Source of the DNA: Candidatus Aenigmatarchaeota archaeon
GTDB lineage: Archaea > Aenigmatarchaeota > Aenigmatarchaeia > GW2011-AR5
Reading direction: 5' to 3'
DNA: 64,000 nucleotides
NCBI GenBank assembly: GCA_018304605.1
Contig: JAGVVU010000034.1
Coordinates: forward strand, 3,555 to 67,554
Notes under the pieces: model-generated
Databases searched by the model: none
Seen by the model: the letters and a program-made list of their open reading frames with translations, nothing else
Told to the model about the DNA's origin: nothing
Shown: positions 1-64,000 of the stretch, piece by piece
Position numbering within the stretch: the first letter of the stretch is position 1
Layout: every line of letters begins with the position of its first letter
Program-made: the position numbers and the translations under genes

Positions 1-150
1 AATTCTGATGGACGCAAACAAACAGACGAATGCCAGCAGTCTGCGTCGTTCTGTTGAAAAGATTGTAAGAAAATATATTAAAGCACCTTGATCATTCCCA
101 GAACTGCTTCGGACTTGTTTTCCGGGTTTGCGGATATCACATGTTCTGAT

Positions 151-254
151 ATACCCACACCTTTAGGTGTGGGTTTGTTTTGAACATGGGATCCCGAATG
201 CGCCTCTAATACATGCCGCCTAAAGGCGGCAGTTTCAGGCGCATTCAAGATGAA
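151..254. repeat. Structured repeat element, copy A: hairpin cccacacctttaggtgtggg, then a 10-bp outer stem gaatgcgcct/aggcgcattc enclosing the inner hairpin gccgcctaaaggcggc
   Basis: Near-identical copy at 30231-30334 with compensatory substitutions in both hairpins. Read directly from the sequence. Confidence 0.8.
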
Positions 255-346
255 CTCGTCTCTCTAATTTTCTCCAACAGGCGGTTTGCATACTGAATAC
301 TAACCGGACCAAGAAAAATAAAAATTAGAGTTAAAAGAAAAAATCT

Positions 347-976
347 CTAAACTTTGAGCTTTCTGACCCATCTCTTCGATACGTCAGCAAACGCTTCTTT
401 CGCACCAAGACCGAATGCGAGCGCGAATCCAAGGCCGACCGAGGCTATGATTACCAGCAAGATGTTATTCACCAGACTTGCTGATATTCCCAGTATAGGC
501 AACGCAAGCGCGATTGAAACGTACAAGACAAAGAAGAACAGTGTCTTGCCGACCAATACTGCGTACAGGCTGTTTGCCTTCCTCAGGTGGCTCTTGATGT
601 ATTCTGCCAGCACGTAGCCCACAACCATGATGACTGCGGCTCCGATGATCCTTGGTATGAAGGCGTTTATATCGGCGATCCACAAGGACAGCGCCGTGAT
701 GCCAAGGACTTCCCTGGACAATGCGGCGGTTATGAATCCGAGATATATCCACCACTTTGCTATAACAGAAAACAGGTTTGAAACGCTGATTGCAGGCTTG
801 TGTGTTTCCGTTATGTAGTAGTCCAGCTTGACTCTTTCGAGAACTTCCTTGACAACCCTTCCGACAACCTTTCCGACTACCAGGCCTATGACCAAAAGTA
901 TCACGGCAGCCACGAGGTTTGGAAGGAACGTCACTGTATTCGTGGTTAGTTCGCCCAAGATGTCGACTAACACCAT
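347..976 (-). CDS. Multi-pass membrane protein (conserved TM-helix repeat type)
   Basis: ORF 347-1015. The internal ATG at 974-976 is preceded by GGAGGAG (RC of actcctcc at 983-990). Hydrophobic helices throughout. Confidence 0.55.
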   Translation of the reverse strand: MVLVDILGELTTNTVTFLPNLVAAVILLVIGLVVGKVVGRVVKEVLERVKLDYYITETHKPAISVSNLFSVIAKWWIYLGFITAALSREVLGITALSLWIADINAFIPRIIGAAVIMVVGYVLAEYIKSHLRKANSLYAVLVGKTLFFFVLYVSIALALPILGISASLVNNILLVIIASVGLGFALAFGLGAKEAFADVSKRWVRKLKV

Positions 977-1152
977 TTTTTTACTCCTCCATATAGAATT
1001 CCGCGGCTTGTGCAAACGTGATTCCCGCGTAATTCTCCTTTGTATAAATGGCTAAACCCCGTTAATAAAGATTTTGCTAGAGGAAAAGCATGAAAAATCA
1101 CGGGAAAATCACATCTTCTTGTGTTGGAAGGTGTGATCACAATTTGGAAAAG

Positions 1153-1350
1153 AAAAAAGCGCCGGCGGCAGGATTTTCATCCGTGGTAGCATTAGCGGAG
1201 CCACCTAAGGTTGGTAAGACCTTAGGAAGGATATCCTTCCTCGGTTTTGAACCTGCATGTGCGTCCTCAACAGACGTGCGAAGCACGCCATTCGCAAAGG
1301 CACTCTAGCTCTCAAGGCTAGCGCATTTACCAAGCTCTGCCACGCCGGCA
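1153..1350 (-). ncRNA. Candidate structured ncRNA of about 195 nt, identity unknown
   Basis: On the minus strand the 5' GCCGGCG pairs with the 3' CGCCGGC, extended by GCAG/CTGC. Internal perfect hairpins include GGAAGGATATCCTTCC, CCTAAGG-N9-CCTTAGG, CGTGC-TTC-GCACG and GGATGAAAATCC. There is TTTTTT at the 3' end. A TATA-like TTTTTAAT (plus-strand coordinates 1378-1387) lies about 28 nt upstream of the 5' end. Confidence 0.4.
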
Positions 1351-1430
1351 TTTATTATCAACTCTACATCTCTAAGGATTAAAAATAGCCGCATGACTAA
1401 TCATATAAAAATGAAAACAAAAAGAAAAAT

Positions 1431-1799
1431 TTATTTCTTCTTCACGAGAAATGAGCCGATTACACCGCCGATGAGCCCAAGAACCAGGCCTGCGATTGCC
1501 GCAGCAACCACGGCTACAGCTCCAAGCGCTGCGCCGAATCCGCCAAGTCCGAGTGCCCCGCCGACTGCCGCGAAAAGCACGCCGAGTATTATTCCCTCAA
1601 CGAGCCCTCCGATAAGGCCTGCCAAAAGACCCACTACGAGTCCATCCGTCACGCTCTTGACTTTGGCAAACCATGCAGCTACCAATCCTCCGATTATCCC
1701 GCCAACGAACCCCAAGACGGGGTGCGCCAGGGAAAGGACGATGGTAAGGACGATGAAAGCCACGGCTCCCACCAAAACTGCTTTCCAACTTATAGCCAT
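1431..1799 (-). CDS. Small Gly/Ala-rich (glycine-zipper) membrane protein
   Basis: 122 aa with GxxxG repeats and transmembrane segments. The antisense ORF 1393-1827 is low-complexity Pro/Ala/Thr and is judged the spurious partner. Confidence 0.5.
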   Translation of the reverse strand: MAISWKAVLVGAVAFIVLTIVLSLAHPVLGFVGGIIGGLVAAWFAKVKSVTDGLVVGLLAGLIGGLVEGIILGVLFAAVGGALGLGGFGAALGAVAVVAAAIAGLVLGLIGGVIGSFLVKKK

Positions 1800-2042
1800 A
1801 ATTCTAATTGTTTCGGCGGGCTTTTAAAGCATGGAAGCGCCGACGGCAGGAATTTCTCCAAGGAAGAATAGCTCTTCTGTGGCTTTGAACCTGCAAGTCC
1901 TAGGGACACCAGTTTTCGAGATTCGCCTCACAATTAAGTGATCTGGCGCAATGCCAAGTTTCATGGCGCACAAAATTTGCACGCCTTTATGCGACGTCGG
2001 CTCTTTTTAATACGTTACAGCAGTAACCTTTAAAGTGGTTTT

Positions 2043-2231
2043 ATGAAGGTCAAAATAAACGACAACTCAATAGAGGTTGACAAGGATTCAAATGTATTTG
2101 ATGCCCTTAAGGCGGCAAAAATCAATCCCGAGACAGTTCTTGTCAAGAGAAACAACAAACTAATTCCCCATGACGCTGCTTTGAAAGACAATGATCATAT
2201 ACAGACTGTAACGGTAATCTCAGGTGGCTAA
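2043..2231 (+). CDS. ThiS/MoaD-like ubiquitin-fold sulfur carrier (TtuB/SAMP-like) ending in Gly-Gly
   Basis: 62 aa, C-terminal ...VISGG. Immediately upstream of a TtuA-like PP-loop ATPase. Confidence 0.7.
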   Translation: MKVKINDNSIEVDKDSNVFDALKAAKINPETVLVKRNNKLIPHDAALKDNDHIQTVTVISGG

Positions 2232-2233
2232 TC

Positions 2234-3121
2234 ATGAATTGCAAATGCGGCCGTGATGCCGTTTATCTACGCGTGCAGGAAGGGGTGCATTACTGTCCTG
2301 CATGCTTAAGCAGGCAAACAGAAAGGCAATTCGAGAAAACAATATCCAAGGGAAAAATGCTCGAGAAGAACGACACGGTGGCTGTGGGGGTGAGCGGCGG
2401 GAAAGACTCGATGGTGCTGCTGCATCTCATGAAAAAACTTTCGGAGAAGCTACCGATGAAGCTCATTGCGGTAACCGTGGATGAGGGCATAGCCGGCTAC
2501 AGGGACAGGAGCATTGGGGCGATAAACGAATTCGTAAAAGCCATGGACATAGAGCACCAGACGTTTTCCTTTGAAAATGAATTTGACATTACCATAGACA
2601 ATCTTGTCAAAAACGACCCTTCAATCAAGTCATGCACGTACTGCGGCGTTTTCCGGAGAACCCTCCTCAACAAGGCAGCAAGGGAAGTCAGCGCCACGAA
2701 ACTAGCTGTCGGGCACAATCTTGACGACGAGGCGCAAAGCATACTCATGAACGTGATGCGCGGCGACGTTACCCGGATGGCGCGTCTCGCAAAAACATCG
2801 GAACATTTCGTCCGTCGCATAAAGCCGATGAAAAATATCCCGGAAAAGGAGATTGTGGCATACGCCATACTAAACAACATACCATACTTCGACGGCGAGT
2901 GCCCAAACTCCTTCAACAATGCGCGGCGGGACGTGCAGGCACTGCTCAACAACATGGAGCAGAAATATCCCGGCACGAAAAGCAACGTAATAAGCTTCTA
3001 CAGAAAACTGCCGACATTAGAGGAAAAAGGAATTATCATGCGATGCGCGAAGTGCGGCGAGCCTTCCTCGCATGAAACATGCAAGGCTTGCGAGCTGCTG
3101 GATAAAGTCGGGACAAAGTGA
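2234..3121 (+). CDS. ttuA: TtuA/NcsA-family tRNA 2-thiolation PP-loop ATPase
   Basis: SGGKDS PP-loop. N- and C-terminal CxxC zinc-finger pairs. 295 aa. Confidence 0.8.
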   Translation: MNCKCGRDAVYLRVQEGVHYCPACLSRQTERQFEKTISKGKMLEKNDTVAVGVSGGKDSMVLLHLMKKLSEKLPMKLIAVTVDEGIAGYRDRSIGAINEFVKAMDIEHQTFSFENEFDITIDNLVKNDPSIKSCTYCGVFRRTLLNKAAREVSATKLAVGHNLDDEAQSILMNVMRGDVTRMARLAKTSEHFVRRIKPMKNIPEKEIVAYAILNNIPYFDGECPNSFNNARRDVQALLNNMEQKYPGTKSNVISFYRKLPTLEEKGIIMRCAKCGEPSSHETCKACELLDKVGTK

Positions 3122-3154
3122 CATCTAGAGGCAGTTTTTAAGTGTTTCTGATAT

Positions 3155-3613
3155 TTGCATAGCATGTCAACCGTAGTTATTAAGCGAGCTGAAACGGATG
3201 ATGAAATATTATCGATTATTCCATTAAAGCAATCAGACGATTCTGAATGCATCAAACAACAAGTTCCAGAAGAGGTTGCGCTACAAAGGGTTATCGAATG
3301 GCGCGAGATGCATTATGATGTATGGATGGCAAAAGCGGGGCTTGATGTCGTTGGATATGCCGTCGGCAAGCGGCAAGATGGGGGATATCGCTCCTACGGG
3401 ATCTATGTAGAACCAGCTCATAGAAACAGGGGGATAGGAACCCTTTTAAAAAATGCCCAGATTGAACATGCACGAAAATGCTATTGTGAATACATTTGGT
3501 CAAACGTTTCGGAAAATAATAAACCGAGTATCAGGGTTCAGGAAAAACATGGCTTCGAGTTCGAAAGAAGCGGGGCAGGATACGTTGTTACAAAGAGCCT
3601 GAAAGATTTTTAG
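3155..3613 (+). CDS. GNAT family N-acetyltransferase
   Basis: Motif ...IYVEPAHRNRGIGTLL... typical of the acetyl-CoA binding site. Confidence 0.7.
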   Translation: MHSMSTVVIKRAETDDEILSIIPLKQSDDSECIKQQVPEEVALQRVIEWREMHYDVWMAKAGLDVVGYAVGKRQDGGYRSYGIYVEPAHRNRGIGTLLKNAQIEHARKCYCEYIWSNVSENNKPSIRVQEKHGFEFERSGAGYVVTKSLKDF

Positions 3614-3851
3614 ACTCCGGCCGATTCAGAGCTCATTAAGGTATCACAAAGGACACCAACTTAAGACGTGGTCTTAAGCCTGAGATTCTCCACAGCCAGA
3701 GCCCAAACTAGTCCAATGAAACACTAAATCCTTCCAGAAACGAACAACGGACTGAAGCGCTTTGCGCTTCCGTCCACCTGAGCTCTGATCTTCATAACAG
3801 ATTATGTATCCTTCAGCCCCGTATTTAAAGCTAACCCAAAAAAGCACCTAA

Positions 3852-4664
3852 TCAAGCTTTCGGTCTTTCGCCAAGCTTGCTTAATATGGAATTCGCCTGC
3901 GATATCAAGTCCTTTGCGCCGATCTTCGGCTTCTCACGGATGAGATCCTGAAGCGTTAAAATTTTCTTATTTAGCAGCCCTCTCTGCACTGAAACGTCTG
4001 TCTTCAGAATTGTCACCGGCAGCACTTTTTTTGCCTGCACGAGCTTCTCCAGCGCGAATTCCTCGTCGTAACGCCAGCCTGTCAGGCGGATGCCAACACC
4101 CTTCGCGTACATCTTCGCGTGGTCGGAGAATTTCGTGTTGGTGACTACCCATGCTGCGTCGAACTTGTAATTGTTCTTTCCGTTCTTGCTTCCCAACATA
4201 ATGTCATTCAGCCGTGCTTCGACCTGCAGGCATATGTTAAGCCCGGTGAACCTGTGGGGGTTGAAATGCCTCTTACACTCGACAAGGAAGCTTCTCTCCT
4301 TGTTCGCTATCACATCAACCTGATGCTCGACATTCATGCCTTTTATCAGCTTGTTCCACATGCAGCGGTAGCCATGCGCTTCAAGCACTTTCTTGACGTA
4401 AAGCTCAAAACTTATCGGATCAAGGTTTGCTATCGCCTCGCGAAGCATGAAAATCGAGGAGCCGTTGGCCATGTCAAGCTCGGCAAGAATCATGGTATAG
4501 ATCTTGTGGGTTGTCATCCCGTTCTGGACCGACCCCGCTATCTTTTTCGCTATCGACCTGGCCATATCCGGTGCGACGCCTGACCTGACGCATGTCCTGA
4601 CTATCTTTTCCTGGCTGAATTCTTCCTTCCTGCCATCTGCCTTCAAAACGAACATAATTATCAA
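3852..4664 (-). CDS. ATP-cone domain protein fused to a restriction-endonuclease-like (Mrr-type) domain
   Basis: N-terminal VLKADGRKEEFSQEKI (ATP-cone). The central and C-terminal part has a nuclease-like core. Confidence 0.55.
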   Translation of the reverse strand: MIIMFVLKADGRKEEFSQEKIVRTCVRSGVAPDMARSIAKKIAGSVQNGMTTHKIYTMILAELDMANGSSIFMLREAIANLDPISFELYVKKVLEAHGYRCMWNKLIKGMNVEHQVDVIANKERSFLVECKRHFNPHRFTGLNICLQVEARLNDIMLGSKNGKNNYKFDAAWVVTNTKFSDHAKMYAKGVGIRLTGWRYDEEFALEKLVQAKKVLPVTILKTDVSVQRGLLNKKILTLQDLIREKPKIGAKDLISQANSILSKLGERPKA

Positions 4665-4682
4665 CCTGCCTGTTTCTTTTGA

Positions 4683-5867
4683 TTATTTCTTTTGATTAAA
4701 CTTTTCTTTATAAGAAAAGTTTACGCTCAACATCTTTTTCATCGGGTTGTCCGCAACGAAGCTGCCCCTGCAGGATTTCTCATCGAACCGCCCGCCATCG
4801 GCATCCTCGTCTGCCGCATAAATAAGGAAAGGCACGGGCCCGAAAACATGATTGCCGGTACTAGAATCTGTGATGTGATCGCTTATAACTGCTATATTTA
4901 TATGGCGGAGCCTCACCACCTGCGAAAACACTTCCCTGTCTATCTTTTCAATATATTTCACCTTCCCCGAAAAGTCGCGGTTATGGGCGTTCGTATCCGC
5001 GCCGTTAATGTGCAGGATAACAAAATCATATTTCTCAAGTGCATCAGCGGCTTTCCTGGCGCGCGAAAGCAGGTCGTCTTCAAGCTGGCTGAGGGGCGTG
5101 TTTATGATATCTATCCCGAGGTATTCTGACGTGCCCCTAACGATGTTGACACCGCTTATGGAGCATGCCTTCATCCTGTATTTTTTATTGAAGGACCCGA
5201 CCTTTCTATAAGCGCCCGCTGACCGCAACAGGATGAAATTGGCCGGGAACTTGCGCTTTTTATTCGAAGGATGGCCCAAAAGCAGCAAGCGCGAACGCTC
5301 CACATACTTGTTGAGTATATCAGATGTCTTCCTGGCTCCCGGATTGAGCGGCTTTATTTTCTGCGGGCTGCTGCCCATATCACCATCGCTTACCTGTATG
5401 CTCAGGCCCTTTCCCGAGAGGACGAGCACGAGGCGATGACCGACAGCCCTGCATAATTTTGTCTTTATCCCGTCAATGGATTTGATTTGCCTGTTAAGGT
5501 CCTTTACCATCACATCAAGACCTCTTTCGTCGCGCCCGGCCCTCCTGTCCCTGATCGTTTTACCGCGCACAGTTGCAAAATTTCCGCGGACGCAGACGTC
5601 GCTCTTTTTCAATTTCAATCCGATCCCGAGGGCCTCAAGATAGCCGCGCCCCGGCTCGTCATGCCATGAGTAGCCAAGTATCTCCAGCGTTGCGACGCTT
5701 GACATACTCCTGGGATTATAGTGCGGCGCATGCGGGCCGGACCATATGCCGCAGGTGCTGTTGGAAGCCAGCATGTCCAGGTTCGGCTTCTTTGCCTTGG
5801 CCAGCGCGCTTTTTTTGTCTGCCACTCCATCCAATATGACAAGAAGAGATTTTTTCATGAATATCAC
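4683..5867 (-). CDS. apgM: 2,3-bisphosphoglycerate-independent phosphoglycerate mutase, archaeal type
   Basis: 394 aa. LLVILDGVAD ... HINGADTNAHNRD motifs of the archaeal iPGM family. Confidence 0.85.
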   Translation of the reverse strand: MIFMKKSLLVILDGVADKKSALAKAKKPNLDMLASNSTCGIWSGPHAPHYNPRSMSSVATLEILGYSWHDEPGRGYLEALGIGLKLKKSDVCVRGNFATVRGKTIRDRRAGRDERGLDVMVKDLNRQIKSIDGIKTKLCRAVGHRLVLVLSGKGLSIQVSDGDMGSSPQKIKPLNPGARKTSDILNKYVERSRLLLLGHPSNKKRKFPANFILLRSAGAYRKVGSFNKKYRMKACSISGVNIVRGTSEYLGIDIINTPLSQLEDDLLSRARKAADALEKYDFVILHINGADTNAHNRDFSGKVKYIEKIDREVFSQVVRLRHINIAVISDHITDSSTGNHVFGPVPFLIYAADEDADGGRFDEKSCRGSFVADNPMKKMLSVNFSYKEKFNQKK

Positions 5868-6241
5868 TTTCTTTTTTCCATGTTATCCAGTCTTTTCTCT
5901 ATCCTTTCCAGCCTTTTTTTCATGTCATCCCACATGTCCAGAACTATCTCATGCGGCGGCTTTGGCCTGAACTCCTCAGGGATAGCCCGCCTCTTTTTCA
6001 GGAAATCAAGGATTTTCTTTTCCTTTAGAGAATAGTATTTCTTCCCTTCACGCCATTCGCCTCTGACGAGACCAATTTCCTCGAGCAGGTTAAGATGAAA
6101 GTCCACAGTCTGCGGCTTCTTCTTTATTTCTTCGGCTATTTCAGTCAGATACTTGTCCTTCTTCTCCAGGCTTAGCAGTATCTCTCTTCTGATGTCGCTG
6201 GAAAGCGCCTTGTGAAGTATCTCGTCAAATATCGGCGGCAT
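5864..6241 (-). CDS. ArsR-family winged-helix transcriptional regulator
   Basis: DIRREILLSLEKKDKYLTEIAEEIKKKPQTVDFHLNLLEEIGLV winged-helix motif. Confidence 0.75.
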   Translation of the reverse strand: MPPIFDEILHKALSSDIRREILLSLEKKDKYLTEIAEEIKKKPQTVDFHLNLLEEIGLVRGEWREGKKYYSLKEKKILDFLKKRRAIPEEFRPKPPHEIVLDMWDDMKKRLERIEKRLDNMEKRK

Positions 6242-6547
6242 AACATTACTTGTTCCACTTTACTATTAAAGTCTATATTTCGGGTTTAATGGGATACACG
6301 AAAGCTTTAAGTATTTTTCTATTCCACTATCATATGAAAGTCGAAAATACAAAAGAGGTGGACAAAATGAACCTGATAAAATATGTTCTTGACATGTTCA
6401 GGGAAATGCAGAACGAGCGCCGACAGTGCTATGAATGGTGTTTTGAAGACCCTGAAAAAATGGAAAGACGATTGCGAATATATGACGAAGTGAACATGAC
6501 AATGAGAGGACAATACTAAATACTCAGAAAAATGAGGAGGTGAAAAA

Positions 6548-6667
6548 ATGCATCCGCATGAAAGACATGAAAAACCGCCACATGAGGAGCTTATCGAGCT
6601 CGTAGAAAGAAAATTCAGGGAGCTGAACGAGCGACTTGACGACATGGAAGCAAGGATAGAAAAATAG
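6548..6667 (+). CDS. Small coiled-coil protein (39 aa)
   Basis: Strong RBS GAGGAGGTG 7 nt upstream of the ATG. MHPHERHEKPPHEELIELVERKFRELNERLDDMEARIEK. Confidence 0.35.
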   Translation: MHPHERHEKPPHEELIELVERKFRELNERLDDMEARIEK

Positions 6668-6836
6668 TTTTATTTATTTTTCCTCCCAATATTTTTCTTT
6701 CTTGTTTTCTCAACTTCAATTACTATCGGACCGACGTATCCGCACCTGCAGCTGTAATTCCCTGTTTCAAGCCCTATGAAAAATTCTATGGTCGGCTTCC
6801 TGCATGACGGGCAGATTTTGACCTTGTTTTTATTAA

Positions 6837-8333
6837 TCATATCTTCTCAACCAGCATCTTTCTTCTGCCGGAAAGGATGCCGTATATTTCATATGATTTT
6901 GCCGTCTTTATTGCAGCGTTCAGCTTCTGGCGCTTCTCGGCGAATATCGTGAACAGGGCTTCTCCTTCTTTTACGCTGTCGCTTATCTTCTTGCTCAGCA
7001 GCACGCCTGCGCCCCGGTCTTTCGGGGTGCCTGCGGCGCGGCAGATGTCGACAAGAGCGGCATTGCTGATGCTTGAGACTGTTCCGCCAAGCCTCGAACG
7101 CACTGTGAAACTATAAGGCCCCACATCTATGTCTTCAGGCTTTACCTTTGGGTCGCCTCCCTGGGCTTCTATTATCTCCCGCAATTTGCGCTCGGCTTTT
7201 CCGCTCTTTACCATCAGCTCAGCTATTTTCCTGTTCCCCTTGCCGGCCATTCCGAGGAGCATGCCTGCTACGGAAGTTGCTTTGTCAAAAACGTCGCTTT
7301 GTTTCATATTCATGACTACTTCCAGCGCCTCCCTTGCCTCAAGCGCAGGACCTACAGCGTAGCCGACAGGCTGGTCTCCGCGCGTGACCGCACAATCAAC
7401 CTTTATTCCCATGCTCTTCCCGATCTCTATGAAATCCCTTGCCAGCTTTTCCGCCTCTTCCCTGTTATTTATTTTCGCGCCGGTGCCTGTCGGGATGTCT
7501 ATGACAAGATATTTGCAGCCGACTGACTTCTTCTTGCTCATCACGGAAGGAAGCAGCAGCGGGTCAAGGCCGAGCGGGTGCTCTATCCTTATGAAAAGAT
7601 CGTCTGCAGGCGCAAGGTCGACTGACCCCCCCCAGACAAGACATCCTTTTGTCTTCCTGATAACTTTCTTTATCTCATCAATATGCAGATCGACCGGCGC
7701 CAATATTTCCATGCGGTCGGCCGTTCCAGAAGGCGACGTAATGGAGCGCGATGATGTCTTTGGTATTGTCAGGCCCGATGCGGCTATTATCGGCACGACA
7801 AGCATTGATGTCTTGTCTCCAGGCACTCCACCGATAGAATGCTTGTCAACCACAGTCCCGGGAAATTTGAGCCGTTTGCCGGTCTCTATCATGGCTTTTG
7901 AGAGGCTGATGCTCTCATCGAGCGTAAGGCCGTGTATGTGCAGGGCTGTAATGAATGAAGCCAATTCCAGGTCGTTGAGGTTGTGCGCGATGACATCGTC
8001 AACAATTGTCCTGAGCTCCAGGCAGGTGAGCTCATGCCCGTCAGTCTTTTTCCTTATGTACAGCTTGCTCACAAGAGGCTTCCTCGGCTCGACATAGACT
8101 TTGTCGCCGCTCCGGATTTTTATAATTTTCTTCAGGTCGTGATAGAGCACAATCGTTCCCGGCTTGATGAAATTTCTTGTCGTATCAACTGTAACAGTCA
8201 CTTTCCTGTTCCCTTTTGTTAAAACAATCTTGTCCAAAGGATGCACGCCAAGCTCAAGTGCATCCTTCTCATTCACTATGCCGATCATCTTTCCGCCGGC
8301 ATTCAGCTCCAATACTTTTACCTTCATCTTCAT
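6837..8333 (-). CDS. deoA: AMP phosphorylase (thymidine phosphorylase family)
   Basis: 498 aa. N-terminal extension plus pyrimidine-nucleoside-phosphorylase core (SIGGVPGDKTS, TGTGAKIN). Operon partner of the R15P isomerase. Confidence 0.85.
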   Translation of the reverse strand: MKMKVKVLELNAGGKMIGIVNEKDALELGVHPLDKIVLTKGNRKVTVTVDTTRNFIKPGTIVLYHDLKKIIKIRSGDKVYVEPRKPLVSKLYIRKKTDGHELTCLELRTIVDDVIAHNLNDLELASFITALHIHGLTLDESISLSKAMIETGKRLKFPGTVVDKHSIGGVPGDKTSMLVVPIIAASGLTIPKTSSRSITSPSGTADRMEILAPVDLHIDEIKKVIRKTKGCLVWGGSVDLAPADDLFIRIEHPLGLDPLLLPSVMSKKKSVGCKYLVIDIPTGTGAKINNREEAEKLARDFIEIGKSMGIKVDCAVTRGDQPVGYAVGPALEAREALEVVMNMKQSDVFDKATSVAGMLLGMAGKGNRKIAELMVKSGKAERKLREIIEAQGGDPKVKPEDIDVGPYSFTVRSRLGGTVSSISNAALVDICRAAGTPKDRGAGVLLSKKISDSVKEGEALFTIFAEKRQKLNAAIKTAKSYEIYGILSGRRKMLVEKI

Positions 8334-9106
8334 CTAATCATCTTCTTGACCCCTTTTTCTGTGATGACCGCCGTGATGTATTTCCATGGTGTCAGGTCAA
8401 AAGCCGGGTTGAAAATCCTCGCGCCTTTCAGGTTTGCGTGCAGCTCAGAAGCCGGGCGCTGCTCCATCACTATCTTTGGCCTTTTGTCAACCGTGAAAGA
8501 AGACGTTATGACGTAAAACGGCTTCCTGTTCTCTTTCGCGACAACGGCCAACGGATGCGTTCCGACCTTGTTGATGAGGCCCTCATTCCTGAGCGCGTCA
8601 GCGCCTACCACGACCATGTCGGCATTGCCTATGAAATCGCTGATCGCAGAGTCGATTATGTAAGAAACTTTGACCTTATTCTTCAGGAGCTCTTTTGCGG
8701 TGATGAGGCCCTGATCCCTCGGCCTGGTCTCGGTGACTATGACTTCCTTTATTTTGGATTTGTTTTTTACGAGAGCTGCGACGACAAAGCTCGAGTGGCA
8801 ATGGGTCAGGACAACCGAGCGCTTGAATATTCTCGAGGCATTTCCAGCGGCTGCGGTCTTGGACGCTTCGAGCTCTTTGATGACTTTGTTGATGCCTTCC
8901 TGCGACCTGGATTTTTTCACCTTTTCTATCGCATTGAAGAGATCAACCGCCGTCGGCCTCGCTTCGAGCAGCTTTTTACACTCCGTGTCGAACTTTTTGC
9001 CGAATCCGTATTTCCTAGAAAATCCGGATAAGTGTTTCAGGGATTCGACCGTAATGTTCGTCGCGCCCTGTATCTGAATTTTCTTCAGGCGTGATACGAA
9101 ATCCAT
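8330..9106 (-). CDS. Ribose-1,5-bisphosphate isomerase (eIF-2B alpha/beta/delta-like)
   Basis: The C-terminal 258 aa of ORF 8330-9811 (from MDFVSRLKK...) has the eIF2B-like fold motifs GADALRNEGLINKVGTHPLAVVAKE. The upstream part of the ORF looks non-coding and overlaps the real gene 9191-9793 on the other strand. Confidence 0.75.
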   Translation of the reverse strand: MDFVSRLKKIQIQGATNITVESLKHLSGFSRKYGFGKKFDTECKKLLEARPTAVDLFNAIEKVKKSRSQEGINKVIKELEASKTAAAGNASRIFKRSVVLTHCHSSFVVAALVKNKSKIKEVIVTETRPRDQGLITAKELLKNKVKVSYIIDSAISDFIGNADMVVVGADALRNEGLINKVGTHPLAVVAKENRKPFYVITSSFTVDKRPKIVMEQRPASELHANLKGARIFNPAFDLTPWKYITAVITEKGVKKMIR

Positions 9107-9190
9107 ATTATTACTATGCAGATTGGGGAAATATATAGTAAACCTGGCGGATTCTAGTGCCTTAAGAATTTTCCATTCACAATAAGCACA

Positions 9191-9793
9191 ATGATTTTCG
9201 ACAGCAAGGACGACAAGGTAAACAGGCTGAAAAAGGACGTGCATGACATGGAGAGGCGCGTGGAGAGCAGCCTGCAAAAGATGAATGAGACAATAAAGAC
9301 GCTGAACGATATAATACTCCGCCTCCAGAGGGAGAATGTCCAGCTGAGAAGCGAGAGGGATTTCCTTGTGGAGCGGCACAAGAAGATGCTGAAGCGCGTT
9401 CCCGTCCCGGATCTTGCGGCAGAGATAAACGAAAAGCTCGTAAAACCGGCAGCAGGAAAGATAAGGGAAAATGCGGAATTCGTTCAGCTCCTCGCGAAGG
9501 AGGGCTTTGTGGAGCTCAAAGATCAGGGGCCAAAGCGCCAGGCAGTCGCGAGGGATCCGGTCAGCGAATTGAAGAGTACTATAATCGACGTATCCAGCAG
9601 GAGCCATGGGAAGTCCATAGACAGCCTTTTCGAGATAGTCAGCAGGGCGGGCAAGATAAGGGCCGACGATGCAGCCAGAAGGCTGAATGTTCACGAAGTC
9701 CAGATAGAAGAATGGGCAAAAATACTGGAAGACCATGAAATGGTTACACTGAAAAAATCCCCGATGGGCAAGATGGAAATCGTAAAAATCTAA
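9191..9793 (+). CDS. Coiled-coil hypothetical protein
   Basis: 200 aa with heptad-rich N-terminus and balanced composition. Confidence 0.5.
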   Translation: MIFDSKDDKVNRLKKDVHDMERRVESSLQKMNETIKTLNDIILRLQRENVQLRSERDFLVERHKKMLKRVPVPDLAAEINEKLVKPAAGKIRENAEFVQLLAKEGFVELKDQGPKRQAVARDPVSELKSTIIDVSSRSHGKSIDSLFEIVSRAGKIRADDAARRLNVHEVQIEEWAKILEDHEMVTLKKSPMGKMEIVKI

Positions 9794-10149
9794 GACTTGC
9801 AAACAACGCATCCGTCAACGCCATGGAATTTTCCAACCTTTATCAGGCCATTGCTGATTATAAGATTTGAGACCGAGCACATTTTTGTCGAGAGGTCTTC
9901 GGAAGTTATCTGGTTCTGATGCAGCTTGCCGCTTATCTCCTTTATTTCATCCTGCACGGCCTTGTTCTCCAAAAAGCCGCTCTTTCCGCGAAGCTGCCGA
10001 AGATACTGCGATACGGCAGGCTGGCTCACGTCAAGCAGCTTTGCCACCTCGCCCTGATTAAGATTATAGCTGGCTATCAGCTCCTTAGCTATTGCTGCTC
10101 TAAGCGTAGGCAATATATCATGGACAACAACCTCGCAAACGGTTTTCAT
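9790..10149 (-). CDS. HTH DNA-binding regulator with C-terminal Cys cluster
   Basis: LNQGEVAKLLDVSQPAVSQYL helix-turn-helix. C-terminal GCVVCKS. Confidence 0.6.
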   Translation of the reverse strand: MKTVCEVVVHDILPTLRAAIAKELIASYNLNQGEVAKLLDVSQPAVSQYLRQLRGKSGFLENKAVQDEIKEISGKLHQNQITSEDLSTKMCSVSNLIISNGLIKVGKFHGVDGCVVCKS

Positions 10150-10263
10150 GCTTAATCAACCCCTTTCTTGATGACCATTATTTGATTGTGCGAAGACTTT
10201 AAATCTATAAGCCTGTTTTAAAAAATATGACTCCGTAGAAACCCTGTGAGAAAATCCCCATAT

Positions 10264-10689
10264 TTATTGCACTCGCCCCGTGCATGTTGCCGAATCCCTG
10301 TTGTTATCTATCCCATTCATCATATCGTAGAGTATTGAGATTTTCGAGCTGAACATCTCGTCCGCTTTCCTGCCGGTGGGGTCATGAGACGACGTTATTA
10401 TAAACTTGTCCCCTGCCGCGACATCGACGCTGGAAATTCCTATATTGACGCCGTCGACCGTCGCGCTATTGACGCGTATGCCGCTCACTCCGTTCAGCAG
10501 CTCAATTGCATAGGAATCCTCGGTCATCTTTTGGTTCAGAAAGACAAAGTACTGGAAGCCTGCGCACGTCGACCTCGTTTCGGTCCCCGGTAGGATTATC
10601 ACGACAAAAACAACGGCGATTATAACCGCCATAAGGGCAACCCAGGTGTATTTCACCAGCATGTCGGGGCTGAATTTCATATCCATCAT
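10264..10689 (-). CDS. Membrane-anchored hypothetical protein
   Basis: N-terminal transmembrane helix. 141 aa. Confidence 0.45.
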   Translation of the reverse strand: MMDMKFSPDMLVKYTWVALMAVIIAVVFVVIILPGTETRSTCAGFQYFVFLNQKMTEDSYAIELLNGVSGIRVNSATVDGVNIGISSVDVAAGDKFIITSSHDPTGRKADEMFSSKISILYDMMNGIDNNRDSATCTGRVQ

Positions 10690-10773
10690 TTACTCACCAT
10701 ATTTTTATAGTGAACCCACAAAAGAATCCGGACACGTCTGTGGGTTCACATACAGTGCACAAGGAAGTAATAA

Positions 10774-11616
10774 TCATCCGGGTTGTTTCCTTGCAGCACT
10801 ATAAGACTGACGTTTCTTTAGCATCAAATATGTGAACAGGCCGCCCAGATTGGCAAACACAAGATTCCTGAGGAACTCCAGTATTATCCATGTCGTGAAG
10901 GCGGCCGAGACGGGCAGCCACGTGATATATGCGCCAAAGAATTTCGAGCCAGTCAGGGATGCTGTTGTAGACTCCACGCGTTCGTCAAGCATTTCTGGGG
11001 ACATGCTGGACGCGCCCGGCAAAGACAGCGCAAGCGTCCGGACTGACTCCTTCAACTCCTCCTTGAACGAGGATTCGTATTGCGCCTGACTGGCCAATAT
11101 GGAAGAAAACACTCCCAGAGAGATGATTATATTGACGATAAGGAGGGTCTTTCCTGCTGTGCTGGAACCGACCCTGAAATTTACCCATTTTTTCATTTCC
11201 CTGGCATACATGCCTGAAAAACGGCTCGCGTAGGAGCATGACAACAGGGCAATTGCCAGGAATACGCCTGCTAATGTCGGAAACAGGACTACTGCAAACA
11301 ATGCGCCTATAAACCCCGAAATGATTCCAGCCCTCCACACATCCTTTCTGCTGCCGAAATATGCAAGAATTGCTATTGCGAGCGTCAGGAAAACCAGAGA
11401 CATGACAACAAACGCGAAGGGCCTGAGAAGCATTCCCAGTGCGTTGAACGTGTCTGTTGATGCTGAGAAAATAACTGATTTTATTATATGATTGTAGAAA
11501 TTAACAACTGAGGCTGTGGAAAAGCCGCTGAACCTGAGGAACAGCAGGAAAGCGAGGAAGGAAAGCGAAGTTAGCAAGACGACTTTTTTCCCTGCCCTGT
11601 CCAGATTTAGTCGCAT
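10774..11616 (-). CDS. Polytopic membrane protein
   Basis: 280 aa with six or more hydrophobic helices. Last gene of the surface-protein operon. Confidence 0.5.
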   Translation of the reverse strand: MRLNLDRAGKKVVLLTSLSFLAFLLFLRFSGFSTASVVNFYNHIIKSVIFSASTDTFNALGMLLRPFAFVVMSLVFLTLAIAILAYFGSRKDVWRAGIISGFIGALFAVVLFPTLAGVFLAIALLSCSYASRFSGMYAREMKKWVNFRVGSSTAGKTLLIVNIIISLGVFSSILASQAQYESSFKEELKESVRTLALSLPGASSMSPEMLDERVESTTASLTGSKFFGAYITWLPVSAAFTTWIILEFLRNLVFANLGGLFTYLMLKKRQSYSAARKQPG

Positions 11617-11622
11617 AATCGA

Positions 11623-12882
11623 TCATTTCTTTTTTCTAAGGAAACCTTTCTTTTCACCACTGACGGATGTGTTTCGCACGTCATATGACTTCTCCAAAAA
11701 GCTTGATGCTTTTGACTTTGATTTTTTCGGCGGCAGAACCAGGTAGATGACGAACACCACAACGCCCGCGATGACCGCAAGAATTATCATGAACGTGAAA
11801 TCCGCCGGCGCGCCAGCTGAAGGCAGCTCTATGGAGCCTGCCTGGCTTGATGCCGCGTCCAGAAGTCCCCTGACGTCATCCAGCAGCTGCTGTGCAGTGA
11901 AGTAGTCTTTTGCCTCAAGAGACTGATTGACCTGATAAAGCTTGCTTCTTGCATTCAGCAGCAGGGACTCGATCTCCTCGACATTGGCACCGGCAGACTT
12001 GAGGGAGGTAACGTTTGATTCGAGTTCGGACAGCAGAGACACATATCTGCCATATTCCGGGAAAATCTGCTCCTGAACTGTCTGGTTGCTGGGCTTGAGG
12101 TTGATGCTGAACGACTTGCTCGCCCTGGCCGATGTGTTGTGAGTGGTGACTTCGATGGTCACGGCATAAGTCTTCACATCAGCGCTGGATGGCGCCGTAA
12201 AATTTATAGTGAAACCGGTCTCGTTGTTCTTCACGCTCTGATTCCATTTCACAGGCGTTACGGATGCCCAGGTCAGTGATGAAGAAAGCGTTATATTGTA
12301 GAGCGTCGCGTTGCCGTTGTTCTTTACCGCCACCACCCTCACCACTGATTCTCCCTGAGTCATTTCAAAGTTCAGAGGAGCCGAGGTAAATATAATCGAT
12401 GATGTCCTGCTTGTCGTGTTTGTCGTGGACGAAGATCCACTGCTGCTTGAGCTGCTCGAGCTGCTGCCCGTGCAGTTGCCGGGCGTGCCGAATTCAGAGG
12501 GACAGGTCTGCCCGGAGCTGCAATTGTCCACCCCAAGCCATGCTCCGGAGCTGCATGCTCTGGTCGTTATGTTTGTCACGCAGATGTTGGTGCCTGATGA
12601 GTAAGCGCTGTTGTTGTGATAACAGTTGGTCGTGCTGCTTGCATTGCACCAGCCGTAGCTTGCAGATCTGCTAAAATTATCGTAATCGAAGAAGCATGCA
12701 AGGCCAACTCCCTGAGGCATACAATTCGAAGTTGAATTGCACAAGTCCACAGTGTATGCCCAGATGCCTGTGACCGCAGACCGGTTGCCCGAATTCGAGA
12801 AATTTATGGTACCTGAAAAATCCGCAAAAGCAGCTGCGGAGAATAAAAGTAAGAAAATTGCAGATGCGCTTATTGCCCTCAT
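11623..12882 (-). CDS. Secreted surface glycoprotein with Ser-rich linker and C-terminal transmembrane anchor
   Basis: Signal peptide MRAISASAIFLLLFSAAAFA, poly-Ser tract, many N-x-S/T sequons, and a C-terminal TM helix followed by KKSKSK. Confidence 0.6.
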   Translation of the reverse strand: MRAISASAIFLLLFSAAAFADFSGTINFSNSGNRSAVTGIWAYTVDLCNSTSNCMPQGVGLACFFDYDNFSRSASYGWCNASSTTNCYHNNSAYSSGTNICVTNITTRACSSGAWLGVDNCSSGQTCPSEFGTPGNCTGSSSSSSSSSGSSSTTNTTSRTSSIIFTSAPLNFEMTQGESVVRVVAVKNNGNATLYNITLSSSLTWASVTPVKWNQSVKNNETGFTINFTAPSSADVKTYAVTIEVTTHNTSARASKSFSINLKPSNQTVQEQIFPEYGRYVSLLSELESNVTSLKSAGANVEEIESLLLNARSKLYQVNQSLEAKDYFTAQQLLDDVRGLLDAASSQAGSIELPSAGAPADFTFMIILAVIAGVVVFVIYLVLPPKKSKSKASSFLEKSYDVRNTSVSGEKKGFLRKKK

Positions 12883-12887
12883 TTCAA

Positions 12888-14246
12888 TCACGGAATCGCT
12901 CGGAATAAAAAGTTGTATATCGTAAACCAATTGCTCGAAATTGCCGTGCCTGAAGGGATTACCATCCTCAAAATCACGGTGAATGTGGAAGCCGTGCTAG
13001 CCGTGTGATTGATGCCCGTAGTCCCGTTGTACCTGTTTAGTATGTTGAACCTGCCGGTCGTGTTGAAGTTCGTCTCGTTCCTCATCGTCGCATAGAATTC
13101 CGTCTCGCTTGAATTTGCCAGGCTTATGTTGTTGACGCCGTCCGACCAGTTATACATCTTGAACTGTATTATTCCGGGCACGGCCGCGCTGAAGTTGAGC
13201 GTGAAATTGAATTCCCAGTAGTCGGAGCCGTTGATTATTGCCGCGCCTTTTGTTATCATGACAGACGTGCCGTTTATTATGGGCTGCGTGGTTATGTTGC
13301 TATAGGTGCCGAGAACAGAAGACGATACGTTATACATCGTCAAATCGCTGCTGTATAGCGTTGAATTGACTGTTGATGTCGGAAGTGCTGAAAGAGAGGT
13401 ATTGACAAGCATTGTAACAGAAACATTGGCACCTTTTGCCAGAGTTGGCGTGTAAGTCAAATTGACCTCAGTAGTACCTACGTTGGTGCAGACGTCCGTG
13501 GCAACAGGACAAATGTCTATGCTTCTTGCCAGGTCGTTAAGCGTGACGCCTGAAATATTGACGAGAGTATATCCCGAAGGGAGTGTTATCCGTGTCTTGT
13601 TGACTGTCGTGACACCAGTGATCGTGAAATTATACACTATCGTCTGGTTCGTCACGTTCGTATCTACATAATTAGGCCGCATCGTCACGTTCGCATGGAC
13701 ATCCCTTGTCTCGCCCAAGCCTGAAGATATCGGGAAGCTGCCTGAAACCGTCTCATTGGTGCCTATGCTTGCCGCGCTCGTTATGTTCGCAGAAATATTC
13801 GCGATCACGGGAGCTGTTATGTTGAGACGGAATACGACCAAGAGCCTGACTGCATTGGCCGTGCCAACCTGTATCGGGCCTACGGTAATATTTGTCAAAT
13901 TTATTCTCGTCTGATTGCCGAATGTTATGTTGCTGCCGAAGAGCGTCGTGTCATTCGAATGAAAAATCCCGTCCCCGTCCGTGTCATTGTATATGCTGAC
14001 ATTCACGACGAAAGCGGAAATATTATTGGCTTCGACGGTAGTATAAGGAGTGCTGAAATTTACCAAAATCGAGGTCAGGTTGATCGTGGAATTGGCAGCG
14101 AGCAGCGATATGTTGAGCATCGTGACGTTGTCGCCGGAATTAATATAGCGGGGAACCTGGCTTGTCCCGCTGACCGTCAAAGTGGCGTCTGCGAAGACTG
14201 GGCTGACCAGAAATGCCAATACAAGAACAACTATGAGCGCTTTCAT
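12888..14246 (-). CDS. Secreted, heavily N-glycosylation-sequon-rich surface protein (S-layer candidate)
   Basis: Signal peptide MKALIVVLVLAFLVSPVFA. About 60 N-x-S/T sequons in 452 aa. Confidence 0.65.
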   Translation of the reverse strand: MKALIVVLVLAFLVSPVFADATLTVSGTSQVPRYINSGDNVTMLNISLLAANSTINLTSILVNFSTPYTTVEANNISAFVVNVSIYNDTDGDGIFHSNDTTLFGSNITFGNQTRINLTNITVGPIQVGTANAVRLLVVFRLNITAPVIANISANITSAASIGTNETVSGSFPISSGLGETRDVHANVTMRPNYVDTNVTNQTIVYNFTITGVTTVNKTRITLPSGYTLVNISGVTLNDLARSIDICPVATDVCTNVGTTEVNLTYTPTLAKGANVSVTMLVNTSLSALPTSTVNSTLYSSDLTMYNVSSSVLGTYSNITTQPIINGTSVMITKGAAIINGSDYWEFNFTLNFSAAVPGIIQFKMYNWSDGVNNISLANSSETEFYATMRNETNFNTTGRFNILNRYNGTTGINHTASTASTFTVILRMVIPSGTAISSNWFTIYNFLFRAIP

Positions 14247-14270
14247 TAAGATATCATTGTGGTGTGGCGA

Positions 14271-14280
14271 AATATAAAGA
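14271..14280 (-). promoter_or_regulatory. TATA box (TTTATATT) about 24 nt upstream of the ATG of the surface-protein gene
   Basis: AT-rich octamer at the expected archaeal promoter spacing. Suggests a leaderless or near-leaderless transcript. Confidence 0.4.
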
Positions 14281-14289
14281 TTTCAGTGT

Positions 14290-14655
14290 TTACGCGACAT
14301 TTCTTCTTGCTGCATGGCCGCTTTTCCTGGCTGTAAAAGGCTCTATCTTTATGGACCTGCCGTTCGTAACGTTCACAAAGTCCGCGTCAAGATAGTCAGA
14401 AAACTGCCTGTCGAGCAATACGCAATGACCATGCACTTCAAATTGCCGGCTGGCATAGTTAAAATGCAATTTTCCGCTGCCAGAAAGCTCCTTTTTAAAA
14501 AAGTTATCCCACTGTCCCGGATACAAGAGAGTCATAGAAGTGGCATCCCTAGTCATGTTTCTCACGGCCACTATGCTGCCATCGCCTGGCCCGAACGGCA
14601 GAAGAATCCTGCTGCTACCATCCCTGCAATATTCGACTCTTGCTATATACTCCAT
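14290..14655 (-). CDS. Hypothetical protein
   Basis: 121 aa with diverse composition. The overlapping plus-strand ORF is judged spurious. Confidence 0.35.
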   Translation of the reverse strand: MEYIARVEYCRDGSSRILLPFGPGDGSIVAVRNMTRDATSMTLLYPGQWDNFFKKELSGSGKLHFNYASRQFEVHGHCVLLDRQFSDYLDADFVNVTNGRSIKIEPFTARKSGHAARRNVA

Positions 14656-14668
14656 ATTTTATCACAAG

Positions 14669-14844
14669 CGTCCCCGGCGCGATTCGAACGCGCGACCCCC
14701 TGCTTTCCCGGACGACGCATTCGAAGAATGCGTCAGTCTATCTCTCAGATATGATGTCATCATCACACAACCCGCCGGCTGTGCTCTGTTCACCTCCATA
14801 CCTGATAGGAGGCAGGTGCTCTATCCAAGCTGAGCTACGAGGAC
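14669..14844 (-). tRNA. tRNA-Arg(CCU) with an intron of about 100 nt in the anticodon loop region
   Basis: Acceptor GTCCTCG/CGGGGAC. D arm GCTC-AGCTTGGATA-GAGC. Anticodon stem CCTGC/GCAGG with loop CTCCTA+A. T arm GCGCG-TTCGAAT-CGCGC. The intron contains the perfect hairpin GACGCATTCTTCGAATGCGTC. Confidence 0.7.
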
Positions 14845-15176
14845 TTACAGTAAAAGTATACGGAAATCGTTAAAAATAACCCAAATCCATAGATTACCAA
14901 TGGAAATCGGGTTCATCGGCGGCTTCATCATTCTTGGCGCCTGGATATACGAGGCCTACCTTTCATGGAAAAAAGGCGAAACGCCCGACATAAAATTTAT
15001 CCTCGCGTATGTCGTAGGACTTTCGTTCTTGACATATTACACATTCCAGATAAAGGATATGCCTCTCCTTTTCTTAAATGGCGCAATACTCTCCCTTACG
15101 CTTCTCGAGCTTGATCTGGCGCTAAGGCAGCGACATAAAAAGAAAAACAAGCGGCGCCAAACCAGAAAGTCGTCGG

Positions 15177-16933
15177 CTAATTTATGAATACCTTCAGCTT
15201 GTCATTCACCAGCGCCCTGAGAACTTCCTTGCCGACCTCGCTGTCCTTTGCCACGCGTATCTGGCTGTTCTTGCCAAGAGTAGCTGAGAACAGATATTCG
15301 TCCTCGACGTAGAAATTCACTATCTTGCCCGGGCGCGCCTCCAGTGTGAAGACGATGTAGGCGCCCGTTTCCTCTTTCTCGAAATCAACCGCATTGCCCA
15401 AAGTGGCTACCTTTGGGGAAATCTCTATGCTTATTCCAAGCTTCTCCTCGAGCGCTTTTACGGTTTCTCCGCCCTTTCCTATGATTCTCGGTATCACGTC
15501 ATTTTCGACCCTGACTATCGCCTTGTTATCGCCGACTATCTCCACGACTGCCGAGTGGTCGAAGCGCCGCAGCTCAGCAAGAAGCTGCTTTTTCGCCAAT
15601 TTCACCAGCCCAGATTCTTTCTTGCTGGCATCTTTCACTGGGATTATCACGTTCTCCTCGCCGTACGTGTAAATTTCGTATTCCAGAGCCGCTGTTTCAA
15701 AGTTCTTCACCTCAACCACCGGACGAGCCAGGTCTGCTTCTGTCATTCCAGTCGGGGTCCGGACAGTCAGCGAAAGCATGTAAACCTTTTCAACACGCCC
15801 CTCTTTTATGTAGATTATCGTATCGATTATGTGCGGAATCATCCCAAGTTCCACGCGGCCGATGAATCGCTGTATGGCATCTATCGGCTCTGTCGCGTGC
15901 ACCACGCCTATCATGCCTATGCCTGCCAGCCGCATGTCGGCGAATATCTCGAAGTCGTTTGTCTTCCTGACTTCGTCGTATATGGTATAATCAGGCCTTA
16001 CAAGCAGTAGCATGTCAGCAGTGTTTTCGAAAGATCCCTTGAGCTTTGCGTACTGCGTTATCTCAGGCTTTACCTGAAGGTCGCGCGGAGATTCCATGGT
16101 CTTGACTATCTTTCCTCCGGACTCCAGAAATTCGGCTATGCTCGCGGCGAAAGTACTCTTGCCAGAGCCGGGTGGACCTGCTATAAGAACGCCGTCGACC
16201 TTTTTAGACAGCCTTTCCTTAAGCTTGTCAGAGAGCTTGTACTCGTCAAGCGTCAGCTTCGTTATTGGCCTGACCACGGTTATCTCTATCCCGTCCGAAA
16301 ATGGCGGACGTGCAATCGCGATTCTCATGTCGCCAAGCTGGACAACGCTGGCCGTATAGCCGCTGACTTCCACAAATGAGTCATCCTCGTAGCGCGCGGC
16401 ATCCATTATCTCCTTTATTATTGCCTCCAGCTGCTCGGGCGTGGTGCGCTCCTCAGATATCCTGACAAGGTCAAAACGGCCCGGCATTCCTCGTTTTGCC
16501 ACTGGCATTGTGCCTTCCTTGAGATGCAGGCTCATGGTGTCCGGAGTCATCATACCGGACAATGCCGTCGTTTTTTTCTTCTCATACGGCTTGAAGTATC
16601 GCGACTTGACGCCCTCGGCCTCCGCGAACATGTACTGGACATAATCCGACGTGTATATGGTAGCGGGCCGCTCTTTGCAAGCTGGATCTCCTCATATGTC
16701 TGGCGACGCCCGCTTTTCGTCATCGTCACGTTGCTGTAGAGCGTGCGCAGCTTCTTCATCTCCTCAAGACCCTTGAAGCCGATTTCCCGGCCCTTGGATG
16801 CCTGAGCACGCAATTCCTCAACAGCAAATTCCGGAATGATTATTTCCGCTTCTGCTATTTCCCCTTTCTCTATCAGATCAGTAAGTATGCCCGATATGAG
16901 CACGCTCGTGTCTGGTACTATTTTTTCTTTCAT
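15177..16933 (-). CDS. PIN-domain / PilT-type ATPase / KH-domain protein (COG1855 family), interrupted by a frameshift near 16640-16690
   Basis: N-terminal PIN motifs (IVPDTSVLI) are in ORF 16550-16933. The PIN C-terminal motif ATIYTSDYVQ, the Walker A motif GPPGSGKST and the KH domain are in ORF 15177-16631, in another frame. Confidence 0.65.
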
Positions 16934-17144
16934 TTAATTCACCTTTTTTATCAAGATATTCGTTTTTGTAACAACATGCATCGTTACAAATGCCTTGCCT
17001 TTATTCTAACATCATCTTTTTCCAGAAGAAGTAAGAGTCAAGATTATTATGACAGGTGTTTATTTAAACCTTCTGAAAAGCCGGCTGCAGGATTGCTCCC
17101 CGACGTAAGCAGGACCAACGCGCAACGCCCGGTTTTCATTTTTT

Positions 17145-17253
17145 GTCAAGCGAAAGCGAACTCCTCTACTACAATACCACATTCCCTGCAATACTTGCTG
17201 TCATGCGCCGGATCGTACGATATCTTGTCCGAGCCGCATTCCATACAGTTCAT
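17145..17253 (-). CDS. Small C4 zinc-ribbon protein (36 aa)
   Basis: MNCMECGSDKISYDPAHDSKYCRECG. RBS GAGGTG 7 nt upstream. Confidence 0.4.
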
Positions 17254-17369
17254 ATACCACACCTCTGACAAGAAATAGGCTTTTATTATAAAGGCTTTTG
17301 CTGATTCGCAAAATATTTTTCAGAAAGAAGAAATGCTTTTAACCTGAGTCACTAAAAACCTGTGAACTG

Positions 17370-18638
17370 TCACTCAGAACCGATTATGTCTTTTATCCTC
17401 TTGATATTCCTTATCTCTACCTCCTTCTCATTGCCGCTTGCCATGTTCCTCAGCTTGACGACCCCGCTCTTCGCTTCCTTCTCACCGACAACGATTGAGT
17501 ATTTTATCCCCTTTGAATTGACATATTCCAGCTGCTTGCCCAGACTTCTTGCAGATACATCGTATTCTGCATTTATGCCGAGCTCCCTGAGCTGCTTTGC
17601 TATTTCCACGCAAAATGCTTTTGAGCCTTCGTCCACGTTTGACAGATAAACTGCAACCTTCGTCTTCCCGAAATCAACCTGTATGAAGCCCATCAGCCTG
17701 TCGACGCCGAGCGATATGCCTGTTGCCGGTGTTGGTTTGCCGCCGAACGCCTCTATCATCCTGTCGTAACGACCGCCTGCTGTAATTGTCAGCTCGCTGC
17801 CGCGCTGCATAATCTCGAAGATGTTTCCAGTGTAGTATTCCAGGCCGCGCACCATGCTCATGTCCACCTCGGCAGAAAACCCGAATTTTTCAAGTCCCTT
17901 AAGCAAAACATAAAGCTCATCTATGCCCTCCTTGCCACTTTCGTCTTTTATGAGTGGAGAGGCTTTTTTCACGTCGGTTATTTTCACGAACCTCATTATT
18001 TCCTTTACCTTATCCTCGCTGACGCCCTTGCCTTTTAGCTCCTCCACGACTTCCTTCTCCCCTATCTTGTTCAGCTTGTCCACCGTCCTCATCACGCTGA
18101 CCGAATCAGCTCCCAGCGAATCCAAAAAAGAGCTTATTATCTTCCTGTTGTTTATGCGAACGTAGAAATTTGACAGTCCAATCTTTTGCAAAACGCTGCA
18201 CGCGCACGCGACCACTTCCACGTCGGCTTCTGGACCTGCTGCGCCTACTATATCTACGTCAGCCTGGCAGAATTCCCTGTAACGCCCAGCGCCCGGGCGG
18301 TCGTACCGCCAGACCGTGCCGAGCTGATAGCGGCGGAATGGCTTCGGCAGGTTAGGATTGCTGGCGGCAACGCGACAAAGAGGTACTGTGAAGTCAAAAC
18401 GCAGGCCAAGCTCCCTGTCACTTTTGTCTTTGAAATAGTAAATCTCATCCTTTATCGCTTCCCCGCTTTTTGCAGTCAATAGCGCGAAGTCTTCAAATGC
18501 AGGCGTATCGAGCGGGTCGAATCCCCAGCTCTCGAACACGGCACGCGCCGTGTCTAAAATAAACTGGCGCTTTATCATGTCCTCAGGCAGAAGATCTCTC
18601 GTGCCGCGTGGCGGCTGGAATTGTGCCATATCTATCAC
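17370..18638 (-). CDS. hisS: Histidyl-tRNA synthetase
   Basis: Class II motifs: PRGTRDLLP, LRFDFTVP, GGRYD. Confidence 0.9.
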   Translation of the reverse strand: MIDMAQFQPPRGTRDLLPEDMIKRQFILDTARAVFESWGFDPLDTPAFEDFALLTAKSGEAIKDEIYYFKDKSDRELGLRFDFTVPLCRVAASNPNLPKPFRRYQLGTVWRYDRPGAGRYREFCQADVDIVGAAGPEADVEVVACACSVLQKIGLSNFYVRINNRKIISSFLDSLGADSVSVMRTVDKLNKIGEKEVVEELKGKGVSEDKVKEIMRFVKITDVKKASPLIKDESGKEGIDELYVLLKGLEKFGFSAEVDMSMVRGLEYYTGNIFEIMQRGSELTITAGGRYDRMIEAFGGKPTPATGISLGVDRLMGFIQVDFGKTKVAVYLSNVDEGSKAFCVEIAKQLRELGINAEYDVSARSLGKQLEYVNSKGIKYSIVVGEKEAKSGVVKLRNMASGNEKEVEIRNIKRIKDIIGSE

Positions 18639-18763
18639 TTATATCTTTGTTCTTTCCGATTTAAATCGGCAGGGGCTTCTTCTGCGGCCTTGCACTCTTT
18701 CTCTCATTCGCCGTCATTTCATAGAACCACCTCATGCAACCACCTAAAAATATTCACTAAATT

Positions 18764-18960
18764 CCATCCTCTTCACACCTCTTTGTGAAAATTATTTTCC
18801 CTTCAGAAACAAACAGAGCTAGCTCTAGCTTGTCGGCTATGTTAATGCCTAGCGTCTTGCGTATCTCAACAGGCAATGATATGCGCCCTTTCTCGTCGAC
18901 AGAAACAGTGAATTTTACGGAGCGATCTCTAGATCTTGTGAACTAATCCACCAGTTTTAC
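18764..18960 (-). pseudogene. AbrB/SpoVT-type DNA-binding domain ORF lacking an in-frame start (possibly frameshifted)
   Basis: VKFTVSVDEKGRISLPVEIRKTLGI matches the swapped-hairpin AbrB fold. The nearest ATG (MECKTGGLVHKI) is in another frame. Confidence 0.3.
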
Positions 18961-19026
18961 ACTCCATGTTAATCACAACAATCATAGAAATATCAAGCCA
19001 TTTAAAGTTTAGGTGGGAGGAGGATG

Positions 19027-19437
19027 TTACTCAACTGGCTGCAGACCAAGAGCGCCTATGCCGGCTTTGCCGAGATTTACGATGTGTCCTTCCCTGTGCT
19101 CGTATACAAGCTTCATGAACGCGACTACATCAGGCGGCAGCTCGACGTCCTGAAGGGCTCCTATCTGAATTGGCTCTGTTATGTTGGGATTATCGTAGTG
19201 CGGCATATCCAAGTGCACCTTGGTACGAGAGATGTAGACCCTGATTTCACCTTTTACAGGACTCTCTCTCAGGGCCATCCAGGATGTCTCTGCTTCCATA
19301 AAATATGTGCCATTGTACAGTCCTCTCTCTTTGTAGTGGACTTCGCATATGACTCTATCGGGCCTCTCATCAAATAACGTGTAGTACAATCCGTTCTCAT
19401 CAAAATGTTTCAGGCTTTTCCTGTTTATCTCCGCCAT
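19027..19437 (-). CDS. Hypothetical protein
   Basis: ORF 19027-19539, trimmed to the internal Met (MAEINRKS) to avoid overlapping the parvulin gene. Confidence 0.4.
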   Translation of the reverse strand: MAEINRKSLKHFDENGLYYTLFDERPDRVICEVHYKERGLYNGTYFMEAETSWMALRESPVKGEIRVYISRTKVHLDMPHYDNPNITEPIQIGALQDVELPPDVVAFMKLVYEHREGHIVNLGKAGIGALGLQPVE

Positions 19438-19512
19438 CACAGGAATCTTTGCCCTTACCATACAGCAAAGATAAACCAAATCTTTATAAGAGCTTGCAAA
19501 AATTATGAATTC

Positions 19513-19788
19513 ATGACAAACCAAGTCCACTGCGCGCACATCCTTGTCAAGACAGAACAGGAAGCAAAAGATGTTTTAGAAGACCTAATAGACGGCACTA
19601 GCTTTGCATCTGTGGCACAGCAGAAATCACTGTGCCCGTCGCGCAAGCAGGGCGGCGACCTGGGAAGGTTCGGGCGCGGCCAGATGGTCAAGCCATTCGA
19701 AACGGCTGCATTCGCCCTTGAGAAAGGGCAGACGTCGCAACCGGTCAAAACGGAATTCGGCTGGCACATTATCAAGCGGCTGGGATGA
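19513..19788 (+). CDS. Parvulin-type peptidyl-prolyl cis-trans isomerase (PpiC/PinA-like, 92 aa)
   Basis: HILVKTEQEAKDVLEDL ... GGDLGRFGRGQMVKPFE ... FGWHIIKRL. Confidence 0.75.
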   Translation: MTNQVHCAHILVKTEQEAKDVLEDLIDGTSFASVAQQKSLCPSRKQGGDLGRFGRGQMVKPFETAAFALEKGQTSQPVKTEFGWHIIKRLG

Positions 19789-20297
19789 TAATGAATTTTT
19801 TAATAAGGCAGATAGAAAAAAGGGATTTCTCAAGGATTCATGAGATTGCACTAAAAGGCTGGCTCTTTGCATATGGATATCTGCCAAAAGAATCCCTGAA
19901 GGGCTTGGTAGACGAATACTATTCTGATGAGAGCCTTACTTTTTCCCTTAATCGCGTGGAAAGCGGCACGGATTTCTTCGCAGTCGCTGAGCTTAATGGC
20001 AAAATAATCGGCTTCTGCCATGTAACTGAAGAAAACCAAGAAGGCGCGGCAGAATTATTGCGACTTTACCTGGATTTAGATTACATGGGTCATGGAATAG
20101 CCAAACAGTTATTGGTGAACTGCGAAAACTTCCTTCGGGACAAAAGCTGCAGGAAATATAACACGTTCTGCAACAAGCACAACAAAAAGGGCATTGAATT
20201 CTATCTAAGGAATAAATTCCTCCATATAGAAAACAAAGACAAGGAAGACGAATTCAAAAACGGGAAAGTTCTGTGGCATCTTGAGAAGACGCTTTAA
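19785..20297 (+). CDS. GNAT family N-acetyltransferase
   Basis: GFCHV...LYLDLDYMGHGIAKQLL acetyltransferase core. Confidence 0.65.
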   Translation: MIMNFLIRQIEKRDFSRIHEIALKGWLFAYGYLPKESLKGLVDEYYSDESLTFSLNRVESGTDFFAVAELNGKIIGFCHVTEENQEGAAELLRLYLDLDYMGHGIAKQLLVNCENFLRDKSCRKYNTFCNKHNKKGIEFYLRNKFLHIENKDKEDEFKNGKVLWHLEKTL

Positions 20298-20462
20298 TTA
20301 CTCTTTTTCTATAATGACTTTGGATTTCTCTATTTTCGCTACGAGTTTGTCTTTGACATCAAGAGGGAAAGAACTGTCTTCAACTAATGATTTAGGTATA
20401 TAGATTATCCAGCCACCACGATCTTCTCTATAGTTCGCTTTGATGTTAACTTTTGAAGTCAT
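20298..20462 (-). CDS. Small hypothetical protein (54 aa)
   Basis: Clean ATG-to-TAA frame, divergent from the LAGLIDADG gene. Confidence 0.3.
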   Translation of the reverse strand: MTSKVNIKANYREDRGGWIIYIPKSLVEDSSFPLDVKDKLVAKIEKSKVIIEKE

Positions 20463-20520
20463 ATCTATTCTTTAGAATACAAAACTATTTATATTTAGCT
20501 TAACAAATGTTATAACATAA

Positions 20521-21312
20521 GTGATAACTATGGAGAGTGTGTACTTAGGAATTAGAAAGAATAAATTGAAGGCTGTAAAACTTCAAGAGAATAATAAATA
20601 TTTAGGACTTGCTTCTCTTACAGAAGGTTTCAAAAATTCAAGTGTTAGGTTACCAACAAAACTGACTCCGGAATTGGGGGAAGAAATCGGCATTCATATA
20701 GGTGACGGACATTTATCATCTAATCGTTACAGGTACAAACTTTTCGGTAACATAGACGAATCTGAATATTACGAGAATTTTGTGGCTGGATTGTACCAAA
20801 GGCTATACAACATAAACGTGAGATTAGAAAAAAGAGAAAGAGATGGTAATATCATAGGGTTTGAATTTTGTTCTAAACCCGTATGGATTTTCAAAACAAA
20901 AACCATCGGATTGATAACAGGTAGAAAAGACAATGTGTCAGTTCCCATCCTAATTCTAAACTCTAACCCGGCAATTTTGCGGGCATTCGTAAGAGGCTTA
21001 TTCGATACAGACGGGAATCTTTATTTCCAAAGCAGATATGGCTACAAAAACTACTATCCTCTTATTTCTCTTACATCCAAGTCAAAAGATTTATGCAAGT
21101 CGACATGTGAAATTCTGACAAAACTTGGATTCAAGGCAAATTATTACACAACACGAAATGAGGCAGTTGTCCAATTATATGGATATGAAAATCTTTTGAA
21201 ATATGCAAGTGAAATCGGGTGGCACAATACTAAACAGCTCAATAGATTCCTTGATTGGAAAAAACGCTTTCCGAATCTTGTGGAAAAGAAAAGGGCAGCT
21301 ATCGGGATTTGA
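20521..21312 (+). CDS. LAGLIDADG-family (double-motif) homing-endonuclease-like protein
   Basis: Motifs IGIHIGDGHL and LRAFVRGLFDTDGNL. Paralogue of the gene at 57008-57757. Its last 19 nt are antisense to the 3' end of tRNA-His. Confidence 0.7.
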   Translation: MITMESVYLGIRKNKLKAVKLQENNKYLGLASLTEGFKNSSVRLPTKLTPELGEEIGIHIGDGHLSSNRYRYKLFGNIDESEYYENFVAGLYQRLYNINVRLEKRERDGNIIGFEFCSKPVWIFKTKTIGLITGRKDNVSVPILILNSNPAILRAFVRGLFDTDGNLYFQSRYGYKNYYPLISLTSKSKDLCKSTCEILTKLGFKANYYTTRNEAVVQLYGYENLLKYASEIGWHNTKQLNRFLDWKKRFPNLVEKKRAAIGI

Positions 21313-21386
21313 ACCCGACCCGAAAGCTTTCTGTCAGCATAAGCTGGCCACAGGCTTGCATGCTACCAAGCTACACTATAGCTGCC
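21294..21386 (-). tRNA. tRNA-His(GUG) with encoded G-1 and an intron of about 19 nt after position 37
   Basis: G-1 opposite discriminator C73. Acceptor GCAGCTA/TAGCTGC. D arm GTGT-AGCTTGGTA-GCAT. Anticodon loop CTGTGG. T arm TCGGG-TTCAAAT-CCCGA. Confidence 0.7.
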
Positions 21387-21435
21387 ATTTGCCTATAGAG
21401 TGTATAAGAAAACATATTTAATAAAGAAGTGGGCA

Positions 21436-21795
21436 CTAGTCTTCTTCATAACCTAGCAGCTTAATTTTCAATGCTTTTTCCAGCTTTCTAGCGAGCGAAT
21501 CAGTTGGCCGCATTCCCTTCTCTACGCGCTCGAGCACTGACGCTTTCTCACTGATACGCTTTCCAAGCCCTTCCAGGCTCAACCCGGACTTCTTGCGAGC
21601 ATTAATGATAACGGAGGCGAATTCCGGATTCATCGAGGAAACACTGACATTCTTTGGTCTTTTCTCACTGACTCCGAAGCCTATCGGGTCAATCCTTCTT
21701 CCAAGCCTTGCGCAGGATTCGCAAACGTTCAGAAGCGTGCCCTCTACTTCTGCTTTTGCACCCGCATTAGAACGCCCGCATAGTTCGCATTCCAT
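21436..21795 (-). CDS. Archaeal MBF1-like transcription factor (N-terminal zinc ribbon plus C-terminal HTH_XRE)
   Basis: CELCG...CESC zinc ribbon. LSLEGLGKRISEKASVLERVEKG helix-turn-helix. Confidence 0.7.
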   Translation of the reverse strand: MECELCGRSNAGAKAEVEGTLLNVCESCARLGRRIDPIGFGVSEKRPKNVSVSSMNPEFASVIINARKKSGLSLEGLGKRISEKASVLERVEKGMRPTDSLARKLEKALKIKLLGYEED

Positions 21796-22064
21796 AATTC
21801 AATGTTAAGAAAAAAGCTTATAAGTGTCACTAATCAAAATAGGAGACGGTATGGTTCCACAAGGAGCATGCTACATAACTCCCTTGTGAACTATATGTGA
21901 ACCCAGAAAATACGAGAGGGGTTAACAATATGGCAGGCTTTCTAATCATAGCGGATATCCTGAACGGGATTAAGATTAGCCAGTAAACCATAAGCTGTCC
22001 CTGCTTCTTTTCTTTTCCAAGAATTTCCGCGGGGACATACAACTGTAAAACGAGGTGCATAGAA

Positions 22065-22573
22065 ATGCCAGGATCAACAGACGGCTTGGAAAGAAGAAAT
22101 AGGAGGATCGAAGGGTTTGGTGGGAGCTACATTGGTGAATTCCCACTTTCTATGACAAGGGATATGGACCCGACCACCAGAATCGTTTACGTTCAAATTG
22201 GAGACAGGGAGCATCCCGCCATTCCAAATGAAGATGGCAGCTGCAGGCTGCTACACCCTACGGTTACTCAAAGAGCCAGGAGATACAAAGACTCTTAGAA
22301 ATGGAGATGTAAAGCATGGTTGGTTACAGAGAAAAACCGAATTTGAGGAATGCCAGGAGGTCTGTTGTTTGGCCGATGGAGAATGTGCCAAGCCCTATCG
22401 GAACGTTGATCGTTTACAAAGAGAGGAAAATCCATCTTGCTCAACACCCTGAAGATGAAAATACATTTGCAAGAGTTTATCCAATTACTGAAGGCTACAG
22501 AAAAGGTGATTTTGCCTGCGTATCTGAGAGTGAAGCAAGAAGGCTTGGATATCTAACCGGAAAAGAATCTTAG
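22065..22573 (+). pseudogene. Possible hypothetical gene broken across three successive frames
   Basis: Three head-to-tail overlapping ORFs (22065-22298, 22198-22452, 22316-22573), each shifted by one frame. Interpretation is uncertain. Confidence 0.2.
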
Positions 22574-22616
22574 AAGCCTTTTAACCGCTAACTTCCAAAT
22601 ACCCTTAGGTCTTATT

Positions 22617-25451
22617 ATGAACAAGTCTCATGAAGATGAAATTAAACGCTTTTGGGGGAGCCGGGACATCTATGCCAAGGCGAAGGCCGACAGGCGCGGG
22701 GCGTCGGCCACTACCAGCAGGAAAAAATTCTATTTCTTGGACGGACCGCCATATGCGACCGGCAGCATCCACATGGGAACCGCCTGGAACAAGATTCTCA
22801 AGGACGCTTACATACGTTTCTGGAGAATGACGGGATTCGACGTCTGGGACCAGCCGGGATATGATACGCACGGACTGCCAATAGAAAACAAAGTAGAGAA
22901 GGATTTCCAGATAAAATCGAAGAGCGACATAGAAAAGCTTGGTATAGAAAAATTCATCCATGAGTGCAGGAAATTCGCGACAAAATACATAGACATCATG
23001 AACGCGCAGTTTGCAAACTTGGGCGTATGGATGGACTGGTCAAACCCGTACCTGACGCTTAACAACGAATACATAGAGGGCGCATGGCACACGTTCAAGA
23101 TCGCATTCGAGAAAGGCCTGCTGTATCAGGGACTGTATCCAGTCCATGTTTGCCCGCACTGCGAGACAGCCGTCGCCTACAATGAGATAGAATACACCAA
23201 GGTAACCGACCCCTCTGTTTATGTCAAGTTTCCGGCAAAAGGCGGCGAATTCCTCCTTATATGGACTACAACGCCGTGGACATTGCCAAGCAATACAGGC
23301 ATAATGGCCAAGCCGTCCGCTGATTATGTGAAAGTAAAGATCGGGGATGAGACGCTAATCATGGCGAAAGACCTGATGGATGACGTCATGAAGAGGGCTG
23401 GTGTAACAAGCTACAAGATAGTAGGGACCATGAAGGGGAAAAAGCTCGCGGATATGGAATATGATCATCCTCTAAAGGATATTTTCAGGTTCCAAGAGCC
23501 CGTCAAGCACCGCGTAGTTCTGTCCGAACAATATGTCGATCTGGAGAGCGGCACGGGTCTCGTTCACACTGCTCCGGGGTTCGGGCAGGAGGACTACAAG
23601 GTCGGTGTCGAAAATGGACTGGCAATAATATCCCCGCTGAAACTTAACGGGACGTTCAACGAGACTTGCGGGCAATTCGCCGGGATGTACGCGAAAACGG
23701 CGGACAGGAAAATAATGGACATTCTCAAGGAGCGCGGCCTGCTTCTTCACGAGGAGAAAGTCACTCACGATTATCCGCTTTGCTGGAGGTGCAGTTCACC
23801 GCTCCTGGAAATGGCTGTCAGCCAGTGGTTCTTCAAGGTGACTCAGATAAGAAAAGATCTTCTGAGGGAGAACAAAAAAGTGAACTGGTATCCGGAATGG
23901 GCCGGACAGAGATTCGAGAATTGGCTGAATAGCCTGGGCGACTGGCCGATATCAAGGCAGCGCTACTGGGGAATACCGCTCCCCATCTGGACGTGCGCAT
24001 GCGGTGAAGTCAAGATAATAGGCTCGTCGAGCGAACTGCCTTCAAAGCCAAAAGACCTTCACAGGCCCTATATAGACGCAATCAAACTTCCTTGCAAGTG
24101 CGGGCAGCAGATGACGCGCATCCAGGATGTCCTTGATGTCTGGTTCGACTCGGGGCTTGCGAGCTGGGCGTCTCTTGGCTATCCGGACAAAAAAGAATCC
24201 TTCGAGGGCATGTGGCCTGCCGACCTTAACATAGAAGGTCCGGACCAGATAAGGGGCTGGTGGAATTCCCAGTTGATAACCAGCGTGATAACGTTCGGTC
24301 GCGCCCCGTTCAAGAACATACTGTTTCACGGATTCACGCTGGATGTCCACGGATCGAAGATGTCAAAGAGCAAAGGCAATGCGACTGCACCCGAGGAAGT
24401 GATCGACAAATACGGCAGGGATGTTCTAAGGCTTTACCTGCTCTCTTCGCCCCCATGGGACGACTTCGTATTCAAATGGGCAGACGTGGACGGCATAGCA
24501 AAATCATTCATGGTTCTCGAGAACACCTACAATTACGTCAAGACATATGTTCCCAAGGCGAAAAAAGTGAAAAACCTCGAGCCTGAGGACGCCTGGATAC
24601 TTTCAAGGCTGAACGCGCTTGTTGACGAAGTTACAAGACACTACAAATCATACAACATACATCGTGCTGCTAACTCAATAACAAGCTTCATGCTCGAGGA
24701 CTTTTCCCGTGTATACATAAAAATGGTGCGGGACCGCGTATGGCCTACATACAATGAAAGCGACAAAGCATCGGCCGCGTTCGCGCTCCTTGAAGTCGCA
24801 AGAGAATGCTCAAAACTTCTCGCGCCAATGTGCCCGTTCTTCTCCGAGCATGTCTACCAGACGTGCGGACTTGGCAAGGAAGAGAGCGTGCACATGTGCA
24901 AATGGCCAAAGCCGTACAAAAAATATGCCAACCTTCAGATCGAGAAAGAGATGAAAATAGTGCAGGAAATAATCGAGGCCGTAAACGCGGCAAGGAAGGA
25001 AAATAACGTGAAAATAAGATGGCCGGTTGAGAGCGTGCATATAGAGACCGAGGATGAAACCGCGAAAAGCGCCGTGATAACATTTGAAAAAGTCCTGAAG
25101 AATATGACCAACTCGAAAGATGTGTCTATGGGAAAAACAGATGGCTATGAAAAAGACTTTTCCAAAGGCAAGATTTACGTTAGCAAAAACATTCTCAAGA
25201 ACGAGGCACTGCTGAGAGAGCTCTTCAGGGAAGTGCAGAGCCAAAGGAAGCAGAGCAAGCTGAATGTCGAGGATAAAATAGTGCTTTATCTCGACAATGA
25301 TTCGATGCAGGAGTTTGAAAAGGAAATAAAGGACAAGGTTGGCGCAAAGAACATCGTGTTCGGACCTGTTGGCAATCCCACTGGACATGTGCGTATTGAA
25401 GAGGAAAAAATATCCTTCAAGATCGAGGTCCTGCAGAAAATATACGACTAA
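22617..25451 (+). CDS. ileS: Isoleucyl-tRNA synthetase
   Basis: HMGTAWNKI (HIGH-type). WPISRQRYWGIPLPIW. KMSKSKGN. Confidence 0.9.
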   Translation: MNKSHEDEIKRFWGSRDIYAKAKADRRGASATTSRKKFYFLDGPPYATGSIHMGTAWNKILKDAYIRFWRMTGFDVWDQPGYDTHGLPIENKVEKDFQIKSKSDIEKLGIEKFIHECRKFATKYIDIMNAQFANLGVWMDWSNPYLTLNNEYIEGAWHTFKIAFEKGLLYQGLYPVHVCPHCETAVAYNEIEYTKVTDPSVYVKFPAKGGEFLLIWTTTPWTLPSNTGIMAKPSADYVKVKIGDETLIMAKDLMDDVMKRAGVTSYKIVGTMKGKKLADMEYDHPLKDIFRFQEPVKHRVVLSEQYVDLESGTGLVHTAPGFGQEDYKVGVENGLAIISPLKLNGTFNETCGQFAGMYAKTADRKIMDILKERGLLLHEEKVTHDYPLCWRCSSPLLEMAVSQWFFKVTQIRKDLLRENKKVNWYPEWAGQRFENWLNSLGDWPISRQRYWGIPLPIWTCACGEVKIIGSSSELPSKPKDLHRPYIDAIKLPCKCGQQMTRIQDVLDVWFDSGLASWASLGYPDKKESFEGMWPADLNIEGPDQIRGWWNSQLITSVITFGRAPFKNILFHGFTLDVHGSKMSKSKGNATAPEEVIDKYGRDVLRLYLLSSPPWDDFVFKWADVDGIAKSFMVLENTYNYVKTYVPKAKKVKNLEPEDAWILSRLNALVDEVTRHYKSYNIHRAANSITSFMLEDFSRVYIKMVRDRVWPTYNESDKASAAFALLEVARECSKLLAPMCPFFSEHVYQTCGLGKEESVHMCKWPKPYKKYANLQIEKEMKIVQEIIEAVNAARKENNVKIRWPVESVHIETEDETAKSAVITFEKVLKNMTNSKDVSMGKTDGYEKDFSKGKIYVSKNILKNEALLRELFREVQSQRKQSKLNVEDKIVLYLDNDSMQEFEKEIKDKVGAKNIVFGPVGNPTGHVRIEEEKISFKIEVLQKIYD

Positions 25452-25535
25452 GGGTTTTCCTTGGAAAGACCAGCCAAATTATCGGTCTTGCCAAGGTTTT
25501 TATACGATTCTTTCAAGTGTTAATATTCGACTCTC

Positions 25536-26630
25536 ATGAAGATGGTGCAAATGAAAAAAGCCGTGAATTTCCTTGAAAACATAAAGAAAACGGACGAGAT
25601 AGTCGTAGTATTCAACAATGACGGCGACGGGATATCTTCCTGCGTACTCCTTAACAAATTCCTGGCTAAGACGGGCAGGAAAAAGCCTTACATCATAAAC
25701 CAGCCCATGCCTATGGACAAGAACATCATACAAAGAATACAGACAACAGTGCCTCACAAGATAATATTTCTTGACATAGCCGCCGACCAGCAGCAAAACG
25801 TGCTCAAAAAGCTGGGTGGCATATGCGACATGATGATTGTGGATCACCACCAGGTCTTCAAGAACATGAACCAGCCAAAAGACGCATCTTCGATGCGCCG
25901 TACATCTGTTGTGGTGCATTACAATCCAAGGATGGAACGGCATGATGTCTACCAGTCCACTTCATACTGCGTGTACAAGATCTGCTCGAAGATAATCGAC
26001 ATGTCAGAAGACCTCTGGATAGCCGGGGTCGGCATGGTGTCTGACTACAACCTGAATGATTCGAAAGATCTTGTAAAAATCCTAAAAGAAAAATACGGCC
26101 TCAGCGAGCCGCTTTATGGGACCAAGCTGGGACGGATAGCGGACATGATTTCTGCAACGCGCGCAGTCAACGCGCTCTCATGCGAGCAGATGGTTGAGGT
26201 GCTGGAGAAAGCAAACTTCGAGGGCTTTGAAGAAGCAAAGAATGCGGATAAAATGATAGAGGCCCGGGATGCAATAGAGAAGGAAATGGCCTCACTGCTC
26301 CAGGATGTGGAGGAGCATTCCGAAAAGATAGGGAAGATATTGTTCTACAATATAAAATCCAAATTCAATCTGGGCTCGTCCTTATCGACGAAGGTAAGCG
26401 AGAATTTCCAGAAGGATCTGGTCATAATCTACGAGCGCAGCGGCAACAGGGTAAAGGTCTCGGCGCGAAACCAGGCAAAGAACATAAATGCTGGTCTCGT
26501 GCTTCAAAGGGCTGCGAGCTCTGCCGGTGGCAGCGGCGGAGGGCATGAAGCTGCCGCAGGCGCGACCATCTCCGCAGAAAACTGGGAGAAGTTCAGAGAG
26601 ATTCTGATAAAGTCAGTAAACAAGAGCTAA
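25536..26630 (+). CDS. DHH-family phosphoesterase (RecJ-like / nanoRNase-like)
   Basis: DHH motifs NNDGDGISS and VDHHQ. DHHA1 motif GGSGGGHEAAAG. Confidence 0.75.
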   Translation: MKMVQMKKAVNFLENIKKTDEIVVVFNNDGDGISSCVLLNKFLAKTGRKKPYIINQPMPMDKNIIQRIQTTVPHKIIFLDIAADQQQNVLKKLGGICDMMIVDHHQVFKNMNQPKDASSMRRTSVVVHYNPRMERHDVYQSTSYCVYKICSKIIDMSEDLWIAGVGMVSDYNLNDSKDLVKILKEKYGLSEPLYGTKLGRIADMISATRAVNALSCEQMVEVLEKANFEGFEEAKNADKMIEARDAIEKEMASLLQDVEEHSEKIGKILFYNIKSKFNLGSSLSTKVSENFQKDLVIIYERSGNRVKVSARNQAKNINAGLVLQRAASSAGGSGGGHEAAAGATISAENWEKFREILIKSVNKS

Positions 26631-27253
26631 AAATCAACACCCAAATGATTTAGGTCGTTTCTGAGCTTTTCAGCGCTCTCGAAAAGGATTGTATGAATGC
26701 CAAGTTCTTTTGCAGCAACCAACTTTTCCGGCGTATCATCAATCATGACACATTCATGCGGCTTGGCTTTTGCCATTTCAATGGCTTTTCTATAGATATC
26801 TTTGCCTGATCTTTTTGTCGACTTGGCATTAACTGAATCTATTACAAAATCAAATATTTTGTAATTTCCTTTCTCCAGATGGATCTTTAGGTGAACAGGG
26901 TCTACATCTGTTATCGAAGCAACCGTATAATTTTTCCCTTTCAATTTTATTATTATAGACTCAATATCAGGATTTATTGCGAACATTTCCTCTGCAGTCC
27001 ACATTTCAGCCAGGGTTTTCGTATCGATTCCAAGCTTTGAAGATAGGCGCTGATAATATTCTTCTTCGGCAATGTTTCCAATCCCAAATTCACTCCATAT
27101 ATCATGAAAAATCTTTTGCACATCTTCAATCCTAGAATTCAAAAGGCATGAAACCCTGTTTATCACATAACTTCCGGTCCCCTTTGCATATACGCCGCCA
27201 ATATCGAAGAATACAATTTTTATTGGGCTCATTTTCTCGCCACTATCATGCAA
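26627..27253 (-). CDS. HAD-superfamily hydrolase
   Basis: N-terminal IVFFDIGGV (DxG). C-terminal MIDD motif. Confidence 0.65.
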   Translation of the reverse strand: MHDSGEKMSPIKIVFFDIGGVYAKGTGSYVINRVSCLLNSRIEDVQKIFHDIWSEFGIGNIAEEEYYQRLSSKLGIDTKTLAEMWTAEEMFAINPDIESIIIKLKGKNYTVASITDVDPVHLKIHLEKGNYKIFDFVIDSVNAKSTKRSGKDIYRKAIEMAKAKPHECVMIDDTPEKLVAAKELGIHTILFESAEKLRNDLNHLGVDF

Positions 27254-27888
27254 TGCTTTTCCTCATGAGGTTCCAGGTCTATCATCTGGACAATCTCAAA
27301 TCCGGCTCTTTCCAGCCTGTTCTTTTCCTGCTCGTAAATCTGCTGCGGCCTTTTCGTTACGTCGATGCTTTGCGACTTTATCGCTATCATCAAACAGCCG
27401 CCTTTCTTCAGGAATTCCGTGGAATTCCTGATTGCCATATCGGTTTCTTGGGGGTCGGCTATATCACAGAATACTACATCGCATTCCTCTATCCACTTAT
27501 AGACCTCAGGCTTGCGGGCGTCAGCCATCATAGCAGCTATGTTTTTCCTCTGGTTCGCAAGCTCAACCAGGTTCCTAAGGACCCGCTCAGCGAACTCGAT
27601 GCCATAAGCGAATCCGTCCTTTCCTATGATATCACTTACATGGGAAATTGTCGTGCCTGTGGATGCCCCCAGATACAGGACTACGCTTCCTGGCTTGATT
27701 GGCATCTCTTTCAGCCCGTTGACTATGGCAGCACCAAGCTTGCTCCTCCTTGGATCCCACTCTCGAAGCTGCTTTGCGCCTTGCTTTTCATCAATCAGCT
27801 TCTCGCCATAAACCTTTTTGCCGGGGGTTAAATTAACCGTATAAACCCTGTTTCCGTCTTTGAATACGCCCGGGAAAATTTCCTTCAT
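27229..27888 (-). CDS. flpA: Fibrillarin-like rRNA/tRNA 2'-O-methyltransferase
   Basis: VLYLGASTGTTISHVSDI SAM-binding motif. Operon with Nop5. Confidence 0.9.
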   Translation of the reverse strand: MKEIFPGVFKDGNRVYTVNLTPGKKVYGEKLIDEKQGAKQLREWDPRRSKLGAAIVNGLKEMPIKPGSVVLYLGASTGTTISHVSDIIGKDGFAYGIEFAERVLRNLVELANQRKNIAAMMADARKPEVYKWIEECDVVFCDIADPQETDMAIRNSTEFLKKGGCLMIAIKSQSIDVTKRPQQIYEQEKNRLERAGFEIVQMIDLEPHEEKHCMIVARK

Positions 27889-28853
27889 CCAGACACCCTC
27901 TTTATCTCGTCTTCCATTTCCTTTCTGAGCTTCTCCGCATCGTCCCTGCCGGAATAATAATCTATGCGTGCAGCGAGCATCAGCTTTGACGATATTATCC
28001 TGGCTATTTTTCCCTTCTGCTCGTTCGTCGCGTTCTGTATCAAAGGCGAGTTGTAAATTATCCCGTACTTGGGGCTCTTGCCCTTCTGGTGGAGATGGCG
28101 AAACAATGCTTTCTCCGCGCCCAGAAGCTGTATTGTTGATGCCGGCATCCTTGCTATCTTTTCCATGGAACCTGCCGCAGCGATAAGGCGCGCCCCCAAA
28201 AGCGGATCGACCAAGGCAGAAAAGTTAGGCGCGACATCCCTCATTGCAGACGCCACGTATCTCTCGAGGTTCTTCTTCTGCTTTTCCATATCATCTATGG
28301 CTTTTGCAAAATCAGCCAGGGCTTTTTCATCCTCCTCATTCAGGTCTACGCCTGTGCTGGATTTGAAGCCGGGAATATTCCCGCGTCTGCCGTATTTCAG
28401 CACTGTGTCCTTCACGTTGACGTTCTTCATCTCCGGATAATGCAGCGAGAACCATTCGTAAAGGCGCTCAAGAAACACGTTAATCGCCCTCGTCAGATCG
28501 TCAAGGGACCTGACCGACTGGACGATAAGCCTGTCACGGCTTATCGCACCCATGAGGCTCCTTTTTGAGAGGGCAATAGAGAAGCCGGAGAGGAACTCAT
28601 TCAGCTCCTGATCGTCCTTTACGAATCCCAGGCTCTTTGCATAATCGCGAAAGCTCTTCCTTAGCAGCGCATAAGCACGCGGCGATTCTTCCGGCTTATA
28701 GCCAGAAAGGCTGGAAACAAAATCCTTGTCAAGTTCTTTAGCAAGGAATTTTTCTAATGCAACCTTCGGATTCCAGAGCTTGTAGTAAAGCAAGCTTCCG
28801 TCCTCTCCGAAGGCAAAAAGCCCCGCAGGGCTCCTTGCGATTAGCGCTCTCAT
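27885..28853 (-). CDS. nop5: Nop5/Nop56/58 C/D-box sRNP protein
   Basis: NOP domain (LGARLIAAAGSMEKIARMPASTIQLLGAEKALF). Adjacent to fibrillarin. Confidence 0.85.
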   Translation of the reverse strand: MRALIARSPAGLFAFGEDGSLLYYKLWNPKVALEKFLAKELDKDFVSSLSGYKPEESPRAYALLRKSFRDYAKSLGFVKDDQELNEFLSGFSIALSKRSLMGAISRDRLIVQSVRSLDDLTRAINVFLERLYEWFSLHYPEMKNVNVKDTVLKYGRRGNIPGFKSSTGVDLNEEDEKALADFAKAIDDMEKQKKNLERYVASAMRDVAPNFSALVDPLLGARLIAAAGSMEKIARMPASTIQLLGAEKALFRHLHQKGKSPKYGIIYNSPLIQNATNEQKGKIARIISSKLMLAARIDYYSGRDDAEKLRKEMEDEIKRVSG

Positions 28854-28928
28854 GAAATAAAGTGGTCATAAGAACGTATTAAAGCATTACCAAGAAAGAG
28901 ACGTTAGTCAATTCGAGAGGGAAATATA

Positions 28929-29117
28929 ATGGGAAATGTCAGAACAAAGGACATCAAGCGCGCTGCTTTCCAGCTGAAAGAGGCGTACAAGGACAAGTTC
29001 AGCGGCGGCTTCGAGAAGAACAAGGACGCCGTCAAGGAGCTTGGCTTGATAGAGAACAAGAGAATGAGGAACAGGGTCGTGGGCTATCTTACGCGCGCGA
29101 TGAAAAGGCCCGAATAA
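28929..29117 (+). CDS. rps17e: Ribosomal protein S17e
   Basis: MGNVRTKDIKRAAFQL... The 62-aa size matches archaeal S17e. Confidence 0.8.
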   Translation: MGNVRTKDIKRAAFQLKEAYKDKFSGGFEKNKDAVKELGLIENKRMRNRVVGYLTRAMKRPE

Positions 29118-29120
29118 AGC

Positions 29121-29657
29121 TTATAGTAAGGACTTCCAATTCTTCATATAAAATTGGGATTTTTTATCGAAGTCTTTTTTGGGTGTAATATCAATACCCA
29201 ATGATTCTAGCTTTTGTTTGAGAAAATAAAACTCCTTCTGTTTAGAAGCCTTGGAACACATCTTTTCAAGCTCAATTATGTAGCCGTGTCCCTTCGTGAA
29301 ATCCAGGCAAACTGTAATGCCACCCCATTTAAATTCAGACCTTTTTCTGAACCATTTTACTTTTATTTTATAGCCTAAATTAAGAAATAATTTTTCCAAG
29401 TTATCAAATTCCTTTCTGTCAAACTTGATTTCTATCTCTTCTCGATGATTATCATGCAATTTGCCTTTTTTCATCCATATTTTAGAAAAGAAATTATTTC
29501 TTTGTATCCTAAGGTCCTGGTCGAAGTAGAAAGTTTCCTGATTGTCGTTTTCTGTAATCATATCAGAATTTTTCTTGAAGAAATCCAACAGTTTCTTGTA
29601 CTGTTCTTTAGAAATAAAGCTCCTGACTTCCACTTCAATATTTTTCATGACAACCAT
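29121..29657 (-). CDS. CYTH-domain protein (class IV adenylate cyclase / triphosphatase fold)
   Basis: EVEVRSF ... alternating Glu/Lys beta-strand pattern of the triphosphate tunnel family. Confidence 0.6.
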   Translation of the reverse strand: MVVMKNIEVEVRSFISKEQYKKLLDFFKKNSDMITENDNQETFYFDQDLRIQRNNFFSKIWMKKGKLHDNHREEIEIKFDRKEFDNLEKLFLNLGYKIKVKWFRKRSEFKWGGITVCLDFTKGHGYIIELEKMCSKASKQKEFYFLKQKLESLGIDITPKKDFDKKSQFYMKNWKSLL

Positions 29658-29669
29658 CCAGAAATTTGA

Positions 29670-30188
29670 TTAAGTCTTTCCTATATGATACAGGAATCTT
29701 CGGAAACAAAGCTTGAACCATGGCGTGTATTTTCCCGGGTTCTTTTCCATGTCAGCCCGCAGCTCGCCCAGGTCTATCCACTTAAATTCATCAATCTCGT
29801 CTTCATTCGGCTTCACGGGACCGTCATAATATCCGACGAACACATGGTCGAGTTCGTTCTCTCCCCATTCGTCGTCATACTTGGCTGAATATTCAAACTT
29901 GAAAAGAAAATCAGGCTTGCATGCGAACCCCAATTCCTCTTCAACACGACGTTGACCTGCAAGTTCGACAGGCTCGCCGCTCCGCGGGTGGCTGCAGCAG
30001 GTATTGGACCAGAATCCGGGCCAAGTCTTCTTGTGCAAGCTGCGCTTTGTGATAAGAAGCTGGTCTTTATTATTCAATACAAAGACAGAGAACGCGCGGT
30101 GCAAAGGAACGGGATTTCTGTGCGTCTCGAATTTTTCCTTCAGTCCCACCTCGTTGTCCTCGCTGTCCACAAGAATTACTTCTTCCAT
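29670..30188 (-). CDS. idi: Isopentenyl-diphosphate delta-isomerase, type 1 (Nudix fold)
   Basis: HRAFSVFVLNNKDQLLITKRSLHKKTWPGFWSNTCCSHP...GEPVELAGQRRVEEELG matches IDI-1 active-site Cys/Glu motifs. Confidence 0.8.
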   Translation of the reverse strand: MEEVILVDSEDNEVGLKEKFETHRNPVPLHRAFSVFVLNNKDQLLITKRSLHKKTWPGFWSNTCCSHPRSGEPVELAGQRRVEEELGFACKPDFLFKFEYSAKYDDEWGENELDHVFVGYYDGPVKPNEDEIDEFKWIDLGELRADMEKNPGKYTPWFKLCFRRFLYHIGKT

Positions 30189-30230
30189 GAGTAGAATTTA
30201 TTGAGAAAGAGATTAAAATCACATCTTCCT

Positions 30231-30334
30231 TATATCCCACGACTAAAGTCGTGGGTTTGTTGGAAGATGGGATCCCGAATGCGCCTCTAGTATATGCCGT
30301 CTAAAGACGGCAGTTTCAGGCGCATTCAAGATGA
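30231..30334. repeat. Structured repeat element, copy B: hairpin cccacgactaaagtcgtggg, then outer stem gaatgcgcct/aggcgcattc, then inner hairpin gccgtctaaagacggc
   Basis: About 93% identical to copy A over the 3' 80 nt. All differences inside stems are compensatory. Confidence 0.8.
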
Positions 30335-30339
30335 AATTA

Positions 30340-30843
30340 TTATAGAAGTTTCCTGCATTCGTTAAATACTCTTATTGACCAACTGCTGAACGGTCTGGGC
30401 TTTTTTCTCATTAAATTTTCTAGCTGGTTAGTAGATAAAAATTTGGCTTCTGAAACTTCTTTGCTGTTGATTTTTATCCTAGATTTTTCTGATATTTTAC
30501 ATGTAAAAATTTCGTCAAATTCTGTTTCTCTTCTTGAGGAAATCTTCATTTTTGATATTTTTCTAACATTCGCCTTTTTGATGCCCAATTCTTCTCTAAG
30601 CCCTCTGATTGCCGCGGACTTATAACTCTCGCCAATTTTGTTATGCTCACCCATAAATTCCCATCTTCCAGGATTTGTATCCGCTTTCATTCCACGTTTT
30701 TGAATCATGACTTCGCCTTTCCTATTAATTATGATTACAAAAACTCCTCTGTGAATAAGCTTGGGATTTTTGTGGCACTCGCTGCGCAGGGCGCGGCCTA
30801 CGACATTGTCATTCTTGTCCACCACGTCGAAATATTCAGGCAT
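30340..30843 (-). CDS. Nudix hydrolase
   Basis: GVFVIIINRKGEVMIQKRG...GRWEFMGEH...ESYKSAAIRGLREELGI Nudix box. Start taken at the internal Met (MPEYFDV). Confidence 0.6.
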   Translation of the reverse strand: MPEYFDVVDKNDNVVGRALRSECHKNPKLIHRGVFVIIINRKGEVMIQKRGMKADTNPGRWEFMGEHNKIGESYKSAAIRGLREELGIKKANVRKISKMKISSRRETEFDEIFTCKISEKSRIKINSKEVSEAKFLSTNQLENLMRKKPRPFSSWSIRVFNECRKLL

Positions 30844-30871
30844 GTCTAAACCTGGCTTGGATGCTTTATAA

Positions 30872-31981
30872 TTATTCTTTCCTGACGCCTTGCCTGTCAA
30901 TAGTCACATCCAGAGGCGTGAGACCTTCGTCCTGCCATGCAGCAGTGATGTTGTTCGCTGTTATGTCGTCGAAGCATACAGCTATCCCGCAATCGCCGCC
31001 GCCTGCACCCGAAAGCTTGCCTGTAGCGCCGTAATCTTCGGCAATCTGGGAAAGCTTCTTCAGCTCAGGCGTCTCGATATTAACGCCGCTTGCCTTTCCG
31101 AGATCAGCCAATGCTTCCTCATTTTCATTAAGGCATTCAAGGAACTCGTCATTATTGCCTGCTTTGAAACTTTCTATTGCCCTGCTTGCTATACAGGCAA
31201 TATCATTGTAAAGCCTGTAGTATTCACTGGAGTTTGCTGCTTTGAACTCGTTCATCTGCTTGATCGCAGCACTTGTCGATGCTGATTCGCCTGTCCAGCC
31301 AACCAAAAGACGAAAGTTGTCAGGCACTTCAAGCTCCTCTATTACAAGGCTGGGCCAATCCTGGCTTACGATGCTCCTTAACGATTCGCCTGCTTCCACC
31401 TTTTTTGTCAGCCATACAGGATCGAAGCGGCTGTAGACGAACAATCCGCCATAAGTTGAAGCAGCCACGTCGAAAGCGCTACCTACCTTGCCTTGTGCAT
31501 AATAGTGGGCTATCGTAGACAGCTTGTAAATCTCGTCCTTCGTTGCATCATAGCCGTGAAAATCTAACACAGCGGCTATCGCTGCGACAACAACGGCTGC
31601 AGAAGAGCCGAAGCCAACTTTTTTCATTTCCCCATTAACCTCGAACTGCGTGTCCCTGCTGCTGGTTGACAAATGAAAGGGCTTTGAATCTATTCCGCTG
31701 TCTTCCAGATACCTCAAGGATACTGACAATGCTTCTCCAATAAGCTTCATAGCGGCTCTTGACTTGTCATCCAGGCCAGAAAAAGAAACTTTGCCGTCTT
31801 CGTAAACAGCCTTAGCATCATGTATCTTGAACTCTTCGGCAGTTACCCTCATTTTGTCCGAAGGTTCGATTGAAACGTGCACGCGGTTGTTGATAGCAGC
31901 CACAAGGCCGTAGTTGCCGACCTCTAGTATCGCCCATTCGCCGCTTATGAAGAGTTTGCCAGGTGCGCTGTATTCCAGCAT
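30872..31981 (-). CDS. mvaK2: Phosphomevalonate kinase (GHMP kinase, bacterial/eukaryotic ERG8 type)
   Basis: APGKLFISGEWAILE N-terminal motif. GFGSSAAVVVAAIAA. C-terminal GKLSGAGGGDCGIA. Confidence 0.75.
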   Translation of the reverse strand: MLEYSAPGKLFISGEWAILEVGNYGLVAAINNRVHVSIEPSDKMRVTAEEFKIHDAKAVYEDGKVSFSGLDDKSRAAMKLIGEALSVSLRYLEDSGIDSKPFHLSTSSRDTQFEVNGEMKKVGFGSSAAVVVAAIAAVLDFHGYDATKDEIYKLSTIAHYYAQGKVGSAFDVAASTYGGLFVYSRFDPVWLTKKVEAGESLRSIVSQDWPSLVIEELEVPDNFRLLVGWTGESASTSAAIKQMNEFKAANSSEYYRLYNDIACIASRAIESFKAGNNDEFLECLNENEEALADLGKASGVNIETPELKKLSQIAEDYGATGKLSGAGGGDCGIAVCFDDITANNITAAWQDEGLTPLDVTIDRQGVRKE

Positions 31982-33010
31982 TTAATCAACCCTAACTCCA
32001 TCAACAGCCAATTCAGTCTCAATAGGCTTGTATCCCAGGGAAGAGATCGTATCTACAAGACTTTCCCTGTCACTATGGTGGCAAAGCATCATCCCTCCGC
32101 CGCCCGCTCCGCAGAGCTTCGCGGCACCGCCTATCTCAACAACTGCTGAAACAATATCGTCTATTTCTGGTATTGATACGCCCAATTCTTTCAAATTCTT
32201 CTGCGTCTTATTTATCAAATTCTGTATCGTCTTTATGTCTTTCTTCTTTAGCGCTTCCAGCATCTGGTGTGTCATCCTGCCGAGTTCCTGGATACGCGGT
32301 CTCCTGAACGACTCGTCCAGATTCCTTACCAGTTGAACCAGTTCTCCTGTGTTCTTTTCTGGAGGCTTCGTGTAGACAAGAACGAAATTCTCCAGCTTGT
32401 AAGGCACTTCTTTTGAAAGAGGTTTGATTATATTTTTAGGCTGCGCTTTCTCGAACCATATAACTCTGCCGAAACAGCAAGCTGAATTGTCGCCGCCACT
32501 CGGGGTGCCGTGTATCAGTTGCTCCATGCTAAAAGCTATGTCATTTATCTCTTCCAATGAAACCTGCTTCCCGTATTCCGCGGCAATTGCCTGGACGCCT
32601 GTCACAGCAAGTGATGCAGATGACCCTATACCCGCCCCGGAAGGAATGTCAGATTTGATGTTTATGGAAATCCCCCCGTCTATTTTCAATCTTTTCATTG
32701 CAAGTCCTATCATGGATTTCTTGTAGTTCGCATATTTGTTTTCCTTTATGCTCTCAAAAAGGTCTGAAAAATTTCCTTTCTCTGCGCACTTATTCCATAA
32801 ATCAAGAGTATTCTGCGTGGTTGATTTTACATCATCCAAGGAAAAAGAATTGTCATGACCCCATCGACTGTCACGATAACATATTTTATTTGATCTCTCC
32901 GCCTCGATTGTTGTTCGTAACCCGACTGCTGCCAAAATTGCTGGCTCGCCGTAAACTACCGCGTGTTCCCCTATTAAATGAACTTTTCCCGGTGCTGATG
33001 CAATCTTCAT
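31982..33010 (-). CDS. mvk: Mevalonate kinase
   Basis: APGKVHLIGEHAVVYG. GAGIGSSASLAVT. KLCGAGGGG. Confidence 0.85.
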   Translation of the reverse strand: MKIASAPGKVHLIGEHAVVYGEPAILAAVGLRTTIEAERSNKICYRDSRWGHDNSFSLDDVKSTTQNTLDLWNKCAEKGNFSDLFESIKENKYANYKKSMIGLAMKRLKIDGGISINIKSDIPSGAGIGSSASLAVTGVQAIAAEYGKQVSLEEINDIAFSMEQLIHGTPSGGDNSACCFGRVIWFEKAQPKNIIKPLSKEVPYKLENFVLVYTKPPEKNTGELVQLVRNLDESFRRPRIQELGRMTHQMLEALKKKDIKTIQNLINKTQKNLKELGVSIPEIDDIVSAVVEIGGAAKLCGAGGGGMMLCHHSDRESLVDTISSLGYKPIETELAVDGVRVD

Positions 33011-33014
33011 TATA

Positions 33015-34252
33015 TCACGATAGACCGAGCCTTTTTAAGAGTTCTGGGTGCATCCGCAATTCTTTGAAAATTGCGACCGTTCCAGGCGTGAACTTCTCTT
33101 TCTTCATCATTTCATCTATCCTCTTTACAGGGAAGAATTTTACAGAATCAACTTCTTCCTTGTTTATTCTGAAAGGACCCTCGTGACGTCCCATGTAAAA
33201 CATAATCCGCTCCCTGTCGTGCTTTCCTTCTTCTCTGTAATCTTTCATTGTCACCAGAAGAGGCTTTAGTTTCGTCTTGATTCCAAGTTCCTCCTTCAGT
33301 TCCCTGTATGCGCTCTCGCCATAACTATCGCCGCTGGCAACATGTCCGCTTGCTGATGATGTCCACCAGCCTGAATACAGGTCCTTCTTTTTGCTTCGTT
33401 TCTGCAGGAGGAATTCACCTTCCTGTTCAGTATCATTATATGGACAGAGCGGTGCAACAGCCCTTTCCTGTGGCACTCGTCCCTCGGCGCCTTGCCTATA
33501 ACCTTGTTTGATTTGTCTATGACGTCGAAATATTCTGTATTCTCTGCGTTTAGCGTAGTGATCAGATTTTTCTTATCCAGGACTTTTATTCCCAGTTTTT
33601 TTGCTTCCTTTATATCCTCTTTTAAAACAAAACCCCATGACGCGAGTGCAGCGTTTACACCTGTTGGAATCACTTCTTTTATGTGGTCAATTGAATCTTC
33701 CACGAACATGATATCAAACGTACTAACCTTCTCGCGCCTCGCCACTATCTTAATCAAATCACTCTTGTTTTTCGAAATTGTGCTGTCAAGTATATTCTCC
33801 GGTTTTACGGCAATTTTACTGCGGCAAAGAATATCTATTACCTGGCTTTTTTTGTTGCTGGTCACGATATAAACAGTTTCTTTTCTTGAAAGCCTTTGCA
33901 TGATGGGCACGATAAACCTGAAAGGTCCGTAAAGCCGACAAAACTTTTCTTTGTCTGTCTTAATGAATTTTTCCTTCTCGTCGAAAAATGTATCGGACAT
34001 TATCTTGGCTTTTTCAGGATTTTCTTCTGCAACCTTCCTCACGGCGGCTCTTGTAACTTTCATGTTATTTGATAGCAGAAAGAGAAGCCCGTAATTGTCT
34101 TTTGCCGTGCTTATGTAAGGTCTGTGTTTCTCAATTGACTTAACTGGTGGTGCGTTTTTATTCCCGAGACGTTTCCAAGCCCTATGAGAAAAAAATGCCG
34201 ATCCTTTAGCGCTGTCCGCAATAACCCCGTCGAAATCAAAGGCATAAATCAT
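33015..34252 (-). CDS. HAD hydrolase fused to a Nudix hydrolase, with a -1 frameshift near 33410 at a G-run
   Basis: The HAD motif [10 protein letters not shown] and the Nudix N-terminus [12 protein letters not shown]...[12 protein letters not shown] are in ORF 33296-34252. The Nudix box [10 protein letters not shown]...[10 protein letters not shown] is in ORF 33015-33476. The sequence aggaaggtgaa should be aggaagggtgaa to be in frame. Confidence 0.5.
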
Positions 34253-34254
34253 GC

Positions 34255-35244
34255 TTAGAATAAGTGCTCCGTAACTATTTTAGCGCCATCGCCCGGCTTG
34301 CATAGAATAGTGTTCGTTACGCCCTCAAGCTCCGCGAGGCGCATGCTTATTTCCTTAACATCCTGCTCCTGGCATAGCACCTTCACATTCGGCCCGGCAT
34401 CCATGGTAAAATAAGCCTGTATTCCTTCCTCCCTCATCTGCCTGACTGCGTGTATAATCTCCATCGTTGCAGGTATCCAGTAGATTATAGAAGGCTTCGT
34501 CGTGATCATGGTCGCATGCATCTTCAGGGCATTAAATTCGGCTACGCTGCCAACCTTTTCGAAGTCCCGTTCCTCTATCGCTTCCTTCATGACTTTCAAG
34601 TCCCCGTCAACAGTTGCAAGCCAGTCCTTGTAATAGGGACAGGTAGCAACTGTTTGAGCCATTCCCCCGCGGCTGCTGACAGGCTTTTTCTTTGATTCAA
34701 CTATCGTCGCAATCATCCTGAACTCCGGCCAATATTCCTTGCCAACTATTTCCTCGGCATAACTGTCACTTCCGTCATCGCGCTGGCCCCTATGCCATTC
34801 CACGAAGCCGCCGAAGACGCTGCGGCAGGCCGAGCCGGAGCCCTGCCTTGTTAATATTGAAAGCTCTCTTGGAGAAAGTTTGAGCCCCGCTGCCTGGCAG
34901 GCTGCCATAGTCAATGCAGAGAAACCGCTAGCGCTGCTTGCCAAGCCGGCCGCAACAGGAAAGTTGGATTCAGAAACAACACGCGCGTGCTGTTTTATTC
35001 CGGCTAATTTGCAGACCCTGTCGATATGCCCGTGAATGTCCTTTTCGTCCTTCTTGAATTCCTCATCGTTAATTGTTACCGTATGCTCGGCGTACTGCTC
35101 AGAGAACTCGACCGTCGTCTTTGTAGCCATCCCTTCGCATGTCATTGAGATGCTGCCGTTCTGCGGCAGTATCGGATCACTGCTCCTTTTCCCCCAGTAT
35201 TTCACTAGAGCTATGTTTGCGTTTGCTGTTGCCGTCGCTTTCAT
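34255..35244 (-). CDS. mvaD: Diphosphomevalonate decarboxylase
   Basis: NIALVKYWGKR. AAGLASSASGFSAL. GSGSACRS. Confidence 0.85.
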   Translation of the reverse strand: MKATATANANIALVKYWGKRSSDPILPQNGSISMTCEGMATKTTVEFSEQYAEHTVTINDEEFKKDEKDIHGHIDRVCKLAGIKQHARVVSESNFPVAAGLASSASGFSALTMAACQAAGLKLSPRELSILTRQGSGSACRSVFGGFVEWHRGQRDDGSDSYAEEIVGKEYWPEFRMIATIVESKKKPVSSRGGMAQTVATCPYYKDWLATVDGDLKVMKEAIEERDFEKVGSVAEFNALKMHATMITTKPSIIYWIPATMEIIHAVRQMREEGIQAYFTMDAGPNVKVLCQEQDVKEISMRLAELEGVTNTILCKPGDGAKIVTEHLF

Positions 35245-35294
35245 GCTTTAACAATAAATCAAATCTTTTTAAGGATTTTACAGATAGTTGAAAT

Positions 35295-35720
35295 ATGGAG
35301 TACAATGCGGCGTTCTTCGGGCTTCAAGAGGTCTATTTTCTGGTCCTTAAAGAAGAGAAAGGCGAGCAGTTTGCTTTAGAAATGCTCAAGAAAGTCATGG
35401 AGCGGACGCTGGGCAAGGCGTACACATTTGCCGGCTTCAGGAAAGGCGATCCTCACAGCTTTGCCAGGGTTGTGGAAGGCAGGGACGAGGCAGTCGGACT
35501 CCATGTCGAGTTTCCCGAAGTTACCGAACGGGCAATAGTCTACCAGTTCCACACAGACCCTTTCCCGAACCTGAAGGGTCATGTTGACAGCGAGAAGCTT
35601 GATGCGGCATACATGAAATTCAAGGTTGAATTTCTCCTGGGGAAAGACTGGAGCTACAGGACTACAAAGCACCTTTGGAACGGGGATGCATACACTGAAC
35701 ATGTTATCGAGAAGAAATAG
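35295..35720 (+). CDS. Hypothetical protein
   Basis: 141 aa with balanced composition. Confidence 0.4.
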   Translation: MEYNAAFFGLQEVYFLVLKEEKGEQFALEMLKKVMERTLGKAYTFAGFRKGDPHSFARVVEGRDEAVGLHVEFPEVTERAIVYQFHTDPFPNLKGHVDSEKLDAAYMKFKVEFLLGKDWSYRTTKHLWNGDAYTEHVIEKK

Positions 35721-35731
35721 GGGAGTAAAAT

Positions 35732-36745
35732 ATGAAAGTGAAGATAGACGAGATGACAAAGCTGATGAAAAATGTGCTTGCCAAAAACGGGCTCTCCAAA
35801 AGAGAAGCTGAACTGCTTGTAGAAGATTACGTTCTAGGCGAACTCGAAGGCAAGAAGTCTCACGGCATGATGGCGTTCCCGTCCTTTGTCGAGAAGATAC
35901 CCAAAACCAAACGTGGCAAAATTGTCATTGAAAAAGAAGGGATTTCTTTCGCTCTGCTTAACTGCAATCAGGAGTTCGGACAGATCGCGGCAGAAGAAGC
36001 GAGAAAAATCCTTGTCAAGAAAGCTAAGGCAAATGGGATAGCCATGGTAGGCGCTTACAACATGCGCGCATTCTTGAGGCCTGGTACTCAGGCGGAAAAA
36101 ATCGAGAAAGAAGGTATGATAGGGATAGTCGTGAACAACGGAGGACTCGGCTCCATTGCACCTACCGGTTCCATAGACCCCATCTTGGGCACGAATCCCG
36201 TCGGCTTGGCAATCCCGACAAAAGAGAACCCTATCACCGGCGATTTTGCTACATCAAAACGAGCATGGGGAGAGGTGAGAGTGGCCAAGGCGGAGGGAAG
36301 AAAGCTGCCGGAAAATACCTTCATGGACAAGGAAGGAAATTTCACCACAGAACCCGACAAAGCTGAATCCGTAGTTCCTTTTGGCGATTACAAAGGTTAC
36401 ATACTTGCCCTGTTCATCGAGATACTGACCGGCTCATTGGTCAATATGCCAATGGGAGTCAATCCGGAAGACAGTGGGCAGGGTAGCCTCAGGTTCCTTA
36501 CGAAGAAAGGGGACATGAGAGGCGCAATATTCATAGCGATTGACCCGTCGAAATTCACGGATTTCAAAAGATTCAAGGCTGCAAACACAAAGCTGTTGGC
36601 ACAGATCAAAAGCTCCAGAAAGGCGAGAGATGTTAGGGAGATCCTTATTCCCGGAGAGCGTTCTCTGAAAAATAAAAACAAAGCAAGAAGTCAGGGATAT
36701 TTTGAAATCGATAAAGACCTGTATGAAAAAATAAAAAATCTGTGA
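35732..36745 (+). CDS. Ldh_2-family malate / L-sulfolactate dehydrogenase
   Basis: About 337 aa. EGKKSHGMMAFPSFVEKI...GTNPVGLAIP consistent with the Ldh_2 (MDH/ComC) family. Confidence 0.7.
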   Translation: MKVKIDEMTKLMKNVLAKNGLSKREAELLVEDYVLGELEGKKSHGMMAFPSFVEKIPKTKRGKIVIEKEGISFALLNCNQEFGQIAAEEARKILVKKAKANGIAMVGAYNMRAFLRPGTQAEKIEKEGMIGIVVNNGGLGSIAPTGSIDPILGTNPVGLAIPTKENPITGDFATSKRAWGEVRVAKAEGRKLPENTFMDKEGNFTTEPDKAESVVPFGDYKGYILALFIEILTGSLVNMPMGVNPEDSGQGSLRFLTKKGDMRGAIFIAIDPSKFTDFKRFKAANTKLLAQIKSSRKARDVREILIPGERSLKNKNKARSQGYFEIDKDLYEKIKNL

Positions 36746-36748
36746 AAA

Positions 36749-36897
36749 TGGGCTCGGGCGGATTCGAACCGCCGACCTTTGCCGTATCTTCAACCAATCC
36801 TTTGCGTTCTTTCCGTTAACGCTTTCTTTAAAGAAGGGGTTAGTGAAGGCAACGTCATCTCGTGCCTGATTTTCAGGTACCACTAGACTACAAGCCC
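36749..36897 (-). tRNA. tRNA gene with about 76 nt of intronic insertion (D-loop hairpin insertion CCTGAAAATCAGG plus a further insertion), isotype unresolved
   Basis: Acceptor GGGCTTG/CGAGCCC with discriminator A. D arm GTCT-AGTGGTA. T arm GGCGG-TTCGAAT-CCGCC. Variable loop AGGTC. Followed by TTTT. Confidence 0.55.
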
Positions 36898-37065
36898 GTG
36901 ATTTTCCGTTATTCAGAAAACTTTAAGATAGAAGGGATTAATTTATTATCATGGATCTTACCAAAGAAGAAAAGGCGGCTGCCGCCATTATCGTCGTTGG
37001 ATTTGCCGTGGCGATGGTCTTGATGGGCGTGTTCGCTTTCCAGTTCTAATGTGCTGCAAGGAATA

Positions 37066-37725
37066 TTAGCCCTCTATTACGGTCCCGATTGCCGAGCCCT
37101 TCAGTGCTTTTAGTATATTCTTCGGCTCTTTTCCGTCCAATACAATCGTCTTGATTTTTGCCGAGGAAAGTGCCTGAACGGCAGTCCTGTCCAGGACCCC
37201 GTATTTGTTCGGGCTGCCCTTCACCGCGAGCTTCTTCATGCCGGCAAATGTTATCTTGTCCAGCTTTCTTGCGCTACTGGACTTTTTCGGGTCTTTTGTG
37301 TATATCCCGTCGACGTTCGTCATCTTGATGAAAACATCTGCGCCAATACGCTTGGCTGCGATCGCCCCGTTGGCGTCCGTGCTCCTGCCAGGAACAATTC
37401 CTCCTATCACTCCACTCGTATTTGGCCTGATCTCATCGAGCGAGAATATCGGCTTCATCTTCAACATGGCCGAGAGAAACCTTACATTGGCTTCTATCAA
37501 TTTTATGAATATTTCCTCCTTTTCGTTCCTTGCCAAACCGAATTTTTCTATGGATTTCCCGTAGGCGCGCGTAAGCTTGCCGCCGCCTATGACAATAATC
37601 AGCTGATTTTTCCTTTTTATGCCCTCAAGAACAGGAAGCAGGCGGGAGAAATAAGAAAAGTCGGGGCCTTTTTCGCCGATGGAAACAGACCCCCCGATTT
37701 TTACCACGATTTTCATGCTCTGCAC
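37066..37725 (-). CDS. pyrH: Uridylate (UMP) kinase
   Basis: KIVVKIGGSV amino-acid-kinase fold. Archaeal PyrH length. Confidence 0.85.
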   Translation of the reverse strand: MQSMKIVVKIGGSVSIGEKGPDFSYFSRLLPVLEGIKRKNQLIIVIGGGKLTRAYGKSIEKFGLARNEKEEIFIKLIEANVRFLSAMLKMKPIFSLDEIRPNTSGVIGGIVPGRSTDANGAIAAKRIGADVFIKMTNVDGIYTKDPKKSSSARKLDKITFAGMKKLAVKGSPNKYGVLDRTAVQALSSAKIKTIVLDGKEPKNILKALKGSAIGTVIEG

Positions 37726-37769
37726 TTCACGCGAACGCTTTAATAGTTTTTATGGCATTTCTATTATTA

Positions 37770-38157
37770 ATGAGTTCGAAAGATTTCCAAAACTACCGGA
37801 AGATGCAGGACAAATTCAAACTGCCCCAGCTTAACGAACTCAAAGAAACATTCAAATTCGAGCTGGAAGATCATCGCGGGCAGCGAATCGTATTCTTGCA
37901 TTTTCGAACAGGAGATGCTGACTGACGAGGAAAGGCAGAAACTTTTTGACATATACAAGAAGATACAAGTTCTCAAGTGGGAGAACAACCTGCTGATGCT
38001 TCATCCGGACGAGAAAAAGGCTGCCGCGTGGGTGAAGAAGACCTGGGAAATATGGAACAGCGAGATAGAAGGAGAACTTTCGAAGGTGTGCAAAAAGCTT
38101 TCGAGCAGCTGGGGAAGCCTGAGATTCAAAAACGACCGCCCGACCTACAACGGATGA
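37770..38157 (+). CDS. Hypothetical protein, possibly two frames joined by a frameshift near 37915
   Basis: A 52-aa ORF (MSSKDFQNYRK...) runs into the 80-aa ORF 37915-38157. Confidence 0.25.
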
Positions 38158-38699
38158 GCCTGCAGTCTCACTTCTAATTCAAAAAATTATTTTTTGCGGA
38201 AACCTTTTTCTGGGTTAACTGTATAGTGGCAAACGAAAGGGTTTTTCATATTATTTTTCGTTTGAACTACATGGTGAAGCGAAATTTCACCCGTACCGGA
38301 GAACTTTTTTGCTCTCCGTGCATCTGTTAACTCGAAAATTGAAAAATTTCTTTTTTGAGTTAACTATATATATGAAACGTGGACATTATTCTACATAAAT
38401 GGTGATATAAATGGCAGCAAAGAAAAAAAAGAAGAAATAATTCGGGCTTAATTTCGGTCTGAGTTTTGTCAGTTTTTGATCGGACACGTTTTCTAGTTCT
38501 TTTTTTTATTCTCTTAATCCTTTTCTTTCAGGAAAAGAGAGTCATTAATGGAAAAGAAAAATATTGCATAGGCTCATTGGCATTTGCCCTGCATTCAGAG
38601 TAATATGTTTCTTTTTCCAGGGGTTTTTCTTTGCAAATCTGCAAAGAGCGAAGCTCTTTGAGATGCCAGAAAGCGAAGCTTTCTGAGCAAGAAAGAGGC

Positions 38700-39617
38700 T
38701 TACCAGTTCTTTATGAGCCGCTTTATGTCACGCTGCTGCATAGAAGCTAGCTCGTCTTCCCTGATTGTAGGTATACCAAAGTTGAATTCTTCCTTGGTTA
38801 TAATGACTGCCGATTTCCCGACCAGCCTGGAAAAGCCGGATATGTAAGGGATGTTTTTCTGGATCTGCTTTTTGCTCTCCTCGACGTCCGAAAGCAACAT
38901 GAATTTCTTCTCCTTTGCTATCATGTTGAAGGGCGATTGGTACACAAAATCTGTATCGAAGCCTATTTTCCTGAAATTCCTGGAAATCTTGGTCTCAAAA
39001 TCGCTTCTTGGGACAGCTTCTGTCTCGTAGGAGAAACTTATATCAAGCGGCGTGATTATCTTGGTCTTCAGAATCCTCTCTATCTTGAGCGCATTCTTGT
39101 ACATGATCTTAAGCTTCCTGCTCTCGTGCTCGTAAATGCTCTTCTTTGTCACGCCAACCCTGCTCGCCAGTTCCGACTGGCTGAGGCCGGCATTTTGCCT
39201 GGCGTCCCTGAGAGTCTCCGGACTTATCTCGACGAACAGTCCCCCCCTGAACCTGTAGATTTCAGGGAACAGGCCGTTTAGTATGCTTTCCAGAGTCCTG
39301 GGGTTCAGCGCAGGGATGTCAAACCTGTCATAGACAATATTGTCAGAAAGGGCTTCCCTTCTCGTATGCAGACCGACCAGCAGCGACCTTGCATCCAGCT
39401 CCCTTGATAGTATCTTCAGGTTCCGCGCCTGCTCCTCCTGGAAGGAATCGATGTTGCTAAGGACCTTTATGAGCAGCATCGATGGCTGGCGCTGACCTGA
39501 CGGACGTTCTGCAAACGTCTTCCTCTCCTTGCGGGCGGCTATATCAAAGCATCCGCTGTACTCGCAGTAATCAAAGCCTCTCTCTGTGAGCACTCCCTCG
39601 ATTTCCTGAAGCAGCAT
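38700..39617 (-). CDS. Archaeal HTH_XRE-containing transcriptional regulator (COG1395-like)
   Basis: Central LRDARQNAGLSQSELASRVGVTKKSIYEHE helix-turn-helix. Confidence 0.65.
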   Translation of the reverse strand: MLLQEIEGVLTERGFDYCEYSGCFDIAARKERKTFAERPSGQRQPSMLLIKVLSNIDSFQEEQARNLKILSRELDARSLLVGLHTRREALSDNIVYDRFDIPALNPRTLESILNGLFPEIYRFRGGLFVEISPETLRDARQNAGLSQSELASRVGVTKKSIYEHESRKLKIMYKNALKIERILKTKIITPLDISFSYETEAVPRSDFETKISRNFRKIGFDTDFVYQSPFNMIAKEKKFMLLSDVEESKKQIQKNIPYISGFSRLVGKSAVIITKEEFNFGIPTIREDELASMQQRDIKRLIKNW

Positions 39618-39670
39618 ACAATCGCTTCCTCAACAAGCTTATAAGATTTTTACTGCAAGTTTTGGCAGTG

Positions 39671-39806
39671 GGGCCGGTAGCTTAGCTTGGTAGAGCATCT
39701 GTCTTATATGACGTGCTTTGATAATAAACAAAATCAAAGCATTTGGCGTGACATCGTCATTGTCTAAGCCAGCAGAAGGTCATGAGTTCAAATCTCATTC
39801 GGCCCA
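39671..39806 (+). tRNA. tRNA with anticodon UAU (Ile, AUA-reading) if spliced at the canonical 37/38 site; intron of about 63 nt
   Basis: Acceptor GGGCCGG/TCGGCCC with discriminator A. D arm GCTT-AGCTTGGTA-GAGC. Anticodon stem TCTGT/GCAGA with loop CTTATA|intron|A. T arm ATGAG-TTCAAAT-CTCAT. The intron has an 8-bp hairpin GCTTTGAT/ATCAAAGC. Confidence 0.6.
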
Positions 39807-39815
39807 CCTTTTTTA

Positions 39816-40811
39816 TTATAATCTTGGTCCCTTTTGAAGCATATCAGCCAAAATTCTGTATCTGTTTTCTTTCCACGGTTTGTCCTCAGGGCCCCTGATA
39901 TAAGGCTGGACCCAGTGCCTTACAATTCCGGCTCTGGTATGATACCTGTGGAAAGCTCCCCTGACCCATTCCCTGTACTCCATTTTTGATTCTTCTTCTC
40001 TGTTCCTTTCTCTTGCTTCGCTTTGTCTTACATCAATCCAATAATACGGCTTTAGATTTGGCAAAGGCTTTTTGCCGTGTCTAATACGCCTCGCATTTAT
40101 TCCAGATAAGCCTCCGTTTTGCCTGTCTTCGCGCCTTACTGTAACATTATGCGCATTGATATAACTTATTGTATTAAGACAAAGGCCTGTCATCCCTGAA
40201 TAAAAATTCACGTTCATGGGAGGATTGGGTCTTGTTAACATATTGGTCTCAAACAGAGTCCCGTTGGCAAACTCTTCTGGCCTGAATACCAGATGTAACT
40301 TATCCGAGCCGCATATAACATTATCAGGCAAGTCAAATTCCTTCATTGTATCATAAAAAAACAGGAAAGAAAAGGTTTTTCCAGACATTTCAGCATGCTG
40401 AGCGATTGCCCACCTATAGAATGGGTCTGCATCGATTGATTTGCCAACCATCATGGCTGTTAATCTTGTTTTTTCCCCATGTATACGCTCTACTTCAAGC
40501 GGGTCCATTAATTCGAAAAACATAACAGGAAAAGGTAATCTTGTAGCTGTTTCATAATCTGTATATTCTGGTGGCATATGGTATAGATCGTCTACCACCG
40601 CTCCATTCAAGAGAAACAACTTGGACTTATCAAGCACCTGTAAAGTATGTCCTATTATATCCCTTTTGGTCGTTCGATATGCATTATTATCCATTACTTG
40701 CACTTTGCCATCTGCGTATGATGTCTGAATATCCGGTCTGTGAGGTTTCTGCAAGGCGGTTTTATATCTACTCACCAGATGATCAAAATACACCTGTCTT
40801 TGTTTTGTCAT
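39816..40811 (-). CDS. ORFan protein (331 aa, Arg/Trp-rich C-terminus) immediately downstream of the tRNA
   Basis: Long clean ORF with no recognisable motif. Ends 10 nt from the tRNA 3' end. Confidence 0.45.
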   Translation of the reverse strand: MTKQRQVYFDHLVSRYKTALQKPHRPDIQTSYADGKVQVMDNNAYRTTKRDIIGHTLQVLDKSKLFLLNGAVVDDLYHMPPEYTDYETATRLPFPVMFFELMDPLEVERIHGEKTRLTAMMVGKSIDADPFYRWAIAQHAEMSGKTFSFLFFYDTMKEFDLPDNVICGSDKLHLVFRPEEFANGTLFETNMLTRPNPPMNVNFYSGMTGLCLNTISYINAHNVTVRREDRQNGGLSGINARRIRHGKKPLPNLKPYYWIDVRQSEARERNREEESKMEYREWVRGAFHRYHTRAGIVRHWVQPYIRGPEDKPWKENRYRILADMLQKGPRL

Positions 40812-40974
40812 GTGAACCCTGTAAATAAAACGCTTATAAGCCTTTCTATCTTATATGTGCATGGAAGTATACTGCACCTTTTCTAAAAGAAAAGCTGCAC
40901 CAAAGAAATAATATTTCTTTTGGCTGCAAGCTACTTTTCTTCTAAAGAAAGGGAGCTTATGGAGGTAGAACATC

Positions 40975-42621
40975 ATGAACGGACAATATGGAGGACAGCC
41001 AATATTTATTCTGCCGGAAGGCACGCTCAGGACTACTGGGCGCGACGCGCAGTCGCAGAACATAGCTGCGGCAAAAGCAGTGGCAGACCAGGTACGCACC
41101 ACTCTTGGACCGAAAGGCATGGACAAGATGCTCGTGGACAGCATAGGCGACGTCACAATCACGAACGACGGCGCAACGATACTCAAGGAGATGGAGATAG
41201 AGCATCCTGCTGCAAAGATGATAGTTGAGGTTGCAAAGACCCAGGAAGACGAGGTCGGCGACGGCACAACGACTGCTGTAGTCCTTACTGGAGAACTATT
41301 GAAAAAGTCAGAACTGCTTCTTGAACAGGACATTCATCCTACTATGATAATACGCGGCTATCGTCTGGCTAAAAACAAGGCGCTTGAGATAGTCACGAAG
41401 CTCGGGGAAGATGTGACAATAAACGACACGGACATGCTTGAAAAGATAGCCATGACTGCCATGACAGGCAAGGGCAGCGAGGCTGCAAGAGAGCCGCTGG
41501 CAAAGCTGGCCGTCCAGGCTGTCAAAACTGTGGCGGAAATTCGCAATGGAAAATCGGTCATCGACAAGAGCGACGTCAAGATAGAGAAGAAACAGGGCGG
41601 ATCTATAGATGACACAGAACTCATCAGAGGCATAGTCATTGACAAGGAGATCGTTCATTCGAACATGCCAAAGCGTGTGCAGAACGCAAAAATCCTGTTG
41701 CTGGACGCGGCCTTGGAAGTGAAAGAAACAGAAACCAGCGCGGAAATCAGGATAACGGATCCGCACCAGCTCCAGGCATTCATAGAGCAGGAATCCAGGA
41801 TGCTCAAGGACATGGTCAAGAAGGTCGTGGACAGCGGCTGCAACGTTGTCTTCTGCCAGAAAGGGATTGATGATCTGGCACAGCACTATCTGGGCAAGAA
41901 TGGCATAGCTGCCGCAAGGCGAGTAAAGAAGAGCGATATAGAAAAGCTCGCAAAAGCCACCGGAGCCAACATAGTTTCGAGCATAGACGAGCTGACAAAA
42001 GAGGATATAGGCTTCGCAGGGCTCGTGGAGGAGCTGAAGATGGCAGGCGAAGAGATGATTTTCGTCCGCGACTGCAAGGACCCGAAGGCCGTTTCAATAC
42101 TGGTAAGAGGCGGAACTGAGCATGTCGTGGATGAGGCGCAGCGGGCCATGGACGATGCAGTTCTGGGCATAATAAGCGCAGTCGAAGTCGGCAAATTTGT
42201 CGCCGGCGGCGGGGCTGTTGAAATAGAGCTTGCAAGAAAATTGCGTGAATACTCGGATACAGTCGGCGGCAGGGAGCAGTTGGCTATCAATTCGTTTGCC
42301 GAGGCAATCGAGATAATCCCCCGCACCCTTGCGGAATCAACGGGAAAGGACGCAATTGACTTGCTTGTTAACCTAAGGACGATGCATGAAAAGGGAGAGA
42401 CGACTTTCGGCATCGACGTCATGAGAGGGGAGCTCGCAGACATGAAGGCTCTTGGCGTAATCGAGCCGCTGAAGATAAAGACACAAGCCATCAAGTCCGC
42501 CAGTGAAGCGACAGAAATGATCCTCCGCATAGACGACGTAATCAAGTCGAGGGCCCCGTCAGGCCCGCCGGGTGGAATGCCTCCGGGCGGAATGGGCGGC
42601 ATGGAAGATTATGGGGACTAG
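40975..42621 (+). CDS. ths: Thermosome (group II chaperonin) subunit
   Basis: [25 protein letters not shown]-terminal GGMPGGMGGM tail. Confidence 0.92.
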
Positions 42622-42767
42622 ATACCGAGGAAGGATACATGGTTAAGCTTGCGTTCATCTGCATAAAGCTTATCCTGGCAGATTTGAAAAACAAAGACCT
42701 GATAAGTTGATTTTTCTATTTTTGCTTATTCGAAACTTTTTATACCCCCTCTCCACATAAAGTAAAT

Positions 42768-43193
42768 ATGCCAATGGAAGAGGAAGAATACGAGCTTGTG
42801 CCGGTCGGTCCGCTCAGACGTATCGAGAAGCGCATGGAGAAGATAGAGAAGGGCGGAACAAGCAGCGAGATGGTCAAGGAGCTTATTGATGTAGTGAGGA
42901 CAAACCAAAAGATAATAGACGAGGTTGTCAAGATAAACAGTGAGATGATAAGCAAGGTTTCCGACCTGAACGCAAAAGTAAGCGAGCTCACAGAAAAGAT
43001 GAGCGACTTCCTGGAAAGGGTGGAAACAGGTAACGAGACTGAGAGCGTTGCTCCTGTTGAGCAAAAGAACCCGGAAACGGACCTGCGAATAGAGAAGCTG
43101 GAAAAGCGAATAAATTCGCTGCTCTTATCTACGATTAAGGCGAAGCAGCTGCGACCGCCGATGCCTGTCCAGAGAAGACCTCTGCCGGCGTAA
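42768..43193 (+). CDS. Coiled-coil protein at the head of the pilus/archaellum-like locus
   Basis: 141 aa, heptad-rich. Confidence 0.45.
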   Translation: MPMEEEEYELVPVGPLRRIEKRMEKIEKGGTSSEMVKELIDVVRTNQKIIDEVVKINSEMISKVSDLNAKVSELTEKMSDFLERVETGNETESVAPVEQKNPETDLRIEKLEKRINSLLLSTIKAKQLRPPMPVQRRPLPA

Positions 43194-43265
43194 GCAAACT
43201 CCAAACATTTTCTTGCGGTTTTTTCACATATTACGTTTAAATTACCCTTTCACCAAATAGTTTCT

Positions 43266-43868
43266 ATGAGATTCAGCAAGGGTCAGCAGGAGGCGTTATC
43301 TGCCGTACTGATTTCGGGCATACTCATCGGCGTAGTCGGCTCTGTCTATTTCTGGGGCGTGCCGCTGATACAGAAGAACAAAGACATCTCGCTGCTTGAA
43401 ACCTCAGAAAGTTTCATGAGGCAGCTTGACGAGAAGATCAGGTCAGTGGCAAACAATGGCGGCAGGGACCAGATAGTCATCCCAGTCCCTGGAATATTAA
43501 GCTTTGACGGGGCGGAAGTGAAGCTGACAATAGAGACACAGGGGACGATATATGCAACGGACGCGGAGATTCCGCTGGGCAGGAACACCCTGGAGCAGAG
43601 CGGCGGGGGAACATGGGGTATCGACGACCCAGTCATCTTCAACGTGAAAAGCGTAAAGATGGGGGAGAACAACTACAGGAACGAATACACGCTCATCTAT
43701 ATTGAGTTGAGGAACGAGGACTCATTGAGGGACTTCAAGATCGGGCTTACGGGTCCCAGCACCTCAGGCGGCCAGGACAATACGATAATAATGGAGAGCC
43801 AGGGAGACACGACAGCCGAATCTGCAAGGACCTTAATAACTAGCAACGTGAAAATTTCCGTCATATAG
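43266..43868 (+). CDS. Pilin-like protein with class III (type IV prepilin-like) signal peptide
   Basis: MRFSKGQ|QEALSAVLISGILIGVVGSVYF N-terminus. Confidence 0.5.
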   Translation: MRFSKGQQEALSAVLISGILIGVVGSVYFWGVPLIQKNKDISLLETSESFMRQLDEKIRSVANNGGRDQIVIPVPGILSFDGAEVKLTIETQGTIYATDAEIPLGRNTLEQSGGGTWGIDDPVIFNVKSVKMGENNYRNEYTLIYIELRNEDSLRDFKIGLTGPSTSGGQDNTIIMESQGDTTAESARTLITSNVKISVI

Positions 43869-44089
43869 AACAAATTATATTTCTGGCTCGCCGCCCGCTT
43901 TTCTTTAATCCAAAAATCTAGCTTCTTAGAAATGCTCAATGAAAACCAGCAGGGAGGGTATTGTGCTTTCACAATACCCTCTAGTTACTAACCCTATTGT
44001 GGATACACAATAGGGTTCCTGCTGGTTTTCTCATAGGCTTTCTAAGAAGCTAAAAATCTTAATATCCCGCCATGAAGAAACAATGAAAT

Positions 44090-44530
44090 ATGAAGGGACA
44101 GTACAGGATAATAAGCGAGATCATACTTTTCGGCGTCGGAATCCTCATCACCAGCTATGTCATAATAAATTTCAACAACCTGCAAAGCGCCGTGAAGGAA
44201 ATAACCCTGGACGACCAGATGAACAGCGTCGCGGATGTCGTGTCCGCGGCTGTGATCAAGGTCGCAAGCGCCGACAACGCATCAATAAGGCTTGTCATAC
44301 CCGACAAGATATCAGACAGCATCTACAGGATCGCAATAAGGGACGCCGACGGCGGCAAGCTCGTCATAAGCAAGCTTGACGGAACAGCATCCGTCGAGAG
44401 AAAACTCTTTAATATAAACTACGACAATACAATTAGCAGCAACAACGTAATCAACAACAGCGAAGTAGTGAGCAGCGCCCAGTTCATAGAGATTGTCAAG
44501 AACGAGAAGATTACGATTCTAAGGCGGTAG
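44090..44530 (+). CDS. Pilin/FlaG-FlaF-like protein with class III signal peptide
   Basis: MKGQ|YRIISEIILFGVGILITSYVI N-terminus. Confidence 0.5.
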   Translation: MKGQYRIISEIILFGVGILITSYVIINFNNLQSAVKEITLDDQMNSVADVVSAAVIKVASADNASIRLVIPDKISDSIYRIAIRDADGGKLVISKLDGTASVERKLFNINYDNTISSNNVINNSEVVSSAQFIEIVKNEKITILRR

Positions 44531-44532
44531 TC

Positions 44533-46251
44533 ATGGAGAAAAAACTTTTTTTCAAGGTAAAGGGCGGCCGGGGCTTTGCCGTGAAGCCAAGACAGGAGGA
44601 GGCCGTAAAGACGGGGCTTATCGAGTCATCAGCTGCCTTGGTGCCTGCCGCACCTATTCAGATGCAATCATTTCATCAGTTTTCGCCCCGCGTGTACTCC
44701 GTTGAAGGTGTGGCAGTGCCGGACATAAAAAGCGAGAAGATACCAGTAATAGATACGGAAGAGATTCAGCGCACCAACATAAAATATCCGCTTATACCAT
44801 CGAATCCCGCGAAAGGCGAGAGGATTTTTGCCTACGCACACATATACTTCGACAGGCGCTCGGGCGAGCTTGTCTATGACGTGATCGAGCCGCCTGTATC
44901 AGACCAGCAGCTGCTCAATTCCATAAAGGAATACATAGAGGAGAAGCTGGACATCAACTTCAGCCAGATCAGGAAGGGCGACGCAATAAGCTATCTTAAT
45001 GTCGTCTTCTCGAAAGCATTGTCGTACTTTAATACAAAGCTTGACAAGGAAGCAACTGATATACTGAGATATTACGTTGTGCGGGATTTCATAGGGTTGG
45101 AGAAGATAGAGCCGCTCATGCAGGATAAGTACATAGAGGACATCTCATGCGACGGAGCGAACATACCCATCTTCGTTTACCACAGGCTCCCGCAATTCGG
45201 ATCTGTAAAAACATCCATAACGTTCAACAACAGAGATTTGCTGGACTCTTTCGTGAACAAGCTCTCCGAGCGGTGTGGGCGGACGATATCCGTGGCAAAA
45301 CCTCTTCTTGATGGAACTCTGCCAAACGGTTCGAGGCTGCAGGCCACATTGGGCAGTGACATTGCCCGCAACGGGTCCAACTTCACCATCAGAATGTTCT
45401 CAGACAAGCCCATGACGCCTGTGGACCTGATAAAATCAGGAACATGCGACCTCAAAATGATGGCATATTTCTGGCTCCTGATAGAGCACGGATCGTCTGT
45501 TTTGATATCCGGCGGCACGGCTTCCGGCAAGACATCATTGCTGAATGTGCTCTCGCTTTTCATAAAACCTCAGATGAAGATCATAAGCATCGAGGATACC
45601 TCTGAGATAAGGCTTCCGCACATGCACTGGGTGCCGGAAGTCGCAAGAACTCCCATATCCGAGGAGGGCAAGGTGGATATGTTTGAGCTGCTGAGAGAGT
45701 CGCTAAGGCAGCGCCCTGACTACATAATAGTGGGGGAAGTAAGGGGCAAGGAAGCGTACGTGTTGTTCCAGCAAATGGCTGTCGGTCATCCGGGTCTTTC
45801 GACCATACACGCCGAGAACTTCTCAAAGCTCTTCGACAGGATGACCTCGCCGCCCATCAGCCTCCCTCCAAATCTCATGGAAAACCTCGACCTGATACTT
45901 TTCATGAAGCGCGTCAAGCAGGGAAGAAAATACAACAGGCGAATTTTTTCTGCCGTAGAGGTCGCCGGTTTCGACAGCGATGCAAAAATGCCGATAACCA
46001 ACGAGGTGTTCGGATGGGATGCCAAGAGCGACGAATTCAAGACGCTGAAAAAGAGCTCGCTCCTCAAGAAGATATCTGACATGACAGGTCTGACGGACGA
46101 ACAGATAGCAAAAGAACTGGAGCGGAGGGCTAAGGTGATAAAATGGCTCGTCAGCAAGGACATAACCGACTACAGGAAGATAGCCTCCGTCATCAGCATG
46201 TTTTATCTTTCTCCTGATTTTCTCATGGGCCGGATTGAGGGAGAAGTATAG
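44533..46251 (+). CDS. flaI: FlaI/ArlI-like secretion ATPase (VirB11/PilB superfamily)
   Basis: Walker A GGTASGKTS. Asp box. His box. 572 aa with FlaI-type N-terminal domain. Confidence 0.85.
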   Translation: MEKKLFFKVKGGRGFAVKPRQEEAVKTGLIESSAALVPAAPIQMQSFHQFSPRVYSVEGVAVPDIKSEKIPVIDTEEIQRTNIKYPLIPSNPAKGERIFAYAHIYFDRRSGELVYDVIEPPVSDQQLLNSIKEYIEEKLDINFSQIRKGDAISYLNVVFSKALSYFNTKLDKEATDILRYYVVRDFIGLEKIEPLMQDKYIEDISCDGANIPIFVYHRLPQFGSVKTSITFNNRDLLDSFVNKLSERCGRTISVAKPLLDGTLPNGSRLQATLGSDIARNGSNFTIRMFSDKPMTPVDLIKSGTCDLKMMAYFWLLIEHGSSVLISGGTASGKTSLLNVLSLFIKPQMKIISIEDTSEIRLPHMHWVPEVARTPISEEGKVDMFELLRESLRQRPDYIIVGEVRGKEAYVLFQQMAVGHPGLSTIHAENFSKLFDRMTSPPISLPPNLMENLDLILFMKRVKQGRKYNRRIFSAVEVAGFDSDAKMPITNEVFGWDAKSDEFKTLKKSSLLKKISDMTGLTDEQIAKELERRAKVIKWLVSKDITDYRKIASVISMFYLSPDFLMGRIEGEV

Positions 46252-46431
46252 AAGACACGAATTTTTGCGGATTCACTCCCAATGACATCTGATGTGCGTG
46301 CCGTTCCGCCTTGTGAATCTTCAATTCTTGCCTGTATTCTCGCATCTGCGGTCTTTAGACCGCAGCATTCAATGCATTATAGGATAAAACCTTAATATTC
46401 CCCCGTGCGCAAATCATTATTGGTGCTGTAA

Positions 46432-47267
46432 ATGAGCTATGCTGAAGTATCCTACAGGCTTTTCGGCGGTCTGGTAAAATACGCCAAGCCTTATTTTCTG
46501 GACATAAAGGAAGAGCTTCGCCAGGCCAACATCAGCTACACGCTCGAGGAATATCTTTCGATAGCGCTCCTCACGACCGCAGTCACGTTCATCATGGAGG
46601 CGATGATGCTCTCGTTCATATTCGGCCTTCTTGTCTCCCCGATAATAGCCGTAATACTGGCATTGACGCTTTCGATGACGATATCAGGCATACTGTTCTT
46701 CCTGTTCTACTCGTACCCGACAACCGCCTCGAAAAGCAGGGGGACCAAGATAAAGAAGATACTGCCATTCTCCGTTTCCTATATGGCGACGATAGCGAAG
46801 TCGAATGTCCCTCCCATAACCATATTCAAGACACTGAGCGAGTTCAAGGAGTATGGCGCATAGTGAGGGATGTGGAGTTGTTCGGCATGACAACTTCGGC
46901 AGCCATAAAGAAGCAGGCAAAGATAACACCGTCGAAAGAATTCAGGGATCTCCTCTTCGGCATAAATACAATGATAACAAGCGGCGGCAACCTCGGGTCG
47001 TATCTCAAGGACAGAAGCAATGAGCTGATGGGTGACTACAGAAGAAGGATAAGAAAATACTCTCAGGACCTCTCGCTTTATGTCGAAATGTACCTAACAC
47101 TCATAATAACAGGCTCGATATTCTTCATAGTCCTCTCATCCATCATATCGACCATCTCCGCCGGTCTGGGCACGATCCTTGTCCAGACGTTCGTTGTATT
47201 CATCCTCCTGCCGCTGCTTTCCATAGGCTTCATAATACTCATCCGTGCCACGTCCCCGACAGGCTAG
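46432..47267 (+). CDS. flaJ: FlaJ/TadC-like membrane protein, N-terminal domain, interrupted by TAG and a frame change at 46861-46865
   Basis: Two ORFs (46432-46863 and 46863-47267, the second with a GTG start overlapping the TAG) together form one TadC-like polytopic domain. Confidence 0.55.
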
Positions 47268-47342
47268 CATCACGCATAAATTACCCGGCTGAATTGTGTT
47301 TTTAATCCCAGCGCCCAATTATAATGATATGCTCTGATATAA

Positions 47343-47437
47343 CCCACATCTAAAGATGTGGATTTCTATGAGCATAGCATCCAGAATGCATTGAGTTTCA
47401 TCACACGACTAAAGTCGTGTGTTTTCAATGCATTCTC
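47343..47437. repeat. Structured repeat element, copy C (divergent): hairpin cccacatctaaagatgtgg, then 11-bp outer stem gaatgcattga/tcaatgcattc enclosing the inner hairpin cacacgactaaagtcgtgtg
   Basis: Same architecture and conserved GAATGC/GCATTC and CTAAAG loop as copies A and B. Sits between the FlaJ N-domain and C-domain genes. Confidence 0.7.
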
Positions 47438-47463
47438 GGATAATAAGCGGGGTCGTCCAAAGC

Positions 47464-48429
47464 ATGAAAAAAAGCTACAGAACAAAGGAGTCTAGGATCG
47501 GCAAAGAGCGCAAAATCCTGATAGTTTCTGTCGTCATTTTTCTGACGCTTGTTTCAGTCTCTGTCTATATAGGCAGCATTGCTCTGATCGCCAATATGCT
47601 CTTCCTTGGGATGCTCATAATAATCGTGCCATACAGCCTGTACAAATTCTTCCGCCTCAAAAAAATCAGGTCCTATGAGAATGACTTTCCTAATTTCCTG
47701 AGAGACATATCAGAAAGCCTGCGCGCGGGGCTTTCACTCATACAGGCGATACAGGCCACATCGAAATCCGACTACGGCGCGCTCACTGGTGAAATCAAAA
47801 AGATGAATAATCAGCTCAGCTGGAATATCACGCTGGATCGCGTGCTCAAAAATTTCGGGACCCGAATCCCAGACAGCAGGATAATAACCAGATCACTCAT
47901 GATAATAGACCAGGCAAACAAGTCTGGCGGCAATATAGAAGACACGATGGATTCCCTTGCAAATCACATAGAGTCGATAAAGGAGGCGCAGCAGGAAAAA
48001 TCCGTCCTGCTGAACCAGCAAGTCCTCATGATGTACGCAATCTTCTTCATTTTTGTCGGCATAACGATTGCTCTCATCAAGTTCCTCATTCCACTCCTGC
48101 AAACACAGTCCCAGACGGGTGGATTCGGCGTGCAGGGCTTCAATCCCAATCCCTGCTCGCTGTGCGGGAATAATCCGGACCTCGCCTGCATGGGTTGCAA
48201 CACGTTCTCAACAATCTCACAGGCTTTCGAGCTTGGCGATCCAAGAGAGGCATCTTCATACTACAAGTCGCTGTTCCTGGCGATGATACTGATACAAGGC
48301 TTCTTTTCAGGACTAATAGCGGGCCAGATAGGCTCCGATTCAATAGCCGTGGGAATCAAACACAGCCTGATAATGCTCCTGAGCGGCTTCATAATTTTCA
48401 TACTTCTGATAAAAACAGGAATAATATGA
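47464..48429 (+). CDS. flaJ: FlaJ/TadC-like membrane protein, C-terminal domain
   Basis: FPNFLRDISESLRAGLSLIQAIQA (TadC signature). Multiple TM helices. Start moved to the ATG at 47464 (RBS GGGG) out of the repeat hairpin. Confidence 0.7.
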   Translation: MKKSYRTKESRIGKERKILIVSVVIFLTLVSVSVYIGSIALIANMLFLGMLIIIVPYSLYKFFRLKKIRSYENDFPNFLRDISESLRAGLSLIQAIQATSKSDYGALTGEIKKMNNQLSWNITLDRVLKNFGTRIPDSRIITRSLMIIDQANKSGGNIEDTMDSLANHIESIKEAQQEKSVLLNQQVLMMYAIFFIFVGITIALIKFLIPLLQTQSQTGGFGVQGFNPNPCSLCGNNPDLACMGCNTFSTISQAFELGDPREASSYYKSLFLAMILIQGFFSGLIAGQIGSDSIAVGIKHSLIMLLSGFIIFILLIKTGII

Positions 48430-48551
48430 CTCTATAACGGAAAAGATGCTTGTTGCGCTCAAGAGATGACAAAAACGGAGAATACCGAGGACGACGCCTC
48501 CTGCGTCGGTCTCCTTTGCGTCTTTTCAACTTGGAAAGAAAGGGGTTTATA

Positions 48552-49067
48552 ATGAAGGGAATTGCCGAACTTGAATTTATCATCTCAGTTTTCGTCTTCA
48601 TAACTACGATATCTTTCGTGACCTTTCTCATAATAAACAACATACCCATACTTCACAGCGCCTCGGTCTCGGACGGCCTGAAATCCAGAAGCTATCAATA
48701 TTCTGAGCTGCTCCTGTTCGACGAGGGCGCGCCGATGAACTGGGAAAATGACCCGCAAAGCGCGGACCGCATCGGCTTGTCTAATGGCAGAAGATATTTT
48801 GCTGACAAAGACAAGATTGATGCGCTCGCAAGCCTCTGCTTCGATTACCAGCTTGCCAAGGAAAAGCTTGCCCTGCAAAAAGAGGATATAGTCATAGAGG
48901 TGTCTTATCTGGATGGAGCGGCAGTGAGCGGGTCCTCGGCAGCAATATGCAAGCCACCTGTCACCACGCAATTGAGGTCGCAGTTCCAGATCACAAGGTT
49001 CGGCGTTCTTCCGCTGCCGGCAGGCACATATGTTGTGAAGATCAAGGTAACAATCATAGGCGACTAA
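48552..49067 (+). CDS. Pilin-like protein with class III signal peptide
   Basis: MKG|IAELEFIISVFVFITTISFV. RBS GGGG upstream. Confidence 0.5.
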   Translation: MKGIAELEFIISVFVFITTISFVTFLIINNIPILHSASVSDGLKSRSYQYSELLLFDEGAPMNWENDPQSADRIGLSNGRRYFADKDKIDALASLCFDYQLAKEKLALQKEDIVIEVSYLDGAAVSGSSAAICKPPVTTQLRSQFQITRFGVLPLPAGTYVVKIKVTIIGD

Positions 49068-49089
49068 AGCAGAAAGAGAGGAATCTGTA

Positions 49090-50133
49090 ATGAAAGGGTT
49101 CGCAAAAATTTTTGAGGCAATAGTTGCATCGATTGTTCTCTTAGCGTCGCTGACATTTTTCTTCACACCTAATGTTCAGAGGTCTGGATGGGACAGAGCC
49201 TCGCTGCAGATCCTTGTAGAAGACGCGCTGGAAAGCGCCTACTTGAACGGGACCCTTGAACGTTATGTCAAGACCGACAACACCACTCAGCTGAATATGT
49301 TATTTTCTGCTATGTTACCGAAGACCGTTGACTTTTCGATAGAGGTCAGTGGCATCCCTGGCAAAACAATTAACATAGTGTGTGTCGACTGTAATCAGGC
49401 TAACATGGATGACCTTTCTGCAATACTCGACCCGAGAGATTTCAGCTACAAGATGAAGAACACGAGCATACGTATCGAGCCGCTCGTTCTGGCAACGCAA
49501 AACATACCGGAAAGCACAAACATGCTCTTCTTTTTCGACAAAACAAAAATATCAGCATACCAAACAAAAATAAACGATTTCCTTAATGCCAGTGGAGGCG
49601 TGTTCCTTTTTGCAAATTTAGATGCTGGCGACGTCGGGAATACTTCTGTAGGCAACACGTTCGGCCTTGTGTGGGGTGATATCACAAACCTGCCCGGAAG
49701 ATTTGGCAACGTATACGATGCAAGCTTGCCAGGGCATTTTGTCGCAAGATATTATGCAAATATATCAACCAGGCACCTTCAGGACGTACAGAGCGAAACA
49801 TTCACAGCATTCTTGCCAACAGGTATAAGTGGCCAGAATGACCAGAGGAACGTCGTCAGGACTGATAATGACAGGGCATACGTTCGGACGAATGAGGTTG
49901 GACAGGGCAGGACCGTATGGTTCCAGGATTATGCAAGGTCTGACCATGACAACCAATTTACAAAACAGATTGACAATCTTACAAAAGCATCGATAATGTG
50001 GGCTAGCGGAGAGCGTTCAAAGCTTGACATGATCAAAAAGACACCGGCTCCAGTGAATTTCAAGTCGAGCATATTCGTGTACGACGGGGACAACTACATA
50101 ATCGAACTGACCATATGGAGGATATTTTTCTGA
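49090..50133 (+). CDS. Large pilin-like/adhesin protein with class III signal peptide
   Basis: MKG|FAKIFEAIVASIVLLASL. 347 aa, N-glyco-sequon-rich. Confidence 0.5.
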   Translation: MKGFAKIFEAIVASIVLLASLTFFFTPNVQRSGWDRASLQILVEDALESAYLNGTLERYVKTDNTTQLNMLFSAMLPKTVDFSIEVSGIPGKTINIVCVDCNQANMDDLSAILDPRDFSYKMKNTSIRIEPLVLATQNIPESTNMLFFFDKTKISAYQTKINDFLNASGGVFLFANLDAGDVGNTSVGNTFGLVWGDITNLPGRFGNVYDASLPGHFVARYYANISTRHLQDVQSETFTAFLPTGISGQNDQRNVVRTDNDRAYVRTNEVGQGRTVWFQDYARSDHDNQFTKQIDNLTKASIMWASGERSKLDMIKKTPAPVNFKSSIFVYDGDNYIIELTIWRIFF

Positions 50134-50148
50134 ATATTTCTGATAAAT

Positions 50149-51390
50149 TTAATCGGTGCGGAATAGAATCAATGGATCCTCATAAGTTGCAAAGGCGTCA
50201 AGAACAAGGTCTGTAGGATATCGCCTTTTTAGTTCTATTCTTTCAACTCCAGGATGTCTTTCATTCAGGGTAGATTTACCGGCAGCTCTTACTGCTTCAG
50301 CACTATAAGGTGTCATAATAGCACTGGAAGAACCCTGTCTACTGAGAGATACTATTGGGACAGATTTTCCGGAAGTGGACGTAAAGCTAGTTAATCTGCC
50401 TATTGCGTGTTCATAATGCTGTTTGAATTTTCCAAGAGCCCCATCTTTTATTCTTGCCTGCAATATTCCTGTCGGCTCGTCATATGTTTTTAACCTTATG
50501 GCACTTCTGTCTTCTCCTGTAGTTTCCAGCATGAGTGGAAGTTCGTTCTGCCTGAAATAGACAGTGACTCTTCCGCTTTTCACGCTTCCTATTCTGAAAT
50601 TATATTCTTTTTGGGATTCAACATATAACTGCCTTAATTGCCGCGAATGCTTCACAAGCATAGCCAATTCTTCGGGTAGTATACACTGTTTCCCATCTGT
50701 GAGTGCAAAGTCTGGGTCATCATGAACCTCTATTAAAAGTGCGTCAGCGCCAGCCGAAACTGAGGCCAAGGCGGCTTGATAAACCATATCTCTCCTGCCG
50801 GTGGCATGGCTGGGATCAAATGCAACAGGCAGTTTGGAATGCCTCTGTGCATAAGCAACAGCTGTGATGTCACCCAAGTTTCTGAATTCCGGGTCTATGG
50901 TGGCAACCCCTCTTTCGCATAAAATAACGTTTGAATTACCGAAGTGAGTTATGTGACCTGCAGCTCCAAGCCACTCTTTTACTGTGCTCCCTTTCCCTCT
51001 CTTTAACAGTACAGGGACCTGTAGTTTTCCCAATTCATCCAGAAGGCTATAATTTTGTGCATTTCGTGTTCCGACCTGATAAATATCGACGCCGTGTTCT
51101 TGGAACATTGATATATGCCCTGTTGACATTATCTCGGTAACTATCGGAAGCCCGTATATTTCTTTTGCCTCGGCAAGGTATCTCAAACCTTCTTCTTTCA
51201 GTCCGTCAAATTCTCCAGGATTTGTCCTTGGCTTGAATGCCCCGCTGCGATACGCATCCGCTCCACCTTCCTTTGCAGCGTGCATCATTTCCATTGTATG
51301 CAATCTGCTTTCGGTAGAACAAGGCCCAGCCATAACTACAAGTTCAGGGCCACCAATGTCCAACTTACCTGCGTATACTCGCCCGGACAT
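50149..51390 (-). CDS. DAHP synthase / KDO8P-synthase-family aldolase (class I-beta) with an unassigned C-terminal extension of about 140 aa
   Basis: GPCSTES, KPRTNP, LCERG, FDPSHATG catalytic motifs in residues 1-270. Residues 270-413 have no recognisable motif. Confidence 0.7.
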   Translation of the reverse strand: MSGRVYAGKLDIGGPELVVMAGPCSTESRLHTMEMMHAAKEGGADAYRSGAFKPRTNPGEFDGLKEEGLRYLAEAKEIYGLPIVTEIMSTGHISMFQEHGVDIYQVGTRNAQNYSLLDELGKLQVPVLLKRGKGSTVKEWLGAAGHITHFGNSNVILCERGVATIDPEFRNLGDITAVAYAQRHSKLPVAFDPSHATGRRDMVYQAALASVSAGADALLIEVHDDPDFALTDGKQCILPEELAMLVKHSRQLRQLYVESQKEYNFRIGSVKSGRVTVYFRQNELPLMLETTGEDRSAIRLKTYDEPTGILQARIKDGALGKFKQHYEHAIGRLTSFTSTSGKSVPIVSLSRQGSSSAIMTPYSAEAVRAAGKSTLNERHPGVERIELKRRYPTDLVLDAFATYEDPLILFRTD

Positions 51391-51511
51391 AATGAACGTA
51401 TTAAATTAAAGGATTTAAGACTGATCCAAAATTACGTTTGCATGACGGCAATTCAAATTATTTCCTGCTGCATGCCTTGTTCTTTAATAGCTTAGTGCTG
51501 TTACTAATTTC

Positions 51512-52111
51512 ATGTTTTGCATAAAATGCGGACGTCCTGCGAGTATAGGCAATTTTTGCAGCGAGCATTTCCTGGAGTCCCGAATACTCTTCACGCTGAA
51601 GGATTTCTCTTATATCTACTGCAAGCTTTGCGGAATAAACGAGGCTGCACTAAGGGAGAAGATAGAGCAGTCAATAAAAACCGGCAATACCATCATCAGC
51701 AGGAAAGTCTTCCTAAAGACTGTCGGCAACAAAGTCCACGTGACCATGACCGCCGAGGGGAAGATAGAGGGAGTAAAGAAGACAGAGACCCACAAGTCCC
51801 TGGTCATACTTCGCCAGCAGATGTGCGACATGCACGTCAAGCTCTCCGGAGGCTACTACGAGGCGATGATACAGGTGCGGGGGCCCGAGAAAGATGCAAT
51901 ACTGAGGAAGGTAAGGCAGGCCATACCTGAAAAAGCTGTAAGCAGCGTAGAGGAGATAAAGGAAGGCTACAACGTGAAGATATTGAGAAAGTCAAACGCC
52001 GCGGCTGCTGCAAAAGCCCTGAGGGAGAGATTCTCGGTCAAGGAGTCGTATAAGGTCGGCGGGAGCAAGAAAGGCCAGATGGTCTACAGGAACTATTACG
52101 CAGTGAGATGA
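51512..52111 (+). CDS. NMD3-family (ribosome export/biogenesis) protein homologue
   Basis: N-terminal CxxCG...CxxC zinc cluster, then the GGYYEAMIQVRG motif. Confidence 0.55.
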   Translation: MFCIKCGRPASIGNFCSEHFLESRILFTLKDFSYIYCKLCGINEAALREKIEQSIKTGNTIISRKVFLKTVGNKVHVTMTAEGKIEGVKKTETHKSLVILRQQMCDMHVKLSGGYYEAMIQVRGPEKDAILRKVRQAIPEKAVSSVEEIKEGYNVKILRKSNAAAAAKALRERFSVKESYKVGGSKKGQMVYRNYYAVR

Positions 52112-52112
52112 C

Positions 52113-52451
52113 ATGCGAATCAAAACACTGGATGAACTTGTCGGATTTTATGTCAAGCTTGGATATGTTGGATTCAAGTTAAAATCCGTAATAGAAAAAG
52201 ACAAGCGATACGCCCAGCTTCTCAAGAAAAGAAAAGATTATCTCACAAAAATCGGAGTAAGTAGTAGCGAGCAGAAAAAATACGTGTTGCTCACAGGCAA
52301 GGACATAGAAATCCTTAGAAGATGCAACAGGCTTGAAAAAAACGCAGGACAGGATGCCGACATAATTAAGCTTATTAAGTCTCAGTTGGAAGAGGATTGG
52401 AGAAGGCCTCTGCTGAAAAAGCTGAAGGCCTTAGGGAAGAAATGCAGGTAG
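52113..52451 (+). CDS. Hypothetical basic protein
   Basis: 112 aa, Lys-rich. Confidence 0.4.
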   Translation: MRIKTLDELVGFYVKLGYVGFKLKSVIEKDKRYAQLLKKRKDYLTKIGVSSSEQKKYVLLTGKDIEILRRCNRLEKNAGQDADIIKLIKSQLEEDWRRPLLKKLKALGKKCR

Positions 52452-52457
52452 AGTTTC

Positions 52458-52757
52458 ATGTATCATCGGCCAGACGAGCCAGTAAGAGTGAAAATGCCGA
52501 GGCAAGGCGAAATTCTCGGGATAGTCGAAGCCATGCTCGGCTCGAACAAGCTGCGCGTGAGGTGCCAGGATGACAAGATAAGGCTGTGCCGCATACCCGG
52601 AAAGCTCAGGAAGAGCATGTGGATAAAGGAGAACGATGTTGTTCTCGTAAAGCCGTGGGACATTCAGAAAGAGACGCATGGCGATATTGTGGTAAGATAT
52701 ACCCAGACGCAGGTTTCGGTGCTTAGAAGGAAAAACATACTAAAGATGGAATATTGA
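52458..52757 (+). CDS. eif1a: Translation initiation factor 1A (aIF-1A)
   Basis: GEILGIVEAMLGSNKLRVRCQDDKIRLCRIPGKLRKSMWIKENDVVLV S1-like OB fold. Confidence 0.85.
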   Translation: MYHRPDEPVRVKMPRQGEILGIVEAMLGSNKLRVRCQDDKIRLCRIPGKLRKSMWIKENDVVLVKPWDIQKETHGDIVVRYTQTQVSVLRRKNILKMEY

Positions 52758-52911
52758 GAACTTTGATAACCCTATAATTTATCAAAGTTCATAATAAGGA
52801 CTTTGAACAAAAATATATATTTATTATTCAAAGCCCTCTATTGAACTACTTCTCCGTACTGAAGCAGAATGAACGAATCACTCTTTATATGTTCAAATTT
52901 CACCTATATTT

Positions 52912-53406
52912 ATGATAAAAAATATCAAGATACCGGAGGAGCGGCTTCCTGTGCTGATCGGGAAAAATGGAATGACAAAAAGGTCCATACAAAGAAAGAC
53001 AAAAACGAAAATCGACGCAAGCGAGGAAGAAGTAATAATAGAAGGCGAATCCATCGGCGTCCTGGACGCGGAGAGTATAATAAAAGCCATCGGGCGCGGC
53101 TTCTCTCCCGTGCATGCGGAGCTGCTGCTGGACGAGGACAATACATTCCTGATAATAGAGCTTCCCAAGGGTGAAAAGACATTGAAAAGATTGAAATCAA
53201 GGCTGATAGGTACCAGAGGCAAGTCGCGGCGCAATATAGAGAGGCTCACAGGCACCTATATTTCCGTTTACGGCAAGACTGTTTCGGTGATTGGCAAATA
53301 CAGCAATGTCAACATGGCCGAGCAGGCTGTACAGAAGATTATAAAAGGTATACCACACAGATTTGTATACGAATTTCTGGAGGCACGGCAGGATGAGCGA
53401 GCATAA
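52912..53406 (+). CDS. Double-KH-domain RNA-binding protein (Dim2/Pno1-like)
   Basis: VLIGKNGMTKRSIQRKT and LIGTRGKSRRNIERLTG GxxG loops. Confidence 0.7.
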   Translation: MIKNIKIPEERLPVLIGKNGMTKRSIQRKTKTKIDASEEEVIIEGESIGVLDAESIIKAIGRGFSPVHAELLLDEDNTFLIIELPKGEKTLKRLKSRLIGTRGKSRRNIERLTGTYISVYGKTVSVIGKYSNVNMAEQAVQKIIKGIPHRFVYEFLEARQDERA

Positions 53407-55020
53407 AAAAGCGGAAGACTTCGCGAAGGAGCAGAAGGAAATCAGCGTGAGCGAATTCTTTGAGAAAAACAAGCACCTTCTTGGATTTGACAACCCTACA
53501 AAGTCGCTGCTCATGGCAGTGAAGGAAGCTGTTGACAATTCTCTGGATGCCGCAGAGGAAGCAGGAATTCTTCCGGACATAACAGTCAAGATAAAGCAGG
53601 TGGACGAGAACACTTACATAGTTTCCGTGGCAGACAACGGACCGGGAATCGTCAGGGAGAACGTTCCCCGCGTATTCGGAAAGCTTCTGTATGGGAGCAA
53701 GTTCCACAGGCTGCTTCAGGGCAGAGGCCAGCAAGGCATCGGCATAAGCAGCGTGACACTCTATGCCCAGCTCACCACAGGGGTGCCGACAAAAGTCTGG
53801 TCGAAGGTGGAGAGCAAGAAAAAGACTTACTATTGTGAATTGCACCTGAATACTGCAAAGAACGAGCCCGACGTAATCAAGGAAGAGGAAATAGACAAGG
53901 AGGTCGTTGGTGAGCATGGCGTCAAGGTCGAGATGGAGATACACGGGCGTTACAGAAAAACCGTAGAGGATTACCTAAAGCAGACTTCTATCTCAAATCC
54001 GTTTGCCAAAATCGCATACACGTCTCCGGATGGAACGAAAACGGTTTTCCCGCGCTCACTCAATGATCTGCCAAAACCTCCTAAGAGGATGAAACCGCAT
54101 CCGCACGGCATGGAATTCGGAATTCTGCAACGCCTGCTCCAGAACACAAGCTCGCGTACACTGCTCTCTTTCCTGACGAACGAATTCTCTTCTGTAGGCA
54201 GTCAGAGCGGAAAGGAAATATGCAAACTGGCAAAAATTCCGGAAGATACAAAGCCGCAGGAACTTGACAGGATTGCGATAGAAAAGCTCATCCCCCGACG
54301 GACTGCTTGTCACCCATCGGTTCAGCGGAACTTGAGAAAAGCCTGAAGAAAGAATACCCGAACGCGGAATTCGTGACCTCAATAACAAGAGATCCTGAAG
54401 TTTACAGGGGGTTCCCGTTCCTCATAGAGGTCGGGATTGTTTATGGTTTGGGCGATGAAGTGCAAGCAAAAAGAAAAAAGGAAAACGATGATGACAAAAA
54501 GGAAGACGTGATAGAATTGATAAGATTCGCGAACCGGGTGCCACTGCTCTACCAGCAGAGCGCCTGCGCGCTGACAGAGGCGGTCAAGGATGTGGACTGG
54601 AGGCGCTACAATCTCTCGCAATCAGGCAGCAACCTTCCGTCGGGTCCTATGAAGCTGGTGATACACATCTGCTCCGTCTGGGTCCCGTTCATGTCCGAAA
54701 GCAAGGAGGCCGTTGCTGCATACCCGGAGATAATAAAAGAAGCGAAGCTTGCAATACAGGACGCTGGCCGCAAGCTCTCATCGTACCTGAGCGGAAAGCG
54801 CCGCGCGGGAGAGCAAAAACGCAGGATGCAGATGTTCGACCGCTACGCCGGCGAGGTGTCCGACGCACTGGCAATACTGACAGGAAAGAACGACAAGGAA
54901 ATAGAAAAGAAGCTCAGGGCACTCGTAGAGAGCAGGGTGCACATCAAAGAAGAGTTTGTTGACGAATCCGTAGAAATGTCGGATGCCAAGAAAGGGATAA
55001 AATCTGAAAAGAAACCATAA
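53393..55020 (+). CDS. top6B: DNA topoisomerase VI subunit B, interrupted by a frameshift in a C5 run near 54290-54300
   Basis: GHKL ATPase motifs (EAVDNSLDA, DNGPGI, GRGQQGIGIS) are in ORF 53363-54346. The transducer domain is in ORF 54307-55020. The frames rejoin if one C is added or removed in atcccccgacgg. Confidence 0.8.
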
Positions 55021-55047
55021 AAGAAAACAAATGAAGTGATAATAATG

Positions 55048-56124
55048 GCAAAAGAAGTCAAGAAAGAGCTGCAAAAACTCGGGGACAAGCTGCTACAGGA
55101 CATAGAAAAGAAGGAAAACCCGAGCATAGAAATACCTATACGGGCATTATCCAACGTTGTCTTCGACAAGAAACTGGGTCAGCTTACCCTGGGGGACAAG
55201 ACTGCGAAAAGATATTACTTCAACGTGGCGCACGCAAAGAAATTCATGCAGACCGCGATGGTTGCTTCATTCTCAAAGCAGCTGATAGACCAGAACATAC
55301 ATGCGAGCATCAGAGACATGTTCTACAACCTGAAGCGCACGCTCCCCGACAGCAATGAAAACACTTTTGACGAGCAATCAGAAAGCGATCCGATAATAGT
55401 CGATCTGGAAGTCGCAATAGATGTGCTTCGCGAGCAGCTTCACCTTACTACGGACAGAAAGGGGATAGTCGCCGGCAATGTCATCATCCAGGACAGGGGT
55501 GACAATATAGACTGGTCAAAGCTTGGCAGCGGCGGATGGTCTATCCCGAGTACGGTGGATGAAATCACGTTCAAGAAAGTCGATGCGGAATTTGTCCTGG
55601 TCGTAGAGAAGAACGCAGGATTTGAGCGCCTGCATGAGGACAAGTTCTGGCAGAAGCACAAATGCATACTCGTCGGAACCGGAGGCCAGCCATCCCGCGG
55701 CACAAGACTTCTGATACAGAGGCTGAATCAGGAGCACAAGCTGCCTGTTTACGTATTTTGCGACGCGGATGCATACGGCGCATATATTTATTCCGTAATA
55801 AAATCCGGCTCCATCAGCCTTGCGCATGTCTCCGACCGCATCTCAACGCCAAGCGCGAAATTCATCGGCTTGACCATAAGCGATGTGTACGAGTATGACC
55901 TGAAGAAGGCAACCATAAAGGCGAAAGACGTCGACATAAAGCGCGCGAAGGAGATGCTGAATTATGAATGGTTCAAGAAGAACCCGAGATGGCAGAAAGA
56001 GCTGAACCTCATGATAGAAAAGGGCATAAAAGCGGAAATAGAGGCTCTCTCCCACAAGGGCCTGAAGTTCATGTCGGAAACCTACCTGCCGGACAAGCTG
56101 AAGAAGAAAGATTTCCTAGACTAG
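55048..56124 (+). CDS. top6A: DNA topoisomerase VI subunit A (Spo11 homologue)
   Basis: Winged-helix plus Toprim. YVFCDADAYG acidic Toprim motif. Confidence 0.9.
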   Translation, partial: AKEVKKELQKLGDKLLQDIEKKENPSIEIPIRALSNVVFDKKLGQLTLGDKTAKRYYFNVAHAKKFMQTAMVASFSKQLIDQNIHASIRDMFYNLKRTLPDSNENTFDEQSESDPIIVDLEVAIDVLREQLHLTTDRKGIVAGNVIIQDRGDNIDWSKLGSGGWSIPSTVDEITFKKVDAEFVLVVEKNAGFERLHEDKFWQKHKCILVGTGGQPSRGTRLLIQRLNQEHKLPVYVFCDADAYGAYIYSVIKSGSISLAHVSDRISTPSAKFIGLTISDVYEYDLKKATIKAKDVDIKRAKEMLNYEWFKKNPRWQKELNLMIEKGIKAEIEALSHKGLKFMSETYLPDKLKKKDFLD

Positions 56125-56729
56125 GCTTTAATCATCTTTACCTTACCGTTCTTAACAAAAGCCGCACCGCCTTCTCTTATTTTCACGTATTTGTATCCGG
56201 TCTTTTTCAAGTCTTCCATAACTTTTGTATATGGCTTGGAGTATTTCTTATTTCCGAAATGAGGCAAAGGTACAAAACCAACAAGATTAAGTCCCTTGAA
56301 TGACTTGAGCTTTGCTTTGGAAGGGTCGTCCAGAAATCTTATGGAACGTATATTAGTACCTGCAACAGCCGCTCCTGCGCTCGAGCCGACATAAATCTTG
56401 CCTCCTCTAAGAAGTTTCTTAATAATCTTATCGAAACCAGATTCCCTCATTTTCTGCAAGAGGTAGAATGTATTTCCGCCAGCAACATAAATTATGTCAA
56501 ATTCGTTGAGTTTTTTTAACAAATTACTCTTTTTCATCCCTTTCAGGTCAACTGTGACCAACCTAAATCCTTTCTTTGTCAGAATTTTTCTATCTGCCCT
56601 GATCCACCACTTATCTTTGTAAGGGTCAGCTGCTGTCGGTATAAAGGCGAGCTTCAGTTTCGTCTTTGACTTTTGAATTGCTTTATCTACCAAACTAGAA
56701 GCATCAGAAGCCAGCAAGATATCGGTCAT
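56121..56729 (-). CDS. Peptidase E / S51-family dipeptidase
   Basis: IYVAGGNTFYLL and GSSAGAAVAG motifs. Confidence 0.65.
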   Translation of the reverse strand: MTDILLASDASSLVDKAIQKSKTKLKLAFIPTAADPYKDKWWIRADRKILTKKGFRLVTVDLKGMKKSNLLKKLNEFDIIYVAGGNTFYLLQKMRESGFDKIIKKLLRGGKIYVGSSAGAAVAGTNIRSIRFLDDPSKAKLKSFKGLNLVGFVPLPHFGNKKYSKPYTKVMEDLKKTGYKYVKIREGGAAFVKNGKVKMIKA

Positions 56730-56784
56730 AATCCTAACATGACGATTTCCTTTTAAATATTCCGCAAAAAGTTATTAGAGTCAT

Positions 56785-56899
56785 GCCCTGGTAGCTCAGC
56801 AGGTAAGAAGCTAGGCTTCTCTATAAAGAGCGCTTGAGATTTTAGGAATCGGCGAAGCTGTTAACCAAGAGGTCCGCGGTTCGAGCCCGCGCCGGGGCG
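56785..56899 (+). tRNA. tRNA-Asn(GUU) with two short non-canonical introns (about 22 nt in the D-loop, about 20 nt at position 30/31)
   Basis: 73-nt mature tRNA plus 42 nt. Acceptor GCCCTGG/CCGGGGC. D arm GCTC-AGCAGGTA-[AGAAGCTAGGCTTCTCTATAAA]-GAGC. Anticodon stem CTTG[intron]G/CCAAG with loop CTGTTAA. Variable loop AGGTC. T arm CGCGG-TTCGAGC-CCGCG. Confidence 0.6.
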
Positions 56900-57042
56900 C
56901 AAGGTAGCTCAGCTCGGGAGAGCACATAGTGTGAGGAAAACCTCATATTAGCTTAAACGGCTGAAGTTTAGGCAGGAACCGTACTGTAAAACACTGGTTT
57001 TATAGGTTTAAGCTGTCGAGGGTTCAAATCCCTCTCTTCCCA
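56900..57042 (+). tRNA. tRNA-like gene with about 70 nt of insertions; acceptor pairing and anticodon unresolved
   Basis: Canonical D arm GCTC-AGCTCGGGA-GAGC. Stem CTTAA/TTAAG flanked by a 9-bp helix AGCTTAAAC/GTTTAAGCT. Variable loop CTGTC. T arm GAGGG-TTCAAAT-CCCTC. The 5' CGCAAGG does not pair cleanly with the 3' TCTTCCC. Confidence 0.4.
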
Positions 57043-57757
57043 CTGCAATTTCAACTTTCCTTATATGTTTAGGATTATGAAATCCAATTTTTCCCATCCA
57101 GTTCTTTGCGTTTTTTCTTCCATTGATATAAATTCTACTTCCTTTAGAAGAGAAACCTCGATTGTCATTAACGATGGTGTCATATTCTGTATACATTGAG
57201 AACCCCATTTCTTTTAGAATTAATTCTAATTGTTCAACAAGTTTACGACTCTTCTGTTTTACTGAAATTACAGGATAATTATGTCCTTGTTTTTTTAATG
57301 ACACGGAACCATCAGTGTCGAAAAGTCCTCGAATGAATGGAATTATGAATTTTTTATTTTTGAGAATAAATTTGGGTATTTCTATGTTATCTTTTGGTCC
57401 AATATTGAATCCTATATCTTTTAGGAAATAAAATAATCCTTTTGATCTTGTTATAATTCGGATTGTATTTTGACCCTTCAGCTTTACGGGTTTTAATTTT
57501 ATATTGAATACCCTGAAAATTAAAGGCACTATAAAATTATCTATATACTCTTTGTCGTCAGTAAAGGAGCACGTTATAGAAATAGAGTATTCTGATGCCG
57601 TGCCGCCTTTAAACCGGTATTTGTTAATGCTTCCGTCACCTGTCATAATGCCTAAAAATTCTGCAAGTTCTTCAGATAAAACTACAGGCAATTGTAGACC
57701 TTTTCTTTTATCTCCGTAAGTAATGATTGATTTCATGTGATCACTTATGGACTTCAA
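57008..57757 (-). CDS. LAGLIDADG-family (double-motif) homing-endonuclease-like protein
   Basis: LAEFLGIMTGDGSI and IPFIRGLFDTDGSV. The C-terminal 12 codons are antisense to the T-arm of the tRNA-like gene. Confidence 0.7.
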   Translation of the reverse strand: MKSISDHMKSIITYGDKRKGLQLPVVLSEELAEFLGIMTGDGSINKYRFKGGTASEYSISITCSFTDDKEYIDNFIVPLIFRVFNIKLKPVKLKGQNTIRIITRSKGLFYFLKDIGFNIGPKDNIEIPKFILKNKKFIIPFIRGLFDTDGSVSLKKQGHNYPVISVKQKSRKLVEQLELILKEMGFSMYTEYDTIVNDNRGFSSKGSRIYINGRKNAKNWMGKIGFHNPKHIRKVEIAVGREGFEPSTA

Positions 57758-57813
57758 TACTCTATACTATAGAGTTCTAAACTATATAAAGATTTGTGTT
57801 CTTCTAGATAAAT

Positions 57814-58020
57814 ATGCCGAAGAAAAGGGGGTTTGGTCCGGATAAATACAAAATAGAAATACTCAATGTTCTTAGGAAATACCCATTCATGTCTACGTCA
57901 GAAATTTGCGATAATCTCAATATGGGTTATGAGACTGGGTTGAAGTATATTGAGCAGTTATCAAAAGAAGGTAAAATAAAGCACCGTAAAATAGGAAACC
58001 GGCAATTTTGGTACATCTAG
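57814..58020 (+). CDS. Small winged-helix DNA-binding protein
   Basis: 68 aa. ILNVLRKYPFMSTSEICDNLNMGYETGLKYIEQL. Confidence 0.5.
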   Translation: MPKKRGFGPDKYKIEILNVLRKYPFMSTSEICDNLNMGYETGLKYIEQLSKEGKIKHRKIGNRQFWYI

Positions 58021-58062
58021 TATTTCTCATCTTTTTATAAAAGCCGGGAAAATATACTACAC

Positions 58063-58635
58063 ATGGGTTACAGCTATGCACCCCAAAGCAGCGGAGGCTT
58101 GCAACTCGGGAAACGAGGCAAGCACCTCGCGATAGCCGCCGTAATAATCCTCTTTGTCGGGACATTCTATTTTGTTGGCAATACAATGACAGGCTATGTC
58201 ACTTACAGCGAGAGCCTTGAACAGCAATTAAATGAGACGCATAACAAGTTTCTCGACATGAAGGCACAATACGAAACCTGTGATGCATACCTGGGAAATG
58301 CGAACAGCAACATAGCGTCGCTGAACACCAGCCTGAATGCGTGCAGCACAGACATGTTTTCGCAAAAGCTGGCAGTGACTAGCTGCAATAATGAGAAAGA
58401 ACGGCTAGGCAGGGAAAAATCAGACCTGTCGAATTCCCTTTCATCCTGCAGGAGCGAACAGGTTTCATCCACAGAATCCTACAAGCAACTGGCACGCAAT
58501 TCGGTCAAGGCCATATGCTGCAGCTTCGGGGATGTGCAAAGCGGCTCTGTGCGCAACTGGAACATCACCAACAACAGTATAGTATGCACTGGCAATTACA
58601 CCATCAACTGCACCACCGGGGAATCGAACTATTGA
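58063..58635 (+). CDS. Membrane-anchored Cys-rich extracellular protein
   Basis: N-terminal TM helix. Coiled-coil. Ten Cys in the C-terminal half. Confidence 0.45.
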   Translation: MGYSYAPQSSGGLQLGKRGKHLAIAAVIILFVGTFYFVGNTMTGYVTYSESLEQQLNETHNKFLDMKAQYETCDAYLGNANSNIASLNTSLNACSTDMFSQKLAVTSCNNEKERLGREKSDLSNSLSSCRSEQVSSTESYKQLARNSVKAICCSFGDVQSGSVRNWNITNNSIVCTGNYTINCTTGESNY

Positions 58636-58793
58636 AGTTGGCTGGCTTTTTAAAGTTAAGTTAAAAACAGATAAAAGAAGTGGACAAAGGGCACCAGACT
58701 GTCGACTAGGCGCTGAAAGCGTCATGTTTGTTTGATGCTCGTCTGACTTACATAATTCAAAATGGTTCAGATCAGTCGACTTCTGTGATTTTT

Positions 58794-59417
58794 ATGCCAA
58801 AAAAACACAAGCAAAATCAAGACCAAAAAATAGAACAATCAGAGGACTTCGAGAGGAGGGAATATGTCGAGCCTGAGCCAGTAAAAGTCGTAGTTGACAC
58901 GCTCCTTGCAGAAGACAAGGTAATCGCTGTCGAGAATCGTGAGCATATCTATGAACCGGGCTATTACGGCAAGGATCTTGGCGAGAGGCTCGAGCTGGCT
59001 TTGGTCGAAGCGGTCCTGCTGCTCAAGCGCGGCAGGATAAAGGTGTCCTCCCTGGGAAAACAGCTGTCATTCAAGGAACTTTACGACCATGCATGCTCCA
59101 TGGACAAGAGATTCCCTCATAAATACAGGGTATATGAAGACCTGCGTGAGAGAGGGCTGCTGGTAAGGACGGGCTTCAAATTCGGCTGCGATTTTCGCGT
59201 ATATGAAAGAGGGGTACAACTGAAGAAAGGGCCAAAATCGGCAAAGGAACACACGAAATGGATAGTCTTCTCGGTGCCAGAGGACTTCACTATGTCTTTC
59301 GCCGAGCTTTCGAGAAGTGTAAGGTTGGCGCACAACATACGTGCCCGCATGCTCTGGGCTGTTGTTGACAACGAGGCTGATGTGACTTTTTATCAGATCA
59401 CTCGCCACAAACCGTAG
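58794..59417 (+). CDS. endA: tRNA-splicing endonuclease (EndA) catalytic subunit
   Basis: YRVYEDLRERGLLVRTGFKFGCDFRVYE and KEHTKWIVFSVPED...LAHNIRARMLWAVVD catalytic-domain motifs. Start set at the internal Met (MPKKHK). Confidence 0.75.
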   Translation: MPKKHKQNQDQKIEQSEDFERREYVEPEPVKVVVDTLLAEDKVIAVENREHIYEPGYYGKDLGERLELALVEAVLLLKRGRIKVSSLGKQLSFKELYDHACSMDKRFPHKYRVYEDLRERGLLVRTGFKFGCDFRVYERGVQLKKGPKSAKEHTKWIVFSVPEDFTMSFAELSRSVRLAHNIRARMLWAVVDNEADVTFYQITRHKP

Positions 59418-59425
59418 GTGATTAG

Positions 59426-60556
59426 ATGAACGTAAGAGAACTCATGACAAAAAATATTGTTTCTGCAAGGCCTGACGAGCATATCAGCCAGGCACTGGGT
59501 AAGATGGAAAAGCACAGGCTACATCAGCTGTTGGTCATGACCGACAGCAGGCTCTACGGTATGCTTGAGCTCAAAAAAATAGTTTCCAAGAACATGGACA
59601 TATCCTCTGCAAAGGTAGAAAATTTCGCGACAAACGTCCCTAACATCGATGCGAATGCAAGCGTGGAAAGCGCCACCCAGCTGCTTCTCAGCAGTGCATT
59701 AAGGGCGGTACCGGTCACGGATGGCGGAGATGTAGTTGGGATTATTTCGGAATCAGACATCATGAAAGTGGCGAAGCAATTCGTCAAGCCACTGAACGAG
59801 CCTGTTGACCGGATTGCCAGCGAGGCAGAGCATATCACGAAGGACGGAAACTACGGCCAGATCAAAAGGCTCATATTTGACAGAAATGTGTCGCGCGTCC
59901 CGATAGTGGACGATGGGAAAGTCGTCGGAATAGTAAGTACGCTTGAGATGATCAGGATGCTCAGGGGGAAGGAAACTATGGAAGTCAGGGGCGGAACGCA
60001 GGAAAAAGCCGCCAGGGAAAAGATTAGGATGGAGGAGACGCCCGCAACTGCAATGATGAGAAATGCGATAATAGTGCCGGGAAGCAAGGCCATAACAGAC
60101 GTTATAGACCTTCTGAGGACGAATGAGGAAGTAATAATTTCTGGTGAAGGAATTAAGATAGTAACGCACAGGGACATCCTGGAGCTGTTCCCACAGGCGA
60201 AGCAAAATGGCGTTCACGTACAGATAACAGGAATGCAGGACGAATCGATTGATTTCAAGGCTAAGATGGACACAACCGTCACTGATTTCGTAAAGAAAAT
60301 CTCCAGGATGGTAAATAGAATGGAATATCTAGTTGTTCACATCGAAAAAATGCATAAACAAAGCCCGAAAGAAAAATACTCGATACGCGCCAGGTTCAAG
60401 TCGCCTGAAGGCTTTTTTGTAGCTCACGCATGGGGATGGAAACCGATCGATGTTATTCAAGAAGTGTTCGGTAATCTCGAAAGAGAAGTACTAAACAAGC
60501 ATGGCAAAATCAGGTCAGATGTAAAGAAAAGCCGTGCAATGAGAAAAGCCCGGTAA
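59426..60556 (+). CDS. Four-CBS-domain protein with a C-terminal ribosome-hibernation (RaiA/HPF)-like domain
   Basis: Repeated CBS pairs. C-terminal YLVVHIEKMHK...YSIRARFKSPEGFFVAHAWGW. Confidence 0.65.
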   Translation: MNVRELMTKNIVSARPDEHISQALGKMEKHRLHQLLVMTDSRLYGMLELKKIVSKNMDISSAKVENFATNVPNIDANASVESATQLLLSSALRAVPVTDGGDVVGIISESDIMKVAKQFVKPLNEPVDRIASEAEHITKDGNYGQIKRLIFDRNVSRVPIVDDGKVVGIVSTLEMIRMLRGKETMEVRGGTQEKAAREKIRMEETPATAMMRNAIIVPGSKAITDVIDLLRTNEEVIISGEGIKIVTHRDILELFPQAKQNGVHVQITGMQDESIDFKAKMDTTVTDFVKKISRMVNRMEYLVVHIEKMHKQSPKEKYSIRARFKSPEGFFVAHAWGWKPIDVIQEVFGNLEREVLNKHGKIRSDVKKSRAMRKAR

Positions 60557-60595
60557 TCTTTCCAAGATAAAAGAGGAAAATAAAAAATTCCTAAT

Positions 60596-60778
60596 TTAAA
60601 TATCTCTTCCTTTCACTGTGCTGCGTCTGTTCGCTTTTGCGCGTTCCACTGCTCGGTCAACAAGGCGCATTACTTCCCTGCTGAGGGCGTCTGCAGCATC
60701 TCCGCCAAGATTCACTTTCTTCTTCTTCGCGTATTCACGAACCTTGCTCTTTACAACAAGCATCTCAACTTTTGCCAT
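60596..60778 (-). CDS. Small histone-fold (archaeal histone-like) protein
   Basis: 60 aa. C-terminal RRSTVKGRDI resembles archaeal histone RKTVKxEDI. Confidence 0.5.
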   Translation of the reverse strand: MAKVEMLVVKSKVREYAKKKKVNLGGDAADALSREVMRLVDRAVERAKANRRSTVKGRDI

Positions 60779-60821
60779 TTTTTCTACCTCCTATATTTCT
60801 ATTCAATAATCAGCTTTAAAA

Positions 60822-62318
60822 TCATTTTATGGGCGTTCCGAGGCTTTCAATAGCCGTGCCTGACAGGAATTTTCCGAGGATTTCCGGCAGCTCCGCGATT
60901 ACCACGCGCACCTGCTGCATCGAATCTCTGTCGCGTATGGTCACTGTCCTGTCTTCGAGAGTTTTGTGATCGACAGTTATCGAAGCAGGCACGCCTATCT
61001 CATCCATTCTCCTGTAACGGCGCCCGATGCTTCCCGAGTTGTCATAGAAAACAGAGAAGCCTGCGTCCCTCAGGAATGCTTTTAGCTCTTCTGACTTTTC
61101 ATCCAGGCCGTCCTTGCTGACCAAAGGAAACAGACCACAATCGAATGGTGATAAGTTCCTAGGAAATGCAAACGTACTCCTCTCCCTGTCTTCCCTATAA
61201 CACAACTCCAAAAGGGCGTATATATTCCTGTCAACGCCGAAACTTAGCTCAAGGACATGGGGCACAAACTTTTTACCGCCGACGAAAACAGACATATCCT
61301 GTTTCGAAAATTTCTGATGCGCTCCCAAATCGTGATCTGTTCTGTAATGAACTCCTCCTACTTCCAAGAAACCCCCAATGCTTTCAAGCTTGACTTCTAT
61401 GTCCCAGTGGTATTTGTTATAGAAAGCCTTCTCTTCGTCCGACAGTTCCTTAAAACGAAAAAATGCCTCTCTGGGTATTTTCATCACGTTCAAGAAGAAC
61501 TGCTGGACTCTGGCCATATGATAAACATAGAATTGAGGCACATGCCTGGTCATCTCCTCGCAGGTAATTTCCATTGCCTGCGGCCGGTTTTTGACCGGCA
61601 TTGCAAGCAATCTGTAGTCCTTCACGCTTTCGAATTTTGGATGTTCTTCTATTTTGTCCGGGTCGAAAAATATCTGGAGCTCTGCCTGGGTGAATTCTCT
61701 CATGCGTGTAATCAGCTGCCTCGGGCTTATCTCATTTCTGAATGCCTTGCCCACTATAGCCAGTCCCAGAGGAAGTTTTTTTCTTAAGCACTCGAACTCG
61801 CGCAAAAAATTGACATAAGCAGCTTGCGCAGTTTCTCCGCGCAAATATGCCCTGACATCGTTTCCTGCGGTTATCGGAAACATCAGATTCAGGACGCCGA
61901 CTTCTTCCAGGGAGCCTTTGCATTTAATGCACCTCAAGTTATGGTTTTTAATTACATTGGAAAGCTCTTCGAGCGATATGCCCTCGAAATTCTCTTTCAG
62001 CTGCTCTTCAAGAAGCTTGTCTGCCCGCTCGATATTTCCGCATTTTTTGCACTTCACAACAGGATCGACAAACGACTCCACATGACCTGAAGCCTGCCAC
62101 ACTTTTTCATGCATTATCTCTGCCGGCTGTATTTCGAAAAAATTGTCGTCTAGCCCAAGAAAGAAACTCCTCCATTCCTTTTCCCATCTGGCTTTTATAA
62201 GACTGCCGAGGTGTGCATAATCGTAGAAGCCGGATAAGCCGCCGTAAATTTCAGAGCCTATCCAGAAAAGTCCTCTCCTGCGGGCTATTTCCTCTATTTT
62301 ATCGTAACTAGAAGCCAT
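60822..62318 (-). CDS. glyS: Glycyl-tRNA synthetase (archaeal/eukaryotic alpha2 type)
   Basis: RRRGLFWIGSEIYGGLSGFYDY. FRNEISPR. Class II motifs. Confidence 0.9.
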   Translation of the reverse strand: MASSYDKIEEIARRRGLFWIGSEIYGGLSGFYDYAHLGSLIKARWEKEWRSFFLGLDDNFFEIQPAEIMHEKVWQASGHVESFVDPVVKCKKCGNIERADKLLEEQLKENFEGISLEELSNVIKNHNLRCIKCKGSLEEVGVLNLMFPITAGNDVRAYLRGETAQAAYVNFLREFECLRKKLPLGLAIVGKAFRNEISPRQLITRMREFTQAELQIFFDPDKIEEHPKFESVKDYRLLAMPVKNRPQAMEITCEEMTRHVPQFYVYHMARVQQFFLNVMKIPREAFFRFKELSDEEKAFYNKYHWDIEVKLESIGGFLEVGGVHYRTDHDLGAHQKFSKQDMSVFVGGKKFVPHVLELSFGVDRNIYALLELCYREDRERSTFAFPRNLSPFDCGLFPLVSKDGLDEKSEELKAFLRDAGFSVFYDNSGSIGRRYRRMDEIGVPASITVDHKTLEDRTVTIRDRDSMQQVRVVIAELPEILGKFLSGTAIESLGTPIK

Positions 62319-62461
62319 GATATTGTATTTTTACCGAGTTTACTTTAAAAGCATTGTACCATAAGTAAGAGAAGGTGGATTGATGCCGTACCAATTCCAA
62401 TAGTCTGCGATAATACGTGCAGACCTTTTTCTAGATTAATTATAAATGGCAGGAAAACAGA

Positions 62462-63733
62462 GTGATTAGCATGAGCTACGTACTGACGGAAGAGGGAAGG
62501 CGCTACCTTAAGCATGGATTGCCTGAAAGGAGGCTTATCGAGCTGGTAAAGAATCGCAACGGCGTCAGCATGAAAGATGCAAGCTCTACTTTGGGCGGCG
62601 AATTTTCAATCGCCCTGCAATGGTGCAAGAAATACGAGTGCATTGAAGCAACGGGCGGAAAACTCATTCTTGTGGAGGAAAAAGTAAAGGAAATAGAAGA
62701 GCAAACAGACGCGATGGAGCGGCTTGCCGGGGGCGAGGAGCCCGCAGAAGACTTGCTGCAAATCCTCATCCAGAGAAAGCTGGCAGAAAAGAGAAGTGAA
62801 GGTATAGTAGAGCGCGCGGAGAAATTTGCAGGGAAGGAAGTAATCAACCTTAACACAGACATCATCAAGACCGGCATATGGAGAAAAGTTAAATTAAAGC
62901 CCTATAACGTCGAGGCTGCCGGCAAGCCAGTGTATATCGGGAAGCAGCAGCCCTACAACAGATTCCTGCAGGACGCAAGAAGGAAACTTGTCGAAATGGG
63001 CTTCGAGGAAATGACAGGGCCGACGGTCGAGACGGAATTCTGGAACTTCGATGCCTTGTTTCAGGCACAAAATCATCCAAGCAGGGAGTGGACCCAGACA
63101 TATTCGCTGAAAAATCCAAAGGAAGGCAGTCTGCCAGACAAGAGCCTGGTAGAACGCGTGAAAGCCAGTCATGAAAACGGGTGGAAAACAGGCGGCACCG
63201 GATGGGGATACAGATGGGATCCCTCGAAGGCCGCATGCTTGATGCCAAGGGCTCACGGCACTGCCGTATCGGCAAGGACGATGGCGGGCAAGCCAAATAT
63301 TCCCGGAAAATATTTTGCTATCCTGAGATGCTACAGGCCTGATGTTATTGATGCTACTCATGGCAGCGAGTTCAACCAGACTGAGGGCATAGTGCTTGAT
63401 GAATCGCTGAATTTCAGAAGCCTGCTCGGCATATTGAAAGACTTCGCGATAGAATTCGCCGGCACCGAAAAAACCAAGTTCCTGCCTGATTATTACCCTT
63501 TCACGGAGCCGTCTGTGCAGCTTTCCGCAAAACACCCCCAGCTCGGTTGGGTAGAATTCGGCGGCGCCGGCATATTCAGGGAAGAACTGACAAAGCCGCT
63601 AGGGATAGATGTTCCTGTCATTGCGTGGGGACTGGGCATCGACAGGCTTGCAATGTTCAAACTGGGAATAAGCGATATACGCAGCCTATTCAGCCAAAAT
63701 CTTGAATGGCTCAGGAAGCAGGTGGTGCTATGA
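62462..63733 (+). CDS. pheS: Phenylalanyl-tRNA synthetase alpha subunit
   Basis: FRPDVIDATHGSEFNQTEG. GWVEFGGAGIFREEL. GLGIDRLAM. Confidence 0.9.
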   Translation: MISMSYVLTEEGRRYLKHGLPERRLIELVKNRNGVSMKDASSTLGGEFSIALQWCKKYECIEATGGKLILVEEKVKEIEEQTDAMERLAGGEEPAEDLLQILIQRKLAEKRSEGIVERAEKFAGKEVINLNTDIIKTGIWRKVKLKPYNVEAAGKPVYIGKQQPYNRFLQDARRKLVEMGFEEMTGPTVETEFWNFDALFQAQNHPSREWTQTYSLKNPKEGSLPDKSLVERVKASHENGWKTGGTGWGYRWDPSKAACLMPRAHGTAVSARTMAGKPNIPGKYFAILRCYRPDVIDATHGSEFNQTEGIVLDESLNFRSLLGILKDFAIEFAGTEKTKFLPDYYPFTEPSVQLSAKHPQLGWVEFGGAGIFREELTKPLGIDVPVIAWGLGIDRLAMFKLGISDIRSLFSQNLEWLRKQVVL

Positions 63734-63963
63734 GCAAAATGAAAGAAGTTGATATGTCTGATATACTGAAACATGCGGAAGAGTGCAACAGGAAGAAAGT
63801 GAAGTGGCATTTTCATATCCTTACCCCGGATTGCGCTTTCAGCCGGAATAAACGGTATTCAATCGTATTCGAGCGTGAGAAAGGCGAACATCTTATTGCA
63901 TTTTTCAAGGAAAAACCGCCGAGACAGGAGAAACTGGAAATACTTTTCCATGGACGTGCTTAA
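63730..63963 (+). CDS. Hypothetical protein (ATGA overlap with the pheS stop)
   Basis: 77 aa. Translational coupling signature. Confidence 0.35.
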   Translation: MSKMKEVDMSDILKHAEECNRKKVKWHFHILTPDCAFSRNKRYSIVFEREKGEHLIAFFKEKPPRQEKLEILFHGRA

Positions 63964-64000
63964 AATGCCAAAAATAGATGTGTCTTACAAGGATCTTTGC

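Follow-up and report, generated by a model that had tools for sequence, protein, structure and literature searches.

Structured Copies in the Window and Their Neighbouring Genes

The window, a 64-kb stretch of DNA, belongs to a lineage of small, uncultured groundwater DPANN archaea (GW2011_AR5 group; its relatives carry the name Candidatus Aenigmatarchaeota). It contained three structured copies of approximately 115 nt each, A, B and C, with a common four-helix architecture (Table 1). Copy density was low in this genome, with three copies and one fragment in ~72 kb. An integron attC site was considered and rejected: such sites form arrays between promoterless cassettes beside an intI gene, whereas the copies, located among housekeeping genes, were separated by 17-30 kb and no integrase was present.

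Copy A extended from an invariant 5' AT to a 3' end in CAAGAT. It was located 95 nt beyond the stop codon of an MscS-like gene (347-976, minus strand), and both neighbouring genes were antisense to it. The 151-nt spacer between the minus-strand NUDIX genes 30340-30900 and 29670-30188 consisted mostly of copy B, antisense to both genes and located 7 nt past a stop codon. Copy C lay in sense orientation in a 196-nt spacer, with plus-strand T2SSF-domain (FlaJ-like) genes on either side. The earlier note on this DNA had described copy C as splitting the two halves of flaJ. This was not the case: in other assemblies of this strain, two intact genes with a T2SSF domain are annotated, of 285 and 321 aa, and a relative possessed the same two genes without an element between them. 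The decayed half copy was located between the first of the T2SSF genes and a gene for a FlaI-like ATPase. Module 1 was missing, the 5' arm of P3 had been lost by mutation, and the remainder was a near match to the 3' half of another copy, L083, except for a flipped loop.

Table 1. Positions and structural parts of the element copies in the window.
Feature	Type	Position	Strand	Helices and hairpins	Covariance-model score (bits)
Copy A, full element	1	136-251	+	P1 140-146/182-188; P2 154-161/166-173, loop TTTA; P3 196-205/237-246; P4 214-220/225-231, loop TAAA	141.7
Copy B, full element	1	30218-30332	+	P2 30236-30255; P4 30295-30312; TAAA loop in each	140.4
Copy C, full element	2	47324-47441	+	P2 47344-47361; P4 47402-47421	118.1
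Decayed half copy	2 (3' half)	46343-46387	+	P4-type hairpin ctgcggtCTTTAGaccgcag, loop flipped, then type-2 3' arm and tail CATTCAATGCATTATAGGATAA	17

The three copies and the fourth site were where the earlier note had placed them, the related hairpin reported at 46347-46378 lying within the half copy. Copies A and B were, as claimed, near-identical (89% over 83 nt), and copy C differed in sequence but not in architecture. Identity between the P4 hairpin of copy C and the P2 hairpin of copy B was 92%. All three copies folded far better than shuffled sequence on both strands (z = -5.7 to -9.5, equalled by 0 of 200 shuffles). A covariance model made from A, B and C and scanned over the 64 kb recovered only these three full copies (E = 1e-20 to 1e-25) and a weak extra match at 46333-46376. 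Among the 25 CTAAAG/CTTTAG hexamers of the window, eight capped a perfect stem of at least 4 bp, seven of these in stems of 6-8 bp.

Modular Architecture and Covariation

The basic unit was a hairpin module of ~55 nt. Its lower stem measured 7-10 bp and was followed by a 5' internal loop (YTRATAYA) and an upper stem of 7-8 bp, with a C-G closing pair and a TAAA loop on top; the 3' internal loop started with TTT. In the window element, two such modules (P1/P2 and P3/P4) followed each other head to tail as a dimer, with the invariant AT as the 5' boundary and GAT(N)A as the 3' boundary. The length of about 100 nt proposed earlier described a real element but fell short of its extent: conservation began ~15 nt further 5', at the invariant AT, and took in the additional helix P1. 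This helix encloses the 5' hairpin, with covarying arms such as ATGTTC/GAACAT, ATCTTC/GAAGAT and ATGCTC/GAGCAT.

An alignment was made of 27 distinct copies, drawn from groundwater metagenomes, the window, the related MAG GW2011_AR5 and one further MAG. In this alignment 99% of the stem cells were paired, double compensatory changes affected 18 of 31 pairs, and all four helices covaried, in agreement with the covarying stems described from the window. The difference between the 5' hairpins of A and B, previously taken as compensatory, was partly a loop inversion (TTTA versus TAAA). The internal loops and the TAAA loop were more conserved than the upper stems, the internal loops being conserved within each type. 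On the element strand G·T pairs exceeded A·C pairs (13 versus 3 cells, corresponding to ~6-7 versus 3 events).

It is conceivable that the copies are genes for trans-acting structured small RNAs, the two hairpins of which, with their internal loops, would serve as guide or protein-binding pockets in the manner of bridge RNAs or H/ACA guide RNAs. The earlier note had named a new small ncRNA family among its options. The covariation, the conservation of the internal loops within each type and the excess of G·T over A·C on one strand are in favour of this reading, as is a weak architectural likeness between a two-hairpin H/ACA snoRNA and copy C read on its minus strand. We nevertheless regard it as very improbable. 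Covariation alone is no proof of an RNA here, because DNA palindromes also keep both arms complementary, and the G·U strand bias is not decisive; loop conservation and the G·T excess would also fit some RNA-level selection. An Rfam scan of the window at the gathering threshold found only two tRNAs, and no copy reached a gathering score: in E-value mode the best matches were DUF3800-IX (22 bits versus 36.8) and TtnuHACA11a (36 bits versus 100). By inspection, neither an H box nor a conserved ACA (ANA) box, which H/ACA guides carry directly 3' of the lower stem at ~14-16 nt from the pocket, followed the hairpins, the sequence 3' of the lower stem being AAGATGA or GGGATCC on the plus strand and TGAT.. 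or GGGATCC on the minus strand. The upper stems were perfect Watson-Crick helices, closed by C-G and capped by TAAA, with no K-turn or K-loop, the tandem sheared G·A motif bound by L7Ae. The upstream flanks were random up to the element edge, so that no promoter was shared, and a shared T-run terminator was likewise absent. No copy adjoined a recombinase gene. Identical or near-identical copies at many unrelated loci, the existence of truncated, monomeric, nested and internally inverted forms, and a copy within a translated gene, all described below, also weigh against RNA genes.

Dispersal, Mosaicism and Orthologous Sites

A covariance-model search beyond the window, which the earlier note had put forward, recovered further copies. 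With a strict pattern, ~30 distinct copies with unrelated flanks were found in groundwater metagenomes, three in GW2011_AR5 and one in a second MAG, and several were identical over ~120 nt despite different flanks. The covariance model added more diverged copies, present in some organisms at 3-5 per ~12-kb contig. About 37 distinct loci were seen.

The copies were mosaics. Module swaps, a monomer, tandem copies, truncated copies and nested double-hairpin inserts were all present, and identical nested composites recurred with different flanks or different partner modules. Loops were flipped between copies (TTTA versus TAAA, TTTTAA versus TTAAAA). In the copy L068:9846-9975 the entire segment between the P1 arms was the exact reverse complement of that of copy B.

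Occupancy differed between relatives. At the NUDIX site where the window has copy B, the AR5-like orthologous region showed a 24-nt junction without element, in a comparison that is not clean, the window also carrying an extra NUDIX gene there. Conversely, the AR5-like region possessed an element between a zinc-ribbon TF gene and a PIN-ATPase gene, whereas the corresponding window spacer (16931-17148) had none and the conserved stretches beside it aligned closely. In two related operons, L008 and L089 (72-76% amino-acid identity), the element was located in different spacers. The orthologous spacers had diverged, and no clean empty site was seen at nucleotide resolution. Copies are gained and lost at orthologous sites, exchange modules, accept nested hairpins, and flip loops or the segments between arms. 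The element is small, non-coding and multi-copy, with presence/absence differences between relatives, as MITE-type elements are.

Nearly all copies were intergenic, often a few nucleotides from a stop codon, with seven in convergent, two in divergent and 13 in tandem spacers. This distribution, the stable hairpins on both strands and the known action of bacterial REP elements on messages, as stabilisers or processing barriers, would agree with a selected cis-acting mRNA module, i.e., an intercistronic or 3'-end stabiliser, processing site or terminator recruited repeatedly for its function. The earlier note had listed a 3'-UTR/terminator module among its options. Such a role is unlikely as the explanation of the family. 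Orientation relative to the adjoining genes was random (six sense and seven antisense in tandem spacers), the adjoining genes differed from genome to genome and were functionally unrelated, the occupancy of orthologous sites was not conserved, no conserved terminator was found in the flanks, and one copy occupied a coding sequence. The excess of convergent spacers would be equally expected from purifying selection against promoter hits.

An In-Frame Copy in a Racemase Gene

The element L097:5907-6036 was located inside the aspartate racemase ORF L097:5450-6313 (minus strand), the single case of insertion into a gene among the ~37 copies. The insert measured exactly 114 nt, or 38 aa, in frame between ADFI and VMVCNTIH, with GAT at both junctions. 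It was absent from all 11 aligned close homologues, and the other matches listed were mostly 214-263 aa long, compared to 287 aa for this ORF. The insertion point lay four residues ahead of the catalytic Cys motif and the ORF was intact. This stop-free insertion in a conserved ORF is of the kind known from the Rickettsia palindromic elements (RPE), and it shows that a copy can enter coding sequence and survive there, provided that it keeps the frame and contains no stop codon.

An intact ORF with an insert so close to the catalytic motif could also be imagined if the element were intron-like and cut out of the RNA, e.g., by the bulge-helix-bulge endonuclease of archaea. No insertion site would then do harm, and the element ends can indeed pair (CATCTT with AAGATG). 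This is extremely improbable. A bulge-helix-bulge cannot be drawn at the junctions, and random flanks make a conserved exon-intron helix impossible. The insert was read in the sole open frame of six, exactly the one used, as expected of a translated RPE-like insertion, and its final residues HVI rebuild the strand preceding VMVCNT.

Ends of the Element and a Model for Its Spread

The 5' edge was AT in 27 of 27 copies, and the flanks beyond were random and A-rich. The element started with ATCACAT.. (or ATGATAT..) and ended with ..CAAGATNA (or ..GGATAA), so that terminal inverted repeats amounted at most to ATC...GAT, or only to AT...AT. Target-site duplications, considered earlier as a sign of MITE origin, could be read in two ways: AT was invariant at both edges, which fits a 2-bp AT duplication equally with insertion beside AT without duplication. 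None of the loci examined contained a parent IS, no TnpA or TnpB gene lay near the copies, no recombinase or integrase gene adjoined them, and ~290 kb of element-bearing loci contained no multi-copy protein family. As a weak test, tblastn with IS608 TnpA and an E. coli RAYT gave no match at E <= 1 in 0.53 Mb of archaeal sequence.

We conclude that the copies most likely form a dispersed, mosaic family of non-autonomous palindromic "selfish" DNA repeats, and not a new RNA gene. The REP/MITE-like option of the earlier note is the one supported by dispersal, mosaicism, inversion and the in-frame insertion. We propose that the spread would be catalysed in trans by some enzyme. The absence of terminal inverted repeats, the lack of any duplication beyond 2 bp and the hairpin at both ends would suit a hairpin-recognising single-strand mechanism, for which IS200/IS605, PATE and REP-RAYT may serve as models, better than a classical DDE-transposase MITE. 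Inversion between arms flips the loops or the whole inter-arm segments. The complementarity of the arms is probably kept by the need of a hairpin for mobilisation and/or by intrastrand template switching. In copies transcribed within a message, the hairpins may form stability or processing barriers in the manner of REP elements, which we consider a side effect and not the cause of the element's existence.

Hairpins in Viral Contigs and Significance

The hairpin consensus CCCAC-NN-C-TAAA-G-NN-GTGGG-TTT was found at 40 or more distinct places among the viral contigs of IMG/VR. It had no Rfam family. There, too, the hairpin rested on a lower stem that covaried and had an internal loop, in many cases ~16 nt ahead of a start codon. 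There is a small chance that the hairpin module is a functional unit recognised by some undescribed machinery, and not merely a stable palindrome. We leave room for this since the stems turn over quickly whereas the apical C-TAAA-G and the internal loops persist, since modules trade entire hairpins, and since the same hairpin consensus recurs in viral contigs. If the archaeal and viral modules did share a function or a mobilising enzyme, they would represent a new class of structured elements common to chromosomes and viruses. The shared factor might then be an RNA-binding regulator, or else a nuclease or recombinase specific for hairpins.

The genomes of DPANN archaea are very small, and to our knowledge their mobile DNA has been little described. 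A proliferating, cassette-shuffling repeat capable of being translated within an enzyme, paralleling the RPE of Rickettsia, another reduced genome, bears on the persistence of selfish DNA under genome reduction. The strong "covariation" seen here stems from DNA palindromes and calls for caution in RNA-motif discovery, and metagenome assemblies of these lineages are likely to break at the repeats. With its sharp ends and the racemase insertion, the element offers definite starting material for finding the mobilising enzyme.

Comparison with Known Systems

The likeness to archaeal H/ACA guide sRNAs was limited to the architecture, with hairpins each containing a large internal loop; the element differed in having no ACA/ANA box, K-turn, K-loop or near-threshold Rfam score, and in being multi-copy and mosaic. 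The BOX elements of Streptococcus pneumoniae are modular and built from a small set of exchangeable boxes, which form hairpins and vary in number and order. The present family shared the modular build but was archaeal, unrelated in sequence and did not follow the boxA-boxBn-boxC logic (BOX elements are listed in PMC10969869).

Elements derived from IS200/IS605, such as PATE, have a hairpin near each end and neither terminal inverted repeats nor a long target duplication; a short fixed sequence ends the left flank, and a fixed sequence lies within the element at the right end. The anatomy of our non-autonomous archaeal repeat, with subterminal hairpins, a fixed AT on the left and GAT on the right, was compatible with this type. 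It differed from it in that no parent IS with the same ends is known and no TnpA or TnpB gene lay nearby, and a 2-nt target would be unusually short. The terminal inverted repeats and 2-10 bp target duplication of classical MITEs were not clearly present; archaeal MITEs of Sulfolobus, Halobacterium and Haloquadratum are listed in PMC10969869.

The family resembled the REP/BIME (REPIN) elements of Proteobacteria, extragenic multi-copy imperfect palindromes that form mosaic clusters of a few kinds of units and whose arms stay complementary as the sequence drifts (PMC3116915, PMC12306157; roles reviewed in PMC12306157), and like them it was enriched at gene 3' ends. Unlike REP/REPIN, there was no 5' GTAG-type tetranucleotide, the units were longer (~55 nt with an internal loop), and no gene for RAYT, the Y1 HUH transposase whose gene REPs flank, was found in the weak tblastn search.

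RPE can occupy protein-coding genes in frame and are then translated (PMC10969869). The family differed from them by its archaeal host, the absence of sequence similarity, the dimer of hairpin modules with swapped cassettes, and an in-frame insertion found once in ~37 copies where it is the common case for RPE. Both are palindromes of ~100-150 bp in a small, reduced genome, without coding capacity of their own, dispersed among unrelated genes and capable of a translated in-frame insertion, here the 38 aa of the racemase.

Structured copies in the window

The three copies and the fourth site described in the earlier note were all located at the positions it had given. A search of the window with a covariance model seeded with copies A, B and C returned only these three full copies, with a weak extra match at 46333-46376. 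The copy number in this genome was three plus one fragment in approximately 72 kb. As had been described, copies A and B were similar (89% identity across 83 nt), and copy C shared their layout with a different sequence. Each copy folded much better than shuffled controls on both strands (z = -5.7 to -9.5), and of 25 CTAAAG/CTTTAG hexamers that the window contains, 8 capped perfect stems of 4 bp or longer. The structured copies are real, and chance is excluded as their cause. The hairpins first recognized were retained, and the 5' limit was moved approximately 15 nt upstream, where conservation begins at an invariant AT. The helix list was also incomplete: it missed P1 (ATGYTC...GARCAT), which encloses the 5' hairpin and covaries among copies. 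Helices P1 and P2 make up the 5' module, and P3 and P4 the 3' module. The positions of all features are collected in the Table.

The window proteins recurred, identical, on many groundwater-metagenome contigs. The isoleucyl-tRNA synthetase was 83% identical to its counterpart in the MAG "archaeon GW2011_AR5", and further relatives bear the name Candidatus Aenigmatarchaeota. The window thus derives from an uncultured DPANN archaeon of the GW2011_AR5 lineage.

Table. Coordinates of the elements and of other features in the window and in metagenome or IMG/VR loci (L-numbers).
Feature	Sequence	Position	Strand	Remark
Copy A	window	136-251		full, type 1
Copy B	window	30218-30332		full, type 1
Copy C	window	47324-47441		full, type 2
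Fourth site	window	46343-46387		decayed half copy
Copy in racemase gene	L097	5907-6036
Aspartate racemase ORF	L097	5450-6313	-
Monomer of the module	L093	2482-2554
Copy with inverted segment	L068	9846-9975
Double-hairpin insert	L067	100-161		in P2 loop
Double-hairpin insert	L090			in P2 loop, same insert as L067
Double-hairpin insert	L101	5990-6045		after P2
Double-hairpin insert	L083	4300-4355		after P2
Double-hairpin insert	L079	1600-1660		in P3 internal loop; approximate
Viral hairpin	L017	1624-1703
Viral hairpin	L052	76-148
Viral hairpin	L029	1398-1468
Empty spacer	window	16931-17148		occupied in AR5-like region
CYTH-domain gene	window	29121-29657
NUDIX paralogue	window	29670-30188	-
NUDIX paralogue	window	30340-30900	-
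NUDIX paralogue	window	33015-33476	-
First T2SSF gene, ORF 1	window	46432-46863
First T2SSF gene, ORF 2	window	46863-47267
Gap	window	37870/37871		76-80 nt; within 144-aa ORF
Gap	window	46858/46859		22-73 nt; frameshift
Gap	window	54291/54292		31 nt
LAGLIDADG_3 ORF	window	20521-21312	+	free-standing
tRNA-Pro gene	window	21293-21385	-	intron-containing
tRNA	window	39671-39806	+	136 nt; Rfam only
LAGLIDADG paralogue	window	57008-57757	-

Dispersed copies and covariation

The earlier note had called for a search beyond the window, and further copies were found in MAGs and in metagenomes. With the strict pattern ATCCNGAATGC...CTAAAG...GCATTC, the species-representative genomes yielded three copies in GW2011_AR5 and one in a second MAG, 86-89% similar to the window over the elements only, with dissimilar flanks and different neighbour genes. 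The same pattern matched 36 metagenome loci, including approximately 30 distinct copies with unrelated flanks and two chance matches; several of these copies showed identity over approximately 120 nt, yet their flanks differed. Model R2, for which 27 distinct copies were used, revealed more diverged copies on the same metagenome contigs, up to 3-5 per approximately 12 kb. The element is dispersed among unrelated flanks.

Covariation across the copies was strong. In the alignment of the 27 distinct copies, P1-P4 were paired in 99% of cells and both-sided changes affected 18 of 31 pairs, bearing in mind that six P3 pairs and the P4 loop were fixed by the search pattern. None of 500 shuffles reached the observed pairing values, and slid registers all fell far below them. 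The two halves of the element share homology, as in GATATGCTCC...GGAGCAT and GAATGCGCCC...GGGCGCATTC, and the element is therefore a dimer whose unit is a hairpin module of approximately 55 nt with an internal loop; a monomer of this module was also present. Assigning a strand from G·U pairs was abandoned, since the excess of G·T over A·C on the element strand (13 versus 3 cells) came down to approximately 6-7 versus 3 independent events, too few to decide.

Mosaicism, nesting and inversion

Modules were exchanged between types: at five loci a type-2 5' module was joined to a type-1-like 3' module, and copy C has a P4 hairpin that matches P2 of copy B at 92% identity. Inserts of 54-62 nt, each a double hairpin, were nested at several places within the element, and the same nested composites were seen repeatedly at different loci. 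These double hairpins constitute a second family, with stems of 9-10 bp and 3-nt loops, and similar small hairpins occupy many spacers of these genomes. Tandem and truncated copies both occurred. Inversion between arms was visible as flipped loops in copies identical in every other respect (TTTA versus TAAA, TTTTAA versus TTAAAA), and at one locus (L068) everything between the two P1 arms was the exact reverse complement of its copy B counterpart.

Edges, orientation and site occupancy

Flanking sequence was random as far as the invariant AT that marks the 5' edge, and again from just past the GAT(N)A of the 3' edge; no shared promoter or terminator was found in it. Copies with scorable neighbours lay in 7 convergent, 2 divergent and 13 tandem spacers; in the tandem spacers six were sense and seven antisense. 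Orientation relative to genes is random.

Position was not conserved, and elements were gained or lost at orthologous sites. One spacer is occupied by an element in the AR5-like orthologous region and empty in the window, the stretches flanking it aligning closely. The same region had no element at the NUDIX site occupied by copy B, a comparison made unclean by an extra NUDIX gene in the window. Three NUDIX paralogues lie inside a cluster of mevalonate-pathway genes in the window, against two in the AR5-like relative, which is also without the CYTH-domain gene. Two operons with 72-76% protein identity (L008 and L089) carried the element in different spacers. No clean empty site was found within the strain, all other assemblies of which carry identical copies, or between species, whose spacers were too diverged for base-level boundaries.

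A single insertion into a gene was observed, in the ORF of an aspartate racemase. It lengthened the ORF by 38 aa (114 nt), placed between ADFI and VMVCNTIH, was absent from all 11 aligned close homologues, and was read in the sole stop-free frame of six. It sits four residues ahead of the motif with the catalytic Cys (VMVCNTIH), and its final residues, HVI, appear to reconstitute the strand that comes before.

The flaJ region and other features of the window

The statement that copy C splits flaJ was wrong. Other assemblies of the strain have two intact T2SSF-domain genes (285 and 321 aa), and copy C lies in the 196-nt spacer between them. The frameshift dividing the first gene was unique to the window, which lacks nucleotides there relative to the other same-strain assemblies. 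A relative (L093, FlaI 41% identical) had the same two genes and a spacer without the element. The fourth site, reported as a related hairpin, is indeed present and represents a type-2 element reduced to its 3' half, which closely resembles that of the L083 copy save for a flipped loop. Two further stretches are missing from the window by the same comparison, and the three gaps reflect either artefacts of assembly or deletions at the strain level. A tRNA called by Rfam went unreported by ARAGORN; its span implies a long intron. One LAGLIDADG_3 ORF abuts the tRNA-Pro gene, and no LAGLIDADG gene was called at the corresponding place in the AR5-like region.

Alternative identities

No Rfam family was reached by the elements at the gathering threshold, and E-value mode gave weak matches to the general architecture alone. 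ARAGORN and Rfam were blank at the copies as regards a tRNA-like origin. For a C/D box sRNA, CUGA and GAUGA-like strings existed in some copies, in the wrong order and unconserved; for an H/ACA sRNA, the ACA box and K-turn were lacking. For a bridge RNA or omega RNA, no recombinase, IscB or TnpB gene adjoined any copy; for integron attC sites, there was no array, and no integrase gene adjoined any copy. The sole hint of a solitary CRISPR repeat was CRISPR-DR53 (18 bits, E = 0.37). Reading the TATA-like 5' loop as a promoter conflicted with copy A and with copies in convergent spacers, and the bulges of a bulge-helix-bulge intron could not be drawn at the junctions.

A hairpin CCCACNNC-TAAA-GNNGTGGG-TTT was encountered at 55 viral loci of IMG/VR (L011-L065), 40 of them distinct. 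It was intergenic, often approximately 16 nt 5' of an ATG, with several copies possible per contig, and in 29 of 40 a covarying lower stem of 5-8 bp lay beneath it, the internal loops being rich in pyrimidines (WTTCMT / TTTYCY). No Rfam family matched it, and BLAST of these regions against annotated phages gave nothing informative. The conservation of the C-TAAA-G apex and internal loops despite stem turnover, the exchange of hairpins between modules, and the recurrence of this hairpin consensus, seated on a covarying lower stem, at 40 or more distinct viral loci leave a low probability of a dedicated function or partner for the module.

Nature and probable mobility of the element

The earlier note had left open a small RNA, a REP/MITE-like element or a terminator module. 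The REP/MITE-like reading is well supported. The interpretation as an RNA gene is not supported, given the dispersal, the mosaicism, the inversions, the random orientation and the copy inside a gene. Together with edges devoid of signals and unconserved position, these point to a DNA repeat. A need for folding, intrapalindromic template switching or the two combined may maintain the complementarity of the arms, and this would generate apparent compensatory changes without selection at the RNA level. REP-like effects on transcripts would be plausible by-products.

Such a DNA repeat would be mobilised in trans by a separate enzyme. The search for target-site duplications, suggested earlier to test a MITE origin, found none longer than the invariant AT; terminal inverted repeats were absent, and a hairpin was present near each element end. 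On these grounds a hairpin-recognising single-strand mechanism, of the IS200/IS605-PATE or REP-RAYT type, would fit better than that of a DDE-type MITE. Counting against it, tblastn detected no Y1 transposase in 0.53 Mb, a weak test, and no multi-copy transposase or other protein family was found in the element-bearing loci.

Comparison with known systems

Several known repeats are analogous to the present family (PMC10969869, PMC3116915, PMC12306157), none of them related to it in sequence. Rickettsia palindromic elements (RPE) are alike in size, in the reduced host genome and in their in-frame insertion, and REP/BIME and BOX elements in being mosaics of palindromic units; archaeal MITEs and PATEs are among the closest analogues. 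Classical MITEs differ by their defining terminal inverted repeats, absent here, and REPs by the GTAG head and RAYT gene that define them, neither being found here, although the RAYT search was weak. The family is best filed under a known kind, the non-autonomous palindromic repeats, here in DPANN archaea.

Follow-up and report, generated by a model that had tools for sequence, protein, structure and literature searches.

A candidate structured RNA gene of an uncultured DPANN-type archaeon is very probably a tRNA-Ser(UGA) gene interrupted by two BHB-type introns

The minus-strand RNA locus near the start of the 64-kb window (the whole stretch of DNA analyzed here) is very probably a functional tRNA-Ser(UGA) gene in which three exons are split by two protein-spliced archaeal introns of the BHB type (Table 1). 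Disrupted archaeal tRNA genes are an already known kind, and this locus is one more case. An earlier note on this DNA had read it as a structured ncRNA gene that is not a tRNA; what stands of that reading is an independent gene of ~190-200 nt with a TATA-like box and an oligo-T tract, while the exclusion of a tRNA does not. The flanking genes are also as the note had them, encoding a membrane protein (MS_channel_1st_1; 347-1015, minus strand) and a Gly-rich DUF5518 protein (1431-1799, minus strand). For annotation, the locus would be a tRNA-Ser(UGA) gene, probably an essential UCA decoder, rather than a novel ncRNA.

Table 1. Predicted features of the tRNA-Ser(UGA) locus and the EndA gene in the 64-kb window.
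Feature	Positions	Strand	Length	Content or basis
Precursor tRNA-Ser(UGA), G1 to discriminator G73	1160..1349	minus	190 nt	Rfam tRNA alignment, ARAGORN, orthologue series
Exon 1	1295..1349	minus	55 nt	Acceptor 5' strand, D arm, anticodon arm CUAGC-CUUGAGA-GCUAG, variable-arm 5' half and loop
Intron 1, variable-arm loop	1263..1294	minus	32 nt	BHB scan and orthologues
Exon 2	1246..1262	minus	17 nt	Variable-arm 3' strand, 5' T-stem strand GCAGG, T-loop 54-59 (UUCAAA)
Intron 2, T-loop 59/60	1174..1245	minus	72 nt	BHB scan, constrained fold, relatives
Exon 3	1160..1173	minus	14 nt	U60, 3' T-stem strand CCUGC, acceptor 3' strand CGCCGGC, discriminator G73
TATA-like box TTTTTAAT	1378..1385	minus		-36..-29 from mature 5' end; read from sequence; putative archaeal promoter
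Oligo-T tract TTTTTT C TTTT	1148..1158	minus		Starts one base past discriminator; read from sequence; putative archaeal terminator
tRNA-splicing endonuclease EndA	58794..59417	plus	207 aa (as called on strain contigs)	Pfam

When both introns are removed in silico, an 86-nt class II cloverleaf results, which ARAGORN calls tRNA-Ser(tga) (the input was 87 nt, the spliced tRNA plus one trailing C). This cloverleaf is complete: its acceptor stem is GCCGGCG/CGCCGGC, its D loop AGCUUGGUAA, its 7-nt anticodon loop, on a 5-bp stem, CUUGAGA (with U33 and a purine at 37) and its T loop, on a 5-bp stem, UUCAAAU (in keeping with UUCRANY), and the spliced variable region A-GUGCC-UUU-GGCAC-AU forms a 5-bp stem. 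The discriminator is the G at 1160, and G73 is also found in 38/38 solved relatives; a long variable arm and a G73 discriminator are serine identity elements. CCA is not encoded in the gene. The terminal helix GCCGGCG...CGCCGGC lies where the earlier note had placed it, but its supposed extension GCAG...CTGC is really the 5' D-stem strand beside the 3' T-stem strand, outside the functional fold. The note had set a tRNA aside for want of a T-loop and for a wrong D-arm. The T arm GCAGG-UUCAAA/.../U-CCUGC does exist, divided by the 72-nt insertion, and the D arm, GCA(G)-AGCUUGGUAA-(A)UGC with G18 G19, is that of a normal class II tRNA; in the alignment to the Rfam tRNA model, posterior probability is high over positions 1-46, which take in the acceptor, D arm and anticodon arm.

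In a permissive Rfam scan (1100-1450, both strands, E up to 10), tRNA (RF00005) is the sole credible family match, with 25.8 bits and E = 0.0025. This score is under the curated gathering threshold of 29 bits because the 3' half, which is mis-aligned, is interrupted by 104 nt of insertions. A whole-window Rfam scan at the gathering threshold did not detect the gene. Run on the unspliced gene, whether or not introns were allowed and also at lowered thresholds, ARAGORN returned nothing or a spurious tRNA-Gln and tRNA-Met, and after removal of one intron alone it gave no call or a wrong tRNA-Val. Two introns at unusual places thus conceal the gene from the usual tRNA finders. Support for the spliced product comes from ARAGORN, which is tolerant of variable-arm content: when double deletions nearby were tried as a control, tRNA-Ser(tga) was still the call for 11,258 of the 13,200. 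ARAGORN therefore cannot fix the borders of intron 1, which are fixed instead by BHB geometry and by the sister-species orthologue. A generic solver that combines BHB-bounded intron sets with ARAGORN was set aside as stand-alone evidence, since it also yields 'tRNA-Ala' products with similar BHB scores; because its output is not unique, the identity assignment rests on the orthologues.

The most informative of these is the syntenic orthologue L118, found in a sister species, where gene order is the same and the encoded TtuA and MS-channel proteins have 87% and 75% amino-acid identity to those of the window. The mature sequence is identical in L118 (86/86 positions), whereas the flanks are merely 75% and 60% identical, which argues for purifying selection on the exons. 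L118 lacks the variable-arm insertion, and its AGTGCCTTTGGCACAT is exactly the predicted exon 1-exon 2 junction. Its T loop holds an insertion of 31 nt, unrelated to intron 2 and at a different T-loop site; this intron appears to occupy the neighboring 53/54 (or 54/55) position. The sister-species comparison shows that the predicted intron content changed recently while the exons remained identical. It also bears on the 72-aa plus-strand ORF (1090-1308), which the earlier note had judged to be of low quality. The ORF has an ATG start and 72 codons, but the chance that it is a real protein-coding gene is negligible: it has no Pfam match, gene callers call nothing on the plus strand of nine independent same-species contigs, it lies on the strand opposite a conserved tRNA, and the intron differences in the sister species destroy the reading frame. 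We regard it as spurious.

Further relatives fill in the series. The 20-mer GCGCTAGCCTTGAGAGCTAG from exon 1 is kept in 40 metagenome contigs bearing tRNA-Ser(UGA) genes. Contigs of the window's own species derive from ENA ERZ28564302, ERZ4903055 and ERZ27254752 and from JGI 3300025323 and 3300025317. An uninterrupted variable arm matching the predicted junction is found in L093 as well as in L118, and uninterrupted T loops are found in L002, L099 and L128. L109 and L114 are near-identical genes, the former without and the latter with a T-loop intron. On the Rfam tRNA model, the L118 gene scores 41 bits and intron-less relatives with the same anticodon arm score 53-60 bits. A scan of a genome collection with the neighboring TtuA-like protein found relatives at ≤50% identity and gave the synteny of L001 and L002. 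The 980-nt contig L088 was considered as a same-species intron-less allele and rejected; it joins the upstream flank of the window to an L118-type gene body and may be an assembly chimera, and for this reason the comparison uses L118 itself.

A BHB scan found canonical 3-4-3 motifs at both insertions. For intron 1 the motif is GUG-CCUU-[UG/C] ... GAGG-[AC/G]-CAC (H 4/4, outer helix 3 bp), and for intron 2 it is GCAGG-UUCA-[AA/A] ... UGAA-[AA/U]-CCUGC (H 4/4, outer helix 5 bp), the slash standing after the second bulge nucleotide. Both motifs are mildly relaxed, in that the inner helix beside the bulge of intron 1 has 2 bp and that of intron 2 is shifted by one A. The intron 2 junction is ambiguous within an A-run, where boundaries from 56/57 to 59/60 yield one and the same product; BHB geometry picks 59/60. 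Enforcing the cloverleaf together with both BHBs gives -73.5 kcal/mol against a minimum free energy of -78.8 kcal/mol, a cost of 5.3 kcal/mol.

The earlier note had suggested looking to relatives for conservation and covariation. In addition to the conserved exons, the central BHB helix at the T-loop site covaries with tRNA position 57. The variable-arm site is occupied by an intron in L001, L002, L099 and L128 as well as in the window, and the central helix pairs 4/4 in all five genes, with four different helix sequences. At the T-loop site, insertions of 11-87 nt occur in 13 related genes, one of them a tRNA-Ser(CGA). Among the 12 genes counted formally, 93.8% of cells in the central helix are paired, and position 57 forms a G-C pair with the intron in six, an A-U pair in three and no pair in three. 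The covariation score at this site was reached by 0/500 shuffles, and all slid controls scored far lower. Given the small sample of related sequences, the covariation is read as supportive and carries no formal probability.

The locus as a whole is also strongly structured. Its full-length minimum free energy compares with -62.7 ± 4.2 kcal/mol in 200 shuffles (z = -3.8, 0/200 as good), and the perfect internal hairpins that had been noted are present (CUAGC/GCUAG, CGUGC-UUC-GCACG, AGGAAGG-AUAU-CCUUCCU, CUAAGG...CCUUAG and GGAU-GAAA-AUCC), the second of them inside intron 1. Such a fold would suit the candidates offered earlier, in which the full ~195-nt molecule acts as an RNase P RNA of minimal size, an SRP RNA in reduced form or an H/ACA sRNA with several hairpins, as would promoter-like and terminator-like signals of its own and the Nop56/58 and fibrillarin genes, which indicate sRNP machinery in the organism. 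However, Rfam finds no RNase P or SRP match, the H/ACA-type HgcG reaches a noise-level 7.4 bits (E = 8), and what is kept from species to species coincides exactly with the tRNA exons. The insertions with their hairpins are absent or replaced by unrelated sequence in the sister species, which shows that the multi-stem structure does not persist there as a whole. The orthologue comparison effectively refutes an RNA of another class, which we consider extremely improbable.

A decaying pseudogene is somewhat less far-fetched, though still very unlikely. The locus would then be a former tRNA-Ser(UGA) gene with two unspliced insertions, its function having passed to a copy elsewhere in the genome; our comparison spans the window, and a second tRNA-Ser(UGA) copy could lie beyond it. 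Consistent with decay, the gene in its unspliced form scores under the Rfam threshold, both BHB motifs depart a little from the strict form, and a G-to-T change in the strain contigs L085 and L086 disrupts the 27-43 base pair. Exon identity to the sister species at every position between diverged flanks argues against it, as do the placement of both insertions in proper BHB motifs, the covariation of their central helices across lineages, and the presence of a cognate EndA gene in the window. Since every one of the window's seven tRNA genes has an interruption, this is the norm here and no sign of decay.

A functional tRNA gene could in addition release its 72-nt intron as a small RNA that is stable, perhaps circular, and has a separate role. 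Some archaeal tRNA introns do carry C/D-box guide RNAs, the euryarchaeal tRNA-Trp intron being an example. Intron 2 is long for a non-canonical intron and compact, with three hairpins closed by CCG/CGG and -25.0 kcal/mol when folded alone, and a tRNA-Arg intron elsewhere in the window (14669-14844) has C- and D-box-like motifs (GTGATGA and two CTGA). Reading of introns 1 and 2 found neither a C box (RUGAUGA) nor a D box (CUGA) in them, however, and short-query BLAST against the window and ~130 related loci gave chance-level matches alone, so that no repeated family is shown for either intron. The unrelated 31-nt intron of the sister species further indicates that the sequence of intron 2 is not conserved. 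We therefore think a separate function of this intron improbable.

We infer that the precursor is spliced along the established archaeal pathway. Transcription would start a few nt upstream of G1 and stop in the T-run, giving a precursor of ~200 nt. Both signals of the earlier note are where it had put them, with the T6 run at 1153-1158. The L118 orthologue has the TATA-like ATTTTAAT at the same distance as TTTTTAAT, and A/T-rich boxes occur at about -35..-27 in many orthologues, consistent with a promoter role for the box; termination at the oligo-T tract is likewise putative. In the precursor, the exon CCUU of the variable arm would pair with the intron GAGG, and U54-A57 of the T loop with the intron UGAA, setting a BHB at each exon-intron boundary pair; at the level of sequence, and with support from covariation, two 3-nt bulges flank each central helix. 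The EndA encoded in the window would cut each bulge behind its second nucleotide, and the exons would be joined by an RtcB-type ligase; trimming of the ends would fall to RNase P and a 3' nuclease, and the CCA-adding enzyme would supply CCA. The 86-nt product, with its 7-bp acceptor stem, G73, long variable arm (5 bp, 3-nt loop) and UUCAAAU T-loop, would be charged by seryl-tRNA synthetase and read UCA (and UCG) codons.

The endonuclease itself has both Pfam domains above cut-offs (tRNA_int_endo_N, E = 1.4e-14; tRNA_int_endo, E = 6.2e-26), and its ORF extends over 58728-59417 if counted from an upstream TTG. Its best solved relative is the alpha4 EndA of M. jannaschii (1A79, E = 2.5e-33). An insertion, KKGPKS, precedes the catalytic His and aligns without gaps with KKGKRS of the N. 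equitans alpha subunit, where the NEQ-specific basic loop (residues 90-98) includes K93, K94, K96 and R97 (PMC3488258). The window enzyme thus appears to carry a Nanoarchaeum-type basic, Lys-rich loop. Overall it is closest to the alpha4 type, classically a strict enzyme, and a broad specificity conferred by the basic loop would be hypothetical.

The seven interrupted tRNA genes of the window hold about 12 introns, and at least four of the seven are missed by whole-window Rfam and ARAGORN scans, which recovered as few as two. As standard scans miss interrupted genes, tRNA complements, and inferences on completeness and codon usage that build on them, would be underestimated for DPANN MAGs. Such an underestimate was anticipated by Kaneta et al. 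2018 (PMC5829648), according to whom tRNA genes of DPANN lineages are disrupted to an increased extent and tRNA predictions for them are incomplete. In a separate observation, L001 has three introns, at different sites in two tRNA-Ser genes, that share 76-88% identity across the first 50 nt (at most 68% in shuffles). This similarity is the signature reported for intron transposition in the Thermoproteales (Fujishima et al. 2010, as cited in PMC4090602). Introns 1 and 2 of the window have no detectable relatives among the loci searched, so the evidence for transposition concerns L001, not the window gene. It is conceivable, if rather doubtful, that BHB introns in this clade have been actively and recently gained, lost and moved as mobile elements, tolerated through an EndA with a Nanoarchaeum-like loop, with the 72-nt intron stable as a circle. 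Were this true, the clade would be a natural system for the spread of protein-spliced introns, the mechanism of which is still unknown.

Multi-intron tRNA genes with non-canonical BHB introns are described from Thermoproteales, Thaumarchaeota and Korarchaeum (Marck & Grosjean 2003; Sugahara et al. 2007/2008; reviews, PMC4090602 and PMC4033280), and 45/46, in the variable region, and 59/60 are among the non-canonical intron positions listed (PMC4090602). As in the window, more than one protein-spliced intron resides in a gene, outside 37/38 and in a 3-4-3 or slightly relaxed BHB, and close species differ in intron content. That precedent comes from the TACK group, whereas the host here is an uncultured groundwater archaeon of DPANN type. 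Unlike in the known multi-intron genes, the variable-arm intron of the window lies within the long extra-arm loop of a class II tRNA, a position for which we found no description in the literature consulted, and the T-loop intron, with its 72 nt and three hairpins, is longer than is usual for non-canonical introns.

The closest DPANN counterpart is the pre-tRNA-Cys of ARMAN-2, in which a T-loop intron at the same 59/60 position is cleaved in vitro by the cognate EndA (PMC3239211). The intron in the window gene is much longer, and the enzymes differ: that of ARMAN-2 is a three-unit epsilon2 EndA with an ASL loop, while that of the window is a single-unit, alpha-type protein of 207 aa with a Nanoarchaeum-type loop. 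Kaneta et al. 2018 (PMC5829648) link those alpha4-type EndAs of the DPANN that have an 'L3' (Nanoarchaea/ARMAN-2) loop with more extensive disruption of tRNA genes. The window EndA resembles these in its 6-residue, Lys-rich insertion at the N. equitans loop position, an equation with 'L3' that rests on alignment to the N. equitans alpha subunit, and the disruption of 7/7 tRNA genes in the window fits the reported association. With a heavily disrupted tRNA set and a single-unit EndA bearing a Nanoarchaeum-type loop, this organism would allow the link between loop and substrate range to be tested on natural substrates.

Reading the minus strand over positions 900-1700, we found the terminal helix (GCCGGCG...CGCCGGC) and internal hairpins that an earlier note had ascribed to a structured non-coding RNA of ~195 nt, as well as the claimed upstream TATA-like element (TTTTTAAT at 1378-1385) and the claimed oligo-T stop, a T6 run at 1153-1158 downstream. 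The segment 1349..1159 (191 nt) has a minimum free energy of -78.8 kcal/mol, compared with -62.7 ± 4.2 in 200 dinucleotide shuffles (z = -3.8), and is thus structured beyond chance expectation; the G+C content of the window is 46.5%. A 72-aa plus-strand ORF, which the note had judged to be of low quality, has no match in a Pfam search. The observation was largely real; the earlier interpretation holds solely in that a stand-alone non-coding RNA gene is present, and the identity has to be revised.

In a permissive Rfam scan of 1100-1450, the tRNA model is the sole credible match (25.8 bits, E = 0.0025; cut-off 29). RNase P RNA and SRP RNA, both proposed earlier, gave no match, and H/ACA, the third candidate, gave a single noise-level match (7.4 bits, E = 8). 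The acceptor 5' strand, D arm and anticodon arm (CUAGC-CUUGAGA-GCUAG) are aligned with high posterior probability, and the 3' half is wrongly forced. The D arm that had been called wrong is normal (GCAG-AGCUUGGUAA-AUGC, aligned by the Rfam model), and the T arm, whose loop was believed to be missing, can be seen by eye as two separated parts, GCAGG-UUCAAA ... U-CCUGC. The anticodon stem and the T stem lie 48 nt apart, more than even a class II tRNA would accommodate. We conclude with high confidence that the locus is a doubly interrupted tRNA-Ser(UGA) gene.

Both introns were predicted by a custom scan for the archaeal splicing motif (bulge-helix-bulge, BHB), specified as a 4-bp helix with a 3-nt bulge on each side, cut after the second bulge nucleotide. 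When both are removed, ARAGORN draws a perfect tRNA-Ser(tga) cloverleaf, in which the T loop reads UUCAAAU and the variable arm (GUGCC-UUU-GGCAC) has 5 bp; the program finds no tRNA-Ser in the genomic sequence of the locus or when only one intron is removed. A precursor fold enforcing the cloverleaf and both BHBs has -73.5 kcal/mol, 5.3 above the optimum, with intron 2 forming three hairpins closed by CCG/CGG. ARAGORN accepts nearly any content of the variable arm (among 13,200 double deletions placed nearby, 11,258 were still called Ser), and a generic solver enumerating BHB-bounded intron sets also returned 'tRNA-Ala' alternatives, so motif plus cloverleaf is not unique. We regard this combination as suggestive of identity, and the comparative sequence evidence as decisive.

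The 122-aa protein encoded beside the locus is present on 18 metagenome contigs from groundwater-type samples (ENA, JGI), and the intergenic region is identical in all that are long enough to span it, save one SNP in two. In L085 and L086, contigs of the same species as the window, a G to T SNP equivalent to window position 1306 affects tRNA position 43 (GCTAG to GCTAT), changing the C27-G43 pair to a C-U mismatch and deleting a stop codon, with a spurious 85-aa ORF from gene callers as the result. In the genome collection, the adjacent TtuA-like protein has its nearest relatives in DPANN MAGs (Aenigmatarchaeota and others), with identities of ≤50%; the window is assigned to a phylum tentatively. 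The anticodon-arm 20-mer GCGCTAGCCTTGAGAGCTAG adjoins the TtuA-like gene in the related contigs L001 and L002 and is found in 40 metagenome contigs; from contigs with this 20-mer, 38 distinct tRNA-Ser(UGA) genes were solved; in many of them the T loop is plain, with 7 nt, and the variable region measures 13-17 nt. Those with a plain T loop that were scanned score 53-60 bits on the Rfam tRNA model.

A sister species is represented by a 399-kb contig (L118), which has the same gene order as the window, with 87% identity in TtuA and 75% in the MS-channel protein. Its tRNA-Ser(UGA) lies at the orthologous place (41 bits on Rfam tRNA), and its mature sequence is identical to the predicted window product at 86 of 86 positions, while the 80-nt flanks are 75% and 60% identical. 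The variable arm of L118 is uninterrupted and reads AGTGCCTTTGGCACAT, matching the predicted exon 1-exon 2 junction of the window exactly and uniquely; another relative, L093, likewise has an uninterrupted arm (GTGCC-TTC-GGCAC). An unrelated insertion of 31 nt interrupts the T loop of L118 elsewhere, at 53/54 or 54/55. Exons that are identical between diverged flanks and around non-homologous introns point to purifying selection acting on the spliced product, and hence speak against the locus being a pseudogene and against the full-length fold being functional as such. A 980-nt contig (L088) has an upstream flank identical to that of the window and a tRNA body and downstream sequence identical to L118; it represents a recombinant or else an assembly chimera, with the join in exon 1, the 55 nt that both have in common.

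Insertions of 11-87 nt are present at the T-loop site in 13 related genes, with the register shifted by one in L112. Covariation at this site was evaluated over the 24 motif nucleotides of 12 genes, where pairing in the central helix reaches 93.8%. Between tRNA position 57 and the intron, 6 genes have a G-C pair, 3 have an A-U pair and 3 have none. The observed covariation score is approached by 0 of 500 shuffles and by no slid control. The variable-arm intron has the same position in five lineages (the window, L001, L002, L099 and L128), with the central helices CCUU/GAGG, CCUC/GAGG, CUUC/GAAG and CUUC/GGAG, 4/4 paired in all.

Two further relatives, L109 and L114, have near-identical tRNA-Ser(UGA) genes and almost identical upstream flanks, the former without and the latter with a 48-nt T-loop intron, which looks like a recent intron gain or loss. 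In L001, tRNA-Ser(CGA) and tRNA-Ser(UGA) occur in tandem (~8500-9250, minus strand), and three long introns at different sites (the T loop of Ser-CGA, and the D region and T loop of Ser-UGA) share 76-88% identity across the first 50 nt, against at most 68% in shuffles; in Thermoproteales this pattern has been described as intron transposition. L002 has an isolated 3' fragment resembling a tRNA-Ser gene end (..CCGCCGGCGC then Ts; ~9030-9050, minus strand). The fragment immediately follows a small protein gene, lies ~140 nt upstream of the intact tRNA-Ser(UGA), and may be a remnant of integration at a tRNA gene.

The window also encodes a tRNA-splicing endonuclease (EndA), and gene tables of strain contigs covering the rest of the window list a 207-aa product with the same two domains, tRNA_int_endo_N and tRNA_int_endo. 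The protein can be aligned over its whole length with M. jannaschii alpha4 EndA (1A79, E = 2.5e-33) and has a 6-residue insertion (QLKKGPKSAKEH) in gapless alignment with IPKKGKRSEREH of N. equitans alpha; this Lys-rich loop, KKGPKS, is of the Nanoarchaeum type. In the definition of Hirata et al. (2012, PMC3488258), the NEQ-specific loop covers residues 90-98 and contains the catalytic His along with K93, K94, K96 and R97. Kaneta et al. (2018, PMC5829648) named this NEQ-type loop L3 and reported L3-bearing alpha4-type EndAs in DPANN lineages, where tRNA genes are disrupted more often and tRNA predictions are incomplete. From the alignment we infer that the insertion is functionally equivalent to the NEQ loop/L3. 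A free-standing LAGLIDADG_3-domain protein (249-aa ORF, 57008-57757, minus strand) is encoded ~1 kb from the EndA gene.

At the sequence level, the exons, two BHB motifs, a conserved product and an EndA gene are all in place, and a maturation route can be modeled on the pathway established for archaea (PMC4090602, PMC3239211). The TATA-like box (-36..-29), matched in L118 by ATTTTAAT at an equal distance, would direct transcription, which would terminate in the T-run. EndA would cleave in the four bulges, an RtcB-type ligase would join the exons, and end trimming would follow. CCA is not encoded, because G73 is followed by CUUUUUU, and would be added post-transcriptionally; the long variable arm and G73 would direct serylation.

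Other tRNA genes of the window are interrupted as well. tRNA-Ser(CGA), traced from a second Rfam match in L118, was missed by whole-window Rfam and by ARAGORN; its L118 counterpart (6812-6922) has the 30/31 intron only. Three further genes came from a heuristic acceptor/T-arm scan. The genomic sequence of tRNA-Asn(GUU) was missed by Rfam and ARAGORN, and the 73-nt spliced form is a clean cloverleaf. tRNA-Arg(CCU), missed by whole-window scans, has an intron with GTGATGA (C-box-like) and two CTGA (D-box-like) motifs, which makes this intron a possible source of a C/D-box guide RNA; matches to Rfam C/D families were at noise level only. The manual splice of the probable tRNA-Val(CAC) is called tRNA-Val(cac) by ARAGORN; its second intron has no clean 3-4-3 BHB (a 5-nt bulge would result on the 3' side), and the borders are tentative, by 1-2 nt. 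tRNA-Ile(UAU), an uncommon isoacceptor, has been reported from ARMAN-2 too (PMC3239211). Standard tools do detect some intron-bearing tRNAs here, which suggests an archaeal source; in whole-window scans, 2 of the 7 genes were found by Rfam at threshold and 1 by ARAGORN.

Interrupted tRNA genes, predicted introns and protein-coding genes of the window
Feature	Position	Strand	Description
MS_channel_1st_1 membrane protein	347-1015		neighbor gene
tRNA-Ser(UGA), very probable	1349..1160	-	190 nt, two predicted introns
Intron 1	1263-1294	-	32 nt; GUG-CCUU-[UG|C]...GAGG-[AC|G]-CAC, BHB scan
Intron 2	1174-1245	-	72 nt; GCAGG-UUCA-[AA|A]...UGAA-[AA|U]-CCUGC, BHB scan
DUF5518 Gly-rich protein	1431-1799		neighbor gene
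tRNA-Ser(CGA)	1838-2001	-	three predicted introns; spliced product called tRNA-Ser(cga)
D-loop intron	1959-1986	-	28 nt, predicted
Anticodon-stem intron, 30/31	1922-1942	-	21 nt, predicted
T-loop intron, 59/60	1852-1883	-	32 nt, predicted
tRNA-Arg(CCU)	14669-14844	-	101-nt intron at canonical 37/38; 43.6 bits when region scanned alone
tRNA-Val(CAC), probable	36749-36897	-	~20-nt D-loop intron and ~57-nt anticodon-loop intron
tRNA-Ile(UAU)	39671-39806	+	63-nt intron at 37/38; canonical BHB CUUA-[UA|U]...UAAG-[CC|A]-GCAGA
tRNA-Asn(GUU)	56785-56899	+	two predicted introns: D loop, 22 nt; 30/31, 20 nt
tRNA-Pro(UGG)			interrupted tRNA gene
EndA	58728/58794-59417	+	tRNA_int_endo_N and tRNA_int_endo, both confirmed on the window ORF

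All seven tRNA genes (7/7) are interrupted, by ~12 introns or ~1.7 per gene, in a small sample with one gene tentatively solved. Thermoproteales have 0.84 introns per gene, and Pyrobaculum calidifontis has 71 in 46 genes, as counted by tRNAscan-SE 2.0 (PMC8450103); on its seven genes, the window is at or above that Thermoproteales level. This program searches iteratively for non-canonical introns, with BHB models whose training sets came from Crenarchaeota/Euryarchaeota and Thaumarchaeota (PMC8450103). The listed non-canonical intron sites include positions 45/46 and 59/60 (PMC4090602), and in vitro cleavage has been demonstrated for a 59/60 intron from a DPANN archaeon (PMC3239211). Since tRNA genes carrying several non-canonical BHB introns are already well described, the sites are listed and cleavage has a precedent, the tRNA-Ser(UGA) gene would belong to a known kind. 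Compared with known multi-intron tRNA genes it appears mildly unusual in its DPANN host with an alpha-type EndA, in having an intron within the variable-arm loop of a class II tRNA, and in the length of its T-loop intron.

Follow-up and report, generated by a model that had tools for sequence, protein, structure and literature searches.

Three adjacent genes of a Candidatus Aenigmarchaeota (DPANN) genome, here called A, B and C, may together encode a surface coat of the S-layer type that is N-glycosylated, specific to the lineage and, like SlaA/SlaB, built of two components, and we regard the chances of this reading as about even. It is supported by the excess of N-glycosylation sequons, the topology and folds of the products, the linkage of A and B, their single copy at a fixed locus, the conservation of the promoter and the pattern of divergence. 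An earlier note on this DNA had proposed an S-layer or cell-envelope module; the secreted or anchored, sequon-rich, beta-sandwich nature of the products agrees with it, although other S-layer candidates have been proposed for the phylum and the identity of a lattice is unproven.

Organization, promoter and distribution of the locus

All of the genes considered lie on the minus strand of the 64-kb window (the whole stretch of DNA that was analysed). Gene A (12888-14246), at the position given in the earlier note, encodes 452 aa, and is followed by B (11623-12882; 419 aa counted from the ATG), C (10774-11616; 280 aa, a polytopic membrane protein) and D (10264-10689; 141 aa, N-terminally anchored). 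Gene E (14290-14655; 121 aa, cytoplasmic) lies immediately 5' of the promoter of A. Because A and B are only 5 nt apart and B and C 6 nt, whereas an 84-nt gap that carries signals lies between C and D, the genes A-B-C form a compact unit, and the transcription of D may be separate; the operon of four genes proposed earlier was thus retained for A to C and became doubtful for D. The signals read directly in the C-D gap are a perfect 11-bp inverted repeat forming a hairpin (GTGAACCCACA-N18-TGTGGGTTCAC; 10710-10749, minus strand), the TATA-like CTATAAAAAT 3' of the hairpin (10701-10710, minus strand) and a GGTGA motif between the hairpin and D (10694-10698, minus strand). The inverted repeat is possibly a transcript end or attenuator, while CTATAAAAAT and GGTGA could be the start signals of D itself. 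An oligo-T run is present 3' of D (10220-10225).

The element AATCTTTATATT (14271-14282, minus strand) reads as a BRE-like AATC joined to the TATA box TTTATATT (14271-14278), with 24 nt between the end of the box and the ATG of A. The octamer TTTATATT alone was not significant, since it has 5 matches in the window against 2.6 expected. However, the same 12-mer was found in locus L004 with unchanged spacing (AATCTTTATATT-N24-ATG), though the A protein there is only 36% identical, and the annotated start of A in L004 (MNNLYI...) in fact encodes the promoter. The counterpart in L005 is AATCTTTAAATT-N23-ATG. Because sequence and spacing are kept in orthologous loci, the comparison supports AATCTTTATATT as a real promoter of A and, from the 24-nt distance, predicts that a single promoter would give an almost leaderless A-B-C transcript. 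The TATA box claimed in the earlier note is therefore upheld by its conservation and not by the octamer.

To place these genes, we searched for their families and compared the loci that carry them. Neither Pfam nor NCBIfam gave a match to A-D at E <=0.1, there was no PDB sequence match, and E likewise had no Pfam or NCBIfam match, in agreement with the earlier remark that no known S-layer family was recognizable. About 27 Aenigmarchaeota genomes have A and B side by side. Among the species-representative loci, A is followed by B in 25 of 27, and in the other two the sequence ends at A; in two of the 25 (L027 and L029) B is a headless variant of ~340 aa. There is one A match per locus-bearing contig, and the named matches all belong to Candidatus Aenigmarchaeota/Aenigmatarchaeota, as the earlier suggestion of a lineage-specific surface module implied. 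The locus keeps its place in the chromosome (HisRS, PINA, tRNA, A-B-C, HTH) even at ~32-36% A identity, and the adjacency of A and B with its 5-nt spacing persists down to 29-32%. C lies directly 3' of B in 15 fetched loci (17 including two duplicate records), and in another sublineage an unrelated polytopic protein of 222-231 aa occupies its place. D is 65-73% identical in L004, L006 and L007; it adjoins C only in near relatives and L009, and distant copies occupy other positions in L005 and L014. As a module, therefore, the four genes hold together at A and B, which are universally linked, whereas C is replaced in one sublineage and D is restricted to near relatives. No AglB gene was found in the 64-kb window, a point against a glycosylated coat.

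Sequons, export signals and domain structure of the products

Protein A contains 40 N-x(not P)-S/T sequons in 452 aa, fewer than the roughly 60 of the earlier note yet still ~9 SD above 2000 residue shuffles (mean 12.3, SD 2.9, maximum 23), and the reversed motif [ST]-x-N, used as a second control, occurs only 8 times. Of its 52 Asn residues, 40 fall within sequons. The 20 sequons of B compare with 7.9 +/- 2.3 in shuffles and 8 reversed motifs, so the sequon saturation claimed for both proteins was borne out. Sequon density per 100 aa is 8.8 for A and 4.8 for B, while all other ORFs of the window have <=3.2, with a median of 0. The 34 homologues of A carry 29-48 sequons each, and 14 positions are retained in >=70% of them.

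Sequences, alignments and hydropathy indicated signal peptides on both proteins, as noted earlier, with classical n-h-c regions, small residues at -3 and -1 and an SPxFA motif conserved within the family. That of A covers aa 1-19 (MKALIVVLVLAFLVSPVFA|DA), with cleavage predicted after Ala19, and that of B covers aa 1-20 (...LLLFSAAAFA|DF). Mature A has a mass of 46 kDa and a pI of 5.15; its AlphaFold model and hydropathy revealed no transmembrane (TM) segment beyond the signal peptide, so the protein is anchorless. The AF2 model of A (pLDDT 81.7, pTM 0.72) is all-beta and consists of three beta-sandwich domains, and that of B includes an Ig-like domain, the folds that the earlier note had led us to expect. 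The A family comprises proteins of ~410-480 aa confined to Aenigmarchaeota. Its domains D1 (aa 20-175) and D2 (aa 176-300), encoded together at 13347-14189 (minus strand), are variable, with a mean identity to distant homologues of 31-32% against 45% for D3, and also occur as repeats, in up to 26 copies, in giant proteins. D3 (aa 301-452; 12891-13346, minus strand) is a conserved C-terminal beta domain in which the invariant columns are concentrated, with the motifs NG(T/S)DYWEFNFTLN, LRMVIP and terminal LFRAxP; it is confined to the ~440-aa family and is not found in the giant proteins with D1/D2 repeats. Foldseek matched the model of A with integrin legs, PrgB Ig domains and Gram-positive pilins, and the S-layer of Nitrosopumilus maritimus appeared at rank 45.

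In B the signal peptide is followed by an N-terminal peptide and a Cys-rich head with 10 Cys (aa 21-138), a Ser/Thr linker (aa 139-159), an Ig-like domain (aa 160-265), three helices (aa 266-349), a TM segment (about aa 362-383) and a basic tail (KKSKSK...KKK). The poly-Ser linker and the C-terminal anchor with basic tail were thus found as described earlier; the linker (SSSSSSSSSGSSSTTNTTS...) is encoded at 12406-12468 (minus strand) and has pLDDT <50. In the AlphaFold model of B, the Cys-rich head and linker precede a PapD/ASH-like Ig domain, three helices that come out as a three-helix bundle, and the TM segment. The top structural match of the Ig domain is the HYDIN ASH domain 2e6j (TMt 0.75), and Foldseek also retrieved the FimC, Caf1M and FaeE chaperones; sub-threshold DUF7507/NPCBM_assoc matches of B reached the level of precomputed hits in four homologues. 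The conserved N-terminal peptide was modelled with low confidence (pLDDT <50), as expected of a segment that folds on a partner. Hydropathy gave C at least four strong hydrophobic segments and two weaker C-terminal ones, and D a single N-terminal TM (aa 15-33) with two Cys (aa 42 and 136), so both membrane proteins of the earlier note were recovered. The C family has no Pfam match and is limited to Aenigmarchaeota.

Divergence and allele replacement

Gene A is a divergence outlier: it is 36% identical to its counterpart in L004, whose 12 flanking genes are 66-88% identical, and 82-85% identical to those of L006 and L007, where B and C are 58-66% and whose flanks are no closer than those of L004. 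DNA homology to L004 is lost over 14666-14282 and 14189-12717 and is present at 14282-14189, from the promoter of A onward. The exchanged stretch begins with E, takes in A and extends over the first ~55 codons of B. Homologues of E lie 5' of A in L007 (49%), L006 (39%), L008, L009 and L032, while E is missing from L004, where a non-homologous ORF takes its place; E belongs to the variable block and is possibly a regulator, AbrB-like by eye only. The conserved upstream boundary of the block is an intron-containing tRNA (14669-14844, minus strand; 101-nt intron) for which splicing at the canonical 37/38 position would yield Arg-CCU. Its DNA is 87% identical to L004 4787-4952, and in L003 a tRNA 3' end also lies upstream of A.

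Pairwise distances of A D3 correlated with those of the B N-terminal peptide (Spearman 0.58) and of the Cys-rich head (0.49), against 0.14 for A D1; given the B helices, the partial values were 0.56 and 0.48, and there was no correlation with the B stalk. The Ig and helical parts of B covary with each other (0.68) and the head with D3, so that the poly-Ser linker marks the boundary of two evolutionary blocks. Since D3 and the head adjoin in the DNA, physical linkage would account just as well for their covariation.

These findings suggest the following model of the coat. A would be exported by Sec, cut after Ala19, N-glycosylated at up to ~40 sites and end as a three-domain beta-sandwich protein without a membrane anchor of its own. 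B, also exported by Sec, would be held in the membrane by its C-terminal helix and basic tail, and the stalk that raises its disulfide-rich head off the membrane would consist of the three-helix segment, the Ig-like domain and the Ser/Thr linker. D3 is proposed as the docking domain that would bind non-covalently to this head and to the conserved N-terminal peptide of B, leaving the variable, glycan-covered D1 and D2 presumably facing outward as the outermost canopy of a presumably abundant lattice. A membrane partner for assembly or anchoring is proposed in C or, in other sublineages, in the unrelated protein that substitutes for it. E, A and the head of B would be exchanged between lineages by recombination, with the conserved tRNA on one side and the body of B on the other, and viruses or host recognition would presumably drive this exchange. 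The divergence of A fits an exposed host- or virus-facing surface, in line with the earlier suggestion of a structure relevant to host attachment. If the model is true, a tiny symbiotic archaeon swaps its outer protein among relatives much like a surface antigen.

Alternative explanations and comparison with known systems

A possible explanation, although one we hold to be rather doubtful, is that A and B form an accessory spike or adhesin and not a lattice. In that case a complex shielded by glycans and serving host recognition or as a virus decoy would stand within or project through a separate MSTP-like S-layer, with the cassette swap altering or hiding its specificity. The other S-layer candidates of Aenigmarchaeota, the small size of A, the incongruence of its allelic replacement with neighbouring genes and the stalk-plus-head design of B would suit such a spike, as would the occurrence of D1/D2 in giant multi-repeat surface proteins and their weak likeness to a sialidase-associated, carbohydrate-binding-type domain. 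A possible glycan every ~11 residues would also leave little bare protein surface for lattice contacts. However, the module is single-copy and clade-wide and has a fixed core locus, a pattern commoner among housekeeping parts of the envelope than among adhesins, and hypervariability is common in true S-layer genes as well. The weak likeness of D1 to the sialidase N-terminal domain (Foldseek 6mrv, E 2e-6; hmmsearch E 0.044), together with the fact that none of A-D has function-defining homology, would also suit a secreted or loosely bound, non-structural glycoprotein for glycan binding or nutrient capture, with B, C and D as unrelated neighbours. This is very unlikely: A and B keep their adjacency and 5-nt spacing down to 29-32% A identity, the covariation of D3 and the B head argues for a functional pair, and no catalytic domain was detected.

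Strand donation, in which A would be a fibre subunit like those of archaeal threads, bundling pili and chaperone-usher pili and B a membrane-bound chaperone or anchor acting through its PapD-like Ig domain, has in its favour the matches of A to the Gram-positive pilins EbpB, SpaD and T6, those of B to FimC, Caf1M and FaeE, the conserved terminal strand ...YxxLFRAxP of A and the Sec export and heavy N-glycosylation of archaeal threads (PMC9715654). We consider it highly improbable, since the TM-scores are low and generic for Ig folds and the top match of the B domain is HYDIN ASH and not a chaperone. Moreover, true chaperones are soluble with two Ig domains, thread and bundling-pilus subunits have one or two domains, and the first and last strands of A sit inside complete, high-pLDDT sandwiches of a three-domain protein. 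Like A, the archaeal thread (Saci_0406) and bundling pili are Sec-exported, densely N-glycosylated beta-sandwich proteins (A being sequon-dense) with small partner genes adjacent; unlike A, which is complete and has a TM-anchored partner, their single-module subunits assemble into filaments by donor-strand complementation. The fold of B aa 160-265, shared with CARDB, NPCBM_assoc (NEW3), DUF7507 and PapD-ASH Ig-like domains, is a generic structural module that says nothing specific on function.

The coat reading draws on two-component S-layers, of which SlaA/SlaB of Sulfolobales, with the gene order slaA-slaB, is an example. In that system (see also PMC11329633), as here, an anchorless, heavily N-glycosylated multi-beta-sandwich protein (here judged by sequons) is encoded first, the product of the next gene has one or more beta-sandwich domains and a helical stalk between its Sec signal and a C-terminal TM, and both genes are likely co-transcribed. 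There is no sequence similarity between the two pairs, and the small size of A (452 aa, three domains), against the >1000 aa and ~6 domains of SlaA, counts against a coat. The Cys-rich head and the poly-Ser linker of B are additions, and the modelling of its helices as a three-helix bundle, not as a long trimeric coiled coil, is a further point against the coat. In addition, a third, polytopic membrane gene is attached, and the lattice is here a proposed one.

In the same phylum, Johnston et al. (bioRxiv 10.1101/2024.05.28.596244) proposed as Aenigmarchaeota S-layer proteins A0A842Q7F5 (745 aa) and A0A8T5PKF4 (794 aa), of the MSTP-like (Methanosarcinales S-layer tile protein) class, for which hexagonal lattices were predicted. 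Their proposed cellular role is the one proposed for A, whereas their 745-794 aa length, DUF1608-type fold and predicted p6 lattice differ; A has no DUF1608 match at E <=0.1, and MA0829 is not in its top 50 Foldseek matches. These proteins are thus a competitor and not a relative of A, and if they share a genome with A/B, then A/B would not be the main lattice. A further comparison is with the candidate DPANN S-layer proteins NEQ300, Micr_00292 and Nanobdella MJ1_0160 (with MJ1_0707 as putative anchor). They are ~1000 aa long with ~15 sequons, against 452 aa and 40 for A, their genes were not reported as adjacent, and they are backed by very high expression, whereas A is known from genes. Like A/B, however, they are lineage-specific, without classical S-layer homology, and combine an anchorless, Ig-like, sequon-rich subunit with a separate TM-anchored one. 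They were selected for having a signal peptide, Ig-like folds, numerous sequons and, in place of an anchor of their own, an anchored protein as a separate partner (bioRxiv 10.1101/2023.10.27.564410), which is a precedent for considering A/B a coat candidate on the same grounds.

Family, export and predicted structure of the A and B proteins

We scanned the genes A (12888-14246, minus strand, 452 aa), B (11623-12882, minus strand, 419 aa counted from the ATG), C (10774-11616, minus strand, 280 aa) and D (10264-10689, minus strand, 141 aa), as well as their neighbors, against Pfam and NCBIfam, and no match over threshold was obtained for A to D; the alignment profiles of A and B also gave nothing significant against PDB sequences. 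These results agree with the earlier note, which saw no homology to known S-layer families. A word-indexed search with A recovered 41 clusters, all of approximately 410-470 aa, and an exhaustive profile search returned 341 matches, about 60 of them full-length proteins of approximately 410-480 aa. The remaining matches were giant proteins of up to 5449 aa, in which the first (D1, aa 20-175) or second (D2, aa 176-300) domain of A is repeated up to 26 times, and the third domain (D3, aa 301-452) was found only in the short family. Thus, D1 and D2 are surface-repeat modules of wide occurrence, and it is D3 that defines the family. A Pfam scan of the giants revealed that the repeat itself is uncurated, and D1/D2 is an uncurated cross-domain surface-repeat family. 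The giants P0084, P0102, P0111-P0113, P0116, P0119 and P0127 carry 5-26 tandem repeats in 1300-5449 aa; some giants end in bacterial T9SS-type C-terminal sorting domains, and P0112, P0116 and P0127 are anchored at the N-terminus, with 6.6-7.7 sequons per 100 aa, the sequon-rich giants looking archaeal. The scan of GTDB species representatives yielded 27 loci on 27 contigs, one each, and every named one belonged to the Aenigmatarchaeota, as expected of the lineage-specific structure that had been proposed.

Both A and B begin with classical Sec signal peptides, that of A having been noted by eye, with cleavage between VFA and D in A and between AFA and D in B; both family alignments retain this motif, and neither signal peptide contains a lipobox Cys. 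Hydropathy analysis revealed no second hydrophobic segment of TM quality in A; B has a strong TM at its C-terminus (hydropathy 3.2), with a Lys-rich tail behind it. The description of B as a protein with a poly-Ser linker and a C-terminal TM with a basic tail was therefore correct, as was that of C as polytopic and D as membrane-anchored, the anchor of D being N-terminal. Anchoring by the PGF-CTERM/archaeosortase system was rejected because B has no PGF motif (D-x-T precedes its TM) and A has no C-terminal TM, and C gave no exosortase match at E <= 0.1. A class III (pilin-type) signal on D was rejected by eye because there is no [KR]-G/A cleavage context.

The number of N-x-S/T sequons in A is 40, rather than the approximately 60 first counted. 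This number still greatly exceeds chance: shuffling of its residues gave 12.3 +/- 2.9 sequons (maximum 23 in 2000 shuffles), and there are 8 occurrences of the reversed motif [ST]-x-N; 40 of its 52 Asn residues lie in sequons, none of which is N-P-S/T. B possesses 20 sequons, compared with 7.9 +/- 2.3 in shuffles. The densities of A and B (8.8 and 4.8 per 100 aa) exceed those of all other ORFs in the window (<=3.2), and among the 34 A homologues the count ranges from 29 to 48, 14 positions being retained by at least 70% of these proteins. All 40 sequons of A are C-terminal of the signal peptide and 19 of the 20 in B are ahead of the TM, which places them on the extracytoplasmic side of Sec substrates, as in an N-glycoprotein modified by AglB. 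Judged from these motifs, A and B are very probably heavily N-glycosylated, and the sequon density of A, one per approximately 11 residues, is to our knowledge one of the highest on record for an archaeal surface protein. There was no ORF of AglB size or topology within the 64-kb window. The third-highest density in the window (3.2 sequons per 100 aa) belongs to a 190-aa N-terminally anchored protein (58063-58635, plus strand), which had no family match and is probably another surface glycoprotein.

The AF2 model of A, built from a 34-sequence alignment (pLDDT 81.7, pTM 0.72), is all-beta with three domains, each of which is a complete sandwich including its terminal strands at high pLDDT; the expected beta-sandwich/Ig-like structure was thus recovered. 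Foldseek matches in the PDB included integrin leg domains, PrgB Ig domains, Gram-positive pilins and a sialidase N-terminal domain, with the Nitrosopumilus maritimus S-layer protein at rank 45, and matches in BFVD were equally generic, with no sign of a viral origin. We rejected a family assignment by Foldseek because the matches in both databases were those of generic multi-Ig proteins with TM-scores <=0.27; low TM-scores are expected for Ig proteins of the beads-on-a-string type. The model of B has an overall pLDDT of 69. Its first approximately 25 mature residues are conserved (G24, T38 and G39 invariant or nearly so), yet modelled at pLDDT <50. The Cys-rich beta head, in which 9-10 Cys are invariant or almost so across the family, is moderately confident and the Ser/Thr linker falls below pLDDT 50; a confident Ig domain (aa 163-263), three antiparallel helices in the monomer model (aa 266-296, 302-323 and 327-349) and the TM (aa 362-382) follow. 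The Ig domain best matched PapD-like/ASH folds (HYDIN, TMt 0.75), with weaker matches to chaperone-usher chaperones, and agrees with CARDB-clan Pfam matches that are sub-threshold in B and reach the level of precomputed hits in four homologues.

Gene order and promoter of the locus

Genes A to D are co-directional, with spacers of 5 nt (A-B), 6 nt (B-C) and 84 nt (C-D); reading B from a TTG would add 16 residues ahead of its obvious signal peptide. The C-D spacer contains a perfect 11-bp hairpin (10710-10749, minus strand) and a TATA-like CTATAAAAAT with GGTGA ahead of D, and an oligo-T run lies 3' of D. The short spacers and the signals in the C-D spacer suggest that A-B-C is one compact unit and that D may have separate control, so that the four-gene operon of the earlier note stands for its first three genes and is less certain for the fourth. 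Upstream of A, the promoter box TTTATATT (14271-14278, minus strand) ends 24 nt before the ATG. The octamer by itself is not significant in the window (5 matches vs. 2.6 expected); the extended element AATCTTTATATT-N24-ATG recurs with the same sequence and spacing in locus L004, where A is just 36% identical, which substantiates the proposal that the module has its own TATA box. The L005 version is AATCTTTAAATT-N23-ATG, and in L001 the same box lies farther upstream, followed by a Shine-Dalgarno-like AGGTG. The annotated start 'MNNLYI...' in L004 and the homologue P0005 is the promoter translated as protein, and the annotated N-terminal extension was therefore rejected. Archaeal TATA boxes are centered approximately 26 nt upstream of the transcription start, and with this spacing the A mRNA should be essentially leaderless. 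A single conserved promoter precedes A, and we infer that A and B are co-transcribed.

The neighboring genes in the window encode an AMP phosphorylase, a ribose-1,5-bisphosphate isomerase, a PINA-type ATPase and a thermosome, and mark the DNA as archaeal; the named database matches assign it to Candidatus Aenigmarchaeota, close to GW2011_AR5. Near relatives (L004, L006 and L007) share the order HisRS, PINA ATPase, tRNA, (E), A, B, C, (D), HTH, and the core order PINA, A, B, C, HTH persists at 32-36% A identity (L005 and L003). HMM searches of the related loci placed B directly 3' of A at nearly all loci with downstream DNA. In the sublineage of L001, L027 and L029, A is followed instead by a 336-342 aa protein that keeps the N-terminal motif of B (G-x-L/I-N-x-S...VTGLWG), a Thr-rich linker and the TM and lacks the Cys-rich head. 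C is the next gene after B in roughly half of the loci; in another sublineage (L017, L026, L028, L030, L031 and L034) its place is taken by a polytopic protein of 222-231 aa, which carries an external loop containing four invariant Cys. The start of this protein overlaps the B stop, and it was rejected as a diverged C (hhalign probability 0.2%). D adjoins the module only in near relatives. The variability of C and D and the persistence of A and B indicate an invariant core of A and B, followed by a slot for a polytopic membrane partner.

A small ArsR/HTH_5-like regulator (9790-10149, minus strand) lies beside the module in L003-L007 with 39-78% identity and varying orientation, and may regulate the locus. 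The PINA/PRK13764-type ATPase gene of the window (15177-16933, minus strand) is split in two: the PIN domain lies in ORF 16550-16933 and the ATPase-KH part in ORF 15177-16631, and the two ORFs share approximately 80 nt. Its orthologues are single ORFs of 597-606 aa, and the split reflects a frameshift, pseudogenization or an error in sequencing. Elsewhere, a type IV pilus-like locus (43266-50133, plus strand) comprises pilin-like ORFs with class III-type N-termini and weak DUF7289/DUF7266 matches, a PilB3-like ATPase (44533-46251), two T2SSF membrane protein ORFs (46887-47267 and 47428-48429) that may be parts of a single split gene, and another two pilin-like ORFs, of which 49090-50133 has 2 sequons per 100 aa; it is a candidate for another host-attachment structure.

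Allele replacement around gene A

Protein identity to L004, an AR5-like locus, is 66-88% for twelve flanking genes but just 36% for A. In comparison with L006 and L007, A is 82-85% identical, the flanks 76-88%, and B and C 58-66%; these flanks are no closer than those of L004. At the DNA level, homology to L004 is present over the tRNA (87%), absent across gene E (14666-14282), back at the promoter and signal peptide (14282-14189), absent again over A and the first approximately 55 codons of B, and resumes from 12717. E (14290-14655, minus strand) is a genuine gene that encodes a 121-aa cytoplasmic protein just upstream of A; its homologues precede A in five related loci (31-49% identical) and are absent where the A allele differs. 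The 131-aa ORF upstream of A in L004 was rejected as an E homologue because it is not homologous. E shows two beta-hairpin-like segments that look AbrB/SpoVT-like by eye, and no family match supports this resemblance. The identities of A and the pattern of DNA homology show that the history of A is incongruent with that of its neighbors, and the alignments indicate an exchange between lineages that took in E, A and the beginning of B.

The variable block is bounded upstream by a tRNA with a 101-nt intron (14669-14844, minus strand), 87% identical in L004. Default ARAGORN and Rfam at the gathering threshold did not detect this tRNA, and it was found once introns were allowed; spliced at the canonical 37/38 position it is tRNA-Arg(CCU), and the ARAGORN call of Ser(GGA) was rejected because a Ser tRNA should have a long variable arm, which is absent here. 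Three further candidates, 36749-37086 (minus), 39671-39808 (plus) and 56785-56900 (plus), with introns of 252, 62 and 29 nt, also appear only when introns are allowed, under which the sole default find (21293-21385) is re-called as His, not Pro.

Pairwise distances across 24 loci, whose pairs are non-independent so that no P-value is claimed, correlated at 0.58 between D3 of A and the N-terminal peptide of B and at 0.49 between D3 and the Cys-rich head; D3 correlated weakly with the Ig domain (0.33) and the helices (0.38) of B and with D1 of A itself (0.14), and the Ig domain and helices of B correlated at 0.68. On these alignments, the covariation of D3 and the B head would fit a contact between them and would equally fit plain linkage of contiguous DNA segments. 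A more far-reaching reading, which we regard as rather unlikely, is that E, A and the head of B form a mobile specificity cassette in which the glycan-covered outer domains of A determine host recognition or virus escape in these ectosymbiotic Aenigmarchaeota. Whole alleles would then pass between lineages by recombination between the conserved tRNA, with its intron, and the poly-Ser hinge of B, and the stalk, membrane partner and promoter would stay fixed ('swap the head, keep the stalk'). If true, this would constitute a modular surface-variation system in DPANN archaea.

Proposed two-component coat, rival readings and known systems

The data show a predicted Sec-exported, phylum-restricted pair at a fixed core locus with one conserved promoter, whose putatively exposed part evolves by allele replacement. 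One member is a three-domain protein that lacks an anchor, and the other is membrane-anchored, with a stalk and a head. A has the generic features of an S-layer protein, being secreted, sequon-rich and composed of multiple beta-sandwich/Ig-like domains, and the pair satisfies the same criteria as were used to nominate S-layer proteins in cultured DPANN (bioRxiv 10.1101/2023.10.27.564410). Together with their likeness to SlaA/SlaB, the outer and anchor subunits of the Sulfolobales S-layer, these features lead us to read A and B as a two-component surface coat, with B holding A. We are fairly confident that A and B form an exposed glycoprotein complex and consider it somewhat probable that B anchors A; that the pair builds the principal 2D lattice is a tentative proposal, which may well prove wrong. 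The S-layer/cell-envelope module of the earlier note thus stands as regards secretion, fold and sequon richness; it has neither sequence homology to SlaA/SlaB in Pfam, NCBIfam or PDB sequences nor the features of the MSTP/DUF1608 class.

A minor alternative is that A is a filament subunit assembled by strand donation. The matches of the B Ig domain to chaperone-usher chaperones recall such systems; however, A is modelled as a complete three-domain subunit with no incomplete Ig fold, B has a single TM-anchored Ig domain, unlike the two-domain soluble chaperones, and no usher-like gene is present. A and B might also be an accessory spike or adhesin beside a separate lattice, since Johnston et al. 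(bioRxiv 10.1101/2024.05.28.596244) predicted hexagonal lattices for other Aenigmarchaeota proteins of the MSTP-like class (A0A842Q7F5, 745 aa, and A0A8T5PKF4, 794 aa), and this would be more likely if such candidates coexist with A and B in one genome. Should MSTP-like proteins form the lattice, A and B would be candidates for an attachment complex, arguably the more interesting outcome.

The pair is conserved and single-copy at each recovered locus, making it an obvious target for surface studies in the phylum, and allele replacement at A provides a concrete locus for virus- or host-driven surface variation in uncultured symbionts. We know of no DPANN S-layer or host-contact protein that has been determined experimentally, and of no cultured representative of the Aenigmarchaeota. 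Lineage-specific archaeal surface glycoproteins are expected, so A and B are not categorically new; beyond the routine are the uncharacterized A and C families, the unusual architecture of B, the conserved density of approximately one sequon per 11 residues and the clearly bounded allele swap between the tRNA and the poly-Ser hinge.

Among known systems, the MSTP/DUF1608-like class consists of tandem DUF1608-type beta-sandwiches in proteins of approximately 750-1000 aa, with orthologues throughout DPANN and class I methanogens (Johnston et al.). In contrast, A has 452 aa and no DUF1608 match at E <= 0.1, and the MSTP of Methanosarcina acetivorans (MA0829) lies outside its top 50 Foldseek PDB matches; by these class criteria, A would be set apart from A0A842Q7F5 and A0A8T5PKF4. 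No sequence homology links SlaA/SlaB to A and B in Pfam, NCBIfam or PDB sequences, and SlaA is larger (>1000 aa and approximately 6 domains, against 452 aa and 3 domains), and the SlaB anchor subunit includes a long trimeric coiled coil, the helices of B being three and antiparallel in its monomer model. However, in both systems the outer-subunit gene precedes the anchor-subunit gene on the same strand, here with the 5-nt spacer, and the anchor combines a signal peptide, a beta-sandwich (Ig) domain, a helical segment and a C-terminal TM. By this analogy of gene order and architecture, SlaA/SlaB is the closest functional analogue of the putative A/B coat.
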